In this document: positions 1 through 64,000 of the stretch, one piece after another
Position numbering within the stretch: the first letter of the stretch is position 1
How the letters are laid out: every line of letters starts with the position of its first letter
Assembly (NCBI GenBank): GCA_048937405.1
Contig: JBHLNF010000002.1
Coordinates: 288,001-352,000 of the forward strand
Reading direction: 5' to 3'
Length of the DNA: 64,000 bases
DNA from: Promethearchaeota archaeon
GTDB taxonomy: Archaea; Asgardarchaeota; Lokiarchaeia; Sigyniarchaeales; SOKP01
Program-made: the position numbers and the translations under genes
Notes under the pieces: model-generated
Database searches by the model: none
What the model saw: only the letters and a program-made list of their open reading frames with translations
What the model was told of the DNA's origin: nothing

Positions 1-321
1 TTACCAACTTATGTTAGGGGAGCCAATGGAGCTCTTTTCATGTATGACGTAACAAATTATAGTTCATTAGCCCACATTGATGATTGGCTTATGGTAATAA
101 AAAAGGAATTAAGAGCTGAAGATCAATTTCCTATTATTGTTGTTGGTGGAAAAGCGGACCTAGTTGGAGAACGTGAAGTAACTGGCGAAGAGGGAATTAA
201 TATTGCTAGATCCAGAGTTGTTGATGGTTTTATTGAATGTAGCTCAAAAACGGGTGAAAATGTTGAGGAAACATTCGAAGCTTTAACTCGATTGATGTTA
301 CAAAAGTCAAATTTAATCTAA
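1..321 (+). CDS. Rab-like small GTPase (5' truncated by window edge)
   Basis: Frame is open from base 1 (LPTYVRGANGALFMYDVT). G4-like GGKADL, G5-like ECSSKTGENVEETF. Confidence 0.9.
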   Translation, partial: LPTYVRGANGALFMYDVTNYSSLAHIDDWLMVIKKELRAEDQFPIIVVGGKADLVGEREVTGEEGINIARSRVVDGFIECSSKTGENVEETFEALTRLMLQKSNLI

Positions 322-388
322 ATATAAAAATCTTATTTTTTTAAAAAAAGATTAAAATTAATAAGAGTGACACTGTTAACTTTTAAAA

Positions 389-1324
389 CTATGAATTAAT
401 ATCTTCTTCTAATGCTAATCTTTGCTTAAGTCTTAAATCTCTTCTTCTCCTTGAAACCATTATTTGAAACTCTAAATCTTTTTTGTATCTCTCAGCACAA
501 CGCAGAATTTCTTTAGAAACATCTTTTTCATTAATTTCATAGGAAATTTTGATTCCATCAAAAATCGGTATTTCTGAAAACTTATCAAAAATGATTTCTA
601 AAAAATCTTCTGGTAATAGATCTGATCTATCTTTTACAGCGATCTCAATTATTTCTTCAAGCTTTTTGTAGATCTCTCTTTTACTAAATTGACAAAATAC
701 ACACTTAGACATACGATTTTTGAAAATGTTTAAAATTATTAATCCTGTTATAAATTTGAAATTTCGAATTAATAGATTTTCATCTTCGCTATTATAAACA
801 CTAATGTATTGCTGAATATATTTAGTTGTATTAAGATATAATCTAGAAAATAGCTTTGCTCTATCAAAATAAGCAGGAACGATGCAAAAGATACGAGTAA
901 ACCAGAATGGATTCATATCTATTGGGGGATCTTGATAAAATATATAATAAACAGTCCTTCCATCTCTTTCTTTGTATAAGGTAGATTCCTTTTTGAGCAT
1001 ATTTAAATATGTTGAAATTGTTGTACGAGCAATTTCTTTAAAGTATCGTTTGTATTCTTCTTCAACTTCTCCTGTTGTTATTTTTTTTTTCCCCGCTAAA
1101 TAAAATTTTAAAAGAATACCTAAGATCCGGTTCTCGTGAAGTCGACCAGTCTTAATCTGTTGTTCTTCTGATTCATCTTCTCGAAATTGGTATAAATAAC
1201 CAATTTCTGGAGCAAAATCTTGAATAACTTTATCTATTAATTTAAGTTCAGTATCTTTAATTTCTAAACTTACTAATTTCGTGCTTTCAATTATGAGTTT
1301 TTCAATTTCAGATCTTTCAGACAA
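389..1324 (-). CDS. Winged-helix (ArsR-like) domain protein, putative regulator
   Basis: ARTTISTYLNMLKKESTLYKERDGRTVYY resembles a wHTH recognition helix plus wing. Confidence 0.6.
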   Translation of the reverse strand: MSERSEIEKLIIESTKLVSLEIKDTELKLIDKVIQDFAPEIGYLYQFREDESEEQQIKTGRLHENRILGILLKFYLAGKKKITTGEVEEEYKRYFKEIARTTISTYLNMLKKESTLYKERDGRTVYYIFYQDPPIDMNPFWFTRIFCIVPAYFDRAKLFSRLYLNTTKYIQQYISVYNSEDENLLIRNFKFITGLIILNIFKNRMSKCVFCQFSKREIYKKLEEIIEIAVKDRSDLLPEDFLEIIFDKFSEIPIFDGIKISYEINEKDVSKEILRCAERYKKDLEFQIMVSRRRRDLRLKQRLALEEDINS

Positions 1325-1426
1325 TGCTAAAATACTCTTTAAGTTAAACTTATTTTAATATTAAACTACATTATTAAAATAATTTCATTATTTTAATAAA
1401 GTTACTATTTAAATTATATAATATGA

Positions 1427-3217
1427 TTATATTTTTTCTCTATATTTTTTTTTCCATATAGGATCTGCTTCTTGTAATATTCTCCTTTGAATCTTTCCAA
1501 TTAAATTCTTTGGAATTTCACCGATAACAGCAACGCTATGAGGAACTTTGTAATTTGCCATATTTTCCTTTGCCCATTCTTTTATTTTTTGAGGTGAGCA
1601 ATCGGAATCTTCTTTAATTGAAACCCATGCTTTTATTATTTCTCCGTATTCTTCGTCAGGAAGACCTGCTACAGCAACCTCTACTATATCGGGATGCTTT
1701 ATTAATAATTTTTCAACCTCTTTAGGAAATACTGAATATCCTTTACATTTTATAATTTGTTTTTTCCTGTCTCTAATTTCTATAGTTCCATCTTCATTCA
1801 TAAAACCAATATCTCCAGTTAAAAGCCATAATTTTCCATTATACTCTATAATAGTTTGTTCTGTTTCTTCTGATTCTTCAAGATATTCCATCATTATTTG
1901 AGGACCACTTATATAAATCTCACCTGTGTGATCAATTCCAAAATTTTTATCATCAGAATTCCCCATACTTATTGGTCCTTTATTAGGATCGTCAATAGGC
2001 CAAATACCCCATTCTGTACCTGTTAAGGGCATTCCAATAGTTCCAATAGGACTCTCACTAAATAAGTTGCCTGCACTTACAACAGGACTAGCTTCTGATA
2101 GACCATATCCTTCAACAATCCTACCACCTGTATTTTTAACGAAAGCATCTCGAACAGATTCATGTAAAGGTCCTGCGCCTGAAATACATAAAATTAATTT
2201 ACCGATAACTCCTGGAAATCTTATTTTTAAATTTTTTAATTCTGCTAATCTTTTAAATAAAATTTCTGTCCCCGCATATATTAACCCTTCCTTACAAGGT
2301 AATTTCTCAATTTGTTCACATAATTCCGTTTGAGAAGGAGGAGTTGGGAACAGCATTATCCAGCCACCAACAGCCAAGGAAGTATTCATTACAGCTGTAT
2401 GAGCGAAACTATGAAATAATGGTAAAATACCAATATTTCCTATTCCGGGTCTCTCACCCCCTAACCATAGTTTACACTGCAATGCATTAGAGACGACATT
2501 AAAATGAGTTAAAACGGCAGCTTTTGGTAACCCTGTAGTTCCGCCTGTCATAATATAAGTAGCAGGGTGATATTTTACATCAATATTAATTTTCGGAATA
2601 TTTACTTCCGTTTTTAGGAGTTCTTGAAATTTAAATGCCCTATGAAAATCAACTTTTCCTGTAGGTATTTTTTTAATAAATTTACTAATAGCTCTCTTTA
2701 CTCCTTTAATTTCGGATAAATCTGCTAGATTTGTATAAACAACAATTTTTATTATTGACTCGTGAATAATTGGCTTAATTGAAGAATCATATAACGCATC
2801 TAATACTATAAGCATTTTTGGCTTTATTATCTCAAGCTGGTGAAGAACTTCCATTGGTTGAAAAGTAGGATTAATTCCACTAGCAATTGCACCAATCCTT
2901 GTAATTGCAAAATATGCTACAATATATTGAGGACAATTAGGAAGGTATATTGCAACAACATCACCTTTTTTAATACCTTGGTTTACTAAAGCTGTAGCAA
3001 ATGACTTCACATAGTCCTGAAACTGCTTATAAGTAATCCAACTATCTAAAAACCATATAAAATTATCTTTTGCGTATTTTTCAACTTGTTCATCTAGAAA
3101 ATCATTTAACGTTTTTTCTTCGAAGTTAAAATTATAGGGTACATTTTCTGGCCACCATTTTTTAAACCAACGTTTATTTTCATCAACATAGAAGGATTTC
3201 TGTATTTTTAAAGCCAT
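1427..3217 (-). CDS. Long-chain fatty acid--CoA ligase (AMP-binding family)
   Basis: MTGGTTGLPKAA, EGYGLSE, TGDIG, DRKK and PKNLIGKI adenylation motifs. Confidence 0.92.
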   Translation of the reverse strand: MALKIQKSFYVDENKRWFKKWWPENVPYNFNFEEKTLNDFLDEQVEKYAKDNFIWFLDSWITYKQFQDYVKSFATALVNQGIKKGDVVAIYLPNCPQYIVAYFAITRIGAIASGINPTFQPMEVLHQLEIIKPKMLIVLDALYDSSIKPIIHESIIKIVVYTNLADLSEIKGVKRAISKFIKKIPTGKVDFHRAFKFQELLKTEVNIPKINIDVKYHPATYIMTGGTTGLPKAAVLTHFNVVSNALQCKLWLGGERPGIGNIGILPLFHSFAHTAVMNTSLAVGGWIMLFPTPPSQTELCEQIEKLPCKEGLIYAGTEILFKRLAELKNLKIRFPGVIGKLILCISGAGPLHESVRDAFVKNTGGRIVEGYGLSEASPVVSAGNLFSESPIGTIGMPLTGTEWGIWPIDDPNKGPISMGNSDDKNFGIDHTGEIYISGPQIMMEYLEESEETEQTIIEYNGKLWLLTGDIGFMNEDGTIEIRDRKKQIIKCKGYSVFPKEVEKLLIKHPDIVEVAVAGLPDEEYGEIIKAWVSIKEDSDCSPQKIKEWAKENMANYKVPHSVAVIGEIPKNLIGKIQRRILQEADPIWKKKYREKI

Positions 3218-3396
3218 AATTTCTAAACAGTTTTTGGAATTTTTTTTGTTTGCTTATATCACTTTGATTATCTAAAATTTAAAGTTTTGTAAGTATTAAT
3301 AACTGAAAAATCTTAGTCTTAACAAAAATTATCAAATTTGATATTAGAAATCAGTAAATTTAAACAAAAAATAAAAAAAATTAAAAGAAATTAAAA

Positions 3397-5454
3397 TTAG
3401 TATCTTCTATCCTTTCTCCGCTTTATCAATATAGTAGCAACACCTACTAAACTTACTCCAGCAATCAAAACGATTATAGCCCAGAAACCTTCCTCTTCGA
3501 AAACCATATAGACACTGAAGGTTGGATCGTGCCATATCCCTTGACCAGTACCATTAAACTCAGGATAACAAACCGCATATACCATCACATTAAATTCTGT
3601 ACTAATTCTAATATCTGAAGCATAGGTTTTGGATTCAGTCCCATTACCTAATTCAAAGGTATCATGTCTATTCAATTCCCATTTGTACAGAACAAGCGGT
3701 AATACATTTGTATTTGCATTATGTTCTTCCGCTGTACTTCTATCATTACCAAGTTCATAGAAAAAACCTGCAATATCGACAAAGTCTAACTTTTCTTCTG
3801 CTTTTCTACCAATGTAATTTCCTACCTTTAATTCATGTGTTTCATCAACATAATCTTCGTTCGGATCTAAAATTACCTCAGGTTCATCTGCTTCTTCATT
3901 AACATTTACATTTAAGTGAAAGTGTAATACGGTAGATACATAAATAATAGCTAAATCTAATCCCGCAATATTTGAATTAGGACCATTACCGTCATTCCAA
4001 GGAGCAAAAAATTGATCCAATTTAACATTTCCTCTCGCATATCCAGTTTCTTCATCCTTAGTTGGTATAAATGTGAATCCAAAGTAAATGTATTCAAGAT
4101 TTTCCTGTTCTGTTTGTAAATATGAATCTAAATCAACAAACATAGGAACTGCAGATATATTTACATCATTTATCCTTAAGCCCCATGAAATACTATTTTC
4201 TCCTTCGGCAGGATCTGGTTTTCTAAACTCAAATTCTCCTACAGAGCCTAAAATGAGTCTATGACTTAGTTCAGAACCATCAGGAATCTGTATAGGATCT
4301 CCAGCTTCATCTAATATAACATCACCATCAGCATCAGTTACATTTACATAACTCGCTGAGATTTTGTTATTTGAATCTGCATCATTATATAAGAACGCGC
4401 CTGCTAAATGATGAGTAAAAAGGTAAAATTCAATATCACAACCGTTAAAAGCACTGGCTATAGCTTGTTCTGCTGATCCGCCATCTCCAGTAAAAGCATC
4501 TAAAATCTCACTAACATCAATATGAATTTCGAAATTTTTAACCCATAATTGAATTAAATCAAAAGAGAACTGAGTCCAAAGTTTTTCAGCTAAATCTCCT
4601 TCTGTAGTATTTGTTAATAACCATTCCATATAATTATCTCTTCTATTCGTAGCATTAATAAGCCAAGCTTCTTTTTCAACATCGGGAACCTCTATATCAC
4701 CTTCAGTTATATTATAATCAGAACCGGTATATTTCCAAGTCTTCTCAATAGTATAGCTTGATGGTGTAATATTTAATTTTTGCCAAGTTATGGGATTTAA
4801 TATGAATAATTCATCTCCAGTAAATATATCATTAAAATGAATTAAAAACCAGGTAATTATTGAAATTCCCTCCTTAATAACATTCTGAGATATTTCTACA
4901 CCTCTCTCTTGAAGTGTTAATATTTTCCTCAAAAAACCAAGTACTCTATTTATCGCATCCACAAATGATTTATCATGGTCCCAAATGATTAGAGTGACCG
5001 CAGCACCTGCTTCTAATTCAAAAGAATAACTACCGTCTTTAGTAATTTCACAATAAGCAAAGCCTTTATCAGAAGATGTTTCATAATCATTCGGAAGATA
5101 ATAATATTCTTTATTATTCCCTGAGTCAAAATCTTTTATACCAGAAATTGTTCTTGTGGTATTGGCACTTAACACATAGACACTATCCATTTTTTCATGT
5201 TTAGTAAGATTTAATCCCTGCATTAATAATGCTTCGAATACAGTTCCGAGGATTTGTCCAGCATATCCTAAGTTATTACTAAAAATTGATCCAAAACCTC
5301 CCCGAAAACCATCAAAAATACCAGCATCCACTTGATTCAAATTTAAATCATTGTTATAATCCTTTTCTTGCCCCAATACTGCCATTGGCATTGTAAATAC
5401 GGAAGTAACTACGATCGTGATAACCATTAAGGATTTCATATTTAAATTTTTCAT
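3397..5454 (-). CDS. Secreted, C-terminally anchored acidic surface protein
   Basis: N-terminal signal peptide, acidic ectodomain, C-terminal TM helix followed by KRRKDRRY. Confidence 0.75.
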   Translation of the reverse strand: MKNLNMKSLMVITIVVTSVFTMPMAVLGQEKDYNNDLNLNQVDAGIFDGFRGGFGSIFSNNLGYAGQILGTVFEALLMQGLNLTKHEKMDSVYVLSANTTRTISGIKDFDSGNNKEYYYLPNDYETSSDKGFAYCEITKDGSYSFELEAGAAVTLIIWDHDKSFVDAINRVLGFLRKILTLQERGVEISQNVIKEGISIITWFLIHFNDIFTGDELFILNPITWQKLNITPSSYTIEKTWKYTGSDYNITEGDIEVPDVEKEAWLINATNRRDNYMEWLLTNTTEGDLAEKLWTQFSFDLIQLWVKNFEIHIDVSEILDAFTGDGGSAEQAIASAFNGCDIEFYLFTHHLAGAFLYNDADSNNKISASYVNVTDADGDVILDEAGDPIQIPDGSELSHRLILGSVGEFEFRKPDPAEGENSISWGLRINDVNISAVPMFVDLDSYLQTEQENLEYIYFGFTFIPTKDEETGYARGNVKLDQFFAPWNDGNGPNSNIAGLDLAIIYVSTVLHFHLNVNVNEEADEPEVILDPNEDYVDETHELKVGNYIGRKAEEKLDFVDIAGFFYELGNDRSTAEEHNANTNVLPLVLYKWELNRHDTFELGNGTESKTYASDIRISTEFNVMVYAVCYPEFNGTGQGIWHDPTFSVYMVFEEEGFWAIIVLIAGVSLVGVATILIKRRKDRRY

Positions 5455-5759
5455 AATATTCTAATTTTTTATTGTTATAATTTAGTATCTATTAGTTTTA
5501 TAATCAAAATATGATTTTTTAATAATTTTTGTTCTAATATAATAGAGACTTTAAAAAAATTTACGTTGAATATATATAAATGATGAAAAGTCCATAGAAA
5601 GTGTAATTCTAATTTCCTTTTCTACTTAAAATTATCAATATAACAATTATTTTTTATATAAATTGATCGAGATAAAATTTATCTCCAATAAAAGGATTGG
5701 GTTGTAAAATGTTCCTGAAATCCTCCTACTTTCTGGGAAATAAAATTATCAGATTTATT

Positions 5760-6764
5760 TCATTCAGCTTGGAAAAATGTATAAAAAAATACAGAAATAT
5801 ATAAAACCGCTGAAAGAATTAAGCTCCAAATTCTTAAGAATCCAGAAATTTCTGTCGTAGAGAATAGTACATTTGAACCTACAAACACAGCAGCAATAAG
5901 ATATCCGAATAAATGACTTTTAAAACTCTTTACTTTTGATTTTCCTTGGAAATAATTTACAATCGAAATAATAAGAATAAGAATAAATCCTCCCCAATAA
6001 AAAAGTTCAATTACTTCAAACTTATATAGGTCTAGAAATAAAAAAAAGGCAAAAAGAAATATCTCAAAAATTCGAATATCCCAGATAATATCTCTTTTTG
6101 AAGAATCTACCCACAGTTGTTCATATTCACTAATACCAGAATTATACAACAATAATATAAAAGACCCTATAGCCAAGGCAGTAAATAACGAGTAAGAGAT
6201 ACTGAATAAAAACGGAAGAAATTTAAGCCATATATCATTCCATAGAAAATCTGTTAATGCTAAAAAACCGGGTAAAACACTTACTGCGCAAAATATTGGA
6301 ATTACCGATGCCAAGATCATCATAATCCATGTTATTTTTGAAATCTTTGTATCATCCTCCCATCTTTCTTTTCTAAATGTTGTTAATCTCCATGCCATAG
6401 AAGCAAAGCTTAGAATGGATATTAATGGTGTAATTATAGGAAAAATGAAAATCATCATAATATAAATAGCATTTATCCCATAGAAGAATTTCAATCTTGA
6501 TGGAACTACACTAACAGTCTTATCAAAATCATCAAGAGTATTAGCAAAACGATTAATAAAAAGAATCATGAAAAATAACCATGAAACACTAAAAATAAAT
6601 GGACTCAATATCTTAATTACTAGTATTGTAATTGTAGGATCATTTGTATACCATAAATTAAAATCAGCTAAATTATAGATTAAAAAAATCGCAATAGGAA
6701 TTAAAATTATTGATAGCAAAACAATTAAACGACTGACTATAATCCCTTTTATCTCTTTAGGCAT
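5760..6764 (-). CDS. Multi-pass membrane protein
   Basis: About 9-10 hydrophobic segments. Confidence 0.75.
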   Translation of the reverse strand: MPKEIKGIIVSRLIVLLSIILIPIAIFLIYNLADFNLWYTNDPTITILVIKILSPFIFSVSWLFFMILFINRFANTLDDFDKTVSVVPSRLKFFYGINAIYIMMIFIFPIITPLISILSFASMAWRLTTFRKERWEDDTKISKITWIMMILASVIPIFCAVSVLPGFLALTDFLWNDIWLKFLPFLFSISYSLFTALAIGSFILLLYNSGISEYEQLWVDSSKRDIIWDIRIFEIFLFAFFLFLDLYKFEVIELFYWGGFILILIISIVNYFQGKSKVKSFKSHLFGYLIAAVFVGSNVLFSTTEISGFLRIWSLILSAVLYISVFFYTFFQAE

Positions 6765-6904
6765 AATTTATATTCTTACATTGAACTTTTAATATTAATA
6801 TAGAATACTATGATTCAATAATTAATATATTTTTATTGAAAATATTATCAGATTTAAAAAAATTGATAATTATATTATGTTTTAAAATTTTAAGCTATTA
6901 ATAT

Positions 6905-7672
6905 CTATTTTTTTGCTCCGCAATTTGTGCAAAATAAATCTTCACTAGTCAATTTAGCTCCACAATTTTTGCAGTAATCAGATGTAGGAGTACTCTCCTC
7001 TTCTATAACTTCTCTAGCGAACATTTCGCCCGGTACTAGATCCTCATCCTTGACTTTTATTTTCTTCTTTTTTTTTTTTTCTTTCCCACCTGTAGGTTTA
7101 TATTTCAAACTTCCTATAAATGCACCAAATACAGCACCAACTAATGTTCCTTCCAAAACTGCTGTAAGAACAGCGACTAGATATGGCAAATCAGTTAATC
7201 CTATTAATAATCCATCCAAAATTGCGGGTCCTAATCCTGCTGGTATCACAATTGCTAATATGATGTAAATTATTGAAAGTATAATTACATATCCAATTCC
7301 TATGGCAAAACTAGTATGTACTCCTCCACGCGGAGAATGAGCAAATAGACCACTAGTAATAGCACAGCATAGAATCCAAGGAATGGTTACTGCTATTATA
7401 AGCATTACATCATCGGGACGATAAAATAAACACCAATGTATAGGAAATAAGAATATTAATACTGCTCCAATTAACATTCCAGCAAGTATTTGTAGTAATA
7501 AACCAATCCCACCAAGCTCACTAGTTAATGATCCTATAGCATCATCAACATTAGTAATCAATCCTCCAGTTATACCCTCAGTGAGGTTGAGAAACCTAAA
7601 TGAAACAAATGCCATTGGAATAAGGCAACACATACCCGCGCATCCTGACTTAATAACACGACCCCATCCCAT
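6905..7672 (-). CDS. Membrane protein with C-terminal double zinc ribbon
   Basis: Gly-rich TM helices, poly-Lys linker, CKNCG...FCTNCG. Confidence 0.8.
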   Translation of the reverse strand: MGWGRVIKSGCAGMCCLIPMAFVSFRFLNLTEGITGGLITNVDDAIGSLTSELGGIGLLLQILAGMLIGAVLIFLFPIHWCLFYRPDDVMLIIAVTIPWILCCAITSGLFAHSPRGGVHTSFAIGIGYVIILSIIYIILAIVIPAGLGPAILDGLLIGLTDLPYLVAVLTAVLEGTLVGAVFGAFIGSLKYKPTGGKEKKKKKKIKVKDEDLVPGEMFAREVIEEESTPTSDYCKNCGAKLTSEDLFCTNCGAKK

Positions 7673-7874
7673 AATTATCCCAAGTTAAAAGTGATTAAAT
7701 GATTTTAATTTCATTATTACTATTCAACAACTAAAAACTATTTATACTTTTGTTTTACTTTAATATCTCCAAAACTGTCTATCTTACTTGGAGTATAATT
7801 TTACTAATTAAATGATTAACTTATTATTTTATAATCTTAAAATTTTTAAAAAAAGGAATAAAAAATATTGGATT

Positions 7875-8582
7875 TTATTTAATAGAAATAATTTTCCCGC
7901 CATCCATTCTAATTGTTTTAGTTCCATAGGAAGATAAGTCTCTATGTGTTACTACCAAAACAGTAGTTTCCATTTCTTTATTTATCTTTTTTAGTAGTCC
8001 CATAACTTCTTTTTCAGATTGAGGATCTAGGTTTCCTGAGGGTTCATCTGCTAAAATAACCCGAGGTCTATGGATTATAGCCCGTGCAATCGCACACCTC
8101 TGTTTTTCTCCACCAGACATCTGCACAGGAAAATGATCTTTACGATCAAGTAAATCAACATCTCTCAATGCAGCAATCGCTCTATTTTCAATCTCTTTTT
8201 GTCGTAAGACAGTTGGCCATAAAACAGATTCAACATTTTCTATAGCTGTTAAAGTTCTAACAAGATTAAAATCTTGAAACACAAATCCAATTTTCTGTCT
8301 TCTAAGCTTACTTAATCTATCTTCTGTTGATCTAGCGATGTTCTCTCCATCTAATATAATTCTCCCTGAATCTGGGAGATCCAATCCGGAAAGAACATTA
8401 AGGAGAGTAGATTTTCCACAACCAGTAGGACCTTGGATTATAGCAAATTCTCCAGATCTTATTTTTAAATTCACATCTGCTAATGCTCGTATTATAGCAC
8501 CAGCTCTTCTATATTCTTTATTAACATCAATAGCTTCAATCATAATATCTTTTTCTGACATTTTTTCTACCTCCTTATTCAC
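7875..8582 (-). CDS. ABC transporter ATP-binding protein (LolD/FtsE/MacB type)
   Basis: GPTGCGKS, MSGGEKQR, ILADEPSGNLD, VVTH. Confidence 0.95.
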   Translation of the reverse strand: MNKEVEKMSEKDIMIEAIDVNKEYRRAGAIIRALADVNLKIRSGEFAIIQGPTGCGKSTLLNVLSGLDLPDSGRIILDGENIARSTEDRLSKLRRQKIGFVFQDFNLVRTLTAIENVESVLWPTVLRQKEIENRAIAALRDVDLLDRKDHFPVQMSGGEKQRCAIARAIIHRPRVILADEPSGNLDPQSEKEVMGLLKKINKEMETTVLVVTHRDLSSYGTKTIRMDGGKIISIK

Positions 8583-9096
8583 CTACTTTTTTAAGTGCTA
8601 TTATTGGCCTCACCTTAAGGACTTTTCTATAGGCTACAATAAATGCTATTATTTGAACACCTATAAATATACCACTAGTAACAACCACAGGAACTAAGTC
8701 TACTAAGATTAAAAGAGTGATATCTAAATCTGTTTGGTTAATATAAGCAACAATAGCAGCGTAATGAAATAACATTTCAATTACAATAAAAAAACCTACT
8801 ATAGTTGTAAAAAAGATCATACCTGAAACTAAGGACAATATATTTTTATTAGTATAACCAATACATTTAAATGTAGCCCAAATACGCCTTTTTCTCGAAA
8901 CTAAAATCCAAGCATAAAGTAATGAAAGAAATAAACTGGTAATAAAAAAAATTGACAGAAAATAAGGACCTAAATCTAATTGTATAGCTAAACTTGTTAA
9001 AAATATTAATACCGTATATATCAATGTAAAAATAATAAATACTTTTTTTTCACGTAAAGAGAGAAGAACCGCTTTTCTCCACATTCTAAAAACCAA
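8575..9096 (-). CDS. Small FtsX-like ABC permease
   Basis: Four TM helices, RRIWATFKCIGY and C-terminal VRPIIALK FtsX-type motifs. Adjoins the ATPase gene. Confidence 0.75.
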   Translation of the reverse strand: MVFRMWRKAVLLSLREKKVFIIFTLIYTVLIFLTSLAIQLDLGPYFLSIFFITSLFLSLLYAWILVSRKRRIWATFKCIGYTNKNILSLVSGMIFFTTIVGFFIVIEMLFHYAAIVAYINQTDLDITLLILVDLVPVVVTSGIFIGVQIIAFIVAYRKVLKVRPIIALKKVGE

Positions 9097-9193
9097 ATAA
9101 TGTCACCGTACTTTTTTCAATTTATTTTTAAATTATATTTAAATTTATAATTGATTTTATTTATGTTATTATAACAATTTAATAATAAATATT

Positions 9194-9604
9194 TTGGTGG
9201 AAATGTCTGAAATTGAAGCACTTATTGATGAATTGTTAAATGAAGAACAAAATATCTTTGGAGTAGCGATAATAAGCAAAGATGGTAGATTGCTAACTCA
9301 AACTGAAAATTGGAATATTGTAGGTGATTTAGATTTAATCAATGAATTACTTAACCAGAAGCTTGAGTTAGGTGAAAAGGGAATTAGTAGTATCACAATT
9401 CAAGGAATAAAATATATGATCGTAGAAAATACTGAAGAAAGAAAAATTGGCACAAATATCACAGGTAAAGGGCATATCATCATTTGTCCTGTTCCAATCG
9501 GAGGTACGGGTGCATTAATCTGTTATATTAATCCCCAAGCAGGACCAAGAGATGCTCTCTTTGCAGCTCAAGAGTATGCTTTAAAATTAAAGGATTTGGT
9601 ATAA
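9194..9604 (+). CDS. Lokiarchaeal profilin (actin regulator)
   Basis: TQTENW, IQGIKYMIVENTEERKIGTNITGKGH and NPQAGPRD closely match Loki profilin as recalled. Likely ATG start at 9203. Confidence 0.92.
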   Translation: MVEMSEIEALIDELLNEEQNIFGVAIISKDGRLLTQTENWNIVGDLDLINELLNQKLELGEKGISSITIQGIKYMIVENTEERKIGTNITGKGHIIICPVPIGGTGALICYINPQAGPRDALFAAQEYALKLKDLV

Positions 9605-9610
9605 TTTATT

Positions 9611-10738
9611 TTAATTTTTTTTTTTAAATGAAGGCCAGTAATTACTTAAAAGATTTTTTAAATTAGATTTAATCTTATCAATTTCATTCTTTTTTGATTT
9701 ATTTGAAAAGTCTAGATATTCAAAAGGAGGTCTTTCATATTTCTCTTTCAATAAAGCTTGTATAACTGAATAAACGCAAACAGGTAAACCTAATAGGCTA
9801 TATCCACCTTCAAGGATAAAAATCAATTTTCCTTCACAGATATCTTCAGCAATCTTTAAAATTTTTTCAGTAAATTTATAATATGAACTCGATGTTAATA
9901 AACCATTTCCAATAGGATCTGTATAATGCATATCAAAACCAGCAGCAACTATAATAATATCTGGACTAAATTCTTTCAAAATAGGTTCAACGATTTCTAC
10001 AAACTCTAAAAAGTCATCATCAACGCAATTCATTGGGATTGGAAAATTTATATTCTTTCCAATACTTTTGCCTGCTCCTAATTCATTTATAAATCCAATA
10101 TCTCCTTCTATAAAGTCAAATTCATGAATAGAGAAATAAAGAACACTGGGATCCTCATAGAAATATTGTGCCAGACCATCTCCAAAATGATTGTCAATAT
10201 CTAAAATTGCAATTTTTTTATTAAAATTGAGTCTATCGCGCAAGTATAAAATTGAATTAGCAATATTATTAAAGATACAGAGACCTGATCCACTTTCTCG
10301 TAAAGCATGATGCCCAGGAGGTCTAATAAGGGCGAAAGATTGCATTACATCGTTTTCTATAACTGATTCAATTGCTTGGATTGCTCCTCCGATTGCTAAT
10401 TTGGCGAGCTTGAATGAATCTTTTGTAATAAATACCTCTTCATTCAACATAGCACCTTCTAAACTTGAAAGATACTTAATAGAATCGATATAATATTTAG
10501 TATGGGCTAATTGAATAATTGATTCATCTATTTTTTTAGGTTTTATTAAGGTAATTCTGTCGTCATTAAGAACATTTTTACTTTCTAAATAAGTTAGAAT
10601 AGCATGAATTCGAATAGGGGTTTCATACGAAAAAAAAATAGGATGTGGATAAGGGGGCTTATTTTTTGATGAAAAATCATCATCTATTATTAATCCAATT
10701 TTGTTTTTTTTTATCATACTAAAATTAAAAATATTCAA
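9611..10738 (-). CDS. Zn-dependent histone deacetylase-family protein
   Basis: RPPGHHA, GLCIFNN, DIDNHFGDG, AGFD, LEGGY. Confidence 0.93.
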   Translation of the reverse strand: MNIFNFSMIKKNKIGLIIDDDFSSKNKPPYPHPIFFSYETPIRIHAILTYLESKNVLNDDRITLIKPKKIDESIIQLAHTKYYIDSIKYLSSLEGAMLNEEVFITKDSFKLAKLAIGGAIQAIESVIENDVMQSFALIRPPGHHALRESGSGLCIFNNIANSILYLRDRLNFNKKIAILDIDNHFGDGLAQYFYEDPSVLYFSIHEFDFIEGDIGFINELGAGKSIGKNINFPIPMNCVDDDFLEFVEIVEPILKEFSPDIIIVAAGFDMHYTDPIGNGLLTSSSYYKFTEKILKIAEDICEGKLIFILEGGYSLLGLPVCVYSVIQALLKEKYERPPFEYLDFSNKSKKNEIDKIKSNLKNLLSNYWPSFKKKN

Positions 10739-10819
10739 AAATACCTAAATAATTATAATAAAATTAGCAATGTTTTCTTAAATATAATTCTTTAAAAAAA
10801 AAATGATCGTGAGAATAGA

Positions 10820-13039
10820 ATGAGTGTGAGTGATGTTTTTTTCACAATAATTCTTAATGTTATTCCAATATTGATTTTAATTATCCCGTATTTCTTCATT
10901 CGAAAAAAATTTCTTGGAAAGTTATATTTGAGAATCTATCTGGGAATTTTAATTTTTTATGTTGTGTATTGGTTTCTCCCTATTATATTCCAAACAGATA
11001 TTTCTCCAGAAAATTTAGAGCATACGACAGATATTCAAGGTTTTGGTTTTTTGGCAGCACACTTTGGATCACTTGTTTCACTTTTCGCTTTCTATCCATT
11101 AGTTACCTTACCCTATATTTTTTTTGTAACACCTTTTATTTCTGTATTATATGTATGGAATCGATTAAGAAAAGAAGATGGTTCAACAAAATCAAACTTG
11201 ATCCATCTAACTTACCAATTTACAGAGAGTCCTGTTAAACAAATTCGCAGGAGCATTTTAAAAAGCGACTGGACAAGAGAAAAAGAAATCCTTAAACTAT
11301 TAATTGTACTTTTACCCATATCTCTTTATCTTCTGCAAGTTATTCTCTCTGTTTCAAACTTAGAGACTGATCCTGTAATTACAGGAAAAACTGCTTTAGG
11401 ATGGTTTTTAGAGATTTTATTTGTATATTTGGCAATATTTATCTTTAGTATTGAATTACTCTTTAGTTCCCAAATAGCATTAAAGGGAAGATATATCGGT
11501 GAAGACATAAGAACCCAGACATATAAAAGTTTATATACAGTTGGAGCCCCAATTTCAATATTATCTTTATTACTATTTATCGCACAATATGGTTCTTCTA
11601 TTCTTATCATTTTATACTTTTTTGCATATTTTATAATGGCTTCGGTAATTTTTATCCTATTTCTTAAGATCTTTGAACCAATCTCTATATTGATTTTTAT
11701 AAAACTAATTGATTGGTGGAAAAATAGGAAACAGAAAGTTAAAAACGTAAATTATACAAACTTTTACTATGGAATAATTATTGCTTTTATAGCCATTATA
11801 TTGTTTTTTCTTCTAAATTTAATAGCATTTCAGCCATTATTTTCAATTGGTTTTCCTGATAGTAGTAACATAATCGATTCTGCACAATTTATACCATCAG
11901 TGAATCCTACTTTATCTTCTGCAATTTCTTTTGATCTTATGATAGTTTTTAATTTCATTATTTTAGAACTATTCCCCATAATCATTATGGCAGGACTTTT
12001 AGCGTATATTCTGAAATATATGAAAAGCACTTTCTTAGGACTTATAATTTATTTTATGGTTATAATATCATTTTCAGCTCTCCTAAGTCTTCTTGGAATA
12101 CCTTCATTAATTAATTTTACTCCAGAGGAATATTGGATCACAGGGCAAACCAGCTATACTACCATTCTTAATTTTAATTTTTATACTCTTCGCTCTGCAG
12201 CATTAGATGCTAACTTAAAAGGAGTATTAGGAGCTTTAGCACTTCCATATCTGTATACCAGATATGTATTTAATATCATAATTTGGAGCTTAATGATATT
12301 TTATAGTAGAAAGCTATTTAAAACCAAAAATATTCCTCTTGATGATAAAAACATAGAAAAAGTTGTATTTACGACTCTTACCGATTATCTCTCCTTTGAT
12401 GAATATGATCAAGGAAGTTCAGAAATCCTAATTTCAAGAAAAAAAGATTTCTATGGAAAAGAACTCGAACTAGAACGAGAAGAAGTAAAAGAACTATTGA
12501 ATAATCTGAACGAGGACAAATTTTTAGATGTTCTTAGGCCTGAAGATGAAAATGAGAGAAAAAGATTCTTTTTCACTTTAAAATATCTCTTTCAAAAGAA
12601 TTTAATCGATATATGGGAACCAGAATTCAAGTATACGTTTGAAAAAGTTGAAAAACAAGGACTTTATATTATATATGGGGACGGGAGAGGTGTTTTTAAT
12701 TATGCTTTTAAGAGTGAAGAAGCTCAAGATCCCGGATTGGTATCTGGAATGTTCTCTGCAATCACAGCATTTATTAAAGAAATGACTAAATCGACAGAAA
12801 CTTTAAAAAAAATTGACCACGGAGATATTACAATACTTCTTGAATATGGAGAAAGAATATTTGGAGCATTATTTATAAAAGGTATTCAAAGCTCAGAAAT
12901 ACGAGCTCCTCTGAAAGAATTTATCCAGAAATTTGAAGCAAAATACAAAAATATATTGAAAGATTGGACAGGAGCTCTCCAACATTTTGAAAGTGAAGAA
13001 GATAATAGACTTATAGAAGAGATTTTTAAAGAAGTCTAA
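10820..13039 (+). CDS. Multi-pass membrane protein with C-terminal longin/roadblock-like domain
   Basis: About 12 TM segments, then soluble GLYIIYGDGRGVF...DPGLVSGMFSAITAFIKE, typical of Asgard longin-like domains. Confidence 0.75.
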   Translation: MSVSDVFFTIILNVIPILILIIPYFFIRKKFLGKLYLRIYLGILIFYVVYWFLPIIFQTDISPENLEHTTDIQGFGFLAAHFGSLVSLFAFYPLVTLPYIFFVTPFISVLYVWNRLRKEDGSTKSNLIHLTYQFTESPVKQIRRSILKSDWTREKEILKLLIVLLPISLYLLQVILSVSNLETDPVITGKTALGWFLEILFVYLAIFIFSIELLFSSQIALKGRYIGEDIRTQTYKSLYTVGAPISILSLLLFIAQYGSSILIILYFFAYFIMASVIFILFLKIFEPISILIFIKLIDWWKNRKQKVKNVNYTNFYYGIIIAFIAIILFFLLNLIAFQPLFSIGFPDSSNIIDSAQFIPSVNPTLSSAISFDLMIVFNFIILELFPIIIMAGLLAYILKYMKSTFLGLIIYFMVIISFSALLSLLGIPSLINFTPEEYWITGQTSYTTILNFNFYTLRSAALDANLKGVLGALALPYLYTRYVFNIIIWSLMIFYSRKLFKTKNIPLDDKNIEKVVFTTLTDYLSFDEYDQGSSEILISRKKDFYGKELELEREEVKELLNNLNEDKFLDVLRPEDENERKRFFFTLKYLFQKNLIDIWEPEFKYTFEKVEKQGLYIIYGDGRGVFNYAFKSEEAQDPGLVSGMFSAITAFIKEMTKSTETLKKIDHGDITILLEYGERIFGALFIKGIQSSEIRAPLKEFIQKFEAKYKNILKDWTGALQHFESEEDNRLIEEIFKEV

Positions 13040-13215
13040 AAAAGATATTTTAATAATATTTTAAAATTCAGAAATTATGATTTTCTATGATTTTTAGAGC
13101 TCTACTAAAAAAATAATATTTATCATAGTTGGTGGAGAGAAGAAGTATTTTATATAATAAAGTTTTATTATATTTTGAATAAATTTTAGATGAAATAGGA
13201 GTTAAATGATGTATC

Positions 13216-13899
13216 ATGGATATTCTCAATATTATAAAAATAACTACAGCAATAATCTCTGTCTCTTTAGCATTAGTAATTGGAATTAATGTGTTATTTT
13301 TAAATCCAGATAATTTATTAAATAAATGGTTTTCCTTATTTTTCTTTTCAGCTTCAGGAGGATTCTTGACATATACAATTTACCATTTAGAAACCACTAA
13401 TGCCAACATTATTATTCCCCTTATGATAACAACTCAAATTCTTTACAATATTATCTTTATATCTTTAGTAATGACCATATTTGTATTAGAAAAATATAAA
13501 GATATCGCAATGAGTTTCAGGTATCTTGGAATAATGATCGTTATATTAATTATAATGAGTTTTGGGTATTTTATTTGGGTTCCTGAATTAAACATGGAAG
13601 ATTTTGAACAGGGGATTGTTAATACCGAAACTCCAAGAGTCTGGTTTATTTTTGTGAATATTATCAGGATAGCTTTAGCTATATATGTTGTATATAAATA
13701 TGGTATGATGACAAGAAAGGTTGGAGAAGAAACTAAAAAACGGATTCAATGGCTCTTTCTAGCAGTATTTATAGTTATTTTAGGACTTTTACTCAATTTA
13801 ATTGGGGGATTATTTGAATCAATTTTCGTTGAGATTTTTGCTATGATAGCATTTGATTTCGGGCTAATTGTATTATTTAAAGGCTTTTTAATCAAATAA
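13216..13899 (+). CDS. Seven-TM membrane sensor-like protein (HisKA_7TM-like), no output domain
   Basis: Seven hydrophobic helices, NPDNLLNKWF after TM1. Confidence 0.6.
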   Translation: MDILNIIKITTAIISVSLALVIGINVLFLNPDNLLNKWFSLFFFSASGGFLTYTIYHLETTNANIIIPLMITTQILYNIIFISLVMTIFVLEKYKDIAMSFRYLGIMIVILIIMSFGYFIWVPELNMEDFEQGIVNTETPRVWFIFVNIIRIALAIYVVYKYGMMTRKVGEETKKRIQWLFLAVFIVILGLLLNLIGGLFESIFVEIFAMIAFDFGLIVLFKGFLIK

Positions 13900-13987
13900 A
13901 TGTGTTCGATTTTTTACTATTTCATGTACCTCTCTCAAATAGGTCCTCGATTTTTGACTTGTGAGTTATAATAGATTAAATTATTTT

Positions 13988-14449
13988 CTATTTTCTAAAA
14001 ATTGATTTAATACGATCCTCTATATTTAATCTTAGATCTCCAAGAATATCATTCATATGGGGTACAAATGCTTTAAAATACTTAGGATCCTTGAAAAAAA
14101 TATCCTTGAGAGAATACATCCTAAGAAATTGAGATAGTAATTCTTCTAAGCGACTTTTTACCAACTTACGATTTGTACCTCTCTCAGAAATGGCGAATAA
14201 TAATAAAGGTTGTGGTTTACTGTCAGGTTTATCTAAAAACTGAATCATTGCGTAATGACAGATAATTTCAAAGTCCTTTAGGGATATAACATTAATCTCA
14301 TCATCAAAAACTTCTGTGATAAAATCCTTTAAACCAGCTAAAAATCTAGCTCGTACATTAGGATCCAAAATTTTATCCGAAGATAAATGATACTTAATAT
14401 CAACTAAGTTTTTCTCACCGAGGTTAACTCCAACTTCTACTACTACCAT
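13988..14449 (-). CDS. Longin-like domain protein
   Basis: DPNVRARFLAGLKDFITEVF helix and longin-like beta/alpha pattern. Confidence 0.55.
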   Translation of the reverse strand: MVVVEVGVNLGEKNLVDIKYHLSSDKILDPNVRARFLAGLKDFITEVFDDEINVISLKDFEIICHYAMIQFLDKPDSKPQPLLLFAISERGTNRKLVKSRLEELLSQFLRMYSLKDIFFKDPKYFKAFVPHMNDILGDLRLNIEDRIKSIFRK

Positions 14450-14663
14450 AAAAAAAGAACTTAGAGGGTTATAGGCTATTTTATATCAATATATTCTTTT
14501 ATTACAATAATTAATTATTAGCATATTTATAATTTTATTTAATACCCCTATTTTCTAAAAAAAGATTTTCCCATGATTCTTAAAAAGATTTTTATGCAAA
14601 CAGAAATTCTGTGAAGAATGTGGAGTAGATCTTAATGAAATATGTTAAAGAACACAAAAAAAA

Positions 14664-14733
14664 AAATAGGATAAAAATTCACAGCTGTCGATTCTATTCC
14701 AAATAGAATCTATGTGAATGGGATTTCCTATTT
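14664..14733. other. Long three-stem hairpin (structured RNA or terminator candidate)
   Basis: AAATAGGA/TCCTATTT, ATTCACA/TGTGAAT and GATTCTATT/AATAGAATC nested around a CCA loop. Confidence 0.6.
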
Positions 14734-14807
14734 ATACCATTGGTTAAGAAATTTAATAATTATATAAATTAAATTATAGAATATGAATTTTCGATTTTTA
14801 GTGGAAA

Positions 14808-15881
14808 TTACTTAAGATTTTTCCTTTTTGCCTTAATTACTGCCTTTCCCATTTCCCTCACTCTATCGAATGGTGCTTCTCCATCTTCTCTCAATCGCAT
14901 TTTTATTGCTTCTTCAGGACAAGCTGTAGCGCATAGACCACATCCAAGACATTTCTCTCTGGATACAACAGCGATATTATCCAATTCTATAGCTCCAACA
15001 GGACAACGTTCAACACAAGTTCCACAACTAACACAGAGTTCTTCATCAATAATTGATTCAAACATGGCATTCAAAAACTCATGTCTATCTAATCCTTTTT
15101 CAGTAATTCCTTTCATTGTAAGACAACAACAAGGGCAACAATTACAGATATTTGATAGGTGTTTGGAATTAGCTCCCGCATGTATGCAACCTGCTTCGTC
15201 TGTTTCTTTAATGATTCTTATTGCTTCATCAGCGGAGATTTTCCTTCCAATACCATTTTCAATATAATATTCAGCAGCTACACCAAAACTAAGACAAGAT
15301 TCAATAGGACGATCACATCCTATACCATTCAATTTCGCCTCCTTTCGACATATGCAATCTGCTACAGAAATCACTCGTGCGTTTCTAATACTTTCCTTTA
15401 ATTTATGATAAGGATAAAGAGTAGTATTTGGTTCAATCATTTCTTCAATAGGAACTACTTTAAATCCTGGAACACCGCTAATTCCCATTTCTTCTTGATA
15501 TGCTGTATCATAATATTCCTTATAATATTTAGCAAGCTCTTTATCTATTTTATTAACAGAATATTCGTATATACCTATCATAAAAGGCGCTGCGTTGTAC
15601 AAAGTATTATTATTTCTTCGAATTTTAAAAATTAAACCCTTTTTCGCCATCGAATCTAACTTATTTTCTAAATTAATAACTTCCATTCCAGTTCTTTTAG
15701 CAATTTCACTAACTTCTTCCGGAATGCGAGTCAACATTATTGTTAATTTCGCTTCTTCTTCAGTAAAGAGCCTTTTTAAAATTTTAATTTCAACTCCAGA
15801 TGGAGTTTCGGGGTAACCTAAAGGAAATTGATTTAAGAATTCTCTTAACTTTAAATACGCTTCATCAGACATTCTGATCAA
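14808..15881 (-). CDS. 4Fe-4S dicluster protein with N-terminal wHTH
   Basis: CVSCGTCVERCP and CLGCGLCATACP, plus CICR and NICNCCPCCC. Confidence 0.88.
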   Translation of the reverse strand: MIRMSDEAYLKLREFLNQFPLGYPETPSGVEIKILKRLFTEEEAKLTIMLTRIPEEVSEIAKRTGMEVINLENKLDSMAKKGLIFKIRRNNNTLYNAAPFMIGIYEYSVNKIDKELAKYYKEYYDTAYQEEMGISGVPGFKVVPIEEMIEPNTTLYPYHKLKESIRNARVISVADCICRKEAKLNGIGCDRPIESCLSFGVAAEYYIENGIGRKISADEAIRIIKETDEAGCIHAGANSKHLSNICNCCPCCCLTMKGITEKGLDRHEFLNAMFESIIDEELCVSCGTCVERCPVGAIELDNIAVVSREKCLGCGLCATACPEEAIKMRLREDGEAPFDRVREMGKAVIKAKRKNLK

Positions 15882-16169
15882 CTATCTGATAAATTGTTTC
15901 ACTTTTTAATAGTTAACTATTTTTGAATTTTTACATGAAATTTTCTTTTAGAGGTTTATCATGAATTAAGTAAATAAGCCTAAAACTTTTTCAAATTCAT
16001 ATCATTCATTTTGAAAACAAAAAATAATTGTTTAAAATAGAAAAAAGATTATTCAGTATACTTTTTTTTGAGCTTTATATGTTTTATGGAGCAATAACAA
16101 TTCTATAATTCTTATTTAATTATTGTAGCATTCTTAGCAATTTTATTTAGTTTAAGTAGTGAAGATTAA

Positions 16170-19100
16170 TTATCTTAAGATTTCCTCATAAAGTTTCAGG
16201 ACGAAACCTTCAAAATCATCTTTTGTAAATTTGACATTCAGCATATGCCATAATAACCGAGGAATATCATCATCATCTTCATAAATAGGAATAATTTTCA
16301 TTAATCCTTTTTTAACCATTTGATAAGCTGACTGCCATTCTCCTTTTACAGCTTCAGATTTCATAGAATTCTTAGAACAAAATAAAATGAATGTGTTGGT
16401 CTTTTTCAGAGCCTCCTCCATATATTCAACAATATTTTGTTTGCTATCCGCTTTCCAGAATAAGACTTCTCCTATTTCAGGATATAATTCTAAACGGCTA
16501 AAAACTTTTGGGATTTGAAAGTAATCAGAATCTATTGTAGCATAACTTAAAAAAATATTATATTTCGCAATTTTTTCCTTTTCTGGTATAGGCGTGACTC
16601 GTTTTAACTTAAGGGATTTAGAACTTGAGAAATAATCACCATAAATTTCTTTCTTATTGATCATATCCTCAATTACAGTTTCGATTAATTCTTCATTTTG
16701 AATTCCAGTTCTCTCACTGATATCTGTCAGTTGTAAAAGAGTATATTCCCCACCTAATGCTAAAATTGTCTGCTTAATTTTAGAAATAGTTTCTGCTTCT
16801 GATTTTCTATACAAAATTATCTTTTCTTCAATTATGTTTACAATTTTTGATAAATTATACACCTGAGCTGCTTTTTGAATTGCAATTAATGCCTTAATAG
16901 ATTTATCAAATTTGCTTTCCTTGATCAGGTCCTCAATTAATTTGAGACTTTTCTTTAGATTTTTTAAATTTTTAACTTCATTTTCTCCAAATTTAAAGAC
17001 CAACTTCTCTTCTTGTTCTGTTTTTGGAACAAACAATTTTTTCTTCCATACTAAAACACCCGTTACGCTTAAAACAGCAATAATACTGATGATAATAATT
17101 ATTATGATTTCGATTGGAACTTGAGTCCCACCTCCAATTGAAAGATTATTATCAGAAATTATATTACCTATGCTCTTTCCTTCCTGTTTAATTGCTCCCT
17201 TATGATTATCTCTCAAATCATTATAGGTTACATTATTATAACTAGAATTCTCTAAATAAATTCCAAATTCGCTATTAAAGTTTATTGTATTATTGCTGAT
17301 TTTATTATAATCACTTAGCCGTAAATGAATCCCATATCTCTTATTATGATTTATAGTCTCATCATTGTATTTAATGGAGATATTTTTACAATTTGATAAG
17401 AGAATCCCATTATAACTATTATTATTTACAGTACTATGCGAAATTGTAATGTTTTCACATGAATCTAAAAAGATACCACTTCCAAAATTCTGGGAACAAT
17501 TATTAGAGAATAATCGTCCATTATTTGCCAATTTTAATTTAAGTCCTGCCATATTTTCAGAACTACCTGAACTATAAAATATACAATCTCTAATTACAAA
17601 ATAGGAACTAGTATTACTAATTTCTAAGCCGCTAGAAGAATTATGACCATCAATTATTATATTTTCAATCACATAAGGATCAGCTGAAGTCCCAGAACCA
17701 GTACATAATCCTAAATTAAATGCTTCAGTCCAGTTATAAGTTCCCGTCCCTAAATCGTCAATTATAAAAGGTGGAAGAAGCCATATTCCTACTCGTTTTA
17801 TGACTCGAAGTACTTGAGTTTGAATATGACCCGCAGTATCATTCGCATAAAATGTAATAATAATTAACCCATTTCCAAACAAATTCCATTGTTCTTGCAT
17901 AATATTCCCATTCCAATCAAATTTGTCAGACGTTACCGCACTATTTTGTAATGTAAACCATGTGTGTTCTAAATTGGGATCAGTAATACTCACATTAATA
18001 GAGGGAGGAGTAGTTGCAAATTTTTCATAGTCCTCTGGTGAATTAATCGTAATAACTGGCTTTGTATCATCTCCATCACTATAAATTGGTAAATAATCAA
18101 TAACCCCATTCTTGCTATAAGGAGTATCTCCTATCCCATCATCGTTCAAATCGGAACCACTATAATCACTCCAGGAATTCCCTATTATAGAATTATTCCA
18201 ATCATTATTACCATTATCAATTGCGTTTATATCATTATCCAAAGTATTATTATAAAAGAGATTATCTTGACAATCACTAGTAGATATATATATTCCATAT
18301 AAATTATTACTAGAGATGCTATTCCCTGATAACGTGTTATCGTCGCAATTATCCCCTAAATATATTCCGTGGTTTGTGTTGTTATTTGAAACATTTTCAG
18401 AGATGTTGTTCTTTTTGCAATTGTTGGTCAAAAATAATCCACTGTCTTTATTGCTACTTACATTATTGTTCGAGATGGTGTTATTACTACTAAATTCTAA
18501 ATATATTCCATAGTTTGTGTTATTATTTGCATTATTTCCTGAGATTTGATTATTATTGCAATTATTCCCTAAACTAATCCCAATTCCATTGTTGTTAGTA
18601 GTATTATTCGAGATTATATTATCAACATTACCATTACTTAAAGCTATTCCAGCTGTGTTGTTAAACGCAGTGTTTCCTGAGATATTGTTATTATAACAAT
18701 TCATCCCCAAAAGAATCCCGGCATAATTATTTATTGCGGTGTTTTCCAAGAACTTGTTATTACTACTAGAAGATAAAAATATCCCATAATTGTTTTTAAT
18801 AAAAAAGTTTCCCGATAAATTATTATCGCTAGAATCTTCCATATATACCGCATAGAATGTGTTGTTAATAAAGGTATTTCCCAATAAAATGATATTATAA
18901 CCATAAAATAATGATATTCCGAATCTATTATTTAAAAAATCATTATTTATCAAACTTCCATTGCCCGTACCATACAAACAGATTCCTGCATAAAGAAAAA
19001 AACTTCCTGCATTATGGACTTTACAATTTTTTATGGTAAAATAAACGTTTGAATTTTGAATTGTAATACATGCTTCGGATCCTCCTCCATCAATCTCTAA

Positions 19101-20897
19101 ACCATCAATGATATATGGATCAAAATAGGTTCCTGAACCCGAAACCCATGCTTTTAGTTTGGCTATTTGACTCCAATTATTTAAACCTGGACCCGAATCG
19201 TCAATATTAATTATTTCTCCTTCATAAACAGGACTTTCTACTAGTGGAAAATAATCTATACTACCTGCAGTTCCATTAATCGATATATATTCGGTATCAA
19301 CAATGTTATCAGTGTTATCGTCAGGGGATGTGTGATTATCCCAATAATTACCAACAATCGAATTATTCCAGTGATTATTGATGCCCGTGTCGCTCGCATG
19401 CCATTTATTGTTTTCTTTCAGAGCATTATGATAGATTAAATTATTCTGACTACTAATATCATCTATTTGAATTCCATTAATTAGATTACTTTTGATAAGA
19501 TTTCCCACAATGGTGTTATTACTACTAGAGGATAAATAAATTCCGTTTTCCGTATTGTTATTTACAATATTTCCGGATATGGTGTTATTATCACTAGAGG
19601 ATAAATAAATTCCATTTTCCGTATTGTTATTTACAATATTTCCTGATATGGTGTTATTATTTCCTGAGGAAATATATATCCCACTCTTAATATTATTAGT
19701 TGCATTATTTTCTGAAACAATATTGGAAGAGCTATCATACAATAATTTAATCCCGCATTCTGTGTTATTGTTTACGTTATTTTCTGAGATGTTATTATTC
19801 TTGTTATCGGTACTTAAACAAATTCCAACTTGATTGTTATTAACAGTGTTGTTTGAGATAGTGTTATCACTACTAAGTTGAATACTTATCCCACAATCTG
19901 AGTTGTTGTTTACACTGTTTCCAAAGATAACATTATTATTGGAACTGGTTACAATTATCCCGCATTCTGTGTTATTGTTTAAATCATTTCCTATGATGAA
20001 GCTATTATTGGTGTATATCCATATCCCTCTTCTATTCTTGTTTGCAATATTTCCTGTGACAGTAGTGTAATCGCAATATGCCCATAACTCTATCCCTTCA
20101 TAAAAATTTTCATATACGGTATTTTCTGAAACGGTATTATATTCACTCCAATATATATCAATACCATATTTGTTGTTATTTGCGGTGTTTTGTGAGAAAG
20201 TGTTATTATTACTAAAATTTATATTTATCCCACACATTGAGTTGTTGTTTGCTGTGTTTCCTGAAACGATGTTATTGTAACTAGAGGATAAAAATATCCC
20301 ATCGGACGTGTTGTTATTTACGATGTTTTTCGAGATTGTGTTACTTTGACTTGAGGATAAATATATTCCATCGTAAGTGTTGTTATTTACAGTGTTTTCC
20401 GAGATTGTATTATTATTACAACTATTAAACAACCAAATACCATTACCTCCATTATAAGAACAATTGTTTTTGAATAAGTTTCCGTTGTTGGTATTTCTCA
20501 ATTTGATTGCAGCATCCTCATGATCTATTCCTGCGTTGAAAATTGTAACATTTCTGATGACAAAGTAAACATTTTTAGAATTTTCTATGAAAATTCCATT
20601 TCCCGTAGGTGAACTGGATGCATCAATTGTGACATTTTCGATAACATAGGGATTGCTCCATGAACCATCACCATTACACCAATCGTTTAACGATGTAAGG
20701 GACCAGTTATCATTAATATGGATATACGTAAGTTCCCAAGAATTTGACTTCTTAAGGTTTTTTAAATTAATATCATCTGAATCTGTTGAATTTGACATAT
20801 TGTAAATATATAGATTATTTAACAACAATATTGTCATCAAAAAAATGAAGCTTGTTATTAACACATATTTCCTACCGATTTTTTTTTTCAATTTCAT
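16170..20897 (-). CDS. Single-pass receptor-like protein: NosD/parallel beta-helix ectodomain, Ig-like, TM, PCI-like and TIR domains
   Basis: Signal anchor, three Asn-rich GIYL-x-SS-x-NN-ISGN solenoids, TM IIIIIIISIIAVLSVTGVLVW-KKK, C-terminal IFLSYA...FILFCSKNSMKSEAVKGEW...IIPIY (TIR). Confidence 0.88.
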   Translation of the reverse strand: MKLKKKIGRKYVLITSFIFLMTILLLNNLYIYNMSNSTDSDDINLKNLKKSNSWELTYIHINDNWSLTSLNDWCNGDGSWSNPYVIENVTIDASSSPTGNGIFIENSKNVYFVIRNVTIFNAGIDHEDAAIKLRNTNNGNLFKNNCSYNGGNGIWLFNSCNNNTISENTVNNNTYDGIYLSSSQSNTISKNIVNNNTSDGIFLSSSYNNIVSGNTANNNSMCGININFSNNNTFSQNTANNNKYGIDIYWSEYNTVSENTVYENFYEGIELWAYCDYTTVTGNIANKNRRGIWIYTNNSFIIGNDLNNNTECGIIVTSSNNNVIFGNSVNNNSDCGISIQLSSDNTISNNTVNNNQVGICLSTDNKNNNISENNVNNNTECGIKLLYDSSSNIVSENNATNNIKSGIYISSGNNNTISGNIVNNNTENGIYLSSSDNNTISGNIVNNNTENGIYLSSSSNNTIVGNLIKSNLINGIQIDDISSQNNLIYHNALKENNKWHASDTGINNHWNNSIVGNYWDNHTSPDDNTDNIVDTEYISINGTAGSIDYFPLVESPVYEGEIINIDDSGPGLNNWSQIAKLKAWVSGSGTYFDPYIIDGLEIDGGGSEACITIQNSNVYFTIKNCKVHNAGSFFLYAGICLYGTGNGSLINNDFLNNRFGISLFYGYNIILLGNTFINNTFYAVYMEDSSDNNLSGNFFIKNNYGIFLSSSSNNKFLENTAINNYAGILLGMNCYNNNISGNTAFNNTAGIALSNGNVDNIISNNTTNNNGIGISLGNNCNNNQISGNNANNNTNYGIYLEFSSNNTISNNNVSSNKDSGLFLTNNCKKNNISENVSNNNTNHGIYLGDNCDDNTLSGNSISSNNLYGIYISTSDCQDNLFYNNTLDNDINAIDNGNNDWNNSIIGNSWSDYSGSDLNDDGIGDTPYSKNGVIDYLPIYSDGDDTKPVITINSPEDYEKFATTPPSINVSITDPNLEHTWFTLQNSAVTSDKFDWNGNIMQEQWNLFGNGLIIITFYANDTAGHIQTQVLRVIKRVGIWLLPPFIIDDLGTGTYNWTEAFNLGLCTGSGTSADPYVIENIIIDGHNSSSGLEISNTSSYFVIRDCIFYSSGSSENMAGLKLKLANNGRLFSNNCSQNFGSGIFLDSCENITISHSTVNNNSYNGILLSNCKNISIKYNDETINHNKRYGIHLRLSDYNKISNNTINFNSEFGIYLENSSYNNVTYNDLRDNHKGAIKQEGKSIGNIISDNNLSIGGGTQVPIEIIIIIIISIIAVLSVTGVLVWKKKLFVPKTEQEEKLVFKFGENEVKNLKNLKKSLKLIEDLIKESKFDKSIKALIAIQKAAQVYNLSKIVNIIEEKIILYRKSEAETISKIKQTILALGGEYTLLQLTDISERTGIQNEELIETVIEDMINKKEIYGDYFSSSKSLKLKRVTPIPEKEKIAKYNIFLSYATIDSDYFQIPKVFSRLELYPEIGEVLFWKADSKQNIVEYMEEALKKTNTFILFCSKNSMKSEAVKGEWQSAYQMVKKGLMKIIPIYEDDDDIPRLLWHMLNVKFTKDDFEGFVLKLYEEILR
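19510..19659. repeat. 69-bp intragenic tandem duplication (one 23-aa beta-helix rung)
   Basis: TGGTGTTATTA recurs at 19511, 19580 and 19649 with near-identical intervening DNA. Confidence 0.85.
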
Positions 20898-21206
20898 TTA
20901 AATTCCACCTATTTCACCCTTATTTTATCCCTTATCATTAAATAGTGTTAATTTGCATTTTGAACTCGTGGTAAATGGTATTTTTAGATTTCTTTTTATA
21001 ATTTACTTATAAAATTCTCTAGCTTATAAATATCTTTATTTTCCTATTAGAAGATAGATTTAATTCATTCTTTTAAAAAAGATAAGGTATAAAATTCTGG
21101 AGAACTCAAATTAATAAGATCATCTGGCATAAAATAATGTTAAAACATATATACATTATTTTGATTTTTTCCACGTTATTCTTCTTTATCGTATAACTAT
21201 AATCCT

Positions 21207-21842
21207 TCATAAAAAAAATGGTAGACAGGTGGTAAAACCTAATAAAATGCCTGCTGTTATCCCTCCAATTAGCAATGAAATTGCCATTTTTGGATTAAAA
21301 GGTATTTTATTCACCATATACCATACAGCAATTACTAAATCTGTGATTGCTATAAACGATCCAAATGCCACGACATAATAGATTGTTTGTTCATGTGGGT
21401 AAATGGATGCACTTATATCCATAATTCTATTCATTGTAAAAGGATCAATAATTCCACTAAAATTAATAAAGTTAAAAATCAGCCTATCGGGTAATGGTTC
21501 TAATACAAAAATTAAAACCATTGTAAGCCAATTGAATAAAATTCCAAATGCTAGTGCAATATAAATAGAACCTAAAATAAGCCGTGGTCTTCTTAATTTA
21601 TTAACTTCCTTCATATCTTTTAAACCCTTATCTCCATATTTCATTCTCTCTTGAAGATAAGTTCCGCGTAATTTTACCAATGTTAAAATTCCAATCGATA
21701 GCATTACGAAAAATAAAATATATTTCACAAACCCAAAAAAAATTACAGCAAATTCATTAAATGCAACACACCATGCCTCTAATCCATTAAAAAGGTCGGT
21801 AAAAGGATTATTAAGATATTTATCTAAAGGAAGGTATATCAT
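21207..21842 (-). CDS. Membrane protein (about 4 TM)
   Basis: Hydrophobic segments. Lies directly downstream of the HerA-like ATPase. Confidence 0.7.
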   Translation of the reverse strand: MIYLPLDKYLNNPFTDLFNGLEAWCVAFNEFAVIFFGFVKYILFFVMLSIGILTLVKLRGTYLQERMKYGDKGLKDMKEVNKLRRPRLILGSIYIALAFGILFNWLTMVLIFVLEPLPDRLIFNFINFSGIIDPFTMNRIMDISASIYPHEQTIYYVVAFGSFIAITDLVIAVWYMVNKIPFNPKMAISLLIGGITAGILLGFTTCLPFFL

Positions 21843-21895
21843 CTATAATCTATTTTATCTCAAATATTTAAAGTCTACAAAGAAATTTCTTATAC

Positions 21896-23692
21896 CTATT
21901 TGCGTTTTTGTTGTTTTACATATAACTCATCCAGATAATTCTTAAGATTCTCATATGCCTCTTCAGGATCAACAGAAGATTCTGATATATCATCATTAAC
22001 TTCATATTCACTAGAATAATTGTCTAAATATTCGTCACCATTCAAAATCTCATTTGATTTGGCTTTATTTTTATTTATCTTGTTATTCTTCTCTCCATCT
22101 TTAATTTTTATTTTTTTTAAAAAACCAGTAAATTTTTCTATAAAATTTCTAAAATTGTGAGTTTGTTTTGTATTTTTTATTTCTACACTCTTATTTTTTA
22201 ACTGATCGAATTTTTTTAATACTCTTTCATTATTTTTATTAATTTCAGTAATCTTTAGCCATTCACGAGGAATATGAGGGACTTTTAGGAGAAATGGTCT
22301 CTCTATTGAATTCACACGAGCAATACATTGCCCCTTCTTTAAAATCGATAAATAATCTTCATGTTCTATATCCAAATTTAAAAGTTTACATAAAAATTCT
22401 TTATCCATATGAGTTTTAAAACATATTAAAACTCCACAATTTGCCAAAATCTCTTCGCTAATATCTGGGTGAGTTGCCAGTGATATCAAACATTCTCCGG
22501 TACCTCTCTGAAGTAAAGCAATATCTTCAAGATACGTGGTTAGCTTACTTTTTCGGGTAAGATCTTTTGGAGCAAAATATTGAGTATCTTCTACTATGGT
22601 TATATGCTTTATTCCTTGAAAATTATACGCTCCACGAGTAAGATTTCTGTCCCAGAGGTATTTTAAAAGCATATTCAAAAAGAAAAGAGCATCTTCCTTT
22701 TCTCCACCAAGACGGATAATTGAACTGAGATCTATCAAGATATTTCTGCTAAAAAGGGTATCAGTTTTTATTTTATGCTCAGTATCGAATAGCACTTTAA
22801 GAGGGCCTAACGAAAATCTTCGTATTCGATTGGTGATACTAATGATGGTCTGACTGAGCATAGGAATCTCCTTTTTTTTATTGATGGCATACCCATTGCA
22901 ATATTTATAAAATCCTTCCCAACTCTGAAATTGTTTCTTTTGGCACACTTTTGTTAAGATATCTACTAGAACCTTTTGCATCTGTGCGGAATATTCCTCT
23001 GTGGTATCGAGGAATTTACCACTCTTTAATATATCAAATATTCTTTCAGCATGGATTTCTGGAGGCGATGTTCCAGGATTAAAGATATTTATAGAAAAAT
23101 TCTCACCGGGACGAATAACTAACAAATCTTCAATCTTTCTCTGGAGAAAATGATATTCTCCTTTAAATTCTGCAAGCATAAATGGAATTTTATATCGTCG
23201 TATAAGATTGATTAAGAAATGTTGTAAAAAATTACTTTTACCTGTACCAGTCGCACCACAGATAAACATATGCTTCTCAAGGTCTTCGAGAGAAAGATAA
23301 AATGGTCGTTTAGTTCTCCCATTTTCTATGATGGTTCCTGCCTTAACTTTTCCCTTTCGAGACTGTAACAATGATGGTTTATCTAATTTTACAATGTCGC
23401 TTTCATAGTGAAATGAGGAACAAATAAACATTCCGGCAGAAAATAGCAGCGAAAAAAAGAATATATTGCTAAATATCCCTTTTATAGGAAACGTTGCAGA
23501 ATCAGGATTAATGGTAAGATAAGGGAGTGAACTAAGAGTGAAAATTAGAATTTCTGTTCCTAATAAACATATAAAGAACAATTTCGATAGTGTTCGTGAA
23601 CCTCCTCGCTTCCTAGTATAGTAAAAAATAACGCTATATACAATTAAAACAACAATGAGAATTATACTTATTGAATCTATGAGAGTAGACAT
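21896..23692 (-). CDS. Membrane-anchored HerA/FtsK/VirB4-like ATPase (DUF87 type)
   Basis: Three N-terminal TM helices, KHMFICGATGTGKS, EFKGEY, atypical Walker B IVEDTQ, LANCG, LKKGQC. Confidence 0.82.
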   Translation of the reverse strand: MSTLIDSISIILIVVLIVYSVIFYYTRKRGGSRTLSKLFFICLLGTEILIFTLSSLPYLTINPDSATFPIKGIFSNIFFFSLLFSAGMFICSSFHYESDIVKLDKPSLLQSRKGKVKAGTIIENGRTKRPFYLSLEDLEKHMFICGATGTGKSNFLQHFLINLIRRYKIPFMLAEFKGEYHFLQRKIEDLLVIRPGENFSINIFNPGTSPPEIHAERIFDILKSGKFLDTTEEYSAQMQKVLVDILTKVCQKKQFQSWEGFYKYCNGYAINKKKEIPMLSQTIISITNRIRRFSLGPLKVLFDTEHKIKTDTLFSRNILIDLSSIIRLGGEKEDALFFLNMLLKYLWDRNLTRGAYNFQGIKHITIVEDTQYFAPKDLTRKSKLTTYLEDIALLQRGTGECLISLATHPDISEEILANCGVLICFKTHMDKEFLCKLLNLDIEHEDYLSILKKGQCIARVNSIERPFLLKVPHIPREWLKITEINKNNERVLKKFDQLKNKSVEIKNTKQTHNFRNFIEKFTGFLKKIKIKDGEKNNKINKNKAKSNEILNGDEYLDNYSSEYEVNDDISESSVDPEEAYENLKNYLDELYVKQQKRK

Positions 23693-23933
23693 GTGACTTT
23701 TAATTGGTGTAGGATATTAAAAATAGCACGAAAAATGCTTATAATCCAATTTTCCTCAAACTAATGGGAATATAGTAAAAGATGTAGAGCCTACTTCTCA
23801 CCAATAATATTGGACTTTATATACGAAAAATGAATGCTAAGTTAAGGATTTAGTAAAATTATTAAATAAAAGATTATAGAAATTGAAGTGAATTAAGAAT
23901 TAACAATATAAAAATTTAAAAAAGAGGAAAAAA

Positions 23934-24965
23934 ATGTTTTTGGAAGAAAAATGTAATAGGGATACGTGTGGAATTGCCTGTTTAACAAAATGTTATTATA
24001 TGGACTATTCAGAGCAACAGGCAAAAGAAGAATTTGAAAAATTAATAAGAGGTGAACTGTCTCCTGTAACATCGGAATGTATTACATGCTGTGCGTGCAC
24101 AATGTATTGCCCACATGGTGCAGATCCTTTTGATCTCATCAGCAGGAGAATGGAAGAAACAGGAACATTTATTGGGGATGAACGTGCAGTCAATCAAACG
24201 AAAATGGCTAATTTAATGCCATCATCTGTAAAAAAAGGGGATCCTGATAAGCCTATAATGAATCTTTGCACAGTTAATTTGATTGCAGGGTCAATTGAGG
24301 GACAATTATTTGAAGGATTAACCCTTCTTCAAGGAGGAGATTATTTCTGTCAAATTGGAGGATATCATGCCGGATTACCAAGTATGGTGAGAGAAAATGC
24401 CCAGAAATTCATTACTACCCTTACAAAAGTCGCTTCTGATGATAATTATGTAATTTGCTTCCATGACGATTGCTTTATGATGCTGGAACATTATGCAAAA
24501 GATTTTGGGATAGAAGTTCCGTTTAGATATATGCATATCATTGAATATCTTCGAGATTATGTGAAAAAGAATCCCGATAAAATTAAGAAACTCAACATGA
24601 AAGTGGCATACCAGCAACCATGCGCGTCTCGTATAGGATGGGATGCTTTCAGGAAAAAAGACAAAACACTTGATGAGTTATTCGATTTATTGGGTGTTGA
24701 AAGAGTAGCTCGAAAATATGATCGCGACGCAGCACTCTGTTGTACAGCAGTTATTTCTCCTAATGATAAATATTGGAAAATGAACATAGCCGATGCTAAA
24801 GAAGCAGGGGCAGAAGCGATGGTATTTCTCTGCCCCGTCTGTTGCTTATACCTAAGGAGCAAAGCTAAAGCAGAGGGGTTGGAACCTTATTTTCTAAGCA
24901 ATCTCGTAAGGGAAGCATTGGGTGAGAGGCTCCCCCAAGGGAAAGCCGGTAAAATTTATGAATAA
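23934..24965 (+). CDS. Fe-S oxidoreductase (HdrD/GlpC-like, cysteine-rich domain)
   Basis: CITCCACTMYCP, YQQPCASR, ALCC, FLCPVC. Confidence 0.8.
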   Translation: MFLEEKCNRDTCGIACLTKCYYMDYSEQQAKEEFEKLIRGELSPVTSECITCCACTMYCPHGADPFDLISRRMEETGTFIGDERAVNQTKMANLMPSSVKKGDPDKPIMNLCTVNLIAGSIEGQLFEGLTLLQGGDYFCQIGGYHAGLPSMVRENAQKFITTLTKVASDDNYVICFHDDCFMMLEHYAKDFGIEVPFRYMHIIEYLRDYVKKNPDKIKKLNMKVAYQQPCASRIGWDAFRKKDKTLDELFDLLGVERVARKYDRDAALCCTAVISPNDKYWKMNIADAKEAGAEAMVFLCPVCCLYLRSKAKAEGLEPYFLSNLVREALGERLPQGKAGKIYE

Positions 24966-25280
24966 AATAAAGCAAAAATACTATATTTTTTTTTAGTTGT
25001 CAAATCCAATTTATCTGTTTAGTACTAAAAATGTAGGACTTTAAATACGAAAAATACAAGCTATAAGTACTGTATGATCACTATTTTTAGAAAAGAGAAC
25101 AAGAACCATAACACTTTCCCTCATTTACTTCTCTTTTCTTTTCTTCTCAAAAAATCTCTGAAAAATATAGATTTTAAGGCTTTTGACATAGAATAAATGG
25201 TCTATTGATTGTTTTATTCTCTCAATATAAATCTATTTTTACAAAAATTGACCAAAAAAAGAAAAAGAAGAAAGGGGAAA

Positions 25281-26417
25281 TTATAAAGCATTATAAAGAG
25301 CGTCAATAATTCTCTCACTTCGGGGATCTCCTGCGATGGTATTTGTCATTTTATTCATAACATAGGCAATACTTAACCTAGCATCAAGATCCATTCTGCA
25401 TACTGAACCTCCAGCTCCACCCCAATATAACACATTTTTATTTGGACCTTTAGGGCGTTCTTTTTGTTGCAACCCAAAACCCAAGCCGAAACGTACTGGT
25501 AATTGAACGACCAAATCTGTTCCATACGATTGTTCCTCTAGAGCCTTTTTAATAGTCTTTAATGAAAGTATCTGCACACCATCAAGTTCACCTCCACAGG
25601 CTATTGCTGCAGCTATTCTGGCAACAGAGCGAGCATTTCCATGACCATTTGCAGCTGGAATTTCGGCTCCACGCCAAGCGCGAGTCTTAACTTCTCCAGG
25701 AGGTATTGGAGAACTCATAACTGTTTTTATAACAACAGAATTTGGATCTAATTGTCCTAATTGGCTTAGATCTCTAGTGGGAGGAGGTATAAGTTCTCCG
25801 ACACGGGAATCATACTCTTCCGAAAGTCCGATGTGAAAGTCTGCATTGAGAGGTACAGCAACTTCTTCTCTAAAAAATGTTCCAAGGGTTTTTCCTGTTA
25901 TACGACGTACTATCTCACCTAATAAGTATCCAAAAGTTACCATATGATAACCGCTTTTGGTTCCAGGTTCCCACCATGGCTTTTGGGCAGCTAACAAGTT
26001 AACCGTTTTTTCCCAGTCATAAAGAGTCTTGATTCCAACGGGCTTATCGAAACCAGAAAGTCCCGATGTATGACTTAGTAGATACCGAACTGGTAATGTA
26101 TCTTTTCCTGCTTGGGCAAACTCAGGCCAATACTTAGCAACAGGAGCATCAAGATCTAGTTGACCTCGATCAACAAGCATGAGGGTGCATATTGCGGTCA
26201 TTATTTTTGTTGTTGAATAGACATTCACAATTGTATCCTTTTCCCATGGTTTTGTTTGGGCAACGTCAGAATGTCCCGCCCACATATCTATTATGAATTT
26301 GCCATTTAACGTTGCTGCAAATGAAGCTCCAACCTCTAAATCCTCTTCGAAATTTTGAGCAAAAGCGTCTTTCACCGCGTTAAATTGGTCATCACAAAAT
26401 CCATGAATTTCAACCAT
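25281..26417 (-). CDS. Serine hydrolase, beta-lactamase class C / family VIII esterase-like
   Basis: SxxK (YSTTK), LLSHTSGL, GYH, WGGAGGS. Confidence 0.92.
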   Translation of the reverse strand: MVEIHGFCDDQFNAVKDAFAQNFEEDLEVGASFAATLNGKFIIDMWAGHSDVAQTKPWEKDTIVNVYSTTKIMTAICTLMLVDRGQLDLDAPVAKYWPEFAQAGKDTLPVRYLLSHTSGLSGFDKPVGIKTLYDWEKTVNLLAAQKPWWEPGTKSGYHMVTFGYLLGEIVRRITGKTLGTFFREEVAVPLNADFHIGLSEEYDSRVGELIPPPTRDLSQLGQLDPNSVVIKTVMSSPIPPGEVKTRAWRGAEIPAANGHGNARSVARIAAAIACGGELDGVQILSLKTIKKALEEQSYGTDLVVQLPVRFGLGFGLQQKERPKGPNKNVLYWGGAGGSVCRMDLDARLSIAYVMNKMTNTIAGDPRSERIIDALYNAL

Positions 26418-26559
26418 AATTTTTCACATTCAATTATTTAATTTAATTTGTAGGGGAGAATTTATTTTAAGTTTTCATTTTCTCCAAAATTTGGTGAAAA
26501 AATATCTAGTTTATTAATCCGAGGTTGATTAATATACATAAAACATTAATGTTAGAATT

Positions 26560-28101
26560 ATGAAAACTATAGTAAATACTTCTTTAGGAGAAATTGAAGG
26601 TATTCAAGAATCAGGCCATCAATCGTTTTTGGGGATTCGTTATGCTAAACCACCCGTGAATGAATTACGTTTTTCTACTCCTCTCCCAATTGAAGCATGG
26701 GACGGAACTTATGATGCGACTCATTTTGGTCATAATGCTCCTCAATTTGATAGGGGTATAGGATATTTTAAAGATAATTCTGAAGATTGTTTATTTTTGA
26801 ATGTGTATACTCCTAAGGCTGATGACGCAAAAAGGCCTGTAATGGTATGGATCCATGGTGGGGGTTTTGTATTTGGAACAGGGGCAACCGTAGGGTATGG
26901 AAAAAAAATAGTTCCAAGAGGTAATATTGTTTTGGTCACAATCAATTATCGATTAGGAGTTTTTGGCTTTTTTAATTGGCCTGATTTAACAAAAAATAAC
27001 GGATTGCTAGATCAAATTTGTGCTCTTGAATGGGTTAGAGATAATATTCGATATTTCGGAGGGGATAATACTAATGTAACGATTTTTGGGCAATCTTCTG
27101 GTGGAAGGGCAGTAACTACATTACTAACAATGCCTTCAGCAAAGGGATTATTCCACAAAGCAATCCCCCAAAGTGGTACCGCACATCCTTATGCGTATGA
27201 TACTAAGCCGAGTAAGGAAGCTTCAAGAGTCGTGTTTGATGTATTAGGAATTAAAACGGGGGATATCGATTCATTAAGAGAAGTAGAATGGTCCGAATTG
27301 AAAAAGGCTCAGGCTGAAATTTTTAGTAAACTAGATCCGAAAGAACATCGAATTATGTTTCCTTTTAGACCCGTACTTGATAAAGATACTATTCCAGTTG
27401 TACCCTTGGATGCCATTCGGAATGGATATGCAAAAAATATTCCGTTACTTATCGGAAACACATTGGACGAAAGGAAAATTTATAATAGAGGATTAATCCG
27501 GGCAAACCAAGTTGCATTAATACATAGACGACATGAAAACACAGATGATGCGAGGCTTTTAAAATTTGCTAATAGATATATGAAATACTACGGTAAAACA
27601 GAAGATGATGCAAAAGACTTAATTGAAACGTACAAAAAATCTAGAAAGGGTAAGTTACCAATAGAGTCCTATGAACTTGAATATGTTATCAATACTGATG
27701 AGGCATATCGAATACCAGTCATCCGAATTGCTGAAGCACAAAGCCAAAATCAACAAAATACTTATTGCTACCTATTTGGGTTCAAATCACCCGTCTATGA
27801 GGATTTGCTAGGTGCATGTCATATAATTGATTTACCATTTATTTTCGGCACTTATGATAATTCAGATCCGAATACAGAAGTAATGGTTGGAACCAATATA
27901 GAGGTACTTGAACCTTTTTCAAACATAATCATGGATACATGGATAGCATTTGCTAAAAATGGAGACCCGAATCACCGAGGGCTTCCCAAGTGGCCACAAT
28001 ACGATCTGAATAACCGTGCTACAATGATCCTCAAACCAAATCCAGAGGTTGTCAATGCCCCAATGGACGAGGTACGCGCTGCATGGGAAAAAGTTTTCTA
28101 A
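26560..28101 (+). CDS. Type-B carboxylesterase (p-nitrobenzyl esterase-like)
   Basis: SEDCLFLNVYTP, WIHGGGF, FGQSSGG, GACH. Confidence 0.94.
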   Translation: MKTIVNTSLGEIEGIQESGHQSFLGIRYAKPPVNELRFSTPLPIEAWDGTYDATHFGHNAPQFDRGIGYFKDNSEDCLFLNVYTPKADDAKRPVMVWIHGGGFVFGTGATVGYGKKIVPRGNIVLVTINYRLGVFGFFNWPDLTKNNGLLDQICALEWVRDNIRYFGGDNTNVTIFGQSSGGRAVTTLLTMPSAKGLFHKAIPQSGTAHPYAYDTKPSKEASRVVFDVLGIKTGDIDSLREVEWSELKKAQAEIFSKLDPKEHRIMFPFRPVLDKDTIPVVPLDAIRNGYAKNIPLLIGNTLDERKIYNRGLIRANQVALIHRRHENTDDARLLKFANRYMKYYGKTEDDAKDLIETYKKSRKGKLPIESYELEYVINTDEAYRIPVIRIAEAQSQNQQNTYCYLFGFKSPVYEDLLGACHIIDLPFIFGTYDNSDPNTEVMVGTNIEVLEPFSNIIMDTWIAFAKNGDPNHRGLPKWPQYDLNNRATMILKPNPEVVNAPMDEVRAAWEKVF

Positions 28102-28143
28102 ATTAAATTTTTTTTTATAACACTTTTACTTGAGATTAAAATT

Positions 28144-29604
28144 ATGGGGGAAAAAAAGATAAAAAAAAACCGATTGGAGGAATTAATTGGAACAGTAAGT
28201 AAAGATCCTCACTTACTTTCTTCCCAGTTGGATTATCCATCTATTACTGAACCATTAGCTAAGTACATTTCAGAAACCCAATTTAGTACAATCCCAGACG
28301 ATATACTCGAACTTGCTAAACGCCATATCCTAGATACTTTGGCTTCAGTGGTGGTAAGTTCACAGTTAAAACCTTCTCGTCTAGCACGTCAATTTGCAAT
28401 CTTTAATGGTGGAAAAGCTGATACCGCACATTTACTTACTACAAATCAAACCACCACCTTATTGGATGCTATTTTTGCAAACGCAATAACGGCTCATGCA
28501 ACAGAAATAAATGATTTTTGCCCATCCGCATTCGTGCAACCTGGTCCTCCAATTATATCCACTGCATTATCTATTGGGGAAACTATAGGAGCATCTGGAG
28601 AAGAAATACTCAAAGCAGTTGTTATTGGTTATGAAATTGCGTGTAAACTACCAAAAGCCTTGGGAACGATGAACCTACGTACAGCGGGATTATCATCTCA
28701 TGGTGTCGGACCTACCTTTGGTTCAGCCGCAACAGCAGCATCACTTTTAAAATTACCAAAAAGGGAAATTAGATATGTTTTAGCTTATTGTGTTCAACAA
28801 GCATCAGGTTCTTTTAATTGGATTCGTGATGAAGAACATATCGAAAAAGCTTTTCTATTTGCTGGAATGCCTGCAAGAAATGGAGCTTCTGCCGCTTTAA
28901 TGGTTCATAAGGGATTTACAGGTGTAAATGATCCTTTTAAAGGAAGACCCAACTGGTTGCTCAGTTCTATTTTCATTGGAATTGATTCTGATCTTGATTT
29001 AAATAGATTAATTCATGATTTAGGAGTAGAATACGAGATGCCCTTGGTAGGGTATAAACGATATCCTGTAGGTGGTCCAGTCCAAGCCAGTGTTGAGGGA
29101 TTAATGGAGTTAATAAAAAAGGTAGACCGAACATCAATTATTAAAATTGAAATAAAGATGCCAGGAAATGTAAGCATTTTTTCTGATGCGGAAATGCCCG
29201 CATTAAATTTACGATATTTGGCAGCAGTTATTTTAGAGGATGGTGATCTATCCTTTCACATGGCACAATCTCACGAACGTATGTCCACAGAATCAATTAG
29301 AAAAAAAATGGAGTATGTTACCTTAATCCACGATCCCACTCAAGAAAAAGAACCTCGAGTAGAATCAGCACTAGTAAAAGTGACCCAAAAAAATGGTGAA
29401 AATCATGAGATTTTCATCGAACATGTCCTTGGATTCCCTGAACGCCCTATGAATCATCAAGATGTTGAAGATAAAGTGAAAAGCTTAATTACTCCGATAT
29501 TGGAATACTCAAAAGCAAATGACTTAATTGAGACAATATGGAATCTGGAATCCTTACCAAACATCCAGACCATTATTCCGTTATTAATTCCACCAAATAC
29601 TTAA
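28144..29604 (+). CDS. MmgE/PrpD family protein
   Basis: AKRHILDT, AHATEINDF, KRYP, LGFPERP. Confidence 0.88.
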   Translation: MGEKKIKKNRLEELIGTVSKDPHLLSSQLDYPSITEPLAKYISETQFSTIPDDILELAKRHILDTLASVVVSSQLKPSRLARQFAIFNGGKADTAHLLTTNQTTTLLDAIFANAITAHATEINDFCPSAFVQPGPPIISTALSIGETIGASGEEILKAVVIGYEIACKLPKALGTMNLRTAGLSSHGVGPTFGSAATAASLLKLPKREIRYVLAYCVQQASGSFNWIRDEEHIEKAFLFAGMPARNGASAALMVHKGFTGVNDPFKGRPNWLLSSIFIGIDSDLDLNRLIHDLGVEYEMPLVGYKRYPVGGPVQASVEGLMELIKKVDRTSIIKIEIKMPGNVSIFSDAEMPALNLRYLAAVILEDGDLSFHMAQSHERMSTESIRKKMEYVTLIHDPTQEKEPRVESALVKVTQKNGENHEIFIEHVLGFPERPMNHQDVEDKVKSLITPILEYSKANDLIETIWNLESLPNIQTIIPLLIPPNT

Positions 29605-29640
29605 TCATTCTGATTTTTTGCTAGTATTTTTAAAATTTTA

Positions 29641-29706
29641 CCCAAAAACTCAATTGGAAAAAAATGGTAAATTTAATGTCTAATTTCAATGAAAATTCTT
29701 TTAAAA
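29641..29706 (-). repeat. Dispersed cassette-boundary repeat, copy 1 (degenerate)
   Basis: Reverse complement reads TTTTAAAAGAATTTTCATTGAAATTAGACATTAAATTTACCATTTTTTTCCAATT. Confidence 0.7.
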
Positions 29707-29822
29707 AATTTTAGGAACATTTTAGGAATATATGGATTTACTAATTAAGATGATTATTGTAAATGATAAACTAAAAACAAAATAAAAAGAAGATATAATA
29801 AAATTGGTTGATATTTAATGAG

Positions 29823-31856
29823 TTATTTATCAAGGTTATATGCAACTTCAAATCCTTCATGTACAGCCTCCAGCATTGTCCTCGGTTCTTTACTATCCCC
29901 TATATTAAACAGTTTGAATGAGGGATTCGTGGATTTTATTTTTTCATAAAGGTCGGTATTACTTTTCACGCCGGTTGCGAGGATAAATGTATCAACATTA
30001 TCAATTGTATGGATTTCTTGACCCTGATCGGGAATATTAATCCTGTATTCAATTGAATTTCCCTCGAATTTTATAATTTCTACGTTCAAAATCTCTTTTA
30101 TCTGTAATTTTTTTGAAATACCGATTAAATATCCTCTTGTTGTTCGTCCCACATTCATAGCCAGTTTCGGCAAAACATCTATTATGGTAACATTTCGATT
30201 TCCTTTTAGCCATCGTTTGATAATTTCCTCTTGGGGTATTAATTCATAAAAACTAAGGAAATGTGCAATATCGGAATTAATCGCTCCCAATTCAGCAGCC
30301 CAAATTGCTGTCTCTAAACCGGTTGCTCCCCCGCCAACAACAACGACATTTTTACCAACAACATGATTCCCAGCTAAGGCTTCCTCTGCAGAACACATAT
30401 CACTCCCATTTGATCCGTCAATACCAGGAATATCAGGGATGGAAATCTTTACACCAGTTGCAAATATCACTGCATCTGGATTAAAATCGTTGATAAATTC
30501 TGGTGTTGCTTCGGTAGCCAATCGTAATTTTATATGACGATGATGGATTTGTGCTTCATAATAGCGTATCATTTCTGAGATGTTTCTTCTGCTATGGGGA
30601 ACAGCAGCAGTTTTCATCTGTCCTCCAATAGAATCACTTTTTTCTACTATGGTAACGTCATGACCCAGTATAGCAGCAATACGTGCCGCTTCAAGTCCAC
30701 CCGGACCGCTCCCAACGATTAACACTTTTTGAGGATTGTCAGTTTTCTTACTTAGGTCAATATCTCCCTCTTTTGCGGTAATATAATTTCTCATACACAC
30801 GACAGACTTACCACTGAAGATAGTGTCAAAGCATCCTTGATTACATGCCACACATTTCATAATATCCCAAAGTCGGTTTTCTCTTGCTTTATTGGGTAAT
30901 TCAGGATCAGCGATTAACGCTCTTCCCATACTAATAGCATCTACTCTTTCATCTCTTAATATTTGCTCGGCAATTAAGGGATCATTTATCCGATTCGCCA
31001 TAAAAACAGGGACATTCACCTCCTTTTTAATGTTCTCACCGAGATATACATAGGCCGCTTGTGGCACCATCATAGGGATTTGAGGAATCCGTGTCTCGTG
31101 CCACCCTCCCGTTACATTCAAAAATTCTATTCCTGCTTCTTCATAGTGTTTTGAAAATATAGGGCTTTGCGTCCAATCATTGGATCCTGGAACGAAATCA
31201 TCACCAGCAACTCGCATTCCAACTCTCATTTTACCACCAACTCTCTTTTTCATCAGTTTTATTAGCTCGAGTGGATATCTTAATCGATTTTCTAAAGATC
31301 CACCATACTCATCGGTTCTTTTGTTGATCTTTGGGCTTAAAAATTGAGTAATTAAATACCCTGCACTTCCAAGTAATTCCACTCCATCAAAACCAGCTTC
31401 CAATAAACGTTCTGCAGCTAATGCATGATCTTCCTGTATTTGTTTTATTTCATCGATTGTTAATTCCTTAGGTATCAGGCCTGTAAGGTTTGATCTCACT
31501 GCAGAAGCAGATACCGCATTTTTACCAGAAAAATATGCTCCTGAATGCATTAATTGTGCCATAACTTTAACACCATGTTTATGCATTTTTTCGGCAAAAG
31601 CGGCATATCCAGGAATTAGTTTATCATCTCCGATATATGGTGTACCTCCACTATTAGGACTAATTCCTATTCCACCAATTATAATTAATCCTGCTCCACC
31701 TTTTGCTCGTTTTTCGTAAAAATTGCTAAAAATATCAGTTACTTCTCCTTTAGGTGTATACCCCAAACCCAGAGCGGGCATAACAATTCGATTTTTTATT
31801 TCTAAATCCTGAATTTTAAAAGGTTCAAATAATTTAATGAGTTTCATTTTTTTCAC
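29823..31856 (-). CDS. NADH:flavin oxidoreductase / 2,4-dienoyl-CoA reductase (FadH-like)
   Basis: OYE barrel (GYLITQFLSPKINKRTDEYGGSLENR), GWHETRIP, CVACNQGC, GSGPGG. Confidence 0.9.
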   Translation of the reverse strand: MKKMKLIKLFEPFKIQDLEIKNRIVMPALGLGYTPKGEVTDIFSNFYEKRAKGGAGLIIIGGIGISPNSGGTPYIGDDKLIPGYAAFAEKMHKHGVKVMAQLMHSGAYFSGKNAVSASAVRSNLTGLIPKELTIDEIKQIQEDHALAAERLLEAGFDGVELLGSAGYLITQFLSPKINKRTDEYGGSLENRLRYPLELIKLMKKRVGGKMRVGMRVAGDDFVPGSNDWTQSPIFSKHYEEAGIEFLNVTGGWHETRIPQIPMMVPQAAYVYLGENIKKEVNVPVFMANRINDPLIAEQILRDERVDAISMGRALIADPELPNKARENRLWDIMKCVACNQGCFDTIFSGKSVVCMRNYITAKEGDIDLSKKTDNPQKVLIVGSGPGGLEAARIAAILGHDVTIVEKSDSIGGQMKTAAVPHSRRNISEMIRYYEAQIHHRHIKLRLATEATPEFINDFNPDAVIFATGVKISIPDIPGIDGSNGSDMCSAEEALAGNHVVGKNVVVVGGGATGLETAIWAAELGAINSDIAHFLSFYELIPQEEIIKRWLKGNRNVTIIDVLPKLAMNVGRTTRGYLIGISKKLQIKEILNVEIIKFEGNSIEYRINIPDQGQEIHTIDNVDTFILATGVKSNTDLYEKIKSTNPSFKLFNIGDSKEPRTMLEAVHEGFEVAYNLDK

Positions 31857-32124
31857 ATTTACTTTTATATTTATTAGATATTATTAGTTTTGAACTATTA
31901 ATGAATTTTAACTCTTTTCTTTTGATAAAATTGATATAATGGATTTTAAATTAGGATCAATTCATAGAAACCTTTGTATTTAAACATAGTATCATTTATT
32001 TTACTATTTTATCTTAGATGCGATATCTAATATATTTGAGATATTTACCCAGTTTAGTCAAGCTTTACTTGCCCTTCATTCATTAAAATCAATTTATTGA
32101 CAAATCAAAGAATCTTTTCAGATA

Positions 32125-32802
32125 TTGGTCTCCAAATTTTTTATAACAGTTATTTTTTTAATTTCTAATATGAATATGAGAAATGAAGTGGATGGTCTTT
32201 TTGAATTAACTCCAGATTATGTTGAAAAGGCTATTACAGTGGCAGGGAGTGCTTTTCAAGATGATCCTATAATGGTATTTACATATCCTGATGAAGAAGA
32301 AAGAAAACAAAATGCACAATATGGATTTTACATGCTCTATAGGTATGGAATAAAATTTGGACTCACTTATGCTACATCTAAGAACTTGGAAGGAATTACA
32401 ATATGGCTCCCCCCTGATAGAATCTATCCTTCTACCTGGACAATGATGAAAATGGGTGGTTTTTATACTATGCGAAAAGTAGGGTTAAAACTAAAAGCAA
32501 TGAAAAGATCTATGATGGTTTTTAAGTTTGAGGAAGAGAGACATAAAGAACTTGTACCCTATGATCATTGGTATTTCCAAAATATTGCCGTTAAACCAGA
32601 AGAACAAGGAAAAGGATATGGGGGATTATTGATAAAGACTATGCTACACACAATTGAGAATGATGGATTACCAATTTATGTAGAAACTAACACTGAAAAA
32701 GCCATGTTAATTTACCAGAAATATGGATTTGAAATACTAGAACACGTTGTAATCCCTGATACTGATATACCTCTTTGGTGTATGTTAAAAACATCAAAAT
32801 AA
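32125..32802 (+). CDS. GNAT N-acetyltransferase
   Basis: AVKPEEQGKGYGG acetyl-CoA motif, YQKYGF. True start probably near 32170. Confidence 0.9.
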   Translation: MVSKFFITVIFLISNMNMRNEVDGLFELTPDYVEKAITVAGSAFQDDPIMVFTYPDEEERKQNAQYGFYMLYRYGIKFGLTYATSKNLEGITIWLPPDRIYPSTWTMMKMGGFYTMRKVGLKLKAMKRSMMVFKFEEERHKELVPYDHWYFQNIAVKPEEQGKGYGGLLIKTMLHTIENDGLPIYVETNTEKAMLIYQKYGFEILEHVVIPDTDIPLWCMLKTSK

Positions 32803-32882
32803 GCGTGATAAATGAATATAGTATATACAAAAAAAGTTCCATTAGACCCTTAGCTTTCTTTTGCAGAAGAATATCTAAGAAC

Positions 32883-33392
32883 TTATGCATCTAATTTGGT
32901 TCCACAGTAAACACAATAGGTATCATTTCTACTATTTGCTTCGCCGCAATGAACACACAATACTTTTGATAAATGAGCAATTTGATGTCGTGAAATTTCT
33001 TGGATTTTATCAAGATTAGCTAAGAAAGTATAGTCAATTTCTTTAACCAGTTTCATTGGAGTAATGCCCATTTCATAAGCCCATTCTTTCATCATGTCTT
33101 TTGGTACTTTCGATGGGATACCCTTTCCAAAATTTGAGTATTTAACAGAAATGCTAACATAAGTAAGGCCATCAGAAGGATTATACCCAAAAGTCATTTC
33201 ATATGTTTCACCCATAGATGTACCATAAATATGCATTGAAGTACCATGACGTATCGTAAGTTTTCGATATAACTTATTTGTAGAGATGTATTGATCTTTT
33301 ATTTTACCCTTATGATTCCTAAAAAATACTAATGTTCTATTCCAGGTATCTTCTAAAGGTAAATTAAGTGCATGATAGCAATATCTTTTCAT
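32883..33392 (-). CDS. Hypothetical protein with C-terminal double zinc ribbon
   Basis: CVHCG...YCVYCGTKL. Confidence 0.75.
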   Translation of the reverse strand: MKRYCYHALNLPLEDTWNRTLVFFRNHKGKIKDQYISTNKLYRKLTIRHGTSMHIYGTSMGETYEMTFGYNPSDGLTYVSISVKYSNFGKGIPSKVPKDMMKEWAYEMGITPMKLVKEIDYTFLANLDKIQEISRHQIAHLSKVLCVHCGEANSRNDTYCVYCGTKLDA

Positions 33393-33699
33393 AATTCAGT
33401 ATATTACAATCTTGTTTTAGACTTTATTGTTTTTCATAAACTTATAAATATTAGTTTAAAAAAAAAATTAAAATAAAATGGAGTCCAATTTTTCATTTAT
33501 AACTTTAATACTAAAAAAATAATTTCATGAATATACAACTCTAGGGGAGCATGGGTTTAGTTTAGAGTACTTTTATAAAAAATTACGAGCTATGACACCT
33601 TTAGAGTATGCATTGGGTTAAAAAGCATAAAATTAAGGAATTACCTTTTAATTTTTAATAATTTGATGTCATCCTGATTTATAATATTAATAATCAGTA

Positions 33700-34782
33700 T
33701 TATTTCGTTAGAGCCCAAATACAATTAATATTATCTTTGAAAATCCTCGCGTTTTTGAATTTTGTAGATTTTATAAACTGTTTAAAACTTTTTTCATTGT
33801 AATGCCTCGCACCAAAGAATACTTCATCCCATTTCAATATACCTTTCCCTAAAGTCTTAACCTTTTCTACTTCAAATGTATTGGGAACCATTTCCTCTCC
33901 CATAACTAAAACACCATCATCTTTTAATAATTTATATATTTCATCAATAAAATCCTTCCTATAGATATCATCACCTCTTATTTCATGAAGAACCTCATTT
34001 AGTAGAATTACATCAAACTTATTATCTTCATCTCTGAGAAGGTATTCTCTTACATTACAATTTACTACTTCAACCTGATTTTGCCAATTATTAATTTTAA
34101 TCAGTTCCTTAATTATTGATATTACAGTGGGATTAGGATCGATTGCGACAAAATTGGTATTTTTATATTTTTCCACCCAAATTTGCAGATTTATTCCAAT
34201 TCCACAGCCAATCTCAAGAATTTGACCTCCATTTCGCAATTTTTGATGATAATTTTTAAAATTTTTGGAAAATAACCTTAATCTTGCAATATTTTTAATT
34301 GTACTCAACTTTTGACCATCTCTGCTTGAGGCTTCACAAACTGCTCCATCCAAACGTTCGATGATTCGACCTGTTTTGAAGCTCTCAAAAATTAAATTCT
34401 GCAAGACTGCGTTTTTATAGACCCACCCATATAAATTTCCTAAGTAGAATGAAGAATCGGTATCCACAAAAAGTTCATAAATATATGGGGCAGTTTCAAG
34501 ATACCCATTTTTTTCTTGACTAACATTGAAGATACCTAATTCTAGAGCAATATGAAACCATGCATCCAAGAAAATTGGGTCTAACTTTAAATCATTTGCT
34601 ATAATATCTGGAGAAAAAATTATAATTTGCGTTTTCCCATTAACACCATCTGATTTTTCTTTTTTTAATAAATAATCAAAGATTCCAAGTCTTCTTCCTA
34701 AAGAAATCAATAATACAGAATAATATCCTTGAATACATTCCCGGCCATAATAATCAATTATTTTATTTAATTCTTGAATCAT
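33700..34782 (-). CDS. Class I SAM-dependent methyltransferase with N-terminal wHTH
   Basis: ILEIGCGIG, AID, FDVILLNEVLHE, LKDDG. Confidence 0.88.
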   Translation of the reverse strand: MIQELNKIIDYYGRECIQGYYSVLLISLGRRLGIFDYLLKKEKSDGVNGKTQIIIFSPDIIANDLKLDPIFLDAWFHIALELGIFNVSQEKNGYLETAPYIYELFVDTDSSFYLGNLYGWVYKNAVLQNLIFESFKTGRIIERLDGAVCEASSRDGQKLSTIKNIARLRLFSKNFKNYHQKLRNGGQILEIGCGIGINLQIWVEKYKNTNFVAIDPNPTVISIIKELIKINNWQNQVEVVNCNVREYLLRDEDNKFDVILLNEVLHEIRGDDIYRKDFIDEIYKLLKDDGVLVMGEEMVPNTFEVEKVKTLGKGILKWDEVFFGARHYNEKSFKQFIKSTKFKNARIFKDNINCIWALTK

Positions 34783-34957
34783 TTTTACTATCTCGTCCTA
34801 ATTTTTGGATTGAATAATATGATTAAGTTTAACAAATAAATTTAATGAAAACACTTTATTTGAGTTAAAAAGAATGAAAAATTTTTATTTAAATCATTTT
34901 CAAAATTCATTTCATAAAAAATAAACCTTTAATCTCATATCGTATAATTAAACAGCA

Positions 34958-35011
34958 AAAAATGGAATGAATGGCACATTCAGAATCGAATCTAAATGAA
35001 AATTTCTTTGA
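34958..35011 (-). repeat. Dispersed repeat, copy 2 (degenerate)
   Basis: Reverse complement reads TCAAAGAAATTTTCATTTAGATTCGATTCTGAATGTGCCATTCATTCCATTTT. Confidence 0.65.
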
Positions 35012-35081
35012 GTTAAAATTGATAATAAAAAAGTATATTTCAACGTCTTGTCCTATTTATAAATAACGTATAACTTGGTGA

Positions 35082-35648
35082 TTGAGCTTTATTTTAATTC
35101 GTTTGATTGTGAGTGCTAGATTTAGAACGAATTGTTATCTTTTCGGAGATGAAAATACAAAAGAAATTGTTATTATTGACCCCGGGATTGATTCAAATAA
35201 TATCAAAAACCTTATTACTAGAGAAGGATACAAACCGGTTTATATAATAGGTACACATGCACACCATGACCATATTCAATGCGCTGCTGATGTTATGGAT
35301 TTTTATCATATTCCATTATTGATCAAGGATTTTGGGAATAGGAGTATTGAAACTATAAAACTCATTAAAGAAAATGATGTAATCAAAATTGGATCAGAAT
35401 GTCTTCATGTAATTGAAACACCAGGGCATTCCAAAAATGACATAATGCTGATTGATTACAATAACAAGCTTATCTTTACAGGAGATACTCTTTTGAGGGG
35501 AAGAATCCCTTGGCAACTAGTGAATTATGATGATTTGATGACTAGTATTAAAAAAATATTATACTATCCTAAAATTTCAGGTGAATTCAAAATCTATCCA
35601 GGTCACGGTAGTCATTCTACAATCGGCAAAGAAAGGTTGAATTATTAA
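35082..35648 (+). CDS. MBL-fold metallo-hydrolase (glyoxalase II-like)
   Basis: THAHHDH, TPGHS, FTGDTL, PGHG. Confidence 0.92.
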   Translation: MSFILIRLIVSARFRTNCYLFGDENTKEIVIIDPGIDSNNIKNLITREGYKPVYIIGTHAHHDHIQCAADVMDFYHIPLLIKDFGNRSIETIKLIKENDVIKIGSECLHVIETPGHSKNDIMLIDYNNKLIFTGDTLLRGRIPWQLVNYDDLMTSIKKILYYPKISGEFKIYPGHGSHSTIGKERLNY

Positions 35649-35671
35649 TTTTATGTTAATTGTATTGGATA

Positions 35672-35711
35672 GATAAATTTCAAGTCTGATTTCAATGAAA
35701 ATTTAGTAAAA
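35672..35711 (-). repeat. Dispersed repeat, copy 3
   Basis: Reverse complement reads TTTTACTAAATTTTCATTGAAATCAGACTTGAAATTTATC. Confidence 0.8.
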
Positions 35712-35754
35712 TCATGTGGATATTAATAAGGGTTCTCCTAAACAAATGATGTTC

Positions 35755-36669
35755 TTATAAGCCTCGAAGATAATCAGGTCGACGCATTTTTGGGTTTTTA
35801 ATACCCATTTCAATTGCTTTAAGAAATTGTTTTTTATCTCGACTTAATTCTCCTTTCAAATTTAGATAATTTGAAGCATGATTTGTGTTAAATACACATT
35901 TCTGCAAATCATCAGAGGTATGTTCTATCATCGTATATAATTCTTCTAAAATTTGGGTGCTTGAACATGGGTGGAATTCTTCATTTGCTTGTTGAGTCCA
36001 CAATTCAGATCCTGGAGTAACCCTTAAGGTTAAGGGTGAGATATACCAAGGAATTGGAGTTGGTGGAGACATCCTATTAATTAATTTTGCAGATTCAATC
36101 GCATGTTTTCGACTTTTTTCAGGATCATTTCCAGCAAGTCCTAATAAAAATATACCGGACCAAGAAATTCCTGCTTTATGACACTTTTGAGCTGCGAGGG
36201 CAAACTCATCCTGCGTGGTTCCCTTTTTACAATTTTTTAGAACATCATTATCTCCACTTTCGATACCCACGTAAACCATTGTAAATCCACTATCTGCTAT
36301 TCTTTTTAAATCTTCGTCCGATTTTTTTATGATATCTTTAGCATGAGCATAAGCACTTACTTTCTTGAGATTCGGATGAATTCTATAACAATATTTAGTC
36401 AGTTCAATGAGGACCTCAGGTTTAACAACAAACGCATTTCCATCTTCAAAAAAGACTTTACGTATGCGATTTCCATACACAACTCTCGCAACTTTAATAT
36501 CCTCTTTAATTTCTTCAAGATTTCTGCGAATTGAGAATGTTTTTGACCGATACATGGAACAAAAGGTACATCTATGGGTGCAGCCATTTGTTATTGCAAT
36601 CAATAAGGCATCCCACTCCGAAGGTGGTCTAAAGACGGGATCTTCCAAATTACCTACTACATAATTCAT
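35755..36669 (-). CDS. Radical SAM protein, tandem copy A
   Basis: CTHRCTFC, RPPSE, YVGIESG, NHASNY. Confidence 0.92.
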   Translation of the reverse strand: MNYVVGNLEDPVFRPPSEWDALLIAITNGCTHRCTFCSMYRSKTFSIRRNLEEIKEDIKVARVVYGNRIRKVFFEDGNAFVVKPEVLIELTKYCYRIHPNLKKVSAYAHAKDIIKKSDEDLKRIADSGFTMVYVGIESGDNDVLKNCKKGTTQDEFALAAQKCHKAGISWSGIFLLGLAGNDPEKSRKHAIESAKLINRMSPPTPIPWYISPLTLRVTPGSELWTQQANEEFHPCSSTQILEELYTMIEHTSDDLQKCVFNTNHASNYLNLKGELSRDKKQFLKAIEMGIKNPKMRRPDYLRGL

Positions 36670-36847
36670 GATTACTTCTGTTTATAAGATGATTTCGTAC
36701 TATTATTTTAACTATAGTTATTTAATTCAATTTGAACTTATTGGAAAAAATATTGAATTACTGAAAAAGTTATTACTTACATCTGCTAAATGATTATCAA
36801 ATTTCTTTTTTATTTTAAAAATTAGCTTAAAATCTATAAATTACACT

Positions 36848-36889
36848 GAAAGGTTGCACAGAGTCGGATTTCAATGGAAAATTTTTAAA
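36848..36889 (-). repeat. Dispersed repeat, copy 4
   Basis: Reverse complement reads TTTAAAAATTTTCCATTGAAATCCGACTCTGTGCAACCTTTC. Confidence 0.7.
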
Positions 36890-36934
36890 GCGATTTGAAT
36901 AATTGAAAAGAACCCTTTTAAACAGATGAAATTT

Positions 36935-37849
36935 TTAGAACCCACGAAGATAATCAGGTCGACGAAATTGTGGATATATAATACCCAGTTCAACTGCTTT
37001 AAGAAATTGTGCTTTATCTCTGCTTAACTCTCCCCTTAAATTTAAATAATTTGAAGGATGATATGTGCTAAATACACACTTCTGCAAATCATCAGAGGTG
37101 TGTTTTATCATCGTATATAATTCTTGTAAAATTTGAGTACTTGAACATAACTGGAATTCTCCATTTGTCTGTTGAGTCCACAGCTCAGATCCTGGAGTAG
37201 GATTTAAGGTTAAGGGTGAGATATACCAAGGAATTGGGGTTGGTGGAGCCATTCGATTAATTAATTTTGCTGACTCAATCGCATGTTTTCGACTTTTTTC
37301 AGGATCATTTCCGGCAAGGCCTAATAGAAATATACCAAACCATGCAATGCCTGCTTTATGACATTTTTGGGCAGCGAGAGCAAGCTCATCTTGGGTAGTT
37401 CCCTTTTTACATTTTTTTAGAACATCATCATCTCCACTTTCGATACCCACGTAAACCATTGTAAATCCACTATCTGCTATTTTTTTTAAATCTTCATCCG
37501 ACTTGTTTATTATATCTTTAGCATGGGCATACGCACTTACTTTCTTGAGATTCGGATGGATTTCATAACAGAATTCCGTAAGTTCAATGAGAACCTCCGA
37601 TTTAACAACAAACGCATTTCCGTCTTCGAAAAATACTTTGCGAATACGATCTCCATATACAGCTTCCGCTATTTTAATATCACCTTTAATTTCTTCGAGA
37701 TTTCTACGAATTGAAAACGTTTTTGACCGATACATGGAACAAAAGGTACATCTATGGGTGCAGCCATTCGTTATTGCAATCAATAAGGCATCCCACTCTG
37801 GGGGTGGTCTATATACTGGTTCCTCCAAATTTCCAACTCTAAAATTCAT
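36935..37849 (-). CDS. Radical SAM protein, tandem copy B
   Basis: Same length as copy A, about 42 of 304 residues differ (counted by eye). Confidence 0.92.
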   Translation of the reverse strand: MNFRVGNLEEPVYRPPPEWDALLIAITNGCTHRCTFCSMYRSKTFSIRRNLEEIKGDIKIAEAVYGDRIRKVFFEDGNAFVVKSEVLIELTEFCYEIHPNLKKVSAYAHAKDIINKSDEDLKKIADSGFTMVYVGIESGDDDVLKKCKKGTTQDELALAAQKCHKAGIAWFGIFLLGLAGNDPEKSRKHAIESAKLINRMAPPTPIPWYISPLTLNPTPGSELWTQQTNGEFQLCSSTQILQELYTMIKHTSDDLQKCVFSTYHPSNYLNLRGELSRDKAQFLKAVELGIIYPQFRRPDYLRGF

Positions 37850-38598
37850 GATTCCTTTAAGGTATACGTTAATGTTTAACCTTTCCTTCAGTCAGTTTTT
37901 ATTCCATTAGAAGTTAATATTTATAGTATTGAATTACTGAAAAAGTTATAAGGAAAACTAAAGCCTCATTAAATGTCTTATCGATCCAATAACCTCAAAA
38001 AATTAAGGAAAAATCGGTTTAACAAGATATTAAGAGAAATTTCTATTTACAAATTCATTATTGAGGGAGGTGATTTTTCTAAAAAGTATCTTTGGGTAAA
38101 ATATAATAAGATATTCAGTTTTGTATGCTTTAATAGGATACTAAAATTATATCGGAAAATCATACTTATTATCTACATAATAGACAAGTTAAAGTATTAT
38201 TCTATATTTTATTGAATAGAAGGGTAATATACACTAATTTGAGCAAACATTGGATTTCGCCCTCTATAAACCTTTCAATAGGTTTTTCTCTCCCTAAAAT
38301 TTTAGCTCAAATTTTTATTCCCTTCTCTTACTTACTTTTTTAATATTCACAATTAGTACTTTTAAATTCCCTAATTTCAATCTTTAATTGTAAATTAATC
38401 ATATCAATTGAAATCTCAACCACACTTTTTTCATTATACAATCATAAAATCTTCAAATAATATATAGCAATAAGATTTTTTTTGTTTCTCATATGTTCTT
38501 TATTATAGTTTTAATGAATAGTTAAAATATAATTTAATTAGCTTCACTCAAATTCTATTGAATTTTTAATGTAAGCTGCTTATCTTATATGAAAAGAA

Positions 38599-40992
38599 GT
38601 GAGAATGATAAAAGAAAATGCGAATCTCCCTACAAGGGTACAAAAATTTGGAAATGAGACGCAAGATACTTCTGGGTCACATATAACCGTTGTAAGAATG
38701 TATGCAGATCGAGCTTATATCGGAATTCCCGAGTTACTAAAAGAAGTTATCGATGATTCCAACAGGGAATCTTGGAGAAAAATATGCACAAAGATAGATT
38801 ATATTTACGAGAATTTAAACCATATTTTCAGAGCGCTCGGGGAAGAAACAAGGATAAAAGAGAAACTCCGTTTAGATCTCGAAAAGGGGAAGATCCTTCT
38901 TTTTAAACCAAACATAGTAAATCCTATGGTCATTGATCCTATTACCCATAATGAGGGAATTGCTACTAAGGTTTCTACAGAGTGGGCTCTCGTAGCCGCC
39001 TTGATGAGATGGATTCATGACAATTTTGATGTTTCATATCATCAGATGGCTTTGGGTGAAGCCGCTACCCTCATTTCTATGTATACAGGATTATATAATA
39101 TAAATCTTGATTTAAAAAAAAAAATAACCACAGAAGCCATCATCGAAGGCAAAAGTGGAGACTTTTATGGAGGGTGGGGTTTTTATTTTGTAAGAAAATA
39201 TCTATCTGAAAATCATCAACCTTCTCATGACGACGATCCAATGCATGGATATGAGGAAAGTGTCCTAGGAACCTATATATCTCCGGGTAGAGCATATAAC
39301 AAGCTCATGGTCTACGATTTGAATCGTGTTTATGATTTAAAAGATAAGGCCAGAACAATTCCAGTTCCTGATGGTGTAAACTTTAAAGAAATAACCCTTC
39401 ACAAAATAATAGTTGGAGGAGATCCAGATAATCCAAAAGATGCTACTGATTATCCTGGGTGCATCCTAATCAACATTCCCAGACTCAAGTTACATATGCT
39501 CGAACTTCTAACAAATGCAATCAAGAATCTAGGAATGGGACTTTATCCAATGCAAGCAACCAAAAAGGATGATCCCCAGAACCTCAGATGGAAATATAGT
39601 TTTCCTCATAATCTAATACCAGGATTAAAAGCAGAACTCCCTCATGAGATTTGGCACCCTATATGGGAGGAAGAAACCAATCTTCCATTACGAGATCAAA
39701 ACGGCAATTATCTAGTGAATAAAACAGGTGGAATCTACGCTACACAATCCGACATGATCAAGGCGATTATGAATCAGGATATATTAATGATTCATATTGT
39801 AGATGCCATTCAAGCGTTGAATCTTAGTCACACTGGCGGCGGAGTAAAGGTCCCTGAAGGCTTAATCCTTGCTTCTCTCGATCCTGTAGCTTTGGATCTT
39901 CTTTGTGCCAGATACTGTTTTAAAATGGTACCTATAAGGGAAGCATGCGAGCTTCAGAAGAAAATGGGATTAAAAAGTGACTTTTTACAGAGAGTAAGGA
40001 TTCCGAGAGTAGATGGAAAAAACATTTCAAGTGTAGAAGGATTTGATTCTCCACTCCCTAGGTATAAGCTATATGAATATGCGGAATCCAGAGGATTAGG
40101 ACAACAAAAATATTATGTTAAAGGATGGGATGCTATAGGAGATGTCTCTCTTGTTTCGATGCAAGGTCATCTCGGCTGGTTTGAAGATAGAAAATTTTGT
40201 GAGTTAATGACTTCAGAATTTTATTATAATCCCGCTGCTATGATCTGGGGGCTTCAAAAAACAGTAATAGCCTATTTAGAAGCAAATGATTTACTCACGG
40301 GATCATCATATCGAAAGATGTTATTCAACCTTTTTGATGAGAACCATGATGGCATAATTGATTATGATGAGAAAGGTAAGCTGGGTTGCTCAATGCCCCT
40401 CATAAGACTTAGAAGCATTCATCACACAATCCAAGGCACTGAGAGATATGGATTCTTACATGGACCATTTGAAAGTATAGGGATGATGAAATATGAAAAA
40501 AAGGAGTGGAATGCTCATGGACACGACTTTTCTAAAGATTTTGAGCTTTCTTTTAAAATTGCATTGGCATATAATATGTCCCAAATGCAAAATGAGCAAT
40601 CAGACCCTTTCTTCCACACAATGACTTGGGGTAACGGCAAGTGGCCGAGTCTCCAGTATGCCACTTTCTTTTCAATATTAATAGGTATATACGGCCCTCG
40701 ATTTCCAACAACTATAAGTATTTCCTCCTTATATGGTTTTGCTTTCCAATATGCAGATAAGACGTTGAATAACTCATATTATACAGGGGATATAGGCATG
40801 CCCAGTGACCCTGAAGCCGTTAACCATTATATCCAAGCTGTTCAAGAGGGTAAGGATCAACTAGACTTTGTAGTTTATGTTCCTAAGGGATTTGGTACAA
40901 TAAACGGAAAAATCTTACCTAATATTGTGGAAACGGATGATTCTCATAGAATTTTTACAGCTAGATTTGATAATGGTCAAGAAGTTTGGTAA
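38599..40992 (+). CDS. DUF362-domain protein (large form)
   Basis: LLFKPNIV, INIPRLKLH, TNAIKNLG, SLDPVALD, and an EF-hand-like DENHDGIIDYDE. Confidence 0.75.
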   Translation: MRMIKENANLPTRVQKFGNETQDTSGSHITVVRMYADRAYIGIPELLKEVIDDSNRESWRKICTKIDYIYENLNHIFRALGEETRIKEKLRLDLEKGKILLFKPNIVNPMVIDPITHNEGIATKVSTEWALVAALMRWIHDNFDVSYHQMALGEAATLISMYTGLYNINLDLKKKITTEAIIEGKSGDFYGGWGFYFVRKYLSENHQPSHDDDPMHGYEESVLGTYISPGRAYNKLMVYDLNRVYDLKDKARTIPVPDGVNFKEITLHKIIVGGDPDNPKDATDYPGCILINIPRLKLHMLELLTNAIKNLGMGLYPMQATKKDDPQNLRWKYSFPHNLIPGLKAELPHEIWHPIWEEETNLPLRDQNGNYLVNKTGGIYATQSDMIKAIMNQDILMIHIVDAIQALNLSHTGGGVKVPEGLILASLDPVALDLLCARYCFKMVPIREACELQKKMGLKSDFLQRVRIPRVDGKNISSVEGFDSPLPRYKLYEYAESRGLGQQKYYVKGWDAIGDVSLVSMQGHLGWFEDRKFCELMTSEFYYNPAAMIWGLQKTVIAYLEANDLLTGSSYRKMLFNLFDENHDGIIDYDEKGKLGCSMPLIRLRSIHHTIQGTERYGFLHGPFESIGMMKYEKKEWNAHGHDFSKDFELSFKIALAYNMSQMQNEQSDPFFHTMTWGNGKWPSLQYATFFSILIGIYGPRFPTTISISSLYGFAFQYADKTLNNSYYTGDIGMPSDPEAVNHYIQAVQEGKDQLDFVVYVPKGFGTINGKILPNIVETDDSHRIFTARFDNGQEVW

Positions 40993-41084
40993 TAGACAGG
41001 AAGCCTGAGCTCTTAAGGATTATTTCTAAAATTTTTGTATTGTTGAGCCTCTTATAAGACAAAATATTAAAGAAAAAAAAAGAA

Positions 41085-41448
41085 TTATCTGCTTATAAGA
41101 GCACCAATTAAAGTAATAATAAATACTCCAATAGCTATAAAAAAGCCATTTCCCAATCTCCACGCCCAATCTCCTCCCAATCCTAAATCTTCACTTCCCC
41201 GAAACACAATATAATCCTCATGAATCAACCAACTTAAACCTTCTAAAATATCCTCGAAATTTTCAATTACCGCTAATCTATAGCAAAAGAGTCCTAAGCT
41301 ACCGACCACGACAAACGCAAATACGATTGAAAGTTCTTTTTTTCTTTAATAGCAGAAACAATTATTAATACTGAATCCGATTAAAAATAATTCCTCCGAT
41401 TAGAAGTAAAGGTTCATGAAATTCAGAATTAACTGAATCATCGGACAC
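41085..41448 (-). pseudogene. Small membrane protein, frameshifted or fragmentary
   Basis: The ORF 41085-41309 frame continues upstream (SVLIIVSAIKEKKELSIVFAF) to a stop near 41381. Another frame carries further hydrophobic coding-like sequence. Confidence 0.45.
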
Positions 41449-41593
41449 TTAACTCAACTCGACTCTATTACTTTAATTAGAAATTACACTTCTTCAAATT
41501 ATGCATTTGTGTTTTCAAAAAACCAATATTCAATTTATTTAAATCTATTGAATTGTGAGTTTTTAAATAACAAATCTTTTCTTATCATTTTGC

Positions 41594-42118
41594 ATGACAA
41601 AAAATAAAAAAAAAATACTCCTTCTAGGTCTGGCAAATAGTGGAAAAACATCTATCGCTCTTTCAATGCAAAATATTACAGATTTGGTATCGTATACTGC
41701 CTTACAACCAACAAGAGGACTAGAGATTTCGGAGTTTGAGAATGACGACACAGAATTTTTCATATGGGATTTTGGGGGACAAGAAAAATATAGAGAACAA
41801 TACAAACAAAAGTTAAATAAATATATCGCCGAAACAAGTGAGATTATATATGTTATCGATATCCAAGATGATAATGTATTTTTTATATCTGTTGTTTTCT
41901 TAAGAGAAATCTTAAATATATTAAAAACTGCTGGTTTTAAGTTTGAATTATCCATATATTTTCATAAATTTGATGATAACTTCAAACCAGATGAAGAAAA
42001 AATCAAAGATTTATTGAAAATTATTAAAGAAGAAATTCCTGAAGGGTTTACCTATAAAATTTATCATACCAAAATACATGCCCTTTTTGAAAAAAACCTC
42101 TCACCCTATACTATATAA
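41594..42118 (+). CDS. Arf/Rag-like small GTPase
   Basis: GLANSGKTS, PTRG, WDFGGQ, HKFD. Confidence 0.9.
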   Translation: MTKNKKKILLLGLANSGKTSIALSMQNITDLVSYTALQPTRGLEISEFENDDTEFFIWDFGGQEKYREQYKQKLNKYIAETSEIIYVIDIQDDNVFFISVVFLREILNILKTAGFKFELSIYFHKFDDNFKPDEEKIKDLLKIIKEEIPEGFTYKIYHTKIHALFEKNLSPYTI

Positions 42119-42269
42119 AGTTTTCTGATGCTTTGGGAAAATAATGCAATCTATAAATTTTGATTTAAATTCCCCAAAATATTAATTCTGGGATTACTGG
42201 TTATTTTTGCAATTAATTCGTCTTGTGATAATTTTACCATAATATAAATTGATGATGAGGCAGAATGAA

Positions 42270-42764
42270 TTAATATTGCGATAAGAACTCCTCAACATCC
42301 TTTATGAAGTTCATTGTTCCTTTTTCTATTTGCCCAGTTAATGCATCTAAATCTCGAAAATCCGGATTGTCAACTAACACATATTCTACCACAGAATCAA
42401 TCCCTTGTATACTCGATGGAATACGGTATTTATCCCACCCTTTTTCCCTCACCAAATCCCAATATTCTTTCTGAACAGTCTTATTGTATCCTCCCAACCA
42501 TACTTCAAACTTGAATTCCTCATGCAGAAAGACAATCGCAACTCTCAATTTTCGAGCTTTCAATAAAGGGGGGTTGACCGCGAAATATGTCATATCCATA
42601 TATCCAAAATAAATCCCACCTGACACTGCGTACTTGGGATGCTTCTTTTTAAAATACGCTCTCAATGATCCAAAATATTCCATTAATCCTCGATATGCTT
42701 TCTGAATTATCCCCTTCCTTAACTGGTTTCGATATTCAATGATACTGTCATAAAATGAACTCAT
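42270..42764 (-). CDS. Conserved hypothetical protein
   Basis: Coding-like ORF (GYMDMTYF, FEVWL). No function recognised. Confidence 0.75.
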   Translation of the reverse strand: MSSFYDSIIEYRNQLRKGIIQKAYRGLMEYFGSLRAYFKKKHPKYAVSGGIYFGYMDMTYFAVNPPLLKARKLRVAIVFLHEEFKFEVWLGGYNKTVQKEYWDLVREKGWDKYRIPSSIQGIDSVVEYVLVDNPDFRDLDALTGQIEKGTMNFIKDVEEFLSQY

Positions 42765-42838
42765 ATATACACATTGTGGTCAATATTTTATATTTGATTG
42801 TATTCCATTATTTCCACAGATTAACTAAAGAGTTAAGA

Positions 42839-42880
42839 TTCACTGAATTTTCATTGAAATCAGACTCTGAATTTGACATT
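42839..42880 (+). repeat. Dispersed repeat, copy 5
   Basis: TTCACTGAATTTTCATTGAAATCAGACTCTGAATTTGAC. Confidence 0.88.
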
Positions 42881-43072
42881 CAAGATTCTTTTAAAATAAT
42901 TATCCGAATCAAAATGTTTGAAATTAAATATGTAATCTCACATAGTTTATTGTTCTGATCAGAACTAATAAATAAATTTAAATATAAATATCACTTACTT
43001 TTTTGCAGAAATCCTTAAAGATTAGAAGACAATATTAGAATCAAAATTAGTAATTAATTAAGGGCACTATAA

Positions 43073-44710
43073 ATGGAAATTTATGAATTTAATTCTTCAT
43101 CAATCTACCTTCCACGTGATCGAAACACAAACATAGAGACCATAAAAAGCATACTAAATGCTCCTAATGAGGCAATTTACTTGCAGGCGAGAAAACAATT
43201 TGGTGAAAATTATCACCCTTCCCTATTTGCGGAATTTGATTATCTTGAGAGAATAATATCTGGAGATGAAAATCACATTTATTATAATAATAGATCTGAT
43301 ATACATAACCTTAATAGTGATCTATATTTAGAAAATTTAAATAAAATCATTTCTCTTAGAATAAAAGAAATTCCTGAAGATAAAGAAGAACTTGCTTTAG
43401 AAGTTACTGAGAATTTGGATTTTTATCAATTTATTACTTATGATGAGCCAGATCTTTTAAAATTATTAAGCAAAGAACAATCAGAAATAATTTCGAATTT
43501 ATTAAAAATCAAAAGAGAAGAAAAAGATTATATAGACCTTCTTCAAAAAAAAGCCCATAATTATAAAGAAATCCAGGCAAAAGTTTTTGAATCTTTAAAA
43601 AAAATAAAAGACTGTCAACGAATCCATCAAGTTATCTCCATTTTTCTAATAAATAGTGTATTAATTCAATTAGATAAATTAACCTCTCGTCTGAGAACGA
43701 GTAATTTTGTTTATAAAGAAAATATTACACACTCTTCAATTTTACCTATAAAAGATCTAAACACTGAGCAAGATCTCGGTGATTTAAAAGATAATTTAAA
43801 ACAATTAATGAATAAAGCATTGGGATGGCGACTAGGGCTTCTTTTCATGGTTTGTGATACCTGCTTGAAGTTTTTAGACGACGTTCCTGTTCTTGAGCTA
43901 AAAGAGTTTGAAGGTTCTTATGCCGTAGGTTTAGGTCCATGTGGTAATTGCTCTATGATGTTTGCTAGTACTTCACTAATTTCATTGGATTCAACTTGTC
44001 ATTTTCTTTATAGTATGGGAGAGGATTGGTTAACCATACCGCTCTTCAACTATATATCATGTCCTTTTTGCGGTTATAGTGCACGGTTAGAAACTCCAGT
44101 AATGTTTCACTCTTTTAAAAGAAACCAAACAATATATTGCTTTCCAAGTTCTCTTAGGGGTAAATCCCCAGAACAATTAAATGATTTTAAAGGATTTTTT
44201 GAATCTGTTCGAAATTCTTATACAATCCGGTTATCCACCAAAGAAGTAAAAAATTTCAAAAAATCCATTGAATTAGTAACGTTTGGATGGTCAGAATTTG
44301 TTTATGCGATTCAAATGGGAAATCTTGATAAACAAGCCCATACAACTCTTATAAATAGGTATTCTCCTTCAAATCGTTATTTTATATTAGATCCTACTAA
44401 CAAGATTTCAATCGAATTAGCTCCTGAGGAGATAGATAAATATGATACCTGTGAGCCCAAATTCGAAAAATCTGAAATCATTAAAAATTTCATAAAAATA
44501 GAAAGTGTAGATGAAGCAATTGAATTGTATAATTCTGGTCAATTGTTAAAATCAAAAGAAATTCTTGAAAATCTTCTAAAGCAAGGAGGAGATAATTATG
44601 TTAAATATAATTTAGGAACAGTACTTTATGCTTTGGGAGAAGAAGAAAAAGCTAGAAAAATATTTTCCGAATTAAAAGAGATAGGATGGACACCATATTG
44701 GCAGATATAG
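43073..44710 (+). CDS. CpXC-like zinc-binding domain protein with C-terminal TPR
   Basis: CDTC, CGNC, SCPFCG...PVMFH...IYCFP, and YNLGTVLYALGEEEKARKIF. Confidence 0.65.
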   Translation: MEIYEFNSSSIYLPRDRNTNIETIKSILNAPNEAIYLQARKQFGENYHPSLFAEFDYLERIISGDENHIYYNNRSDIHNLNSDLYLENLNKIISLRIKEIPEDKEELALEVTENLDFYQFITYDEPDLLKLLSKEQSEIISNLLKIKREEKDYIDLLQKKAHNYKEIQAKVFESLKKIKDCQRIHQVISIFLINSVLIQLDKLTSRLRTSNFVYKENITHSSILPIKDLNTEQDLGDLKDNLKQLMNKALGWRLGLLFMVCDTCLKFLDDVPVLELKEFEGSYAVGLGPCGNCSMMFASTSLISLDSTCHFLYSMGEDWLTIPLFNYISCPFCGYSARLETPVMFHSFKRNQTIYCFPSSLRGKSPEQLNDFKGFFESVRNSYTIRLSTKEVKNFKKSIELVTFGWSEFVYAIQMGNLDKQAHTTLINRYSPSNRYFILDPTNKISIELAPEEIDKYDTCEPKFEKSEIIKNFIKIESVDEAIELYNSGQLLKSKEILENLLKQGGDNYVKYNLGTVLYALGEEEKARKIFSELKEIGWTPYWQI

Positions 44711-45312
44711 TTGATTTTATTAAGAATCCAATCGGTGCAATTACAGCATTAATAGGACTTATTGCTGCAATATTGGGGCTTGCTTATACCATTTTAAAAA
44801 TTATTAAAAAGATAAAAGAAATTAAAGAACAGCATAGAACTTCAGCTCTTCTAAAGATAACAAATCTTAACCTCTCAGGAACAAATTATAGTGAAACTAA
44901 GGAACTACGATTTCAATTAGTAAATGATGGAAAAACAACTGTTATTTTAAAGACAATGAAACTTACTATATCTGAGTGTGGTCCTAATAAAAATTTACGA
45001 ATGATAGTACCTGGAGCGGAACTACAAGTCTATGAATATAATTTGGATTTAGATCCAAATCAAAGTGAATATGAGATAATTTCTTCCAATTATACTAAGG
45101 AAAAACCTCCATTATTCTATAAAAATGGAGAAGCAGACGCTTTTCTCATAAAAATCTCCTCGCAGCAAGCTTATTGGTATCAATTTTCAATTCTGGTAAT
45201 TTGGTATTCCACTGATAAACCAAATGAAATAAGAAATACTCAAAGTCGAGAAATGAGAATTGAATTCTCTAAAACTGAACCAGAAGAAATATTAGATATG
45301 ATTGATCTCTAA
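44686..45312 (+). CDS. Membrane-anchored hypothetical protein
   Basis: N-terminal TM helix and beta-rich body. Overlaps the upstream gene by 25 bp. Confidence 0.7.
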   Translation: MDTILADIVDFIKNPIGAITALIGLIAAILGLAYTILKIIKKIKEIKEQHRTSALLKITNLNLSGTNYSETKELRFQLVNDGKTTVILKTMKLTISECGPNKNLRMIVPGAELQVYEYNLDLDPNQSEYEIISSNYTKEKPPLFYKNGEADAFLIKISSQQAYWYQFSILVIWYSTDKPNEIRNTQSREMRIEFSKTEPEEILDMIDL

Positions 45313-45340
45313 ATCTCAGAACTTCCGATTAAAAAAATTT

Positions 45341-45951
45341 TTAAATTCCGAATATTAAAATGAATGGTAATAAAGTAATGAAATGTAAATATAGATTATA
45401 TTTAACAAATTCTCTGATAAAATATGGTGTGTGTAATAGATTAAGATATCTTAATAAATCTTCGGAAATATCCTCTGAGGATTTAACTCTTTCAATAAGG
45501 TCCTCAGGATAAATTAGATTACTTGTTAAATATTGAAATTTCACCAAAGCATATATAATAATTAAAAAATTAATACCAAATAATATTATAGAAATAGAAC
45601 CAAAAACCATAGTTAGACGTCCTGGTGATGTAGTTCCAAAATAATATAAAAAGAAAAATCCAAAAAACACGGAATAAGAAATACTTAAGATTTCTAATGA
45701 TCTAATAATAACTAATCTTTTTGCGATAAAGACTTTACGATCTGTTCTTTTTTCTTTAAATTCTTTTTCTTCCCTCTCTGTTTTATAAAATGCAATTAAT
45801 ATTGGAATACCTTGATAAAAAGAAAATAGAAATAACCACCCAAATGGTCCCCAAAAAAAAAACCTGGAAAAGTAGTGAAAATAACAATTAAAGAAATACT
45901 AATAGGTATGGAAATTATGAAAATCTTACTTTCTCTTTCTAATTCTTTCAT
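45341..45951 (-). CDS. Membrane protein split by a homopolymer frameshift
   Basis: ATG at 45951 (MKELERESKIF...). The frame shifts in the A10 run at 45854-45863 into the frame of ORF 45341-45670. Confidence 0.6.
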
Positions 45952-46229
45952 ATTAATCTAAATTCAAACCATTTATTGATTTATGAAAATTATTGTTATA
46001 ATTGATTTCTTAAAAATAATGTACTTTACTTATTTATAATTGAAATTCAAGTTCTATATGAGGAGGACTGTATTTAAGTTTTTAGTTTTCAAGATTAATA
46101 ACATCCTTATATACATTTTTTTTCAATTGTTTTTTGCTGTTTACCAATAATACATTATTATTTCTAAAACCAGAAAATGAAAAAAACAAATAGATGATGG
46201 TTTTTATAAGATATTTAGTTTATTTTGTT

Positions 46230-46305
46230 TTTTCAAAGGATTTTTCATTGAAACCAGATGCTGAATTTACATTCCATTTCTAATTTCAAAGCAAAATTAG
46301 ACAAA
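46230..46305 (+). repeat. Dispersed repeat, copy 6 (long form)
   Basis: TTTTCAAAGGATTTTTCATTGAAACCAGATGCTGAATTTACATTCCATTTCTAATTTCAAAGCAAAATTAGACAAA. Confidence 0.88.
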
Positions 46306-46386
46306 AAGATTTTAGTCCTATAGATATTTATCTATATTTACTTCTCTCCTTATGAACTCTTAATACTTTTTTAGGACATAAATATC

Positions 46387-46899
46387 ATGGTTCGAAAAAT
46401 CAAGGTAGTTCCACATGATCCAAAATGGAAAAAAAAGTTTATTTTGGAAGCTAGAATCATTAAATCGATTTTTAACCAAGAAATCTTAGCAATCTATCAT
46501 ATAGGGAGCACGGCCATCCCTGAAATTAGTGCTAAACCTATTATTGATATTTTGGTTGAGGTGCATAATATTGATGTAATAGATGACTATAATGCTAAAA
46601 TGATTGAGCAGGATTATATACCCAAAGGGGAGTTTGGTATCCCTAGAAGGAGATACTTTATAAAAGGAAGTGAAGAATTTAGAACATTTCATGTTCATGT
46701 CTTTGAAAAAGGGAATCCTGAAATAACGCGTCATTTAAATTTTAGAAATTATATGATTGCTCATCCTAAAAAAGCGCAAGAATATAGCCAATTAAAAGAG
46801 AAACTCGTGCGAGAATACCCAGAAAATATAAATGGCTATATAAATGGAAAAGATTCCTTCATTAAAAACATAGATAAAAAAGCTAGAGATTGGAGATAA
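46387..46899 (+). CDS. GrpB (UPF0157) family nucleotidyltransferase-fold protein
   Basis: HIGSTAIP, AKPIIDI, HVHVF, FRNYM, YSQLK, YINGK. Confidence 0.93.
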   Translation: MVRKIKVVPHDPKWKKKFILEARIIKSIFNQEILAIYHIGSTAIPEISAKPIIDILVEVHNIDVIDDYNAKMIEQDYIPKGEFGIPRRRYFIKGSEEFRTFHVHVFEKGNPEITRHLNFRNYMIAHPKKAQEYSQLKEKLVREYPENINGYINGKDSFIKNIDKKARDWR

Positions 46900-46911
46900 T
46901 TTGTTTATAAT

Positions 46912-46958
46912 TTTTCTACGAAATTTTCATTGAACTCAGACTCTGAATTTACCTTTCC
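46912..46958 (+). repeat. Dispersed repeat, copy 7
   Basis: TTTTCTACGAAATTTTCATTGAACTCAGACTCTGAATTTACCTTTCC. Confidence 0.92.
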
Positions 46959-47082
46959 TGAAAGTTATGACTTCTATATCAAATCAGAATTTAATAGGAT
47001 TAGCAGAAATAAAAATTAAAAAAAAGGGAATCACATAAACAAATTAGCAGGATTGTAAACGTGGGTAAGTAAATCTTCAAAA

Positions 47083-47355
47083 TTATTCTTTTGAACCAAT
47101 TTTCGTTCGAATAATTTTAAACACTACGGGGTTATTCGGATCTGGACAACAAACCATTGTTGTATCCTTATCTTGGGACCAAGGAAAAGAACCGTCAAAT
47201 CTTAATGTGGTAATAGACGGATAAATCGTATGATACGCAGACTGGCAAAGTTTCCCAACGTCATCGGGATATTTAAATTTATCACCGACCTTATGCCCTA
47301 GAGGACATTCTCCTCTTTCGAGGATTTTAACAATCTCTAAAGTAATTTCATTCAT
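47083..47355 (-). CDS. TIGR04076-family small Cys protein
   Basis: CPLGHKVGD, LCQSA, CCPDPNNPVVFKI. Confidence 0.82.
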   Translation of the reverse strand: MNEITLEIVKILERGECPLGHKVGDKFKYPDDVGKLCQSAYHTIYPSITTLRFDGSFPWSQDKDTTMVCCPDPNNPVVFKIIRTKIGSKE

Positions 47356-47457
47356 TATTTTTCCACCTTTATTTAATAATTATTTTAATCTTTTCATTAA
47401 TTAAACTATTTCTTATCTTAGAGAGATTCTCCAATATTTCTAGAAGTACCTTCAATT

Positions 47458-47504
47458 TTTTCAAAGGAATTTTCATTGAAATCAGACGCTGAATTTACGT
47501 TTTC
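47458..47504 (+). repeat. Dispersed repeat, copy 8 (overlaps the acyltransferase stop codon)
   Basis: TTTTCAAAGGAATTTTCATTGAAATCAGACGCTGAATTTACGTTTTC. Confidence 0.92.
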
Positions 47505-48687
47505 TCAAATGAACTTTTTCAAGGACAAAATGACTCAATAGATAGCAAACTATAACTGTTAAAGGAAATACAATTGCCACTTTTAAAGTAGGATAAATTC
47601 TTAAGAATGCAAATCCAAGTGATATAACAATAAGGACGGGTGGATGAAGAAGGTACATATGATATGCGCTACTGGATAGGTTATGTAATATAGATCCTTG
47701 TTTATTGAATTTTGAGTAAAAAATCTTAATCAAAATAAAAATAACTCCCATACAGATGACATTATCAACCATAGCAAGTAAAAAAGCATGCAAATTGAGT
47801 CCCCCATTGAAATCTATAAATTCTTTGTCCATTGCTATAGCTAGAAAAAAATCAATATAAATTATTACGAGTGAAATTATTATTGTAATTAACCAAATTT
47901 TTACATGTCTTTTAGTCATTTTTTCGAACCAACGATACCTAATGCAAATAACTCCAATGCTGAACATCATTAGATACTGAATAAGTTGACCCCATGGTAT
48001 TTCCAAAGGGCGTACATCTATAGGTAAGAATATACGAACTAAAAAAGTAAGAAATCCTAACCCTATAGCTAAAAGAAGTAAATAAGAATATTTTGGAATC
48101 GAAAATTCCTTTGGAATTTTTTGCTGTACCCAACCTAACTTAGTTACTTGACGCCAAAGTGTATAAACAGCAGTGAATATTAGTAAAACCTTAAGAAACC
48201 ACATAGGGCCCCCAAATGAAATGAAGTTAATAAAATCTTCCCAAGATAAAAATCTACTGAAGTAATAATCTAAAAATGTTCCTTGCAGCATAGGGTTTGT
48301 ATTCCAAGAAGGGATCCCTAATTTTGCTAGGGTATAAATCATAAGAGGATTTATTAATAGGGTATAAACAAGGAGAGGGATGCCGAGACGAATAAGGCGT
48401 TCTTTCCAAAAACTGCGAACACCTTTTCGATCATAACTTTTAGGAGTAAAATAACCCCCTAATAAAAAGAATAATCCTAAGAGTGAAGTTTGAAAAACAC
48501 CTCCTATTGAAGCGACAAGTAGAAAGAAAATTTCACTGAATGGATCAACTGGATTAGATTCTTTATAATACCACCACCCTACTTCAAAATAAGTGACCAT
48601 TGTGTGCCAAAAAATCACTAGAATAGTAAAAAGGACTTTTATATTGTCAAGGAAAAGATACCGTATTCTCTCAGATTCTGTGTTCAT
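47482..48687 (-). CDS. Acyltransferase family 3 (MdoC/OafA-like) membrane protein
   Basis: FLDNIK...VIFWH, LFFLLGGYF, RLIRLGIP, GPMWFL, YLLHPP. Confidence 0.9.
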   Translation of the reverse strand: MNTESERIRYLFLDNIKVLFTILVIFWHTMVTYFEVGWWYYKESNPVDPFSEIFFLLVASIGGVFQTSLLGLFFLLGGYFTPKSYDRKGVRSFWKERLIRLGIPLLVYTLLINPLMIYTLAKLGIPSWNTNPMLQGTFLDYYFSRFLSWEDFINFISFGGPMWFLKVLLIFTAVYTLWRQVTKLGWVQQKIPKEFSIPKYSYLLLLAIGLGFLTFLVRIFLPIDVRPLEIPWGQLIQYLMMFSIGVICIRYRWFEKMTKRHVKIWLITIIISLVIIYIDFFLAIAMDKEFIDFNGGLNLHAFLLAMVDNVICMGVIFILIKIFYSKFNKQGSILHNLSSSAYHMYLLHPPVLIVISLGFAFLRIYPTLKVAIVFPLTVIVCYLLSHFVLEKVHLRKRKFSV

Positions 48688-48892
48688 ATGAAATATTATA
48701 ACCTTATTAACTCTATTTCTTCAACTCACAACGATTTAATTATTTTTTTTGATTTAAAACCCTTAGCATTTATTTACACATATAATTTCATCTAAGATCT
48801 TAATATTTTTTGTTTATTTGATTATATAATAAAAAGATGGGTTTTAAAAAAGAACATACCAATCTTATTACTTTTTATTTTGTCTTTTTGTA

Positions 48893-48972
48893 TGGAATTT
48901 TCACCAAAATCAGACTCTGAATTTACACTTCCATCCAATTTTCACAGAAAATTAAGACAAAATTTAAAAAGG
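48893..48972 (+). repeat. Dispersed repeat, copy 9 (long form)
   Basis: GGAATTTTCACCAAAATCAGACTCTGAATTTACACTTCCATCCAATTTTCACAGAAAATTAAGACAAAATTTAAAAAGG. Confidence 0.9.
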
Positions 48973-49057
48973 CTCGAACCGTGTGTTTCTTAAAAAGGAG
49001 GAAAATACAAATAAGAGAAAAATGCATTAGAACAAAAAAATGATCTAATGTAGAAAA

Positions 49058-50164
49058 ATGAGAGAGAATAAAATAATTACTGATATAGAGCAGTTAACAC
49101 CAGAATGGTTGACGAGGATCCTCAAAAATAAAGGATACTTTAACCAAGGAAAAGTAACTAAAATAATTAAGAAAAGATCACAAGAAACTATAACTTCTAA
49201 TGTACATTTCTTAGAGCTAAACTTTTCAAATGATGCTCAAACGGAACCATCTTCTTCTGAAATAGTTGTAAAAATCCCCAAATCCAATGACGTATCTAGG
49301 TTTGTTGGGAAACATGAAGCAAAATTTTATCGTATCGTAGCTGAAATGATGAGCGAAATGCCAATTCCAATCTGTTATGATGCAGCGTTTTCTGAAGAAA
49401 CTGGTTTTTCACATATTATCCTTGAAAATTTATCAAAAACACATGTGGAAAATTTCGAATATCCTCCTTCAAAACGAAATAATGAAAGAGCAATTGACTG
49501 TTTAGCAGAATTACATGCTTTTTGGTGGGATCACCCCATGCTTAAGGAACTATCGAAAAATTCTTACGTTCTTTACACATTTAAAGAAAATTCTTTTAAT
49601 AAAGAAGAAATTTTTAAATGGTTTAATAACCAGAAAATGACACTCAAGCCATTTTTAGAAATCTTAGGAGAACGAATAGGAAATAAAAGTAAGGAGTTAT
49701 TTAAAACCATATTCTCATTATATCCTCAAGTGGCATATGAACGAATCGCAAAAGAGAATATAACAGTAATCCATTGTGATGCTCATTTCGGGAATTTTTT
49801 CTATCCAAAAGACATAATAGATCAAAAATATAAAACAATATTACCTGATTGGCAAAATTGGAGTATCGGTGTAGGAGGTCAAGATCTAGCATATATGATA
49901 GGACTCTCTTTCTTTCCTGACTATCGGCATTTAATGGAAAAAGATCTTATCAAACGTTATCATAATAAGCTTTTAAAGTCAGGTGTGAAAAATTATAGCT
50001 GGGACGAGTGTTGGTATGATTACAAGTTATTTACTATATTAAATATTTACAGAATTATCTGGTGGTGGAGTATTGGTATACCTTCTATAGTTTGGTGGCC
50101 TCAATTAGAAGCTTCCATTAATACTATAAAAGATTTAAATTGTATGGAGCTTTTAGAAAGCTAA
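49058..50164 (+). CDS. APH/choline/ecdysteroid-kinase-like phosphotransferase
   Basis: VVKIP, EAKFY, IILENL, HCDAHFGN, DWQ, DLAY. Confidence 0.88.
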   Translation: MRENKIITDIEQLTPEWLTRILKNKGYFNQGKVTKIIKKRSQETITSNVHFLELNFSNDAQTEPSSSEIVVKIPKSNDVSRFVGKHEAKFYRIVAEMMSEMPIPICYDAAFSEETGFSHIILENLSKTHVENFEYPPSKRNNERAIDCLAELHAFWWDHPMLKELSKNSYVLYTFKENSFNKEEIFKWFNNQKMTLKPFLEILGERIGNKSKELFKTIFSLYPQVAYERIAKENITVIHCDAHFGNFFYPKDIIDQKYKTILPDWQNWSIGVGGQDLAYMIGLSFFPDYRHLMEKDLIKRYHNKLLKSGVKNYSWDECWYDYKLFTILNIYRIIWWWSIGIPSIVWWPQLEASINTIKDLNCMELLES

Positions 50165-50494
50165 AATACTTATAGTTTTTTTTTTAATAAATTTCATTGT
50201 TGGAATTGTGTCTTTAGTTCCGTACACCAGACTTAATATGAGAAGAAGGAAGAATCAGATGCAAAATCCTCGAAATTATAAATAACTCCTCTTTTTTTAA
50301 TTTAAAGAAAATTAAGCCTCTTTTTTTGAAAATTAATATATTGCTCGAAACCAATCACTGCATCCAGTAATATCAGTAACTTTATCTTTCATCCCTGGAA
50401 TATTTGCTAATAAAATATTGAAATTCAAGAATAAATTATATAAAAGAGCGTATCTTCCTCTCTTTTAATCCAATAATTTTTTACAAAAAAGTAA

Positions 50495-51253
50495 ATGAAG
50501 GATGAAATAATTATTAAAAGAAAAGTTTTATTGTTATCGATTTTCGCTATTCTTGTATTTTTTTCAGTAATAAATTTCTTGCCAGTTGTTCACGGTTTAA
50601 ACCTTAATATCAATGATGCAGAAAATGATGTTATCCGTAATTGCGGTACTGGGGACGATACTGGCGATTATTATGATGAAATAGATATTGTTAAACTCAT
50701 TATTTCTGGAAGAAATGTTAATGTAACAATAGCGGGTAGTTTAGCTAAGTGGAATCTAAGTCACTATGGGAGTGTTATATTTTCTGAATGGTTCAGGGCT
50801 GTTTCAGCCCCCAGTTATTTTGCATATAATGTTCCTTATTATGCTATTGATTACGATAATGACATTGGTTCGATGGTAGCTAAATTGGAAAAGGGATACC
50901 CTCTTAATGATGAAGGTTATGCTTATGAAGTTTGGAATGGTACTGCCTGGGAAGATAGATTTGATATGGTAGGAAGTCCTTTCAATATAGTAGACACTGT
51001 GACTAATCATTCAATAACTTTTTATATTCCTGATGCAGTTGAGGAACTTCCAAGCAATATGAAAGCAGTTGTCAGTAATCGTTTCTCAAAAATCTTTGGG
51101 AACTGTGATTTTATAGATTTTACTCCTCTTCCTTCTGATCATGGGATTAATTCTGATCAATGGATTTCTAGTTATGATATATTCGTACTTATATGTACTA
51201 TGATTGGTATTTCATTTATAATAATTAAAAACTACAAAACACAGAATCCATAA
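50495..51253 (+). CDS. Secreted protein with C-terminal sorting-like anchor
   Basis: Signal peptide, C-terminal ISSYD plus TM helix plus basic tail (Loki-CTERM-like). Confidence 0.7.
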   Translation: MKDEIIIKRKVLLLSIFAILVFFSVINFLPVVHGLNLNINDAENDVIRNCGTGDDTGDYYDEIDIVKLIISGRNVNVTIAGSLAKWNLSHYGSVIFSEWFRAVSAPSYFAYNVPYYAIDYDNDIGSMVAKLEKGYPLNDEGYAYEVWNGTAWEDRFDMVGSPFNIVDTVTNHSITFYIPDAVEELPSNMKAVVSNRFSKIFGNCDFIDFTPLPSDHGINSDQWISSYDIFVLICTMIGISFIIIKNYKTQNP

Positions 51254-51330
51254 AACAAATTATTTAATTTCTTATTTTTTCTTTAGCTATAATCTAAATT
51301 TAAAACCTTAACTCATGAAGGAATAATCTG

Positions 51331-51657
51331 CAGCGGTTATTCTTATATGAGAGTCATAATAACACCGTTTCGGGAAATAATATAAATTATAACTATCGTG
51401 GAATATATATACATGGCAGCTCTTATTATGGAACAATTAGTAATAGCAATTATATCTAAGGAAACACTTTAATCGGAAATTATTGTTGTATTTACAAAGA
51501 TGAAATTTGTTACGATAAAATTATTGAAAATAACGATTGTGGTGAAAGCAACGAGAGATTCCCTTTCGGAATTTTAATTTCAATTATTAGTATAGGAGGT
51601 GTAATAGGGATAGCAACCATCCTTCTAATTAGACACAAAAGGAAAGGAACGGGATAA
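51331..51657 (+). pseudogene. C-terminal remnant of a NosD/beta-helix surface protein
   Basis: Reads LYESHNNTVSGNNINYNYRGIYI...NYI*GNTLIGN...FPFGILISIISIGGVIGIATILLIRHKRKGTG*. Internal TAA at 51457, no start codon. Confidence 0.75.
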
Positions 51658-51839
51658 TACACTGTTATAATGGTACCTCATGAAACCTCTCCAAACACTT
51701 GACTTACCCTCACGCTCTAAGATTGAAACTTGAGTGTCTAAACACTAAAATAAAAAATTTTAATTATTTGAGAAGGTTCTATTTTATATAGTATCAAGGA
51801 CGCGGATTAGCGGTAAATATCAAGGAGAGTAATAAAAGA

Positions 51840-52342
51840 ATGAGGATTTTACTATTTCTCCATGGAACCTGTATCATGCACAGGAATGCCTTAGGTCTAT
51901 CAAGAATTCAAATAGTACAGCAGGTTATTGAGGATAATGATCATTCAATCTCTGATTTTGCTTCGTATATTCCAATTGGTAAAGTTATTAAGAAATTAAC
52001 ATCATGGAAAAATCAAGGGGCTGAGATTTCATATCTTAGTTCTCATTTAACTCTTGAAAACGTGAAAAGAGACGAAATTGTATTAAAAAAATGTAATTTT
52101 CCTAAAGGCACCATATTTTATCGACAAAAAGAGGAAGATTGGAACGTACAAATTGAAAAAGCAAAACCAGATATAATAATTGAAGATGATTGCGAGAGTA
52201 TTGGAGGAAAACATCAGATGACTTTCCCTAATCTTAAACCGGAATTACAATCTAAAATAATTTCTATTGTTATAAAAGAATTCGGGGAATTGATCATCTT
52301 CCTGATGATATAAATAGACTAAAGGATTTTGCTGCTGAATAA
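51840..52342 (+). CDS. HAD-like hypothetical protein, frameshifted near the 3' end
   Basis: One extra G in the G4 run near 52284 restores KEFGGIDHLPDDINRLKDFAAE*. IIIEDD motif present. Confidence 0.7.
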
Positions 52343-52359
52343 TGATATTTTAATAAGAC

Positions 52360-52436
52360 TTTTCAAAGGAATTTTCATTGAGATCAGACTCTGAATTTAC
52401 CTTTCCATTCCAATTTTCACAGAAAATTGGGACAAA
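52360..52436 (+). repeat. Dispersed repeat, copy 10 (best full-length copy)
   Basis: TTTTCAAAGGAATTTTCATTGAGATCAGACTCTGAATTTACCTTTCCATTCCAATTTTCACAGAAAATTGGGACAAA, with a perfect CCAATTTTC-ACA-GAAAATTGG hairpin at 52410-52430. Confidence 0.95.
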
Positions 52437-52532
52437 TATTACTTTATTAATGATACATTCGAGCAATAGTATTTTGTTTTTCAAAATTCATAACTAAATC
52501 CTATATCTATATACTATTTTATAATTCATTAA

Positions 52533-53162
52533 GTGGGAATTTCTCAAATAAATTTAAATAAAAGCTCTTTTATAATTAAGTACAAGTTAATCCCACTAAT
52601 TAGCAAAAAAATGAGAAAAATGAAATTAGCTAATAAACTAGTCATGCCTTTAGTTTTGGTTCTTTTATCTCTTCCAATTAATGTTGGAGCAACATATTGG
52701 CTTAAGGACAGTTTTGAGGAGTCTAAAGTCGTTAATAATGAATTTTGGTACTTTAATTTAGGATCGAGCACTGCATCTTACAAATTAGATATTGACATAA
52801 CGAGTGAAAGATCCATAGATGTTTTGTTTATGGATGATGAAAATTATTATAAATATGATTTTGGAAGTAATTTTACGTATTTTGCCGGAGCAAGTCAATT
52901 AGATATAACTTTCATGGACGTTGTTTATACTACAACTCCACAAATTGCTTACTTTTTAGTAATTGACAACACGGATAATGTACCGAATGGAGCAAGTTAT
53001 ACGGGTCCAACAAATGTAACTGTGAAGGTTATTTCTACGAGAGTAGATGGTAGTAACCTCACTATACCTGGTTATCCAATATTGATCCTTGGTGTATTTA
53101 CTGGAGTTGCTGTTATTATAAGCTATAAGAAAAAGAAAAAAAGTTTTAAATTTATAAAGTAA
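52533..53162 (+). CDS. Secreted protein with IPGY-TM-basic (Loki-CTERM/PGF-CTERM-like) anchor
   Basis: Signal peptide from an ATG near 52611-52620. C-terminal IPGYPILILGVFTGVAVIISYKKKKK. Confidence 0.75.
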   Translation: MGISQINLNKSSFIIKYKLIPLISKKMRKMKLANKLVMPLVLVLLSLPINVGATYWLKDSFEESKVVNNEFWYFNLGSSTASYKLDIDITSERSIDVLFMDDENYYKYDFGSNFTYFAGASQLDITFMDVVYTTTPQIAYFLVIDNTDNVPNGASYTGPTNVTVKVISTRVDGSNLTIPGYPILILGVFTGVAVIISYKKKKKSFKFIK

Positions 53163-53219
53163 ACTATTTCAAGTAAATTATTCTCTTTTTTTACCCCAAT
53201 AGAGAATAAAGGTTTGTTA

Positions 53220-53291
53220 TTTTCAAAGAAATTTTCATTGAGCTAAGACGCTGAATTTACCTTTCCATTCCAATTTCACAGAAAATTGGGA
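53220..53291 (+). repeat. Dispersed repeat, copy 11 (long form)
   Basis: TTTTCAAAGAAATTTTCATTGAGCTAAGACGCTGAATTTACCTTTCCATTCCAATTTCACAGAAAATTGGGA. Confidence 0.95.
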
Positions 53292-53401
53292 TTTAATGAT
53301 ATTTTATTTTTAAAGATTTGTTATATCTAAATTTATTAAAAAGATATTGTTTTTTAGAAATGCTCTGATTATTATAATTACTACCTGTAAAAGTAGCTAT
53401 T

Positions 53402-54034
53402 ATGAATAAATTAAAAGTTCCTTATCGTGTAACTGAGGGACAAGCTAAAGCGGCTGCTAAAACACTTGCTCGAGCATTCCATGATTACCCCATACATACT
53501 TATTTATTCCCTGATGAAGATGAAAGAATTAGAAAGGTACCAATACTTATGGAATATTTAGTTCGTTATGGAATCATCTATGGTGAAGTATATGGTAGCT
53601 CACCAAATCTAGAGGGTATAGCTGTTTGGCTTCCTTTTTGGGATGCTGAAATGACTGAAGAGAGATTAAAAAAATGTCGTATGTCTTATAGAGATGGTAA
53701 AGAACTTCCCTCTGTATTTGATGAGGAATTTTCTAAGAACTATGAACCTATAGAACAGTGTGAATACAGATGTCATAAACAATACGCTGATTTTTTTAAC
53801 TGGTATTTATATCCAATTGGTGTAGATCCAGATCATCAAGGAAGTGGCTATGCGGGGTTATTATTAAGATCGAAATTCGAGGAAATTGACAAACAAGATA
53901 TACCTTGTTATTTAGAAACTTATAAGGAAAAAAATGTTCCGCTCTATCAACATTTTGGTTTTAAAACTGTTGAAACCGGAATAATAACCAGAACAGATCT
54001 TACATTTTGGGCAATGTTACGCAAAAAAGATTAA
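53402..54034 (+). CDS. GNAT N-acetyltransferase (paralog of 32125-32802)
   Basis: GVDPDHQGSGYAG, YLET, LYQHFGF. Confidence 0.92.
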   Translation: MNKLKVPYRVTEGQAKAAAKTLARAFHDYPIHTYLFPDEDERIRKVPILMEYLVRYGIIYGEVYGSSPNLEGIAVWLPFWDAEMTEERLKKCRMSYRDGKELPSVFDEEFSKNYEPIEQCEYRCHKQYADFFNWYLYPIGVDPDHQGSGYAGLLLRSKFEEIDKQDIPCYLETYKEKNVPLYQHFGFKTVETGIITRTDLTFWAMLRKKD

Positions 54035-54041
54035 GAAATTA

Positions 54042-54126
54042 TTCCACTAAATTTTCATTGAACTCTAACTCTAAATTTTCCTTTCCATTCAATTTTCACA
54101 GAAAATTGGGACAAAAGTTAAAAAGG
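54042..54126 (+). repeat. Dispersed repeat, copy 12 (long form)
   Basis: TTCCACTAAATTTTCATTGAACTCTAACTCTAAATTTTCCTTTCCATTCAATTTTCACAGAAAATTGGGACAAAAGTTAAAAAGG. Confidence 0.92.
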
Positions 54127-54217
54127 TTGGGAGGACAACTAATCGTCTCCTAATTAGAGGCAAAGATTATAAATATTATCATATCTTAATTTTTGTTGAA
54201 AAAGAAGGATTTATATT

Positions 54218-54610
54218 ATGCAAGAAAAGTGCCTTGATTGTGGAGCGGATATAAAACCAGGATGGGATTTCTGTCTGACATGTGGTTCAAAATTCGCAGA
54301 TCAGATGGAAAGGACCCTAGAAGAGCAGCAAATAATAGATAAAAAAATAAAAGAGAAGCAAAAGCAGCAAAAAAAGGAATTTAAAGAAAGTATGCGGGGA
54401 CGGAAAGAAAGGAAGAGAAAGGAGATTAAAAAAGCTATTCGAAGATCAATGATGAAATTCCTTATATTCCTTGGGATCAGTCTTTTGACAGGGATAATTG
54501 GATTTTTCATTGGATCAATTTATTTTGATCAGGGGGGTCTAGGATTTATTATTGGATTTTTTACTCCCTTGATTGTGTTAGGTGTTATAGTATGGATTTC
54601 TAATTATTAG
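54218..54610 (+). CDS. Zinc-ribbon protein with two C-terminal TM helices
   Basis: CLDCG...FCLTCG, charged linker, two hydrophobic helices. Confidence 0.8.
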   Translation: MQEKCLDCGADIKPGWDFCLTCGSKFADQMERTLEEQQIIDKKIKEKQKQQKKEFKESMRGRKERKRKEIKKAIRRSMMKFLIFLGISLLTGIIGFFIGSIYFDQGGLGFIIGFFTPLIVLGVIVWISNY

Positions 54611-54767
54611 TCTTAGATTTCATCGAGAGGGAGAAAATTTTTTTTTAATAGTTTATAGAAGGGAGTGATGTTGGGTGAGCAAATTGGATAACACCCCCTC
54701 CCCTTGAAAAACCACTGATCATGGATGGTTGTTCCATATAGCAGAAATTTACTAATTTTCTGATTTA

Positions 54768-54812
54768 TTTCAAAGGAATTTTCATTGAACTCAGACGCTG
54801 AATTTACATTTC
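54768..54812 (+). repeat. Dispersed repeat, copy 13
   Basis: TTTCAAAGGAATTTTCATTGAACTCAGACGCTGAATTTACATTTC. Confidence 0.93.
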
Positions 54813-54970
54813 AATAATAATATACTCTTGAAATTAAATATAAAAGAAAAAATTATAATTAATTTTCACTAACTTTGAAGCATCTTACACAAAATTACTT
54901 CAACCTGAAAATACAAGCAAAATTGCTTCAAAAGACATAAGTAAATTATAAAATCAATCTTTAAACTCCT

Positions 54971-55897
54971 TTATGTTAAAAAAATGGGGAGGAAAGTGAT
55001 AATTGCTGATATTTTTGTCAATAATCCAATTTTTATTAATTTCTCGTCTTTTAATTTCAAATAAAGAGTAAGATAAAAGTTTTGCTTTGACCCCGATTCA
55101 TATTGTATCCGCCTTTGGAGAATTTTTATTATCTTCTTTCTTTCACTAATCTCCTTTTTTATTTTGAAAGCTAAAAGACTAGGGATTAATATGTACATTA
55201 TGTAAGTAGGGGAAAAAATTATAAGAATCAGCCAATAATGATAAATATAACTGCTTAACGGAAAAACAGAATAAATATCAAGAAGAAAAGGAAAAAAAAA
55301 TTGTAAATCAAGCATAATGAAGCGAGAGAGATCCCAATATCTAAAATAAAAATTTTCAATCGAAGAATATTCCAATTTTATATCAATGTGTTCCTTAAAA
55401 TAATACATTTTAATAGCTTTACCTATCAATATAATAGTGAATAAGGAGGACAATGCTAGCATTATAAATATTATAAATATTGATAATGTGGATATAATCT
55501 GTTCAACGTTTAATATGATAATAAATAAATTAATTATAGGTAAGGAGAGCAAACCTAGATATAAATAGATAGTTACAATGTAGGAAATTAAATGCATCCT
55601 TTTTAAAAATCTCAATGAAGAGTAAATATTCCTACTCTTATCATTTTCAGTTATCTCAGTTAAATGAAATTTCTTAAACCTATTGCTAATCCTATCTATA
55701 TTATTTCGCCAGTATAAATATTCTCCTGATTTATAGAAGATACGGTTATTAGTAATTACATATATAGTAACCTCTGTTTTATCAGGTAAATTTAATATTA
55801 GTTGATGAATCTCATCAGAAGTCAAATCGATGATCTCTTCGTGAAATAAATCAAATTTACCTGTAGAAGTATTAAAGTTTCTAATCAAAACTTCCAT
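54971..55897 (-). CDS. Hypothetical membrane protein
   Basis: 308-aa ORF with 4-5 hydrophobic segments. Confidence 0.65.
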   Translation of the reverse strand: MEVLIRNFNTSTGKFDLFHEEIIDLTSDEIHQLILNLPDKTEVTIYVITNNRIFYKSGEYLYWRNNIDRISNRFKKFHLTEITENDKSRNIYSSLRFLKRMHLISYIVTIYLYLGLLSLPIINLFIIILNVEQIISTLSIFIIFIMLALSSLFTIILIGKAIKMYYFKEHIDIKLEYSSIENFYFRYWDLSRFIMLDLQFFFPFLLDIYSVFPLSSYIYHYWLILIIFSPTYIMYILIPSLLAFKIKKEISERKKIIKILQRRIQYESGSKQNFYLTLYLKLKDEKLIKIGLLTKISAIITFLPIFLT

Positions 55898-56015
55898 ACA
55901 AAATCATACAATTTTTTCATTGAATTAATTATAGCAATATCTCAAGATATTTATTCTTAACCCTCAAAATGGTTCTTAGGAGTTTAAATGGCTTATAGAT
56001 ATATTTTAAAATAAC

Positions 56016-56177
56016 TTATACAGAATCAATGCGTCTTGAAACCCGCGCAATAAAATACACCTCGTTTTCCTTTTTTTTATTGCTGACAAGTTTTCCACCA
56101 AAATACCCTCCAACACCTCCAACACCAAAAATACATATTGTCTGCTTTTCTGATGTTCCCCCTTTACTCATATTCAT
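56016..56177 (-). pseudogene. 5' remnant of a ketopantoate reductase (PanE/ApbA-like) gene
   Basis: TICIFGVGGVGGYFGGKL...EVYFIAR Rossmann start, with a stop after 53 aa. Confidence 0.7.
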
Positions 56178-56381
56178 ACCTGTATCATCATCCTAAAGTT
56201 TTAATCTTAGTATCAGTCTACTCATATTTTAAGATTATGTATAATCCCTTTAGAAAGTTTAAACTATCCTAAGTAATTAAAAGAAAAATAGAAAGAAAAT
56301 ATGGCAGAATGATAATGAGAGATACGAATAATGAGATACCATTAGATAAATTATTTAAATCCGCTCCTCTTAAGTTATTTT

Positions 56382-56591
56382 ATGGGAACGTGTCCATTTT
56401 GTAGTAAAGAACTTCTTATAGAAGATTTTTTCCATTCTTACAAGAAAGAGACAAAGAAAGGAAAAATTAAAGTTAAATTAGGTGATTTTAAAGGAGATAA
56501 AAGACAACTCACAGTTAATCATAATGTACGCATGTGGTCTTGTCCATCTTGTGATGCTATTTTGGGATTTTCTGAATTTGCATCATACTAG
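56382..56591 (+). CDS. Small zinc-finger protein
   Basis: CPFC...CPSCDAILGF. Confidence 0.75.
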   Translation: MGTCPFCSKELLIEDFFHSYKKETKKGKIKVKLGDFKGDKRQLTVNHNVRMWSCPSCDAILGFSEFASY

Positions 56592-56955
56592 TTTCGCTCT
56601 TAACTTATCTTTACTAATATGAAACTTAAAGTAGGAAAGCAATGAAAAGAGAAAGAAGAGGATATAGTGGATTGTAGGTTGGAGTTGAACTATAATAACA
56701 GAAAATCAATTAAAGGATAAGGAAAAAGAACCACCAAATTATATGACCATTGATGAAATTACCAAGTTGCTTGTGGAAGTAAGGGTTGATCTAACCATAT
56801 TAAAGAAATCGGTTACCTCCAAGAAAATAAAAGAACAATTAAAATGGGCAATTAACGGAATTGATATTGTTGGATGTGAATTAAACCAAAATATAGCCGA
56901 AAAATTAATAGAAAAATAGAAAGAAAAAATAAAGAAAATAAATTAATTGAAACTT

Positions 56956-58641
56956 CTAATACATTCCCGGGGGCATGCCCATACCACCACCCATCCCACC
57001 CATTCCAGGAGGCATACCTCCCATCCCCCCACCAGGAGGCATTGGAGGCATTGCAGATTTAGCAGAGGCAATTACATCATCGATGCGTAAGATCATGGAG
57101 GTAGCTTCTGTCGAACTTTTAATCGCTTGTACTTTTACGACAGTTGGTTCGACAACGCCTATGGATGACATATCATTGACCACATCACCAGTATCGAGGT
57201 CATGTCCCGCGAATTTTTGCCCTTGCTGATGTGCAGCTCTTAATTTCATGAGGGTATCAATCTGGTCGAGCCCAGCATTTTCAGCAAGAGTTTTAGGAAT
57301 GATATCAAGGGAATCCGCAAAGATTTCGACAGCAAGTTGTTCACGACCGCCAAGGGAAGATGCATACTTTCTGAGTTGGATTGCGGTTTCAACTTCAGGA
57401 GCCCCACCACCGCCCACAAGTTTTTCATCTTCCACCACATCTCTAACAACACAGAGAGCATCATGAAGGGCTCTTTCAACTTCATCAACGATGAGTTCAG
57501 TCCCGCCACGGATAAGGATGACAACTGATTTTGGGTCTTTACATTCTTCAATAAAGATCCAAGAGTCGTTCATAATTTTCCGCTCTTCGACAAGACCTGC
57601 CCATCCGAGCTTTTCAGGGACAATATCATCGAGGTTTGTAAAGATAGTGCCACCGGTGGCTTTAGAGAGTTTTTCGATATCGGATTTTTTAACCCTTCGT
57701 ACAGCCATGATACCGGCTTTAGAGAGGAAATGTTGAGCCATATCATCAATTCCTTTTTGGCAGATAAGAACTTTTGCGCCAGAGTTTTGAATTTTTTTAG
57801 CCATATTTCTGAGCATATTTTCTTCTTCATCGAGGAATTGTTGAATTTGTTCAGGGCTGTTGATTTGTAGTTTGGAGTCAAATTCAGTTTTTTCAATTTC
57901 GACGGCGCTTTGTAGAAGTAAGATTTTGGCATCGGTAACGCTTTTTGGCATTCCGGGGCTCACAACTTCTTTATCGAGGATAATTCCTTTAATGAGATTA
58001 GTATCATCGATTGAATCGCCTTGTTTTTTCTGAATTTGGACTTTTTCGATGTCAGCGACCCATTTTCCATTCTCAGTTTTTTCAGAAATAGCTTTAATCG
58101 CATCCATACAGATTTGAGCGAGTTTTTCTTTTGATTCAGAGACAATCTTGCTGGACATACAGGTCATAGCGGCGTTTTTAAGACCTTTTTCATCGTCAAT
58201 ACCACTTTTTATGGAAATACTATCGAGTATTTCAACTGCTTTTTCGGCAGCTTTTCTGAATCCTTCAGTAATGACAGTAGGATGGATTTTTTGTTCTATG
58301 AGCTTTTTTGCTCGTTTAAGGAGTTCTCCAGCGAGTATAACTGAAGTAGTGGTTCCATCGCCAACTTCAGAATCTTGAGTTTTAGCGACTTCTACCATCA
58401 TTTTAGCAGCAGGATGTTGGACATCAATTTCTTTTAAAATAGTAGCGCCGTCATTGGTGATGACGACATCGCCAAATTGGTCTACGAGCATTTTGTCCAT
58501 ACCACGAGGTCCAAGAGAAGTTCTCACAGCTTCAGCGATGACAATTGCGGCAGCAATGTTATTTTGCATAGCATCTCTACCGCGTTGTCGTTCAGTGCCT
58601 TCTTTCATAATTAATACGGGTGTTCCGCCTAATTGTGCCAT
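56956..58641 (-). CDS. ths: Thermosome subunit (group II chaperonin)
   Basis: [31 protein letters not shown] and a GGM-rich tail. Confidence 0.98.
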
Positions 58642-58864
58642 TATTTATCACATTTTATAATTTTAATTTAGACAAATTTTTTTGAAATACAATTTTCTTT
58701 ATATAGATCTCTAAGTCATAAAATTAAAAAAGTTTACGATTTTTGGTATTTAAAATGTAAAAGGGTTAAATTTGCGAGTTTGAAGATTAGTATTTATAAA
58801 TTGAAAAAGTTAAAGAATGCAAATTTGTAATTTTTTTATAGAGGTTAAAACTACCAAATAACTC

Positions 58865-59215
58865 CTATTTAGCTTTATCTGATATTTTTTGATCTATTTG
58901 TGCTATATTATGGGCAATGGGAGGACTTCTTTTTTGTTTTTTAACGGTATTTCCAACTGCAAGGATAATAGCTATGGAGAAGAATATACCATTAAAAAGG
59001 ACAGAACCATCAGGTAATATTTTAAAAAATATATATGCTAATATCATAAAAACTACGAAGATACTTGCTGGAATTAAAATCTGTTCGAGACTTAATACTG
59101 GTTTGAGCTTAGAAGCTCTAAATTGAATTATAATAAATAAAATTATAATATAAATAGAAGGGACTATAAGTAATATATTTCGTAAAAAAATTTCAGATCT
59201 CGACATCTCAAACAA
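58865..59215 (-). CDS. Small membrane protein
   Basis: Three hydrophobic helices. Confidence 0.55.
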   Translation of the reverse strand: MFEMSRSEIFLRNILLIVPSIYIIILFIIIQFRASKLKPVLSLEQILIPASIFVVFMILAYIFFKILPDGSVLFNGIFFSIAIILAVGNTVKKQKRSPPIAHNIAQIDQKISDKAK

Positions 59216-59377
59216 AATTTTTCGTCTTTCTGTTAAATCATTTCAATTGATTTAAGATATATTATTGTATATTGAATTTAAAATTAATAATTTTTTAGAT
59301 TCAATAATATGTTAAAGAAGAAAGAATAGTATAGCTGTGAATTGAGATTTTGAAGTAAAAAAAACTAATCTAATGAT

Positions 59378-59542
59378 TTATTTAGTAAGTTCTCTTCTCT
59401 TTAAGCGCAGATCTTTTCCATGACATCTGCGGCATTTTTTTGCTTTTATAGGATTAAGAGCGCCACAACGTCTACAGACAGTTTTTTCGAGGAGATGGTA
59501 TCGTGCAATACGTCTTTTTTCAGGGTCATCAATGGGGGACAT
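59378..59542 (-). CDS. rpl40e: 50S ribosomal protein eL40 (absent from the ORF track)
   Basis: Translated by hand: MSPIDDPEKRRIARYHLLEKTVCRRCGALNPIKAKKCRRCHGKDLRLKRRELTK. Confidence 0.93.
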   Translation of the reverse strand: MSPIDDPEKRRIARYHLLEKTVCRRCGALNPIKAKKCRRCHGKDLRLKRRELTK

Positions 59543-59733
59543 TTTTTCTCAGTTTATATTTTTAGTTGTTTTTCGAGACTTAGCATAGTAATAATACTAA
59601 TGAGAATATCTTGAAAAAGGTATGATTCAAAATAAAATTTTTGTTTAGGGTGTTGGAAAATATGATAAAATTAAAATTCTATAGATAATAGATCTATTCA
59701 TACTATAGGTTTTGAAATAATAGTTGATAAACA

Positions 59734-59928
59734 GTGCCACGAGAAATATTTGATGAGGATGAGTTTCGCGAGCTTTCTGAGTTTGCGATTCATTGTCGGG
59801 TCAAGCGTTTAAGAGATGTAGTAAAATTAAAATTAAGGACTAAGAAAATTCTTTATACATATAAGGTGGACCCATTGACAGCAGAGAGGTTATTAAGAGA
59901 TATAAGTTGTGATATTATCGAATTATAG
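59734..59928 (+). CDS. rpl38e: 50S ribosomal protein eL38
   Basis: MPREI...EF...CRVKR...VKLKLRTKKILYTYKVD. Confidence 0.9.
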   Translation: MPREIFDEDEFRELSEFAIHCRVKRLRDVVKLKLRTKKILYTYKVDPLTAERLLRDISCDIIEL

Positions 59929-60155
59929 AATATCTTTTCAAAAGTTCAACTATTTTATCTGTTTCAATCTCAAATCTCTTGGGATTAATTTATTATTCTG
60001 TATTAGTAAATCTACATGAAATCTGCTTGAACTAAATCTAATTAAAACTGTCCTTTCTCCTGATTAGACAATATTTATTGAAAAAGATAATTATAAATTG
60101 TTCTTCTATTATTTTATTGTTAAAATTAATAGGATAATTATTAAGTAAATTTAAG

Positions 60156-61076
60156 ATGATTCAAGCACTTTATATTTTTCAGAGCGATACAAAGGACCTT
60201 ATGTATAATAAAAATTTTCAAAGTGATGAAAAATTAGAGATGTTTGATTCATTTTTTTCGGCTTTACAGACATTCGTTACAGAACTTACTGATAGCAGTA
60301 CTGAATCATTGAATACAATTGTATTAGGAGAACATCTGGTCTTAATTACACGAATCATGGAGACATTATCAGATTTAGTTATTATTACTAATAAAGAAGA
60401 TATAAAAGAAGTTCAAAAATTAATCCCAGAAATGACAGAAATTGTTTTGAGTTATAAAGATTTGTTTATTAATTGGGATAGAAAACCAGAAAAACTGGAG
60501 AAGTTTGATTCAAAAATAATCAAATTAGTTCTATCAGATAAAAAATTAAATGAAGGGTACTCTTTAACAGCTGATCAAAGTACAATTTTAAAATCAATTT
60601 GGGATCAAAAAGGGAGACTGTCTGATCAACTAAGAGAGGATTTGCTAAAAGAAAGGAAGGAATTAGAGACTAAATATGCTGAAGAAGAGAATTTTATCAA
60701 AAAATATAACTTTTCGAAGAGTTTAATCGAAATTTCAGAAAAACTTCGAGATGACGAGAAATTTATCGAATATCAAACAGAAGCGAAATCTCTTAAAGAT
60801 GAAATAAAAGATCGAAATTTAAGGTTAAAGTATTATTTGGATAAAATAAAAGAATCATTGGATTATTCTAAATATGCAGAGACATATTCATACCTCTATT
60901 CATTTTGTTTAAAACTGGTCAATTTTGCTGATCCAGAAATAATCTCCAAGTATAAAAGCCTTGCTAAGACAGTACTTAACCGGAATAAAATACCTAAAGA
61001 AGAATTTAAACAAACGATTGAAGAGATATCTCTGATTGAAAAAGAGATTAAAAAAATCTTGTTATTAAACAGATAA
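60156..61076 (+). CDS. Longin-like N-terminal domain plus helical C-terminal domain protein
   Basis: MIQALYIF...MFDSFFSALQTFVTEL pattern. Confidence 0.6.
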   Translation: MIQALYIFQSDTKDLMYNKNFQSDEKLEMFDSFFSALQTFVTELTDSSTESLNTIVLGEHLVLITRIMETLSDLVIITNKEDIKEVQKLIPEMTEIVLSYKDLFINWDRKPEKLEKFDSKIIKLVLSDKKLNEGYSLTADQSTILKSIWDQKGRLSDQLREDLLKERKELETKYAEEENFIKKYNFSKSLIEISEKLRDDEKFIEYQTEAKSLKDEIKDRNLRLKYYLDKIKESLDYSKYAETYSYLYSFCLKLVNFADPEIISKYKSLAKTVLNRNKIPKEEFKQTIEEISLIEKEIKKILLLNR

Positions 61077-61129
61077 TTCCCTTAATTAAAAAAACTTTAT
61101 GACCTTTTTATTTCTATATTAATACTTAG

Positions 61130-62868
61130 TTAACCAATATGAACTAAATCGGAGTATAGCCCATTTCCTAAATAATTAATTAAAACAACATCATTCTCAG
61201 AACTTTCAATTGAATACTCCATCTTCAATATTTCTTGCCAAAAAATTGTTACCGAGGATTCATTATTAATTACAAAGTCTGGAAAAACATAAGGCTTATT
61301 TGAAAAAATTTGACTATGTACAATACTGAAATTGTTTAATTCAAAAAAATGGATATTTAAATCGTCATCATAAAAAGTCATATATCCTTTGGAAGAATTG
61401 TAGTATCTAATAATGGGATTAGAAATAGGAATAGTTGAATTAAACAATAATATTGGAGTTTCAAAAATACCTGTCCTATTAGATGTAATGTAAATTTTTG
61501 TTTGATTTTCTAACCAAGAGAAATAAAAATTATTTGAAAAATCACAAAAAACATTCAAATTTTCAATATTATTAGAGATATTGATAATATTATTCAGAGT
61601 TTGAGGATTACTAAAGTTCTTATCTTTAATTAAAGAATAGTAAAAAGTATTGTTACTTCTAAAAAGAAAAAAGATTTCATCTAAATTATTTCTACATATC
61701 CTGAAATTATTTGAACTTTTATTTATGAGAGGTAACGAATTAGATAAATTATATGAAAAAACAATTTCGGTTCTTGAAGAAGATTCATTTGTAATACTAT
61801 TTAAATCTACATGACTGAAAATAAATAACGGTTCTTGATTTTTGTCTAATGTAAAATAATATTCATTAATTGATCTAAAAAATAAAGAAGGTACTGATAC
61901 TAAATTTAATTGAAAATTTGTTGAGATTTCAGTTTGATTTATTAAAATTTTATCATAATTGCTTTCTAAAATACATGTCCAGAAAAATGTTTCTAAATTT
62001 TTATCATATTCTATAAAAGGAGCTGAAAAATGGACATTAGAAATTTCTTCAATTAGAATTTGGCTTTCAATTATTTCATCTGTATATAAAAAACTTCCTA
62101 ACTTTATATTGTTATTTGTAATCCATATCAAATACAATGTGTTATTTATTTTTGTATATTTAATTGATTTAAAAGAATCATGAATATTAATATAATTAGA
62201 ATTAGTTGAGTTATCTTTATTTATCAAAGCATAGATTGGAATAAAAAGAGATACTGAAAATATTATTATATATATAAGTGATAATGATTTGATAATTCTC
62301 TTTTTGTAGATAGATAAATTCATTTGATAAAGTTCTCTCGGCTTCTTTAATGACAACCGAAATTGAAATAAATGAGTTAAGTTAAAAGAGGATCTAAATA
62401 AAAGATAGGTTAAGAAAATTGTAAAAATAAGAAGATAATAAATAATTGCAAGTAAAATATCATAGAAATATAATGATGCAAAATCAAAGGATAAGGTATA
62501 AAGTCCTATAAGTCTCAATAAATTTAAAAAAAATTTACAGGAATAAAAATTGTTGAAAGGCGTAATCCTTCTTTCCAATGTATTTTAGTAAAAAAACAAA
62601 AAAATATAATAAAAAATACAAATATAAAACCAGATAATTCATTTGATAATTGAACAGAAAAATTTGATTTAATAATTAAATATGTGATATTATATTTTTC
62701 AATTTCAAAATTAAAATTGAATGTGTATGATAAAAAATTGATAAATTCAATTGAGGGAAAATTCAGAACTGCAGGAGGTATAATAACATATAAAATTACC
62801 GTAATTAAAATGATAGAAAAAAAAATTAAGATAATTTGGGTAATTAAGTGTTTTTTCACGAAATTCAT
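61130..62868 (-). CDS. Membrane protein with large beta-rich domain, split by a homopolymer frameshift
   Basis: ORFs 62524-62868 and 61130-62578 join (IPVNFF/LNLLRLIG) if the A8 run at 62527-62534 were A9. Confidence 0.6.
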
Positions 62869-63194
62869 TTAATTTTCTCAACAACTGGTTTTTATTTCAT
62901 ATGAGTTTATGTATTGTTTTGTAATGATGACAAGAATATATAGAGTTATTATAGATATAAAAAGATAAATTTCTTATTTTTATAAATACAATTCATTTTT
63001 TTTTAGGATTTAGTTGCCAATAAATCAGCTTATTGTTCGAATGTCTACAAAGAACTGCTTTTAAATATAAATTTAAGAACTCTTACCGCAATATTAATTA
63101 ACCATTTTTAATAAAGATCAATTGCAATACAGTTTATCAAAAAGATATATTAGAATTAACATAAAGTTTAGATAATAATTTTGGTATAATATTA

Positions 63195-63707
63195 ATGAAA
63201 GCTCTTCCAGCAGATAAGACGTGCATAAAATCTGGCTTTTTATGTTCTAACTGTCAAGCTAGACTTGATACAGAAGAAATAACAGAATTTGAGTTAGATT
63301 TGGCAAGAGATCTTATGCAATTAGAGGAAGAAGATGAACGGTTTGCTTTTTTAAGAGATGTTTCTTTTTACAAAGCTATTGATTATGAAGATGTTGTAAT
63401 TCTCGTAGTGGCGAAAAAAGATAAATTAATAATAAGTCAAGAACTAATAGATTGGATAAAAGAAACATATGAGATAGATGAAATAATTTTAGTAGAGAAA
63501 ACTAATAAACCACGTCCAGTAGTAGAAGCATTAATTAATCCCTATAAATTAATATCGTTAAATGAAATATTTCTGGCTACCGGAGATATTCAATTTAGAG
63601 CTGTACTCTGGGAAGATGATAAAAAATATTTTTTATTTACACAAGAAGAACTTGAACAACTTATTTTTGAATTAACAGGAAATATTACCCGAGTTGAATT
63701 TCAATAA
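63195..63707 (+). CDS. Archaeal NusA-like KH-domain protein
   Basis: N-terminal CIKSGFLCSNCQ motif and IILVEKT...EALINP, typical of the archaeal NusA paralogue. Confidence 0.75.
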   Translation: MKALPADKTCIKSGFLCSNCQARLDTEEITEFELDLARDLMQLEEEDERFAFLRDVSFYKAIDYEDVVILVVAKKDKLIISQELIDWIKETYEIDEIILVEKTNKPRPVVEALINPYKLISLNEIFLATGDIQFRAVLWEDDKKYFLFTQEELEQLIFELTGNITRVEFQ

Positions 63708-63754
63708 TTAGTAATGTTTAATTGTCAAATTTCTTACTAATAGATAGATTTACT

Positions 63755-64000
63755 GTGGAAGAATATAAACAAGTAATTTTAGTTAGAACGGATCTTAAAA
63801 TGGGGACTGGTAAAAAATGTGCCCAATCGTGTCATGCGAGTGTTTCCGCTTCAGATCTGGTGAGAATTAAAAATAAACCTGCCTGGAAGAATTGGAAGAA
63901 TTCTGGTCAGAAAAAGGTTGTTTTAAAAATACAAAATATGGACCAATTTAAAGACGTTGTAATCAAACTTGAATCAAGTAAGATACCATATTTCATTGTG
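63755..64000 (+). CDS. pth2: Peptidyl-tRNA hydrolase Pth2 (3' truncated by window edge)
   Basis: [28 protein letters not shown]...[12 protein letters not shown]. Confidence 0.93.

What the first reader, a model, noticed from the sequence alone, without database searches (positions are those of the whole stretch)
16170..20897. Toll-like-receptor-like architecture: beta-helix ectodomain, TM, PCI-like and TIR domains
Seen: an N-terminal signal anchor and about 1250 aa of ectodomain with three beta-helix solenoids, each opened by a G-x-G-x4-PY(V/I)I cap, plus an Ig-like segment. These are followed by one TM helix (near 17050-17115), a wHTH/PCI-like segment (LQLTDISERTGI...IEDMINKKEIYGDY) and a C-terminal TIR domain (about 16170-16560) retaining a Glu in VKGEW. 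Known: animal TLRs couple an extracellular LRR solenoid to a cytoplasmic TIR domain, and prokaryotic TIR domains with this Glu are often NADases in defence. Inference: an Asgard surface receptor sensing glycans, viruses or partner cells and signalling through TIR, probably convergent with TLRs rather than ancestral to them.
Basis: partly seen in the sequence, partly recalled or inferred. Interest (0 to 1): 0.82.

Follow-up and report, generated by a model that had tools for sequence, protein, structure and literature searches.

The report
Asgard membrane receptor with TIR tail
This Asgard (Loki-type) archaeal gene encodes a single-pass surface protein with three sugar-binding-type beta-helix modules outside the cell and, inside, a PCI-like winged helix joined to a TIR domain that keeps its enzyme residues. 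It is a strain-variable member of a large, apparently undescribed archaeal family laid out like animal Toll-like receptors but not related to them by descent.

Summary
Window 16170-20897 (-) is one 1575-aa ORF. It reads: N-terminal anchor, three paralogous NosD/CASH-type beta-helix modules each opened by a GxGx4PY[VI]I cap, one TM helix followed by KKK, a PCI-like helical and winged-helix domain, and a TIR_2 domain. E1520 and S1514 are invariant and align with the Cat1 NADase active-site residues E74 and S68.

AlphaFold models and fold searches confirm both the TIR and the PCI-like folds. The Ig-like spacer remains only a lead. An independent metagenome study has a contig that bridges TIR, PCI, TM and ectodomain with no differences, so the gene is not a chimeric assembly.

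The same PCI-TIR cassette sits on 14 paralogs in this genome. Their heads are beta-helix, SBP_bac_5, Peripla_BP_6, WD40 or LRR, or there is no head at all. The cassette also occurs on hundreds of proteins named only from Asgard MAGs, mainly in one order.

A co-occurring related strain lacks exactly this gene (a 5238-bp indel), so it is accessory. The TIR lacks TLR boxes 2 and 3 and the ectodomain is not LRR, so it is analogous to TLRs and not a member.

Most likely it is a surface sensor whose clustering switches on a TIR NADase. No function has been tested. The scan had already found paralogs of this family on other DNA.

The parts
16170..20897 (-). Whole ORF, 1575 aa (P0001): anchor, 3 beta-helix modules, Ig-like spacer, TM, PCI-like domain, TIR
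20805..20861 (-). N-terminal hydrophobic signal or anchor segment (aa 13-31), preceded by KKKIGRK
   Evidence: Hydropathy. AGGTGG 7 nt upstream of the ATG at 20897. The public gene call from Met34 omits this segment.
19218..20720 (-). Beta-helix module 1 (aa ~60-560), cap GDGSWSNPYVI at aa 76
   Evidence: Pfam Beta_helix/NosD. Cap. Nearest solved relative by sequence is NosD at E 1.7e-8.
18078..19190 (-). Beta-helix module 2 (aa ~570-940), cap GSGTYFDPYII at aa 587
   Evidence: Weak similarity to mannuronan C5-epimerase AlgG (E 4e-6).
17748..18077 (-). Spacer, possibly Ig-like (aa ~941-1050)
   Evidence: Leads only: Glucodextran_B E 0.046 and Big_7 E 0.11; Atlas feature hits to bacterial Ig-like clusters at 0.75-0.78.
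17133..17747 (-). Beta-helix module 3, membrane-proximal (aa ~1051-1255), cap GSGTSADPYVI at aa 1067
   Evidence: This part is the most widely conserved ectodomain piece among homologues (44-46% identity).
17046..17114 (-). Single transmembrane helix (aa 1262-1284) followed by KKK
   Evidence: The same pattern is seen in about 60 of 67 long homologues.
16599..16985 (-). PCI-like domain: three long helices plus winged helix (aa ~1305-1433)
   Evidence: AF2 models. Profile against PDB: CSN3 PCI E 5e-4. Foldseek top 50 almost all PCI proteins. VIA: CSN3 Z 9.6, rmsd 1.8 over 62 residues. Pfam PCI above cut-off in paralogs.
16209..16556 (-). TIR_2 domain (aa 1448-1563) with S1514 and E1520
   Evidence: Pfam. 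AF2 pLDDT about 90. Cat1 Z 14.9, rmsd 1.7 over 115 residues, and Hydra TRR-2 Z 14.5. Foldseek. E1520 aligns with Cat1 E74 and S1514 with Cat1 S68, with PMC12162218.
15921..21158 (.). 5238-bp segment (the gene plus both of its intergenic flanks) that is absent from a co-occurring related lineage. Its edges carry an imperfect repeat, TTTTGA(A/T)TTTTT.
   Evidence: Joint 15920>21159 in one contig each of runs X3, X4 and X5, from two studies; flanks differ by 5-12%. Edge sequences.

Best explanation
The gene encodes a type-I, single-pass surface protein of a Promethearchaeota (Loki-type Asgard) archaeon. About 1230 residues lie outside the cell, probably N-glycosylated. They form three CASH/NosD-type parallel beta-helices and a short beta-rich spacer. 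One helix crosses the membrane. About 290 residues lie inside: a PCI-like helical and winged-helix domain followed by a TIR_2-type TIR domain with an intact active-site Ser/Glu pair.

Proposed mechanism (inferred, not shown): binding of an extracellular polymer or particle (glycan, virus or neighbouring cell surface) clusters the ectodomains. The PCI-like winged helices and the TIR domains then assemble into an oligomer that completes the composite TIR active site. The TIR cleaves NAD+, either depleting it or making an ADPR-derived signal.

The PCI-TIR cassette is a portable output module. In this genome and its relatives it is fused to many different sensor heads, both membrane-bound and soluble. 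This particular copy is an accessory gene that varies between strains. It resembles Toll-like receptors in layout only.
For: Shown:
- Domain order and topology.
- Sequon asymmetry of 56 against 1.
- The same single TM followed by a basic stop-transfer and the same sequon asymmetry in about 60 of 67 long homologues.
- TIR fold, with the best match to the NADase Cat1 at Z 14.9, plus SPARTA, SARM1, MyD88 and TRR-2.
- E1520 and S1514 are invariant in 40 cassettes and 14 paralogs. They align with Cat1 E74 and S68, which line the NADase site; their Ala mutants lose activity (PMC12162218).
- PCI-like domain supported at three levels. PCI domains are described as oligomerisation modules (PMC11188069).
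- Cassette with swapped heads in the own genome: beta-helix, SBP_bac_5, Peripla_BP_6 plus beta-helix, WD40 plus fn3 plus beta-helix, LRR, WD40, or no head.
- The nearest TIR to this one belongs to the SBP_bac_5 receptor. Its cytoplasmic part is 62% identical and its ectodomain is unrelated.
- The cytoplasmic part is better conserved (55-64% identity) than the ectodomain (at most 40%).
- Not an assembly artefact: an X3 contig spans the whole gene, and an independent-study X4 contig bridges 16115-17204 with no differences.
- Accessory status: a precise 5238-bp presence/absence difference against a co-occurring lineage, and no gene at the orthologous position in 10 congeneric species.

Inferred: ligand-driven clustering and NAD+ cleavage. 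This follows from the established rule that TIR NADase sites form between assembled TIR domains (Cat1, SPARTA and SARM1 structures listed; PMC12162218).
Against: - No biochemical, expression or localisation data exist.
- No known defence-system model matches. PADLOC gives only ThsB at E 0.003, and no known TIR-signal effector is adjacent.
- Beta-helix modules are common structural parts of archaeal surface proteins. In paralogs they lie under other binding domains, so the ectodomain may be a stalk or envelope component and not a specific sensor.
- This protein itself does not reach any Pfam PCI score. PCI rests on paralogs, on the family profile and on the fold.
Confidence: 0.6

Rival explanations
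1. It is a structural envelope or adhesion protein. The beta-helix array is part of the cell surface or a cell-cell contact protein. The PCI-TIR tail only anchors or organises it from the inside, with no signalling and no catalysis.
For: NosD/CASH beta-helices with many sequons are typical of archaeal surface proteins. In other genomes such genes lie in tandem arrays together with TIR-less beta-helix giants. No partner effector was found next to the gene.
Against: The TIR active-site Ser and Glu are invariant across the family. The same cassette is fused to classical ligand-binding domains (SBP_bac_5, Peripla_BP_6) and to soluble LRR and WD40 heads, which fits a sensor-output logic better than an anchor. 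The gene is dispensable in a co-occurring strain.
Confidence: 0.2
2. It signals as a non-enzymatic scaffold, TLR-style. The receptor TIR recruits the genome's short soluble PCI-TIR proteins (the tandem pair at G000:C19:164764-166830) as adaptors through TIR-TIR and PCI-PCI contacts. Output lies downstream of these adaptors.
For: Soluble 333- and 347-aa PCI-TIR proteins without a sensor head exist in the same genome. PCI domains in eukaryotes assemble hetero-oligomers (PMC11188069). Top fold matches include the scaffolding TIRs MyD88, MAL and TRR-2.
Against: The short proteins keep the same Glu, so nothing marks them as mere adaptors. No interaction was shown. No death-domain or kinase-type downstream module was seen.
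Confidence: 0.15
3. It is a true homologue or ancestor of animal Toll-like receptors.
For: The layout is the same (ectodomain solenoid, one TM, cytoplasmic TIR). Hydra TRR-2 TIR is among the best structural matches (Z 14.5).
Against: - The ectodomain is a beta-helix, not LRR.
- The TIR scores as TIR_2, and PF01582 does not match this protein.
- Boxes 2 and 3 are absent (PMC7075850).
- A PCI domain is intercalated, which TLRs lack.
- The family is concentrated in one order of one phylum.
- Prokaryotic NADase TIRs score as well or better structurally (Cat1 Z 14.9).
Confidence: 0.03
4. It is an assembly chimera or mis-joined ORF.
For: The genome is a MAG from sediment metagenomes. Repetitive beta-helix DNA attracts many partial contig matches.
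Against: Contigs from three samples of one study span the gene. A contig from a second study bridges the TIR-PCI-TM-ectodomain junction with no differences. Dozens of homologues share the architecture.
Confidence: 0.02

Closest known systems
Animal Toll-like / IL-1 receptors (type-I receptors with a cytoplasmic TIR)
   Same: N-terminal signal, large repetitive solenoid ectodomain, one TM helix, C-terminal cytoplasmic TIR. A family with varied ectodomains on a conserved TIR.
   Different: The ectodomain is a right-handed parallel beta-helix, not LRR or Ig. A PCI-like winged-helix domain lies between TM and TIR. The TIR is TIR_2-type, lacks boxes 2 and 3, and keeps NADase-type residues. No MyD88-like death-domain adaptors were seen. 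It is restricted to Asgard archaea.
Prokaryotic NADase TIR effectors (Cat1 CARF-TIR, SPARTA TIR-APAZ, AbTir/BtpA-like TIR_2 proteins, ThsB)
   Same: TIR_2-type sequence. Best structural match is Cat1 (Z 14.9, rmsd 1.7 Å). Active-site Ser and Glu are conserved. A sensor domain is fused to a TIR output.
   Different: The sensor is extracellular and acts across a membrane. No CARF, APAZ/Ago, SAVED, STING or ThsA partner is present. The PCI-like module is new in this context. No PADLOC model matches beyond ThsB at E 0.003.
PCI domains of COP9 signalosome, proteasome lid, eIF3, TREX-2
   Same: Helical repeat followed by a winged helix. The family profile hits CSN3 PCI (E 5e-4). Foldseek hits are nearly all PCI subunits.
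   Different: It is short (about 130 aa), membrane-proximal and fused to TIR. It is not part of any known PCI complex. The target itself is below the Pfam PCI threshold.
NosD / AlgG / CASH-family parallel beta-helix proteins and archaeal beta-helix surface proteins
   Same: PbH1 repeats with strong Pfam and NCBIfam matches. An extracellular location is predicted.
   Different: There are three tandem modules, with a TM and a cytoplasmic signalling tail. The NosD subfamily score (219 bits) is below its cut-off (300 bits). There is no evidence of epimerase or lyase residues.

Membership tests
TIR domain (Pfam TIR_2, PF13676) | Profile match above the curated cut-off | tested here: met
   44.3 bits (48.6 on the C-terminal part) against a cut-off of 28, aa 1448-1563.
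TIR domain (Pfam TIR_2, PF13676) | Flavodoxin-like five-strand TIR fold | tested here: met
   AF2 model, pLDDT about 90 over the TIR. Cat1 Z 14.9 with rmsd 1.7 over 115 residues; TRR-2 Z 14.5; Foldseek TMt 0.76.
Catalytic (NADase) TIR domains | Glutamate at the catalytic position in alphaC, and the neighbouring active-site Ser | tested here: met
   E1520 and S1514 align with Cat1 E74 and S68 (PMC12162218). Both are invariant in alignment A1 and in the 14 paralogs.
Catalytic (NADase) TIR domains | NAD+ cleavage upon oligomerisation | not testable with these tools
   Needs an enzyme assay.
Metazoan Toll-like receptors | LRR ectodomain | tested here: not met
   There are only Beta_helix/NosD matches and no LRR family.
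Metazoan Toll-like receptors | TIR with box 2 (RDxxPG) and box 3 (FW in alphaE), per PMC7075850 | tested here: not met
   There is no RDxxPG. The only FW lies in betaB (VLFWKAD), not alphaE (definitions).
Metazoan Toll-like receptors | Type-I single-pass topology with cytoplasmic TIR | tested here: met
   Hydropathy, the positive-inside rule and sequon asymmetry. This is a prediction, not an experiment.
PCI domain (PF01399) | Profile match above the cut-off | tested here: inconclusive
   The target itself has no PCI hit. Paralogs L017 (23.9 bits) and L020 (25.7 bits) exceed the cut-off of 22. Precomputed PF01399 is on homologues P0172, P0192, P0213 and P0215. The family profile against CSN3 gives E 5e-4.
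PCI domain (PF01399) | Helical repeats followed by a winged helix | tested here: met
   AF2 model, pLDDT 86.9: H6-27, H31-47, H51-85, then beta-H-H-beta-beta. Foldseek list of CSN3, CSN2, PCID2, eIF3c and Rpn3. VIA: CSN3 Z 9.6, CSN7 Z 8.6, 1ufm Z 8.5.
PCI domain (PF01399) | Assembly into a multi-subunit PCI complex | not testable with these tools
   Needs biochemistry or structure determination.
Thoeris (ThsB with ThsA) | ThsB-type TIR next to a ThsA effector | tested here: not met
   PADLOC ThsB only at E 0.003; Pfam ThsB_TIR at 19.6-21.3 bits, around its cut-off of 21.2. The neighbours are a HerA/FtsK-like ATPase, a 211-aa unknown protein and a Fer4/TrmB protein.
CASH / NosD-type parallel beta-helix | PbH1 repeat profile matches | tested here: met
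   Beta_helix E 2.4e-107, NosD E 1e-104. TIGR03804 repeat, 14 stretches. The NosD_copper_fam subfamily score of 219 is below its cut-off of 300, so it is not NosD itself.

The most novel reading that the evidence does not exclude
Loki-type Asgard archaea run a Toll-like sensing network. Many membrane and soluble sensors share one PCI-TIR output cassette. The sensors, together with head-less PCI-TIR proteins, co-assemble through a eukaryote-like PCI scaffold to trigger TIR activity. This would be an archaeal innate-immune or cell-contact signalling system that couples two modules (PCI, TIR) otherwise prominent in eukaryotes.
Probability: 0.2. Interest if true: 0.9.

Novelty: new variant of a known kind. 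Interest (0 to 1): 0.7.

Why it matters
TIR domains link bacterial, plant and animal immunity. Transmembrane receptors with a large ectodomain and a cytoplasmic TIR are regarded as an animal invention. Here the same layout appears in the archaeal lineage closest to eukaryotes, as an expanded and rapidly shuffled family, and with a PCI-like oligomerisation domain that no described TIR protein carries.

If the cassette is an inducible NADase, it would show how an archaeon can pass an extracellular signal across the membrane to an abortive or signalling response. It would also give a clear case of convergent evolution with TLRs. No paper in the searchable library describes it. The family members in the databases carry only generic names.

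Tried and rejected
- Complex prediction on two copies of the cytoplasmic cassette (aa 1304-1575, alignment A1): no verdict, score 0.00. This is evidence neither way.
- The search for related loci in genome contigs with the single cassette found nothing. The genome search then found relatives.
- No RNA holder was listed for the stretch, so expression is untested.
- Single-sequence search against PDB gave only a marginal Cat1 hit (E 0.2). The family profile was needed.
- The whole-cassette VIA search was filled by TIR hits and did not test the PCI part. I folded the PCI part alone.
- Synteny in 10 congeneric species: only the Fer4/TrmB orthologue is conserved. No TIR gene, 211-aa gene or HerA-like gene lies beside it. 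These species are too diverged (61-78% aa identity) to date the insertion.
- I tested whether SIR2_2 proteins share the receptor architecture, which would indicate effector swapping. The 7 SIR2_2 proteins are soluble N-terminal SIR2 proteins with no similarity to the TIR paralogs. Idea dropped.
- I considered the 526-aa conserved neighbour of receptor arrays as a specific partner. It is single-copy, highly conserved, and its look-alike clusters extend to Bathyarchaeota and Thermoproteota, so it is probably an unrelated conserved gene. In this genome it sits next to another paralog, not this gene.
- Rfam found no RNA family anywhere in the window.
- Literature searches for Asgard or Lokiarchaeota with TIR found no description of this family. 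Leão et al. 2024 mention TIR only within lists of defence systems.

Full report
**1. What is there.**
Window 16170..20897 (-) is one uninterrupted ORF of 1575 aa. Pfam finds nine stretches each of Beta_helix (E 2.4e-107) and NosD (E 1e-104). It also finds a C-terminal TIR_2 domain at aa 1448-1563 (44 bits, cut-off 28). NCBIfam finds 14 para_beta_helix repeats.

The strict cap motif GxGx4PY[VI]I occurs three times, at aa 76, 587 and 1067. Each opens a beta-helix module, and none is expected in 2000 shuffles. The three modules are paralogous to each other (33-42% identity, E down to 7e-31).

The piece between modules 2 and 3 (aa ~940-1050) has only weak Ig-like signals: Glucodextran_B E 0.046, Big_7 E 0.11, and Atlas feature scores of 0.75-0.78. 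'Ig-like' therefore stays a lead.

**2. Topology.**
Hydropathy shows two hydrophobic segments. One is at aa 13-31 after KKKIGRK, and the other at aa 1262-1284 followed by KKK. There are 56 NxS/T sequons before the TM and one after it. Cys is 1.8% outside and 0.4% inside. This places the beta-helices outside and the PCI-TIR part in the cytoplasm.

The public gene call starts at Met34 and loses the anchor (P0002). An AGGTGG motif lies 7 nt upstream of the first ATG, and most complete homologues have an N-terminal hydrophobic segment. Both favour Met1.

Among 67 homologues of at least 700 aa, about 60 have a single internal TM 158-500 aa from the C-terminus, followed by K/R. They carry 15-50 sequons per 1000 residues before the TM and 0-7 after it.

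**3. Cytoplasmic cassette.**
I aligned 40 cassettes (A1) and obtained an AlphaFold model with mean pLDDT 82.7. Residues 157-286 of the cassette form a TIR fold. The best matches were:
- Cat1 (CRISPR-associated TIR NADase): Z 14.9, rmsd 1.7 Å over 115 residues.
- Hydra TRR-2: Z 14.5.
- RPS4, MyD88, SARM1 and ThsB.
- By Foldseek: TRR-2 (TMt 0.76), SPARTA TIR-APAZ, MyD88 and SARM1.

E1520 and S1514 are invariant in A1 and in all 14 in-genome paralogs. In the HMMER alignment they pair with Cat1 E74 and S68. Those residues line the Cat1 NADase site, and their Ala mutants are inactive (PMC12162218).

The juxtamembrane part (aa ~1305-1433) is PCI-like, on four lines of evidence:
- Paralogs exceed the Pfam PCI cut-off (23.9 and 25.7 bits against 22).
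- The A1 profile hits the CSN3 PCI domain at E 5e-4, and eIF3c and Rpn3 more weakly.
- A separate model of this part (pLDDT 86.9) shows three long helices and a beta-H-H-beta-beta winged helix.
- The Foldseek list for that model is almost entirely PCI subunits: CSN3, CSN2, PCID2, eIF3c, Rpn3, Csn12. VIA gives CSN3 Z 9.6 and CSN7 Z 8.6.

The target alone does not reach a Pfam PCI score. I therefore file it as PCI-like by fold and by family profile.

**4. Family.**
The own genome (4.47 Mb, 29 contigs) has 14 ORFs with this TIR. Five are anchor-ectodomain-TM-TIR proteins. Their ectodomains are beta-helix (two genes), SBP_bac_5, Peripla_BP_6 plus beta-helix, and WD40/PQQ plus fn3 plus beta-helix. 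The rest are soluble LRR-PCI-TIR, WD40-TIR and LRR-TIR proteins, a 1010-aa protein of unknown head, and a tandem pair of head-less PCI-TIR proteins.

An exhaustive HMMER search finds 846 cluster representatives at E ≤ 1e-3 and 120 at E ≤ 1e-30. All homologues that carry a source name are Promethearchaeota, Lokiarchaeota, Hermodarchaeota or Thorarchaeota MAG proteins with generic names. The long forms nearly all combine Beta_helix/NosD with TIR_2, often with SBP_bac_5 or Peripla_BP_6 in addition. Other heads include Peptidase_C14, SEFIR, TPR and PCMT.

In a sample of 301 genomes of the phylum, 61 have the cassette at E ≤ 1e-10. These are 48 of 68 in the same family and 5 of 7 in the sister family of the order, and only sporadic cases elsewhere.

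A FastTree of 218 TIR domains needs at least 15 switches between TM and long soluble contexts. The TIR nearest to this one belongs to the in-genome SBP_bac_5 receptor. So heads are swapped on a conserved cassette. The cassette is 55-64% identical to its best homologues, while the ectodomain is at most 40% identical.

**5. Assembly and population.**
Contigs from the probable source sample, and from another sample of the same study, span the whole gene. A contig from an independent study covers 16115-17204 (TIR, PCI, TM and the start of the ectodomain) without a difference.

One contig in each of three runs (two studies) joins 15920 directly to 21159. It skips 5238 bp, which is exactly this gene and its two intergenic flanks. 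The flanking sequence on these contigs is 5-12% diverged. A related lineage in the same sediments thus lacks the gene. The edges carry an imperfect TTTTGA(A/T)TTTTT repeat.

Ten congeneric species keep the Fer4/TrmB neighbour but have no TIR gene beside it. The gene is therefore accessory. That fits a defence or variable-surface role but does not discriminate between them.

**6. Context.**
The neighbours are a Fer4/TrmB-like protein downstream, and a 211-aa unknown protein and a HerA/FtsK-like ATPase upstream. None belongs to the indel. None matches a defence model convincingly (HerA at E 1e-7). The gene looks like a single-gene unit.

In three other assemblies, family members lie in same-strand tandem arrays of beta-helix and TIR genes.

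**7. Mechanism and rivals.**
The most likely reading (0.6) is a surface sensor in which ligand-driven clustering assembles the PCI-TIR tails and switches on TIR NAD+ cleavage. The topology, the fold and the catalytic residues are shown. The ligand, the clustering and the catalysis are inferred.

The rivals are:
- A structural or adhesive envelope protein (0.2).
- A non-enzymatic scaffold with soluble PCI-TIR adaptors (0.15).
- True TLR homology (0.03).
- An artefact (0.02).

Against TLR membership: there is no LRR, the TIR is TIR_2-type, boxes 2 and 3 are absent (PMC7075850), and a PCI domain is inserted.

**8. Novelty.**
I found no paper on Asgard membrane TIR receptors or on PCI-TIR fusions in the searchable library. 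Earlier follow-ups of this scan had already described paralogs in the same genome and look-alikes in other genomes, so this family is not new to the scan.

This report adds:
- Structural and profile evidence for the PCI-like domain.
- The alignment of the active site to Cat1.
- The family-wide topology statistics.
- The independent-assembly check.
- The strain-level presence/absence of this copy.

Noticed in passing
window 15921-21158: A related lineage in three metagenome runs (two studies) has a precise 5238-bp gap here. It joins the Fer4/TrmB gene directly to the 211-aa gene. Both edges carry TTTTGA(A/T)TTTTT.
   Followed up: partly
L036:6060-7640, L037:1666-3246, L038:11845-13425; own genome G000:C13:193757-195334: A 526-aa coiled-coil protein without a Pfam family lies inside or beside beta-helix/TIR receptor arrays in three other Asgard assemblies. 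It is 79-85% identical between genomes. In this genome it sits next to another TIR receptor paralog. Atlas look-alike clusters also occur in Bathyarchaeota and Thermoproteota.
   Followed up: partly
L037:3683-17181: A same-strand array in a Promethearchaeota MAG: SBP_bac_5 protein, TIR_2 503 aa, beta-helix-TIR 991 aa, TIR 986 aa, beta-helix-TIR 979 aa, followed by a RelA_SpoT plus TPR protein.
   Followed up: no
G000:C19:187830-190505, C7:316950-319853, C7:271385-273562, C11:31327-33636, C11:15079-17226, C13:288260-290692, C25:183767-189442: Seven soluble proteins of 709-1890 aa with an N-terminal SIR2_2 domain. Two of them flank the TIR paralog on C11. They have no TM and no similarity to the TIR proteins.
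   Followed up: partly
window 21896-23692 (-) and 21207-21842 (-): A HerA/FtsK-like P-loop ATPase (DUF87, E 2e-10) and a 211-aa protein of no family lie directly upstream on the same strand. They are outside the indel, and their role is unknown.
   Followed up: partly
window 10820-13039 (+): A 739-aa ORF whose only lead is a weak TFIIE_alpha-like winged-helix hit (E 0.004, below cut-off).
   Followed up: no
window 24000-32000 and 56000-58000: GC content rises to 35-38% against about 29% elsewhere in the window. No Rfam RNA family was found anywhere in the window.
   Followed up: partly
proteins P0036, P0009, P0139 (homologues from metagenomes): The same Asgard TIR is also fused to a caspase-like Peptidase_C14 domain, to a SEFIR domain and to a PCMT methyltransferase domain.
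   Followed up: no

Follow-up and report, generated by a model that had tools for sequence, protein, structure and literature searches.

A conserved 47-nt repeat of Lokiarchaeia as the probable attachment core of small integrative elements and their integrase-less derivatives

What kind of site divides the accessory genes of an Asgard archaeon into small repeat-bounded units, often of a single gene? The question is raised by a 64-kb stretch of Lokiarchaeia DNA (the window, to which all coordinates refer), for which an integron-like gene-capture system had been proposed. Asgards are the archaeal group closest to eukaryotes, and their genomes are large and rich in genes, many of them acquired; to our knowledge, the vehicles of this gene flow are poorly known.

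The original prediction listed at least 13 copies of one motif, and all 13 are present, at or within ~10 nt of the predicted starts. A sensitive nhmmer scan of the whole 64 kb with filters off gave zero further copies, so the core-gene blocks of the window are without the repeat, as had been claimed; the chance expectation is 0 matches in 100 shuffles. The copies are real, but they do not form the one array first described: the four between 29.6 and 36.9 kb lie in minus orientation and the nine at 42.8-54.8 kb in plus orientation, and the region therefore holds two divergent arrays. Intervals between copies contain one to four genes, with a single gene in each at 46.2-48.9 kb and 52.4-54.8 kb, as predicted, and Pfam agrees with the earlier reading of the cargo (GNAT, GrpB, EcKL/APH-like kinase, acyltransferase-3, MBL and methyltransferase). 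Pfam finds no recombinase gene in the 64-kb window, again as foreseen. The features are as follows.

29663..29709, minus: core copy 1 (nhmmer E=1.3e-8), last of the minus array, adjoining the 3′ end of a PrpD-like gene
29823..34782, mixed strands: four-gene cargo unit (Pfam, ORFs), with the next four genes
29823-31856, minus: OYE/pyridine-nucleotide oxidoreductase
32125-32802, plus: GNAT
32883-33392, minus: Zn-ribbon protein
33700-34782, minus: SAM methyltransferase
34964..35012, minus: core copy 2 (nhmmer E=3.4e-7)
35082..35648, plus: metallo-beta-lactamase-fold hydrolase, cargo (PF00753 E=1.3e-17)
35665..35710, minus: core copy 3 (nhmmer E=7.4e-8)
35755..36669, minus: radical SAM protein copy 1, cargo, in a duplicated gene-plus-core unit (Pfam)
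36859..36884, minus: core copy 4, partial and decayed (nhmmer E=4.3e-4, model positions 14-39 only)
36935..37849, minus: radical SAM protein copy 2, cargo (Pfam)
41594..42118, plus: Arf-like small GTPase, conserved left flank of the plus array (PF00025)
42270..42764, minus: DUF7000 protein, cargo (Pfam)
42840..42884, plus: core copy 5, first of the plus array (nhmmer E=6.5e-12)
43073..45670, mixed strands: three-gene cargo unit (ORFs, Pfam), with the next three genes
43073-44710, plus: CpXC/TPR protein
44686-45312, plus: protein of no assigned family
45341-45670, minus: protein of no assigned family
46227..46305, plus: core copy 6, long form with core and hairpin (nhmmer)
46387..46899, plus: GrpB, cargo (PF04229 E=2e-52)
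46909..46961, plus: core copy 7, short form (nhmmer E=9e-16)
47083..47355, minus: 90-aa protein of no assigned family, cargo
47455..47504, plus: core copy 8, short form, overlapping the final acyltransferase codons (nhmmer)
47482..48687, minus: acyltransferase-3, cargo (PF01757)
48885..49024, plus: core copy 9, long form
49058..52313, plus: three-gene cargo unit (ORFs, Pfam), with the next three genes
49058-50164, plus: EcKL/APH-like kinase
50495-51253, plus: 252-aa protein of no assigned family
51840-52313, plus: 157-aa protein of no assigned family
52357..52436, plus: core copy 10, long form (nhmmer)
52533..53162, plus: cargo protein of no assigned family, 183-209 aa depending on start codon
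53218..53295, plus: core copy 11, long form (nhmmer)
53402..54034, plus: GNAT acetyltransferase, cargo
54038..54125, plus: core copy 12, long form with hairpin and TATA-like box (nhmmer)
54218..54610, plus: Zn-ribbon membrane protein, cargo
54765..54815, plus: core copy 13, last of the plus array, facing the conserved flank (nhmmer E=4e-16)
56956..58641, minus: thermosome subunit gene, conserved right flank (PF00118)

The conserved unit is 47 nt long and has sharp edges, reading TTTTCAAAGGAATTTTCATTGAAATCAGAC[T/G]CTGAATTTACCTTTCC in the 13 window copies. This is the part of the 77-nt consensus first proposed that holds; the second half, a hairpin CCAATTTTC-ACA-GAAAATTGG followed by GACAAA, is found in 5 of the 13 and gives the long form. 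Across 217 non-redundant copies from ~40 species most core positions are at least 90% conserved, the sole free one being the centre of a TCAG-ACN-CTGA dyad, and the core is near-invariant across two genera. Read off the consensus, the layout is one of 13-nt outer arms flanking a 14-nt centre. Single copies show no significant folding beyond the optional hairpin. Behind some 31% of all cores come the hairpin, a TATA-like box and the N-terminal remnant of a small RHH gene, and copy 9 illustrates the order: core, hairpin, TATA-like TTTAAAAAGG, Shine-Dalgarno and a dead RHH gene start (ATG to ATA). Copies of this stretch, 110-150 nt long and 83-91% identical, are present in 9 other genomes (matches within window positions 48873-49043).

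Related genomes and one metagenome contig carry the RHH gene intact, overlapping a gene for an Xer-like tyrosine recombinase, and this operon is the candidate for the recombinase that the original prediction expected to co-occur with the repeat. It lies directly behind a core, with a second co-oriented core 5-9 kb downstream. The order core, RHH gene, tyrosine recombinase, cargo, second co-oriented core is seen at L250 (5.1 kb), L276 (6.9 kb), L277 (9.3 kb) and L275 (9.1 kb), with the recombinase gene beside one repeat and a direct repeat at the far end of the element, an arrangement of the attL/attR type. A further core-RHH-integrase copy is present at L275, the sequence examined there ending before the core downstream of it, and an integrase-less unit sits between the two integrase-bearing units of this locus. 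Integrase-less units bounded by copies of this att repeat, in the manner of CIMEs, occur in the window, at L275 and at many other loci. A truncated core-RHH-integrase segment is present at L008; at odds with the association, an integrase copy at L278, in the second genus, has no detectable core upstream. The recombinase (306 aa) matches PF00589 (E=1.7e-22), its nearest solved structure is archaeal XerA 5HXY, and its best model is likewise archaeal XerA at 94.5 bits, below that model's cut-off. It has the catalytic R-K-HxxR-H-Y set in RIGE, HTFRR, CHK and CYV motifs, the residues being assigned by eye from the translation and not from a structure. Its partner, a 172-aa RHH/coiled-coil protein, is likely a regulator or directionality factor.

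Within the Promethearchaeota family of the source, 99 of 133 genomes have the core, at 8-38 copies per genome; among 265 other Asgard genomes it occurs in 3. The original prediction held that copies scattered uniformly over the genome, also beside core genes, would speak against it, and this is partly what is seen: copies are spread over at least 10 loci per genome, and some adjoin core genes such as mvhD/hdrA and a thermosome gene. Such dispersal fits a multi-copy att site rather than a REP or MITE. The integrase is found in 24 of 134 family genomes, often as a pseudogene or fragment, a patchiness and decay that fit ongoing loss. The source genome has ~30 cores and no cognate integrase, and its arrays are thus orphaned at present. 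This absence, common to most core-bearing genomes, counts against the explanation that we prefer below, as does G002, which has 38 cores and no integrase match, so that core count does not follow integrase presence. It also counts against it that no excision or integration event is directly visible in the Logan assembled contigs, which break at every core.

The Arf-like GTPase has a 74% aa ortholog in G022, placed equally relative to the thermosome gene, which itself has a 76-82% nt identical match, full or partial, in 25 of 30 other genus genomes searched; the G022 interval between the two holds different genes and zero cores. At an mvhD-anchored core the cargo differs among five species, L131 and L133 differ by one extra unit between cores, and a 300-nt repeat (35722-36021 and 36902-37201, 83% identity) supports duplication of the radical SAM unit. 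Some genes and their right-hand cores also move as one. G003, G007 and G008 match the DUF7000 block (42263-42875) at 85-88% identity, and four other species have the 90-aa gene and the core to its right at 85-90% identity; copies of the acyltransferase-3 gene in other arrays are 79-89% identical, and the GNAT gene at 53402..54034 belongs to the commonest cargo family (11 members in the loci studied). Between species, cargo genes are 84-90% nt identical and the thermosome genes of the same species 77-82%; because the cargo is the more alike, exchange of cargo genes between species is suggested.

Flank comparisons place the exchange within the core. Homology between species at a core extends to the left only in 423 cases, to the right only in 445 and to both sides in 10. 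Of the 59 core-adjacent members of the 13 gene families tabulated, 57 hold the family's orientation to the core, and the constant partner of a cargo gene is the core on its right-hand side; the F24-F25 operon, inverted relative to the core in one species, is an exception that counts against the explanation preferred below. Variation at core positions 8-13 and 34 follows the left flank, and from positions 44-50 onward it follows the right flank, which puts the exchange point within positions 35-44, at the invariant CTGAATTTA close to where the core ends on the right, a mapping based on 24 and 16 homology groups and one informative internal position.

We consider it probable that the 47-nt repeat is the core att site of small integrative elements of Lokiarchaeia and that the window holds their integrase-less derivatives. 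A complete element would be 5-9 kb long and consist of the core, hairpin, TATA-like promoter, RHH-Xer-like recombinase operon, cargo and a second co-oriented core. The candidate integrase would swap strands inside CTGAATTTA, presumably by way of a circular intermediate, and integration into a resident core would yield one more co-oriented core each time, such that tandem stacks of elements would build up by accretion. Later the integrase and RHH genes would be deleted or decay, leaving units of cargo plus right-hand core, and the single-gene units may have arisen in this way. These leftovers may still be substrates for an integrase in trans and be shuffled among loci and species, and the window would correspond to two accretion arrays diverging from a central native segment. 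Since some repeat-bounded units carry the integrase, the architecture is that of serial (tandem) integration followed by integrase loss, which is known in bacteria and archaea, the archaeal cases having been reviewed (PMC8371274). Some arrays occupy sites where relatives have no core (L076 versus L123; the RNR locus of L250 versus G000), and their left edge is without a core, so secondary-site integration or another route is needed there.

A broader reading, which we hold tentatively and at somewhat less than even odds, is of a distributed, integron-like network made up of the cores together with the Xer-like integrase/RHH pair. Single-gene cassettes would be exchanged as circles among dozens of chromosomal cores, across species and genera, driven by the integrase on a minority of units, with some cassettes expressed from the leftover RHH-integrase promoter. 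A cassette would then comprise the cargo and the left 35-44 nt of a core, and the whole would be a second type of cassette system, having evolved independently of attC integrons.

Could host homologous recombination alone account for the arrays, with the core as a short portable homology and the RHH-integrase as one common cargo among many, linked to it incidentally? The absence of the integrase from most core-bearing genomes is in keeping with this, and Campbell-type integration of a one-core circle would also yield co-oriented arrays. We regard it as unlikely, because the position linkage confines exchange to ~10 nt near the right end instead of spreading it across 47 nt, because the core has sharp edges, near-invariance over two genera and a dyad with one free central position, and because the recombinase gene stands where an att-adjacent int is expected, between bounding direct repeats, at no fewer than four independent loci.

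The core is also short, intergenic, partly palindromic and dispersed, and its long form has a promoter-like TATA box, as might befit a non-autonomous transposable element (MITE/REP-like) or a regulator or terminator site common in accessory islands. This is very improbable. Of 144 pairs of neighbouring cores separated by under 8 kb (median spacing 1.2 kb), 140 (97%) point the same way, with no bias to the strand of either flanking gene; the four arrangements of flanking genes are near-random (++42, -+37, --42, +-53), excluding a promoter or terminator role of the core, and core orientation over 91 loci has no tie to GC skew or gene-strand bias. Moreover, outside the 47 nt there are neither terminal inverted repeats nor target duplications, no empty site polymorphic for a lone copy was seen in the between-species flank comparison, and no Rfam family matches the core.

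An oriT-like or rolling-circle nick site, at which an HUH relaxase or Rep would nick the core and transfer or excise DNA up to the next co-oriented core, could draw on the weak NikA-like match of the RHH protein as a possible accessory (PF21983, 26.1 bits against a cut-off of 27), on units with one constant and one variable end, and on the dyad beside the exchange region. It is very improbable, given that the PF03432 relaxase was not found in 54 genus genomes, that the source genome lacks a Y1 transposase and that the gene overlapping the RHH gene encodes a tyrosine recombinase and not an HUH enzyme.

A true integron (IntI, attI, attC) with atypical attC is the least credible reading and extremely improbable: co-oriented repeats do part mostly single genes of cassette-like function, and integrons are reported in archaea, Asgard MAGs included (PMC9668308), but RYYYAAC/GTTRRRY boxes (R''/R') are absent from the 217-copy consensus, as first noted for the window, the repeat is conserved in sequence rather than structure, the recombinase reaches 52.6 bits with the integron-integrase model TIGR02249, whose cut-off is 265 bits, and is closer to XerA, and the integrase is itself contained in repeat-bounded units, two of them in the L275 array, with no fixed intI-attI platform. 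The array nonetheless behaves in an integron-like way, and of the gene-capture proposal what survives is that the repeats are recombination junctions delimiting mobile modules, with the enzyme outside the window; the dedicated platform does not. CRISPR or Cas1-mediated insertion was rejected, as there is no Cas1 and G000 has no CRISPR-like arrays.

The analysis yields three testable pieces, namely a 47-nt site with defined limits, a stretch of ~10 nt to which exchange is mapped and a candidate integrase with an RHH partner, which together explain recurrent variable islands in a Lokiarchaeia family. They indicate that integron-looking arrays can arise from ordinary integrative elements using a multi-copy, free-standing att, with a bearing on how reports of integrase-less cassettes in MAGs are read. 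Site and enzyme are also a possible genetic tool for Lokiarchaeia, for which we know of none of this type.

Among known systems, the closest likeness is to accretion arrays and CIMEs, the integrase-less derivatives of integrative elements found at the 3′ end of fda in Streptococcus. Both have a tyrosine recombinase gene beside att, direct att repeats bounding each unit, serial integration at one site, later integrase loss and att-flanked units mobilisable in trans. Here, however, att is a free-standing, intergenic 47 nt instead of a tRNA or protein gene end, is present at many loci in each genome and common to at least two genera, and bounds units that are often single genes (0.55-1.4 kb). Integrons, sedentary chromosomal ones included, and CALINs, which are clusters of attC sites without integrase, share with these arrays co-oriented sites parting mostly single accessory genes of either orientation, a fixed relation of each gene to its own site, a crossover near one site end that makes each site a hybrid of two neighbours, a general lack of integrase and a recombinase of the Xer/IntI branch; they differ in attC architecture, in the IntI-specific model match and intI-attI-Pc platform, in that the integrase here rides on repeat-bounded units with an RHH partner, and in that the site here is conserved in sequence and not only in fold. 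The Xer-dependent pdif modules of Acinetobacter plasmids and IMEX elements likewise combine an Xer-family recombinase with short sites flanking discrete gene modules. A pdif-type site was rejected for the core, since pdif sites have 28 bp in an 11-6-11 layout and successive sites face opposite ways; a further difference is that the recombinase here is a dedicated element-borne paralogue and not, as far as shown, host XerA. REP/BIME sequences and MITEs resemble the core in being short, partly palindromic, intergenic and multi-copy, whereas the core is set apart from them by strict local co-orientation, by the lack of their terminal repeats, target duplications and single-copy insertion polymorphism, and by its link to an integrase operon.

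Repeat finding, pattern search and profile search all retrieved the same core family from the window, and nhmmer, run without filters on a 217-copy profile, recovered all 13 copies named in the original prediction and no others across the 64 kb. No core matches were found in shuffled window sequence, and the repeat observation is real and strongly non-random. The four minus-strand and nine plus-strand cores located by nhmmer are as follows.

29663-29709, minus strand, core
34964-35012, minus strand, core
35665-35710, minus strand, core
36859-36884, minus strand, core (decayed)
start 42840, plus strand, core
start 46227, plus strand, core
start 46909, plus strand, core
start 47455, plus strand, core
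start 48885, plus strand, core
start 52357, plus strand, core
start 53218, plus strand, core
start 54038, plus strand, core
start 54765, plus strand, core

The gene map and Pfam annotations of the window also agree with the earlier account, including its statement that no recombinase is present, as no recombinase domain was annotated there.

In an in-register alignment of 217 non-redundant copies from about 40 species the core has sharp edges, with conservation beginning at a T-run and stopping 47 nt further, and a consensus of TTTTCAAAGGAATTTTCATTGAAATCAGAC[T/G]CTGAATTTACCTTTCC. Conservation is at least 90% at most of positions 14-49; position 34 is free (T 53%, G 43%) and is the centre of a TCAG-ACN-CTGA dyad, and the 13 outermost nt of the two sides pair up as an imperfect inverted repeat when read from the consensus (AAAGGAATTTTCA / TGAATTTACCTTT). 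About 31% of the copies are of a long form, with a hairpin, a TATA-like box (TTTAAAAAGG) and GGAGG followed by ATG. Changes in one arm of the hairpin stem are compensated in the other (CCAATTTC/GAAATTGG, CTAATTT/AAATTAG, CAAATTT/AAATTTG), and the hairpin is significant downstream of long-form cores (p=7e-10) and not significant downstream of short-form cores (p=0.14). No Rfam family matches the repeats; a sub-threshold C/D-box snoRNA match at 42250-42327 (33 bits, gathering score 60; E=0.0025), which overlaps the DUF7000 gene at its 3' end, is probably due to chance.

Neighbouring cores less than 8 kb apart are co-oriented in 140 of 144 pairs (median spacing 1.2 kb), and their orientation is independent of the strands of the flanking genes, whose arrangements are evenly spread around the cores (++ 42, -+ 37, -- 42, +- 53), ruling out a promoter or terminator role. 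Within the genome studied here (G000), about 9 of 12 clusters seemed to have a core strand that tracked local GC skew, a relation that we dismiss because core orientation is independent of skew over 91 loci of many genomes (43 positive, 48 negative), and a replication-linked orientation is ruled out by the same result. Over these loci core orientation shows no dependence on gene-strand bias, and GC skew tracks gene strand (r=0.74).

Among 13 tabulated gene families, 57 of the 59 members that adjoin a core have a constant orientation relative to it, with the right-hand core as the constant partner; the mobile unit is therefore the cargo together with its right-end core. In one operon the orientation relative to the core is inverted. 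Cargo genes found in the window reappear in other arrays beside other neighbours, and share 84-90% nucleotide identity across species, with 77-82% for the thermosome gene in the same species. Flank homology between species was seen on one side only in 868 comparisons and on both sides in 10, and these comparisons revealed no empty site for a single core copy. Arrays are present at some loci where relatives carry no core. Logan contigs from the best DNA runs end in every core, and the core-core joints among them, with short sides of 21-54 nt, most likely stem from other loci or organisms. The 3' end of a radical-SAM gene and its core are tandemly duplicated (35722-36021 and 36902-37201, 83% identity over 300 nt), the second core having already decayed.

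Comparison of core pairs sharing only the left flank (50 pairs in 24 groups) or only the right flank (38 pairs in 16 groups) points to an exchange point within the core. The left flank is linked to variable positions 8-13 and 34, with position 34 identity of 0.72 in left-flank-sharing pairs vs 0.46 in random pairs; the right flank is not linked to these positions (0.53 at position 34) and is instead linked, as the left flank is not, to positions 44-46 and from position 50 onward (position 50 identity 1.00 vs 0.45 in random pairs). This pattern suggests a switch within the invariant CTGAATTTA(C) at positions 35-44, the evidence being moderate because of the small sample and the relatedness of the groups, and a delimited exchange region of this kind favours a site-specific enzyme over generalised homologous recombination. 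Every unit has a core on its right, and often none is found at the left edge of an array (the mvhD locus; core-bearing locus L076 vs L123), which an exchange near the right end of the core explains; after integration at a secondary site, a core-like sequence would appear at the right junction only.

The two arrays of the window diverge from a central segment with genes for a DUF362 protein and an Arf-like GTPase, and the terminal core of each faces conserved DNA, on the PrpD side at the left and the thermosome side at the right. The GTPase gene (41594-42118, an Arf/Gtr1-like small GTPase of the Asgard 'eukaryotic signature' type, in the native segment between the arrays) is syntenic with the thermosome gene in the related genome G022, in which both have the same order and orientation and the intervening 10 kb is coreless, with eight other genes. 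The gene content next to the thermosome gene differs in three further species too, and these comparisons show that the plus-strand array is lineage-specific in its entirety. Of the nine cores in this array, five are long forms, whose hairpin and TATA box now lie ahead of plus-strand cargo genes, and a dead start of the ribbon-helix-helix (RHH) gene is still recognisable at 48885-49024; in another species just the final 170 nt of the kinase gene remain behind this stretch, a decay intermediate. G+C content is 33-38% at 24000-32000 and 36000-42000, which cover carboxylesterase, PrpD-like and OYE-type oxidoreductase genes, vs 28-30% elsewhere, which hints at a different origin. A 1575-aa ORF (16170-20897, minus strand) with many 69-nt (23-codon) tandem repeats (families D1-D4, D8 and D9) may encode a beta-helix-type surface protein; the Beta_helix/NosD Pfam matches are to array cargo elsewhere.

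The core-bearing organisms are known as MAGs of the Promethearchaeota/Promethearchaeia (Lokiarchaeia) from sediments, marine ones among them. The G000 assembly (4.47 Mb, 29 contigs), in which the window occupies C28:288001-352000, contains about 30 cores in at least 10 clusters.

Genomes with the core motif (29-mer of the core, up to three mismatches; the reversed-pattern control gave zero matches)
Same family, all: 99/133
Own genus: 51/53
Second genus: 38/42
Other genera of the family: sporadic
Other Asgard: 3/265

No exact core match is present in IMG/VR viral contigs, the motif is absent from the searched supplementary files of the archaeal-integron paper (PMC9668308), and a limited literature search found no description of the 47-nt site or its element. 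One exact match lies on DATKTW010000066.1, a contig binned as a Nanopelagicaceae bacterium, and is probably mis-binned Lokiarchaeial DNA.

The ORF that begins behind long-form cores encodes an RHH protein with a weak NikA-like Pfam match, of which only the first 20-57 codons remain at most places. Metagenome contigs were scanned for the core and all 262 resulting loci were then searched for tyrosine recombinases, and one such gene was found on contig L250, organized as follows.

Class II ribonucleotide reductase gene, with a long-form core starting 27 nt after it
2235-2753, RHH gene, intact, 172 aa
2750-3670, tyrosine recombinase gene, 306 aa, overlapping the RHH gene by ATGA
Three cargo genes after the recombinase gene
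7213-7262, second core, co-oriented with the first

The recombinase matches PF00589 (E=1.7e-22) and PF16795, its usual catalytic motifs are readable, and its best NCBIfam model and best solved relative are archaeal XerA and XerA 5HXY, respectively; it scores far under all ortholog cut-offs. The core-RHH-integrase order also occurs in three related genomes (G041, at three loci, G211 and G019). In L275, L276 and L277 a second co-oriented core lies 6.9-9.3 kb downstream, and the L275 array comprises an integrase unit, an integrase-less unit and an integrase unit; no core is detectable upstream of the L278 integrase copy. Integrase relatives are present in 24 of 134 family genomes, many of them fragmentary or with stops; most core-bearing genomes lack the integrase, and G000 has no copy.

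Outside complete elements, the RHH gene is often head-to-tail with a convergent gene for a TPR (MalT-like) protein of 600-950 aa, to which a Ser/Thr kinase domain is sometimes fused, as a recurrent two-gene cargo unit (L139:471-890, L018:565-2700, L140:3573-3911). The array-like contig L140 also encodes an AAA_15/AAA_21 ATPase and a Schlafen/AlbA_2 protein (4770-7682), which look like defence genes among the cargo.

Several other candidate enzymes were rejected. Apart from XerA, the only G000 tyrosine recombinase is a 391-aa integrase 170 kb away with a C-terminal coiled coil (C28:147977-149152), which is sporadic (3/41 relatives), unrelated to the core and probably part of another integrated element. 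About 21 TnpB-like (PF07282) genes or fragments are present in G000, all of them more than 5 kb from any core cluster; one fragment is about 30 kb from the first window core. The single serine recombinase is a broken IS607-type copy located elsewhere (C10:106420-106656), Y1 TnpA is absent from G000 and relaxase PF03432 from 54 genomes, and a CRISPR/Cas1-type target duplication is rejected, G000 having neither Cas1 nor CRISPR arrays.

The best-supported reading takes the repeat as the att core of a family of integrative elements, with integron-like arrays made up of their derivatives; the single-gene units may have originated by internal deletion of full elements or by true capture. Integrons are the closest functional analogue, but the arrays do not qualify as integrons proper, as three defining integron features were absent on testing and the L250 recombinase scores 52.6 against the integron-integrase model (cut-off 265). 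In bacteria, CIMEs reflect elements with a tyrosine recombinase that integrated in tandem and later lost the integrase. Tandem integration with subsequent integrase loss has likewise been described for archaea, in a review that does not mention Asgard archaea (PMC8371274), and is the closest known process to the core arrays.
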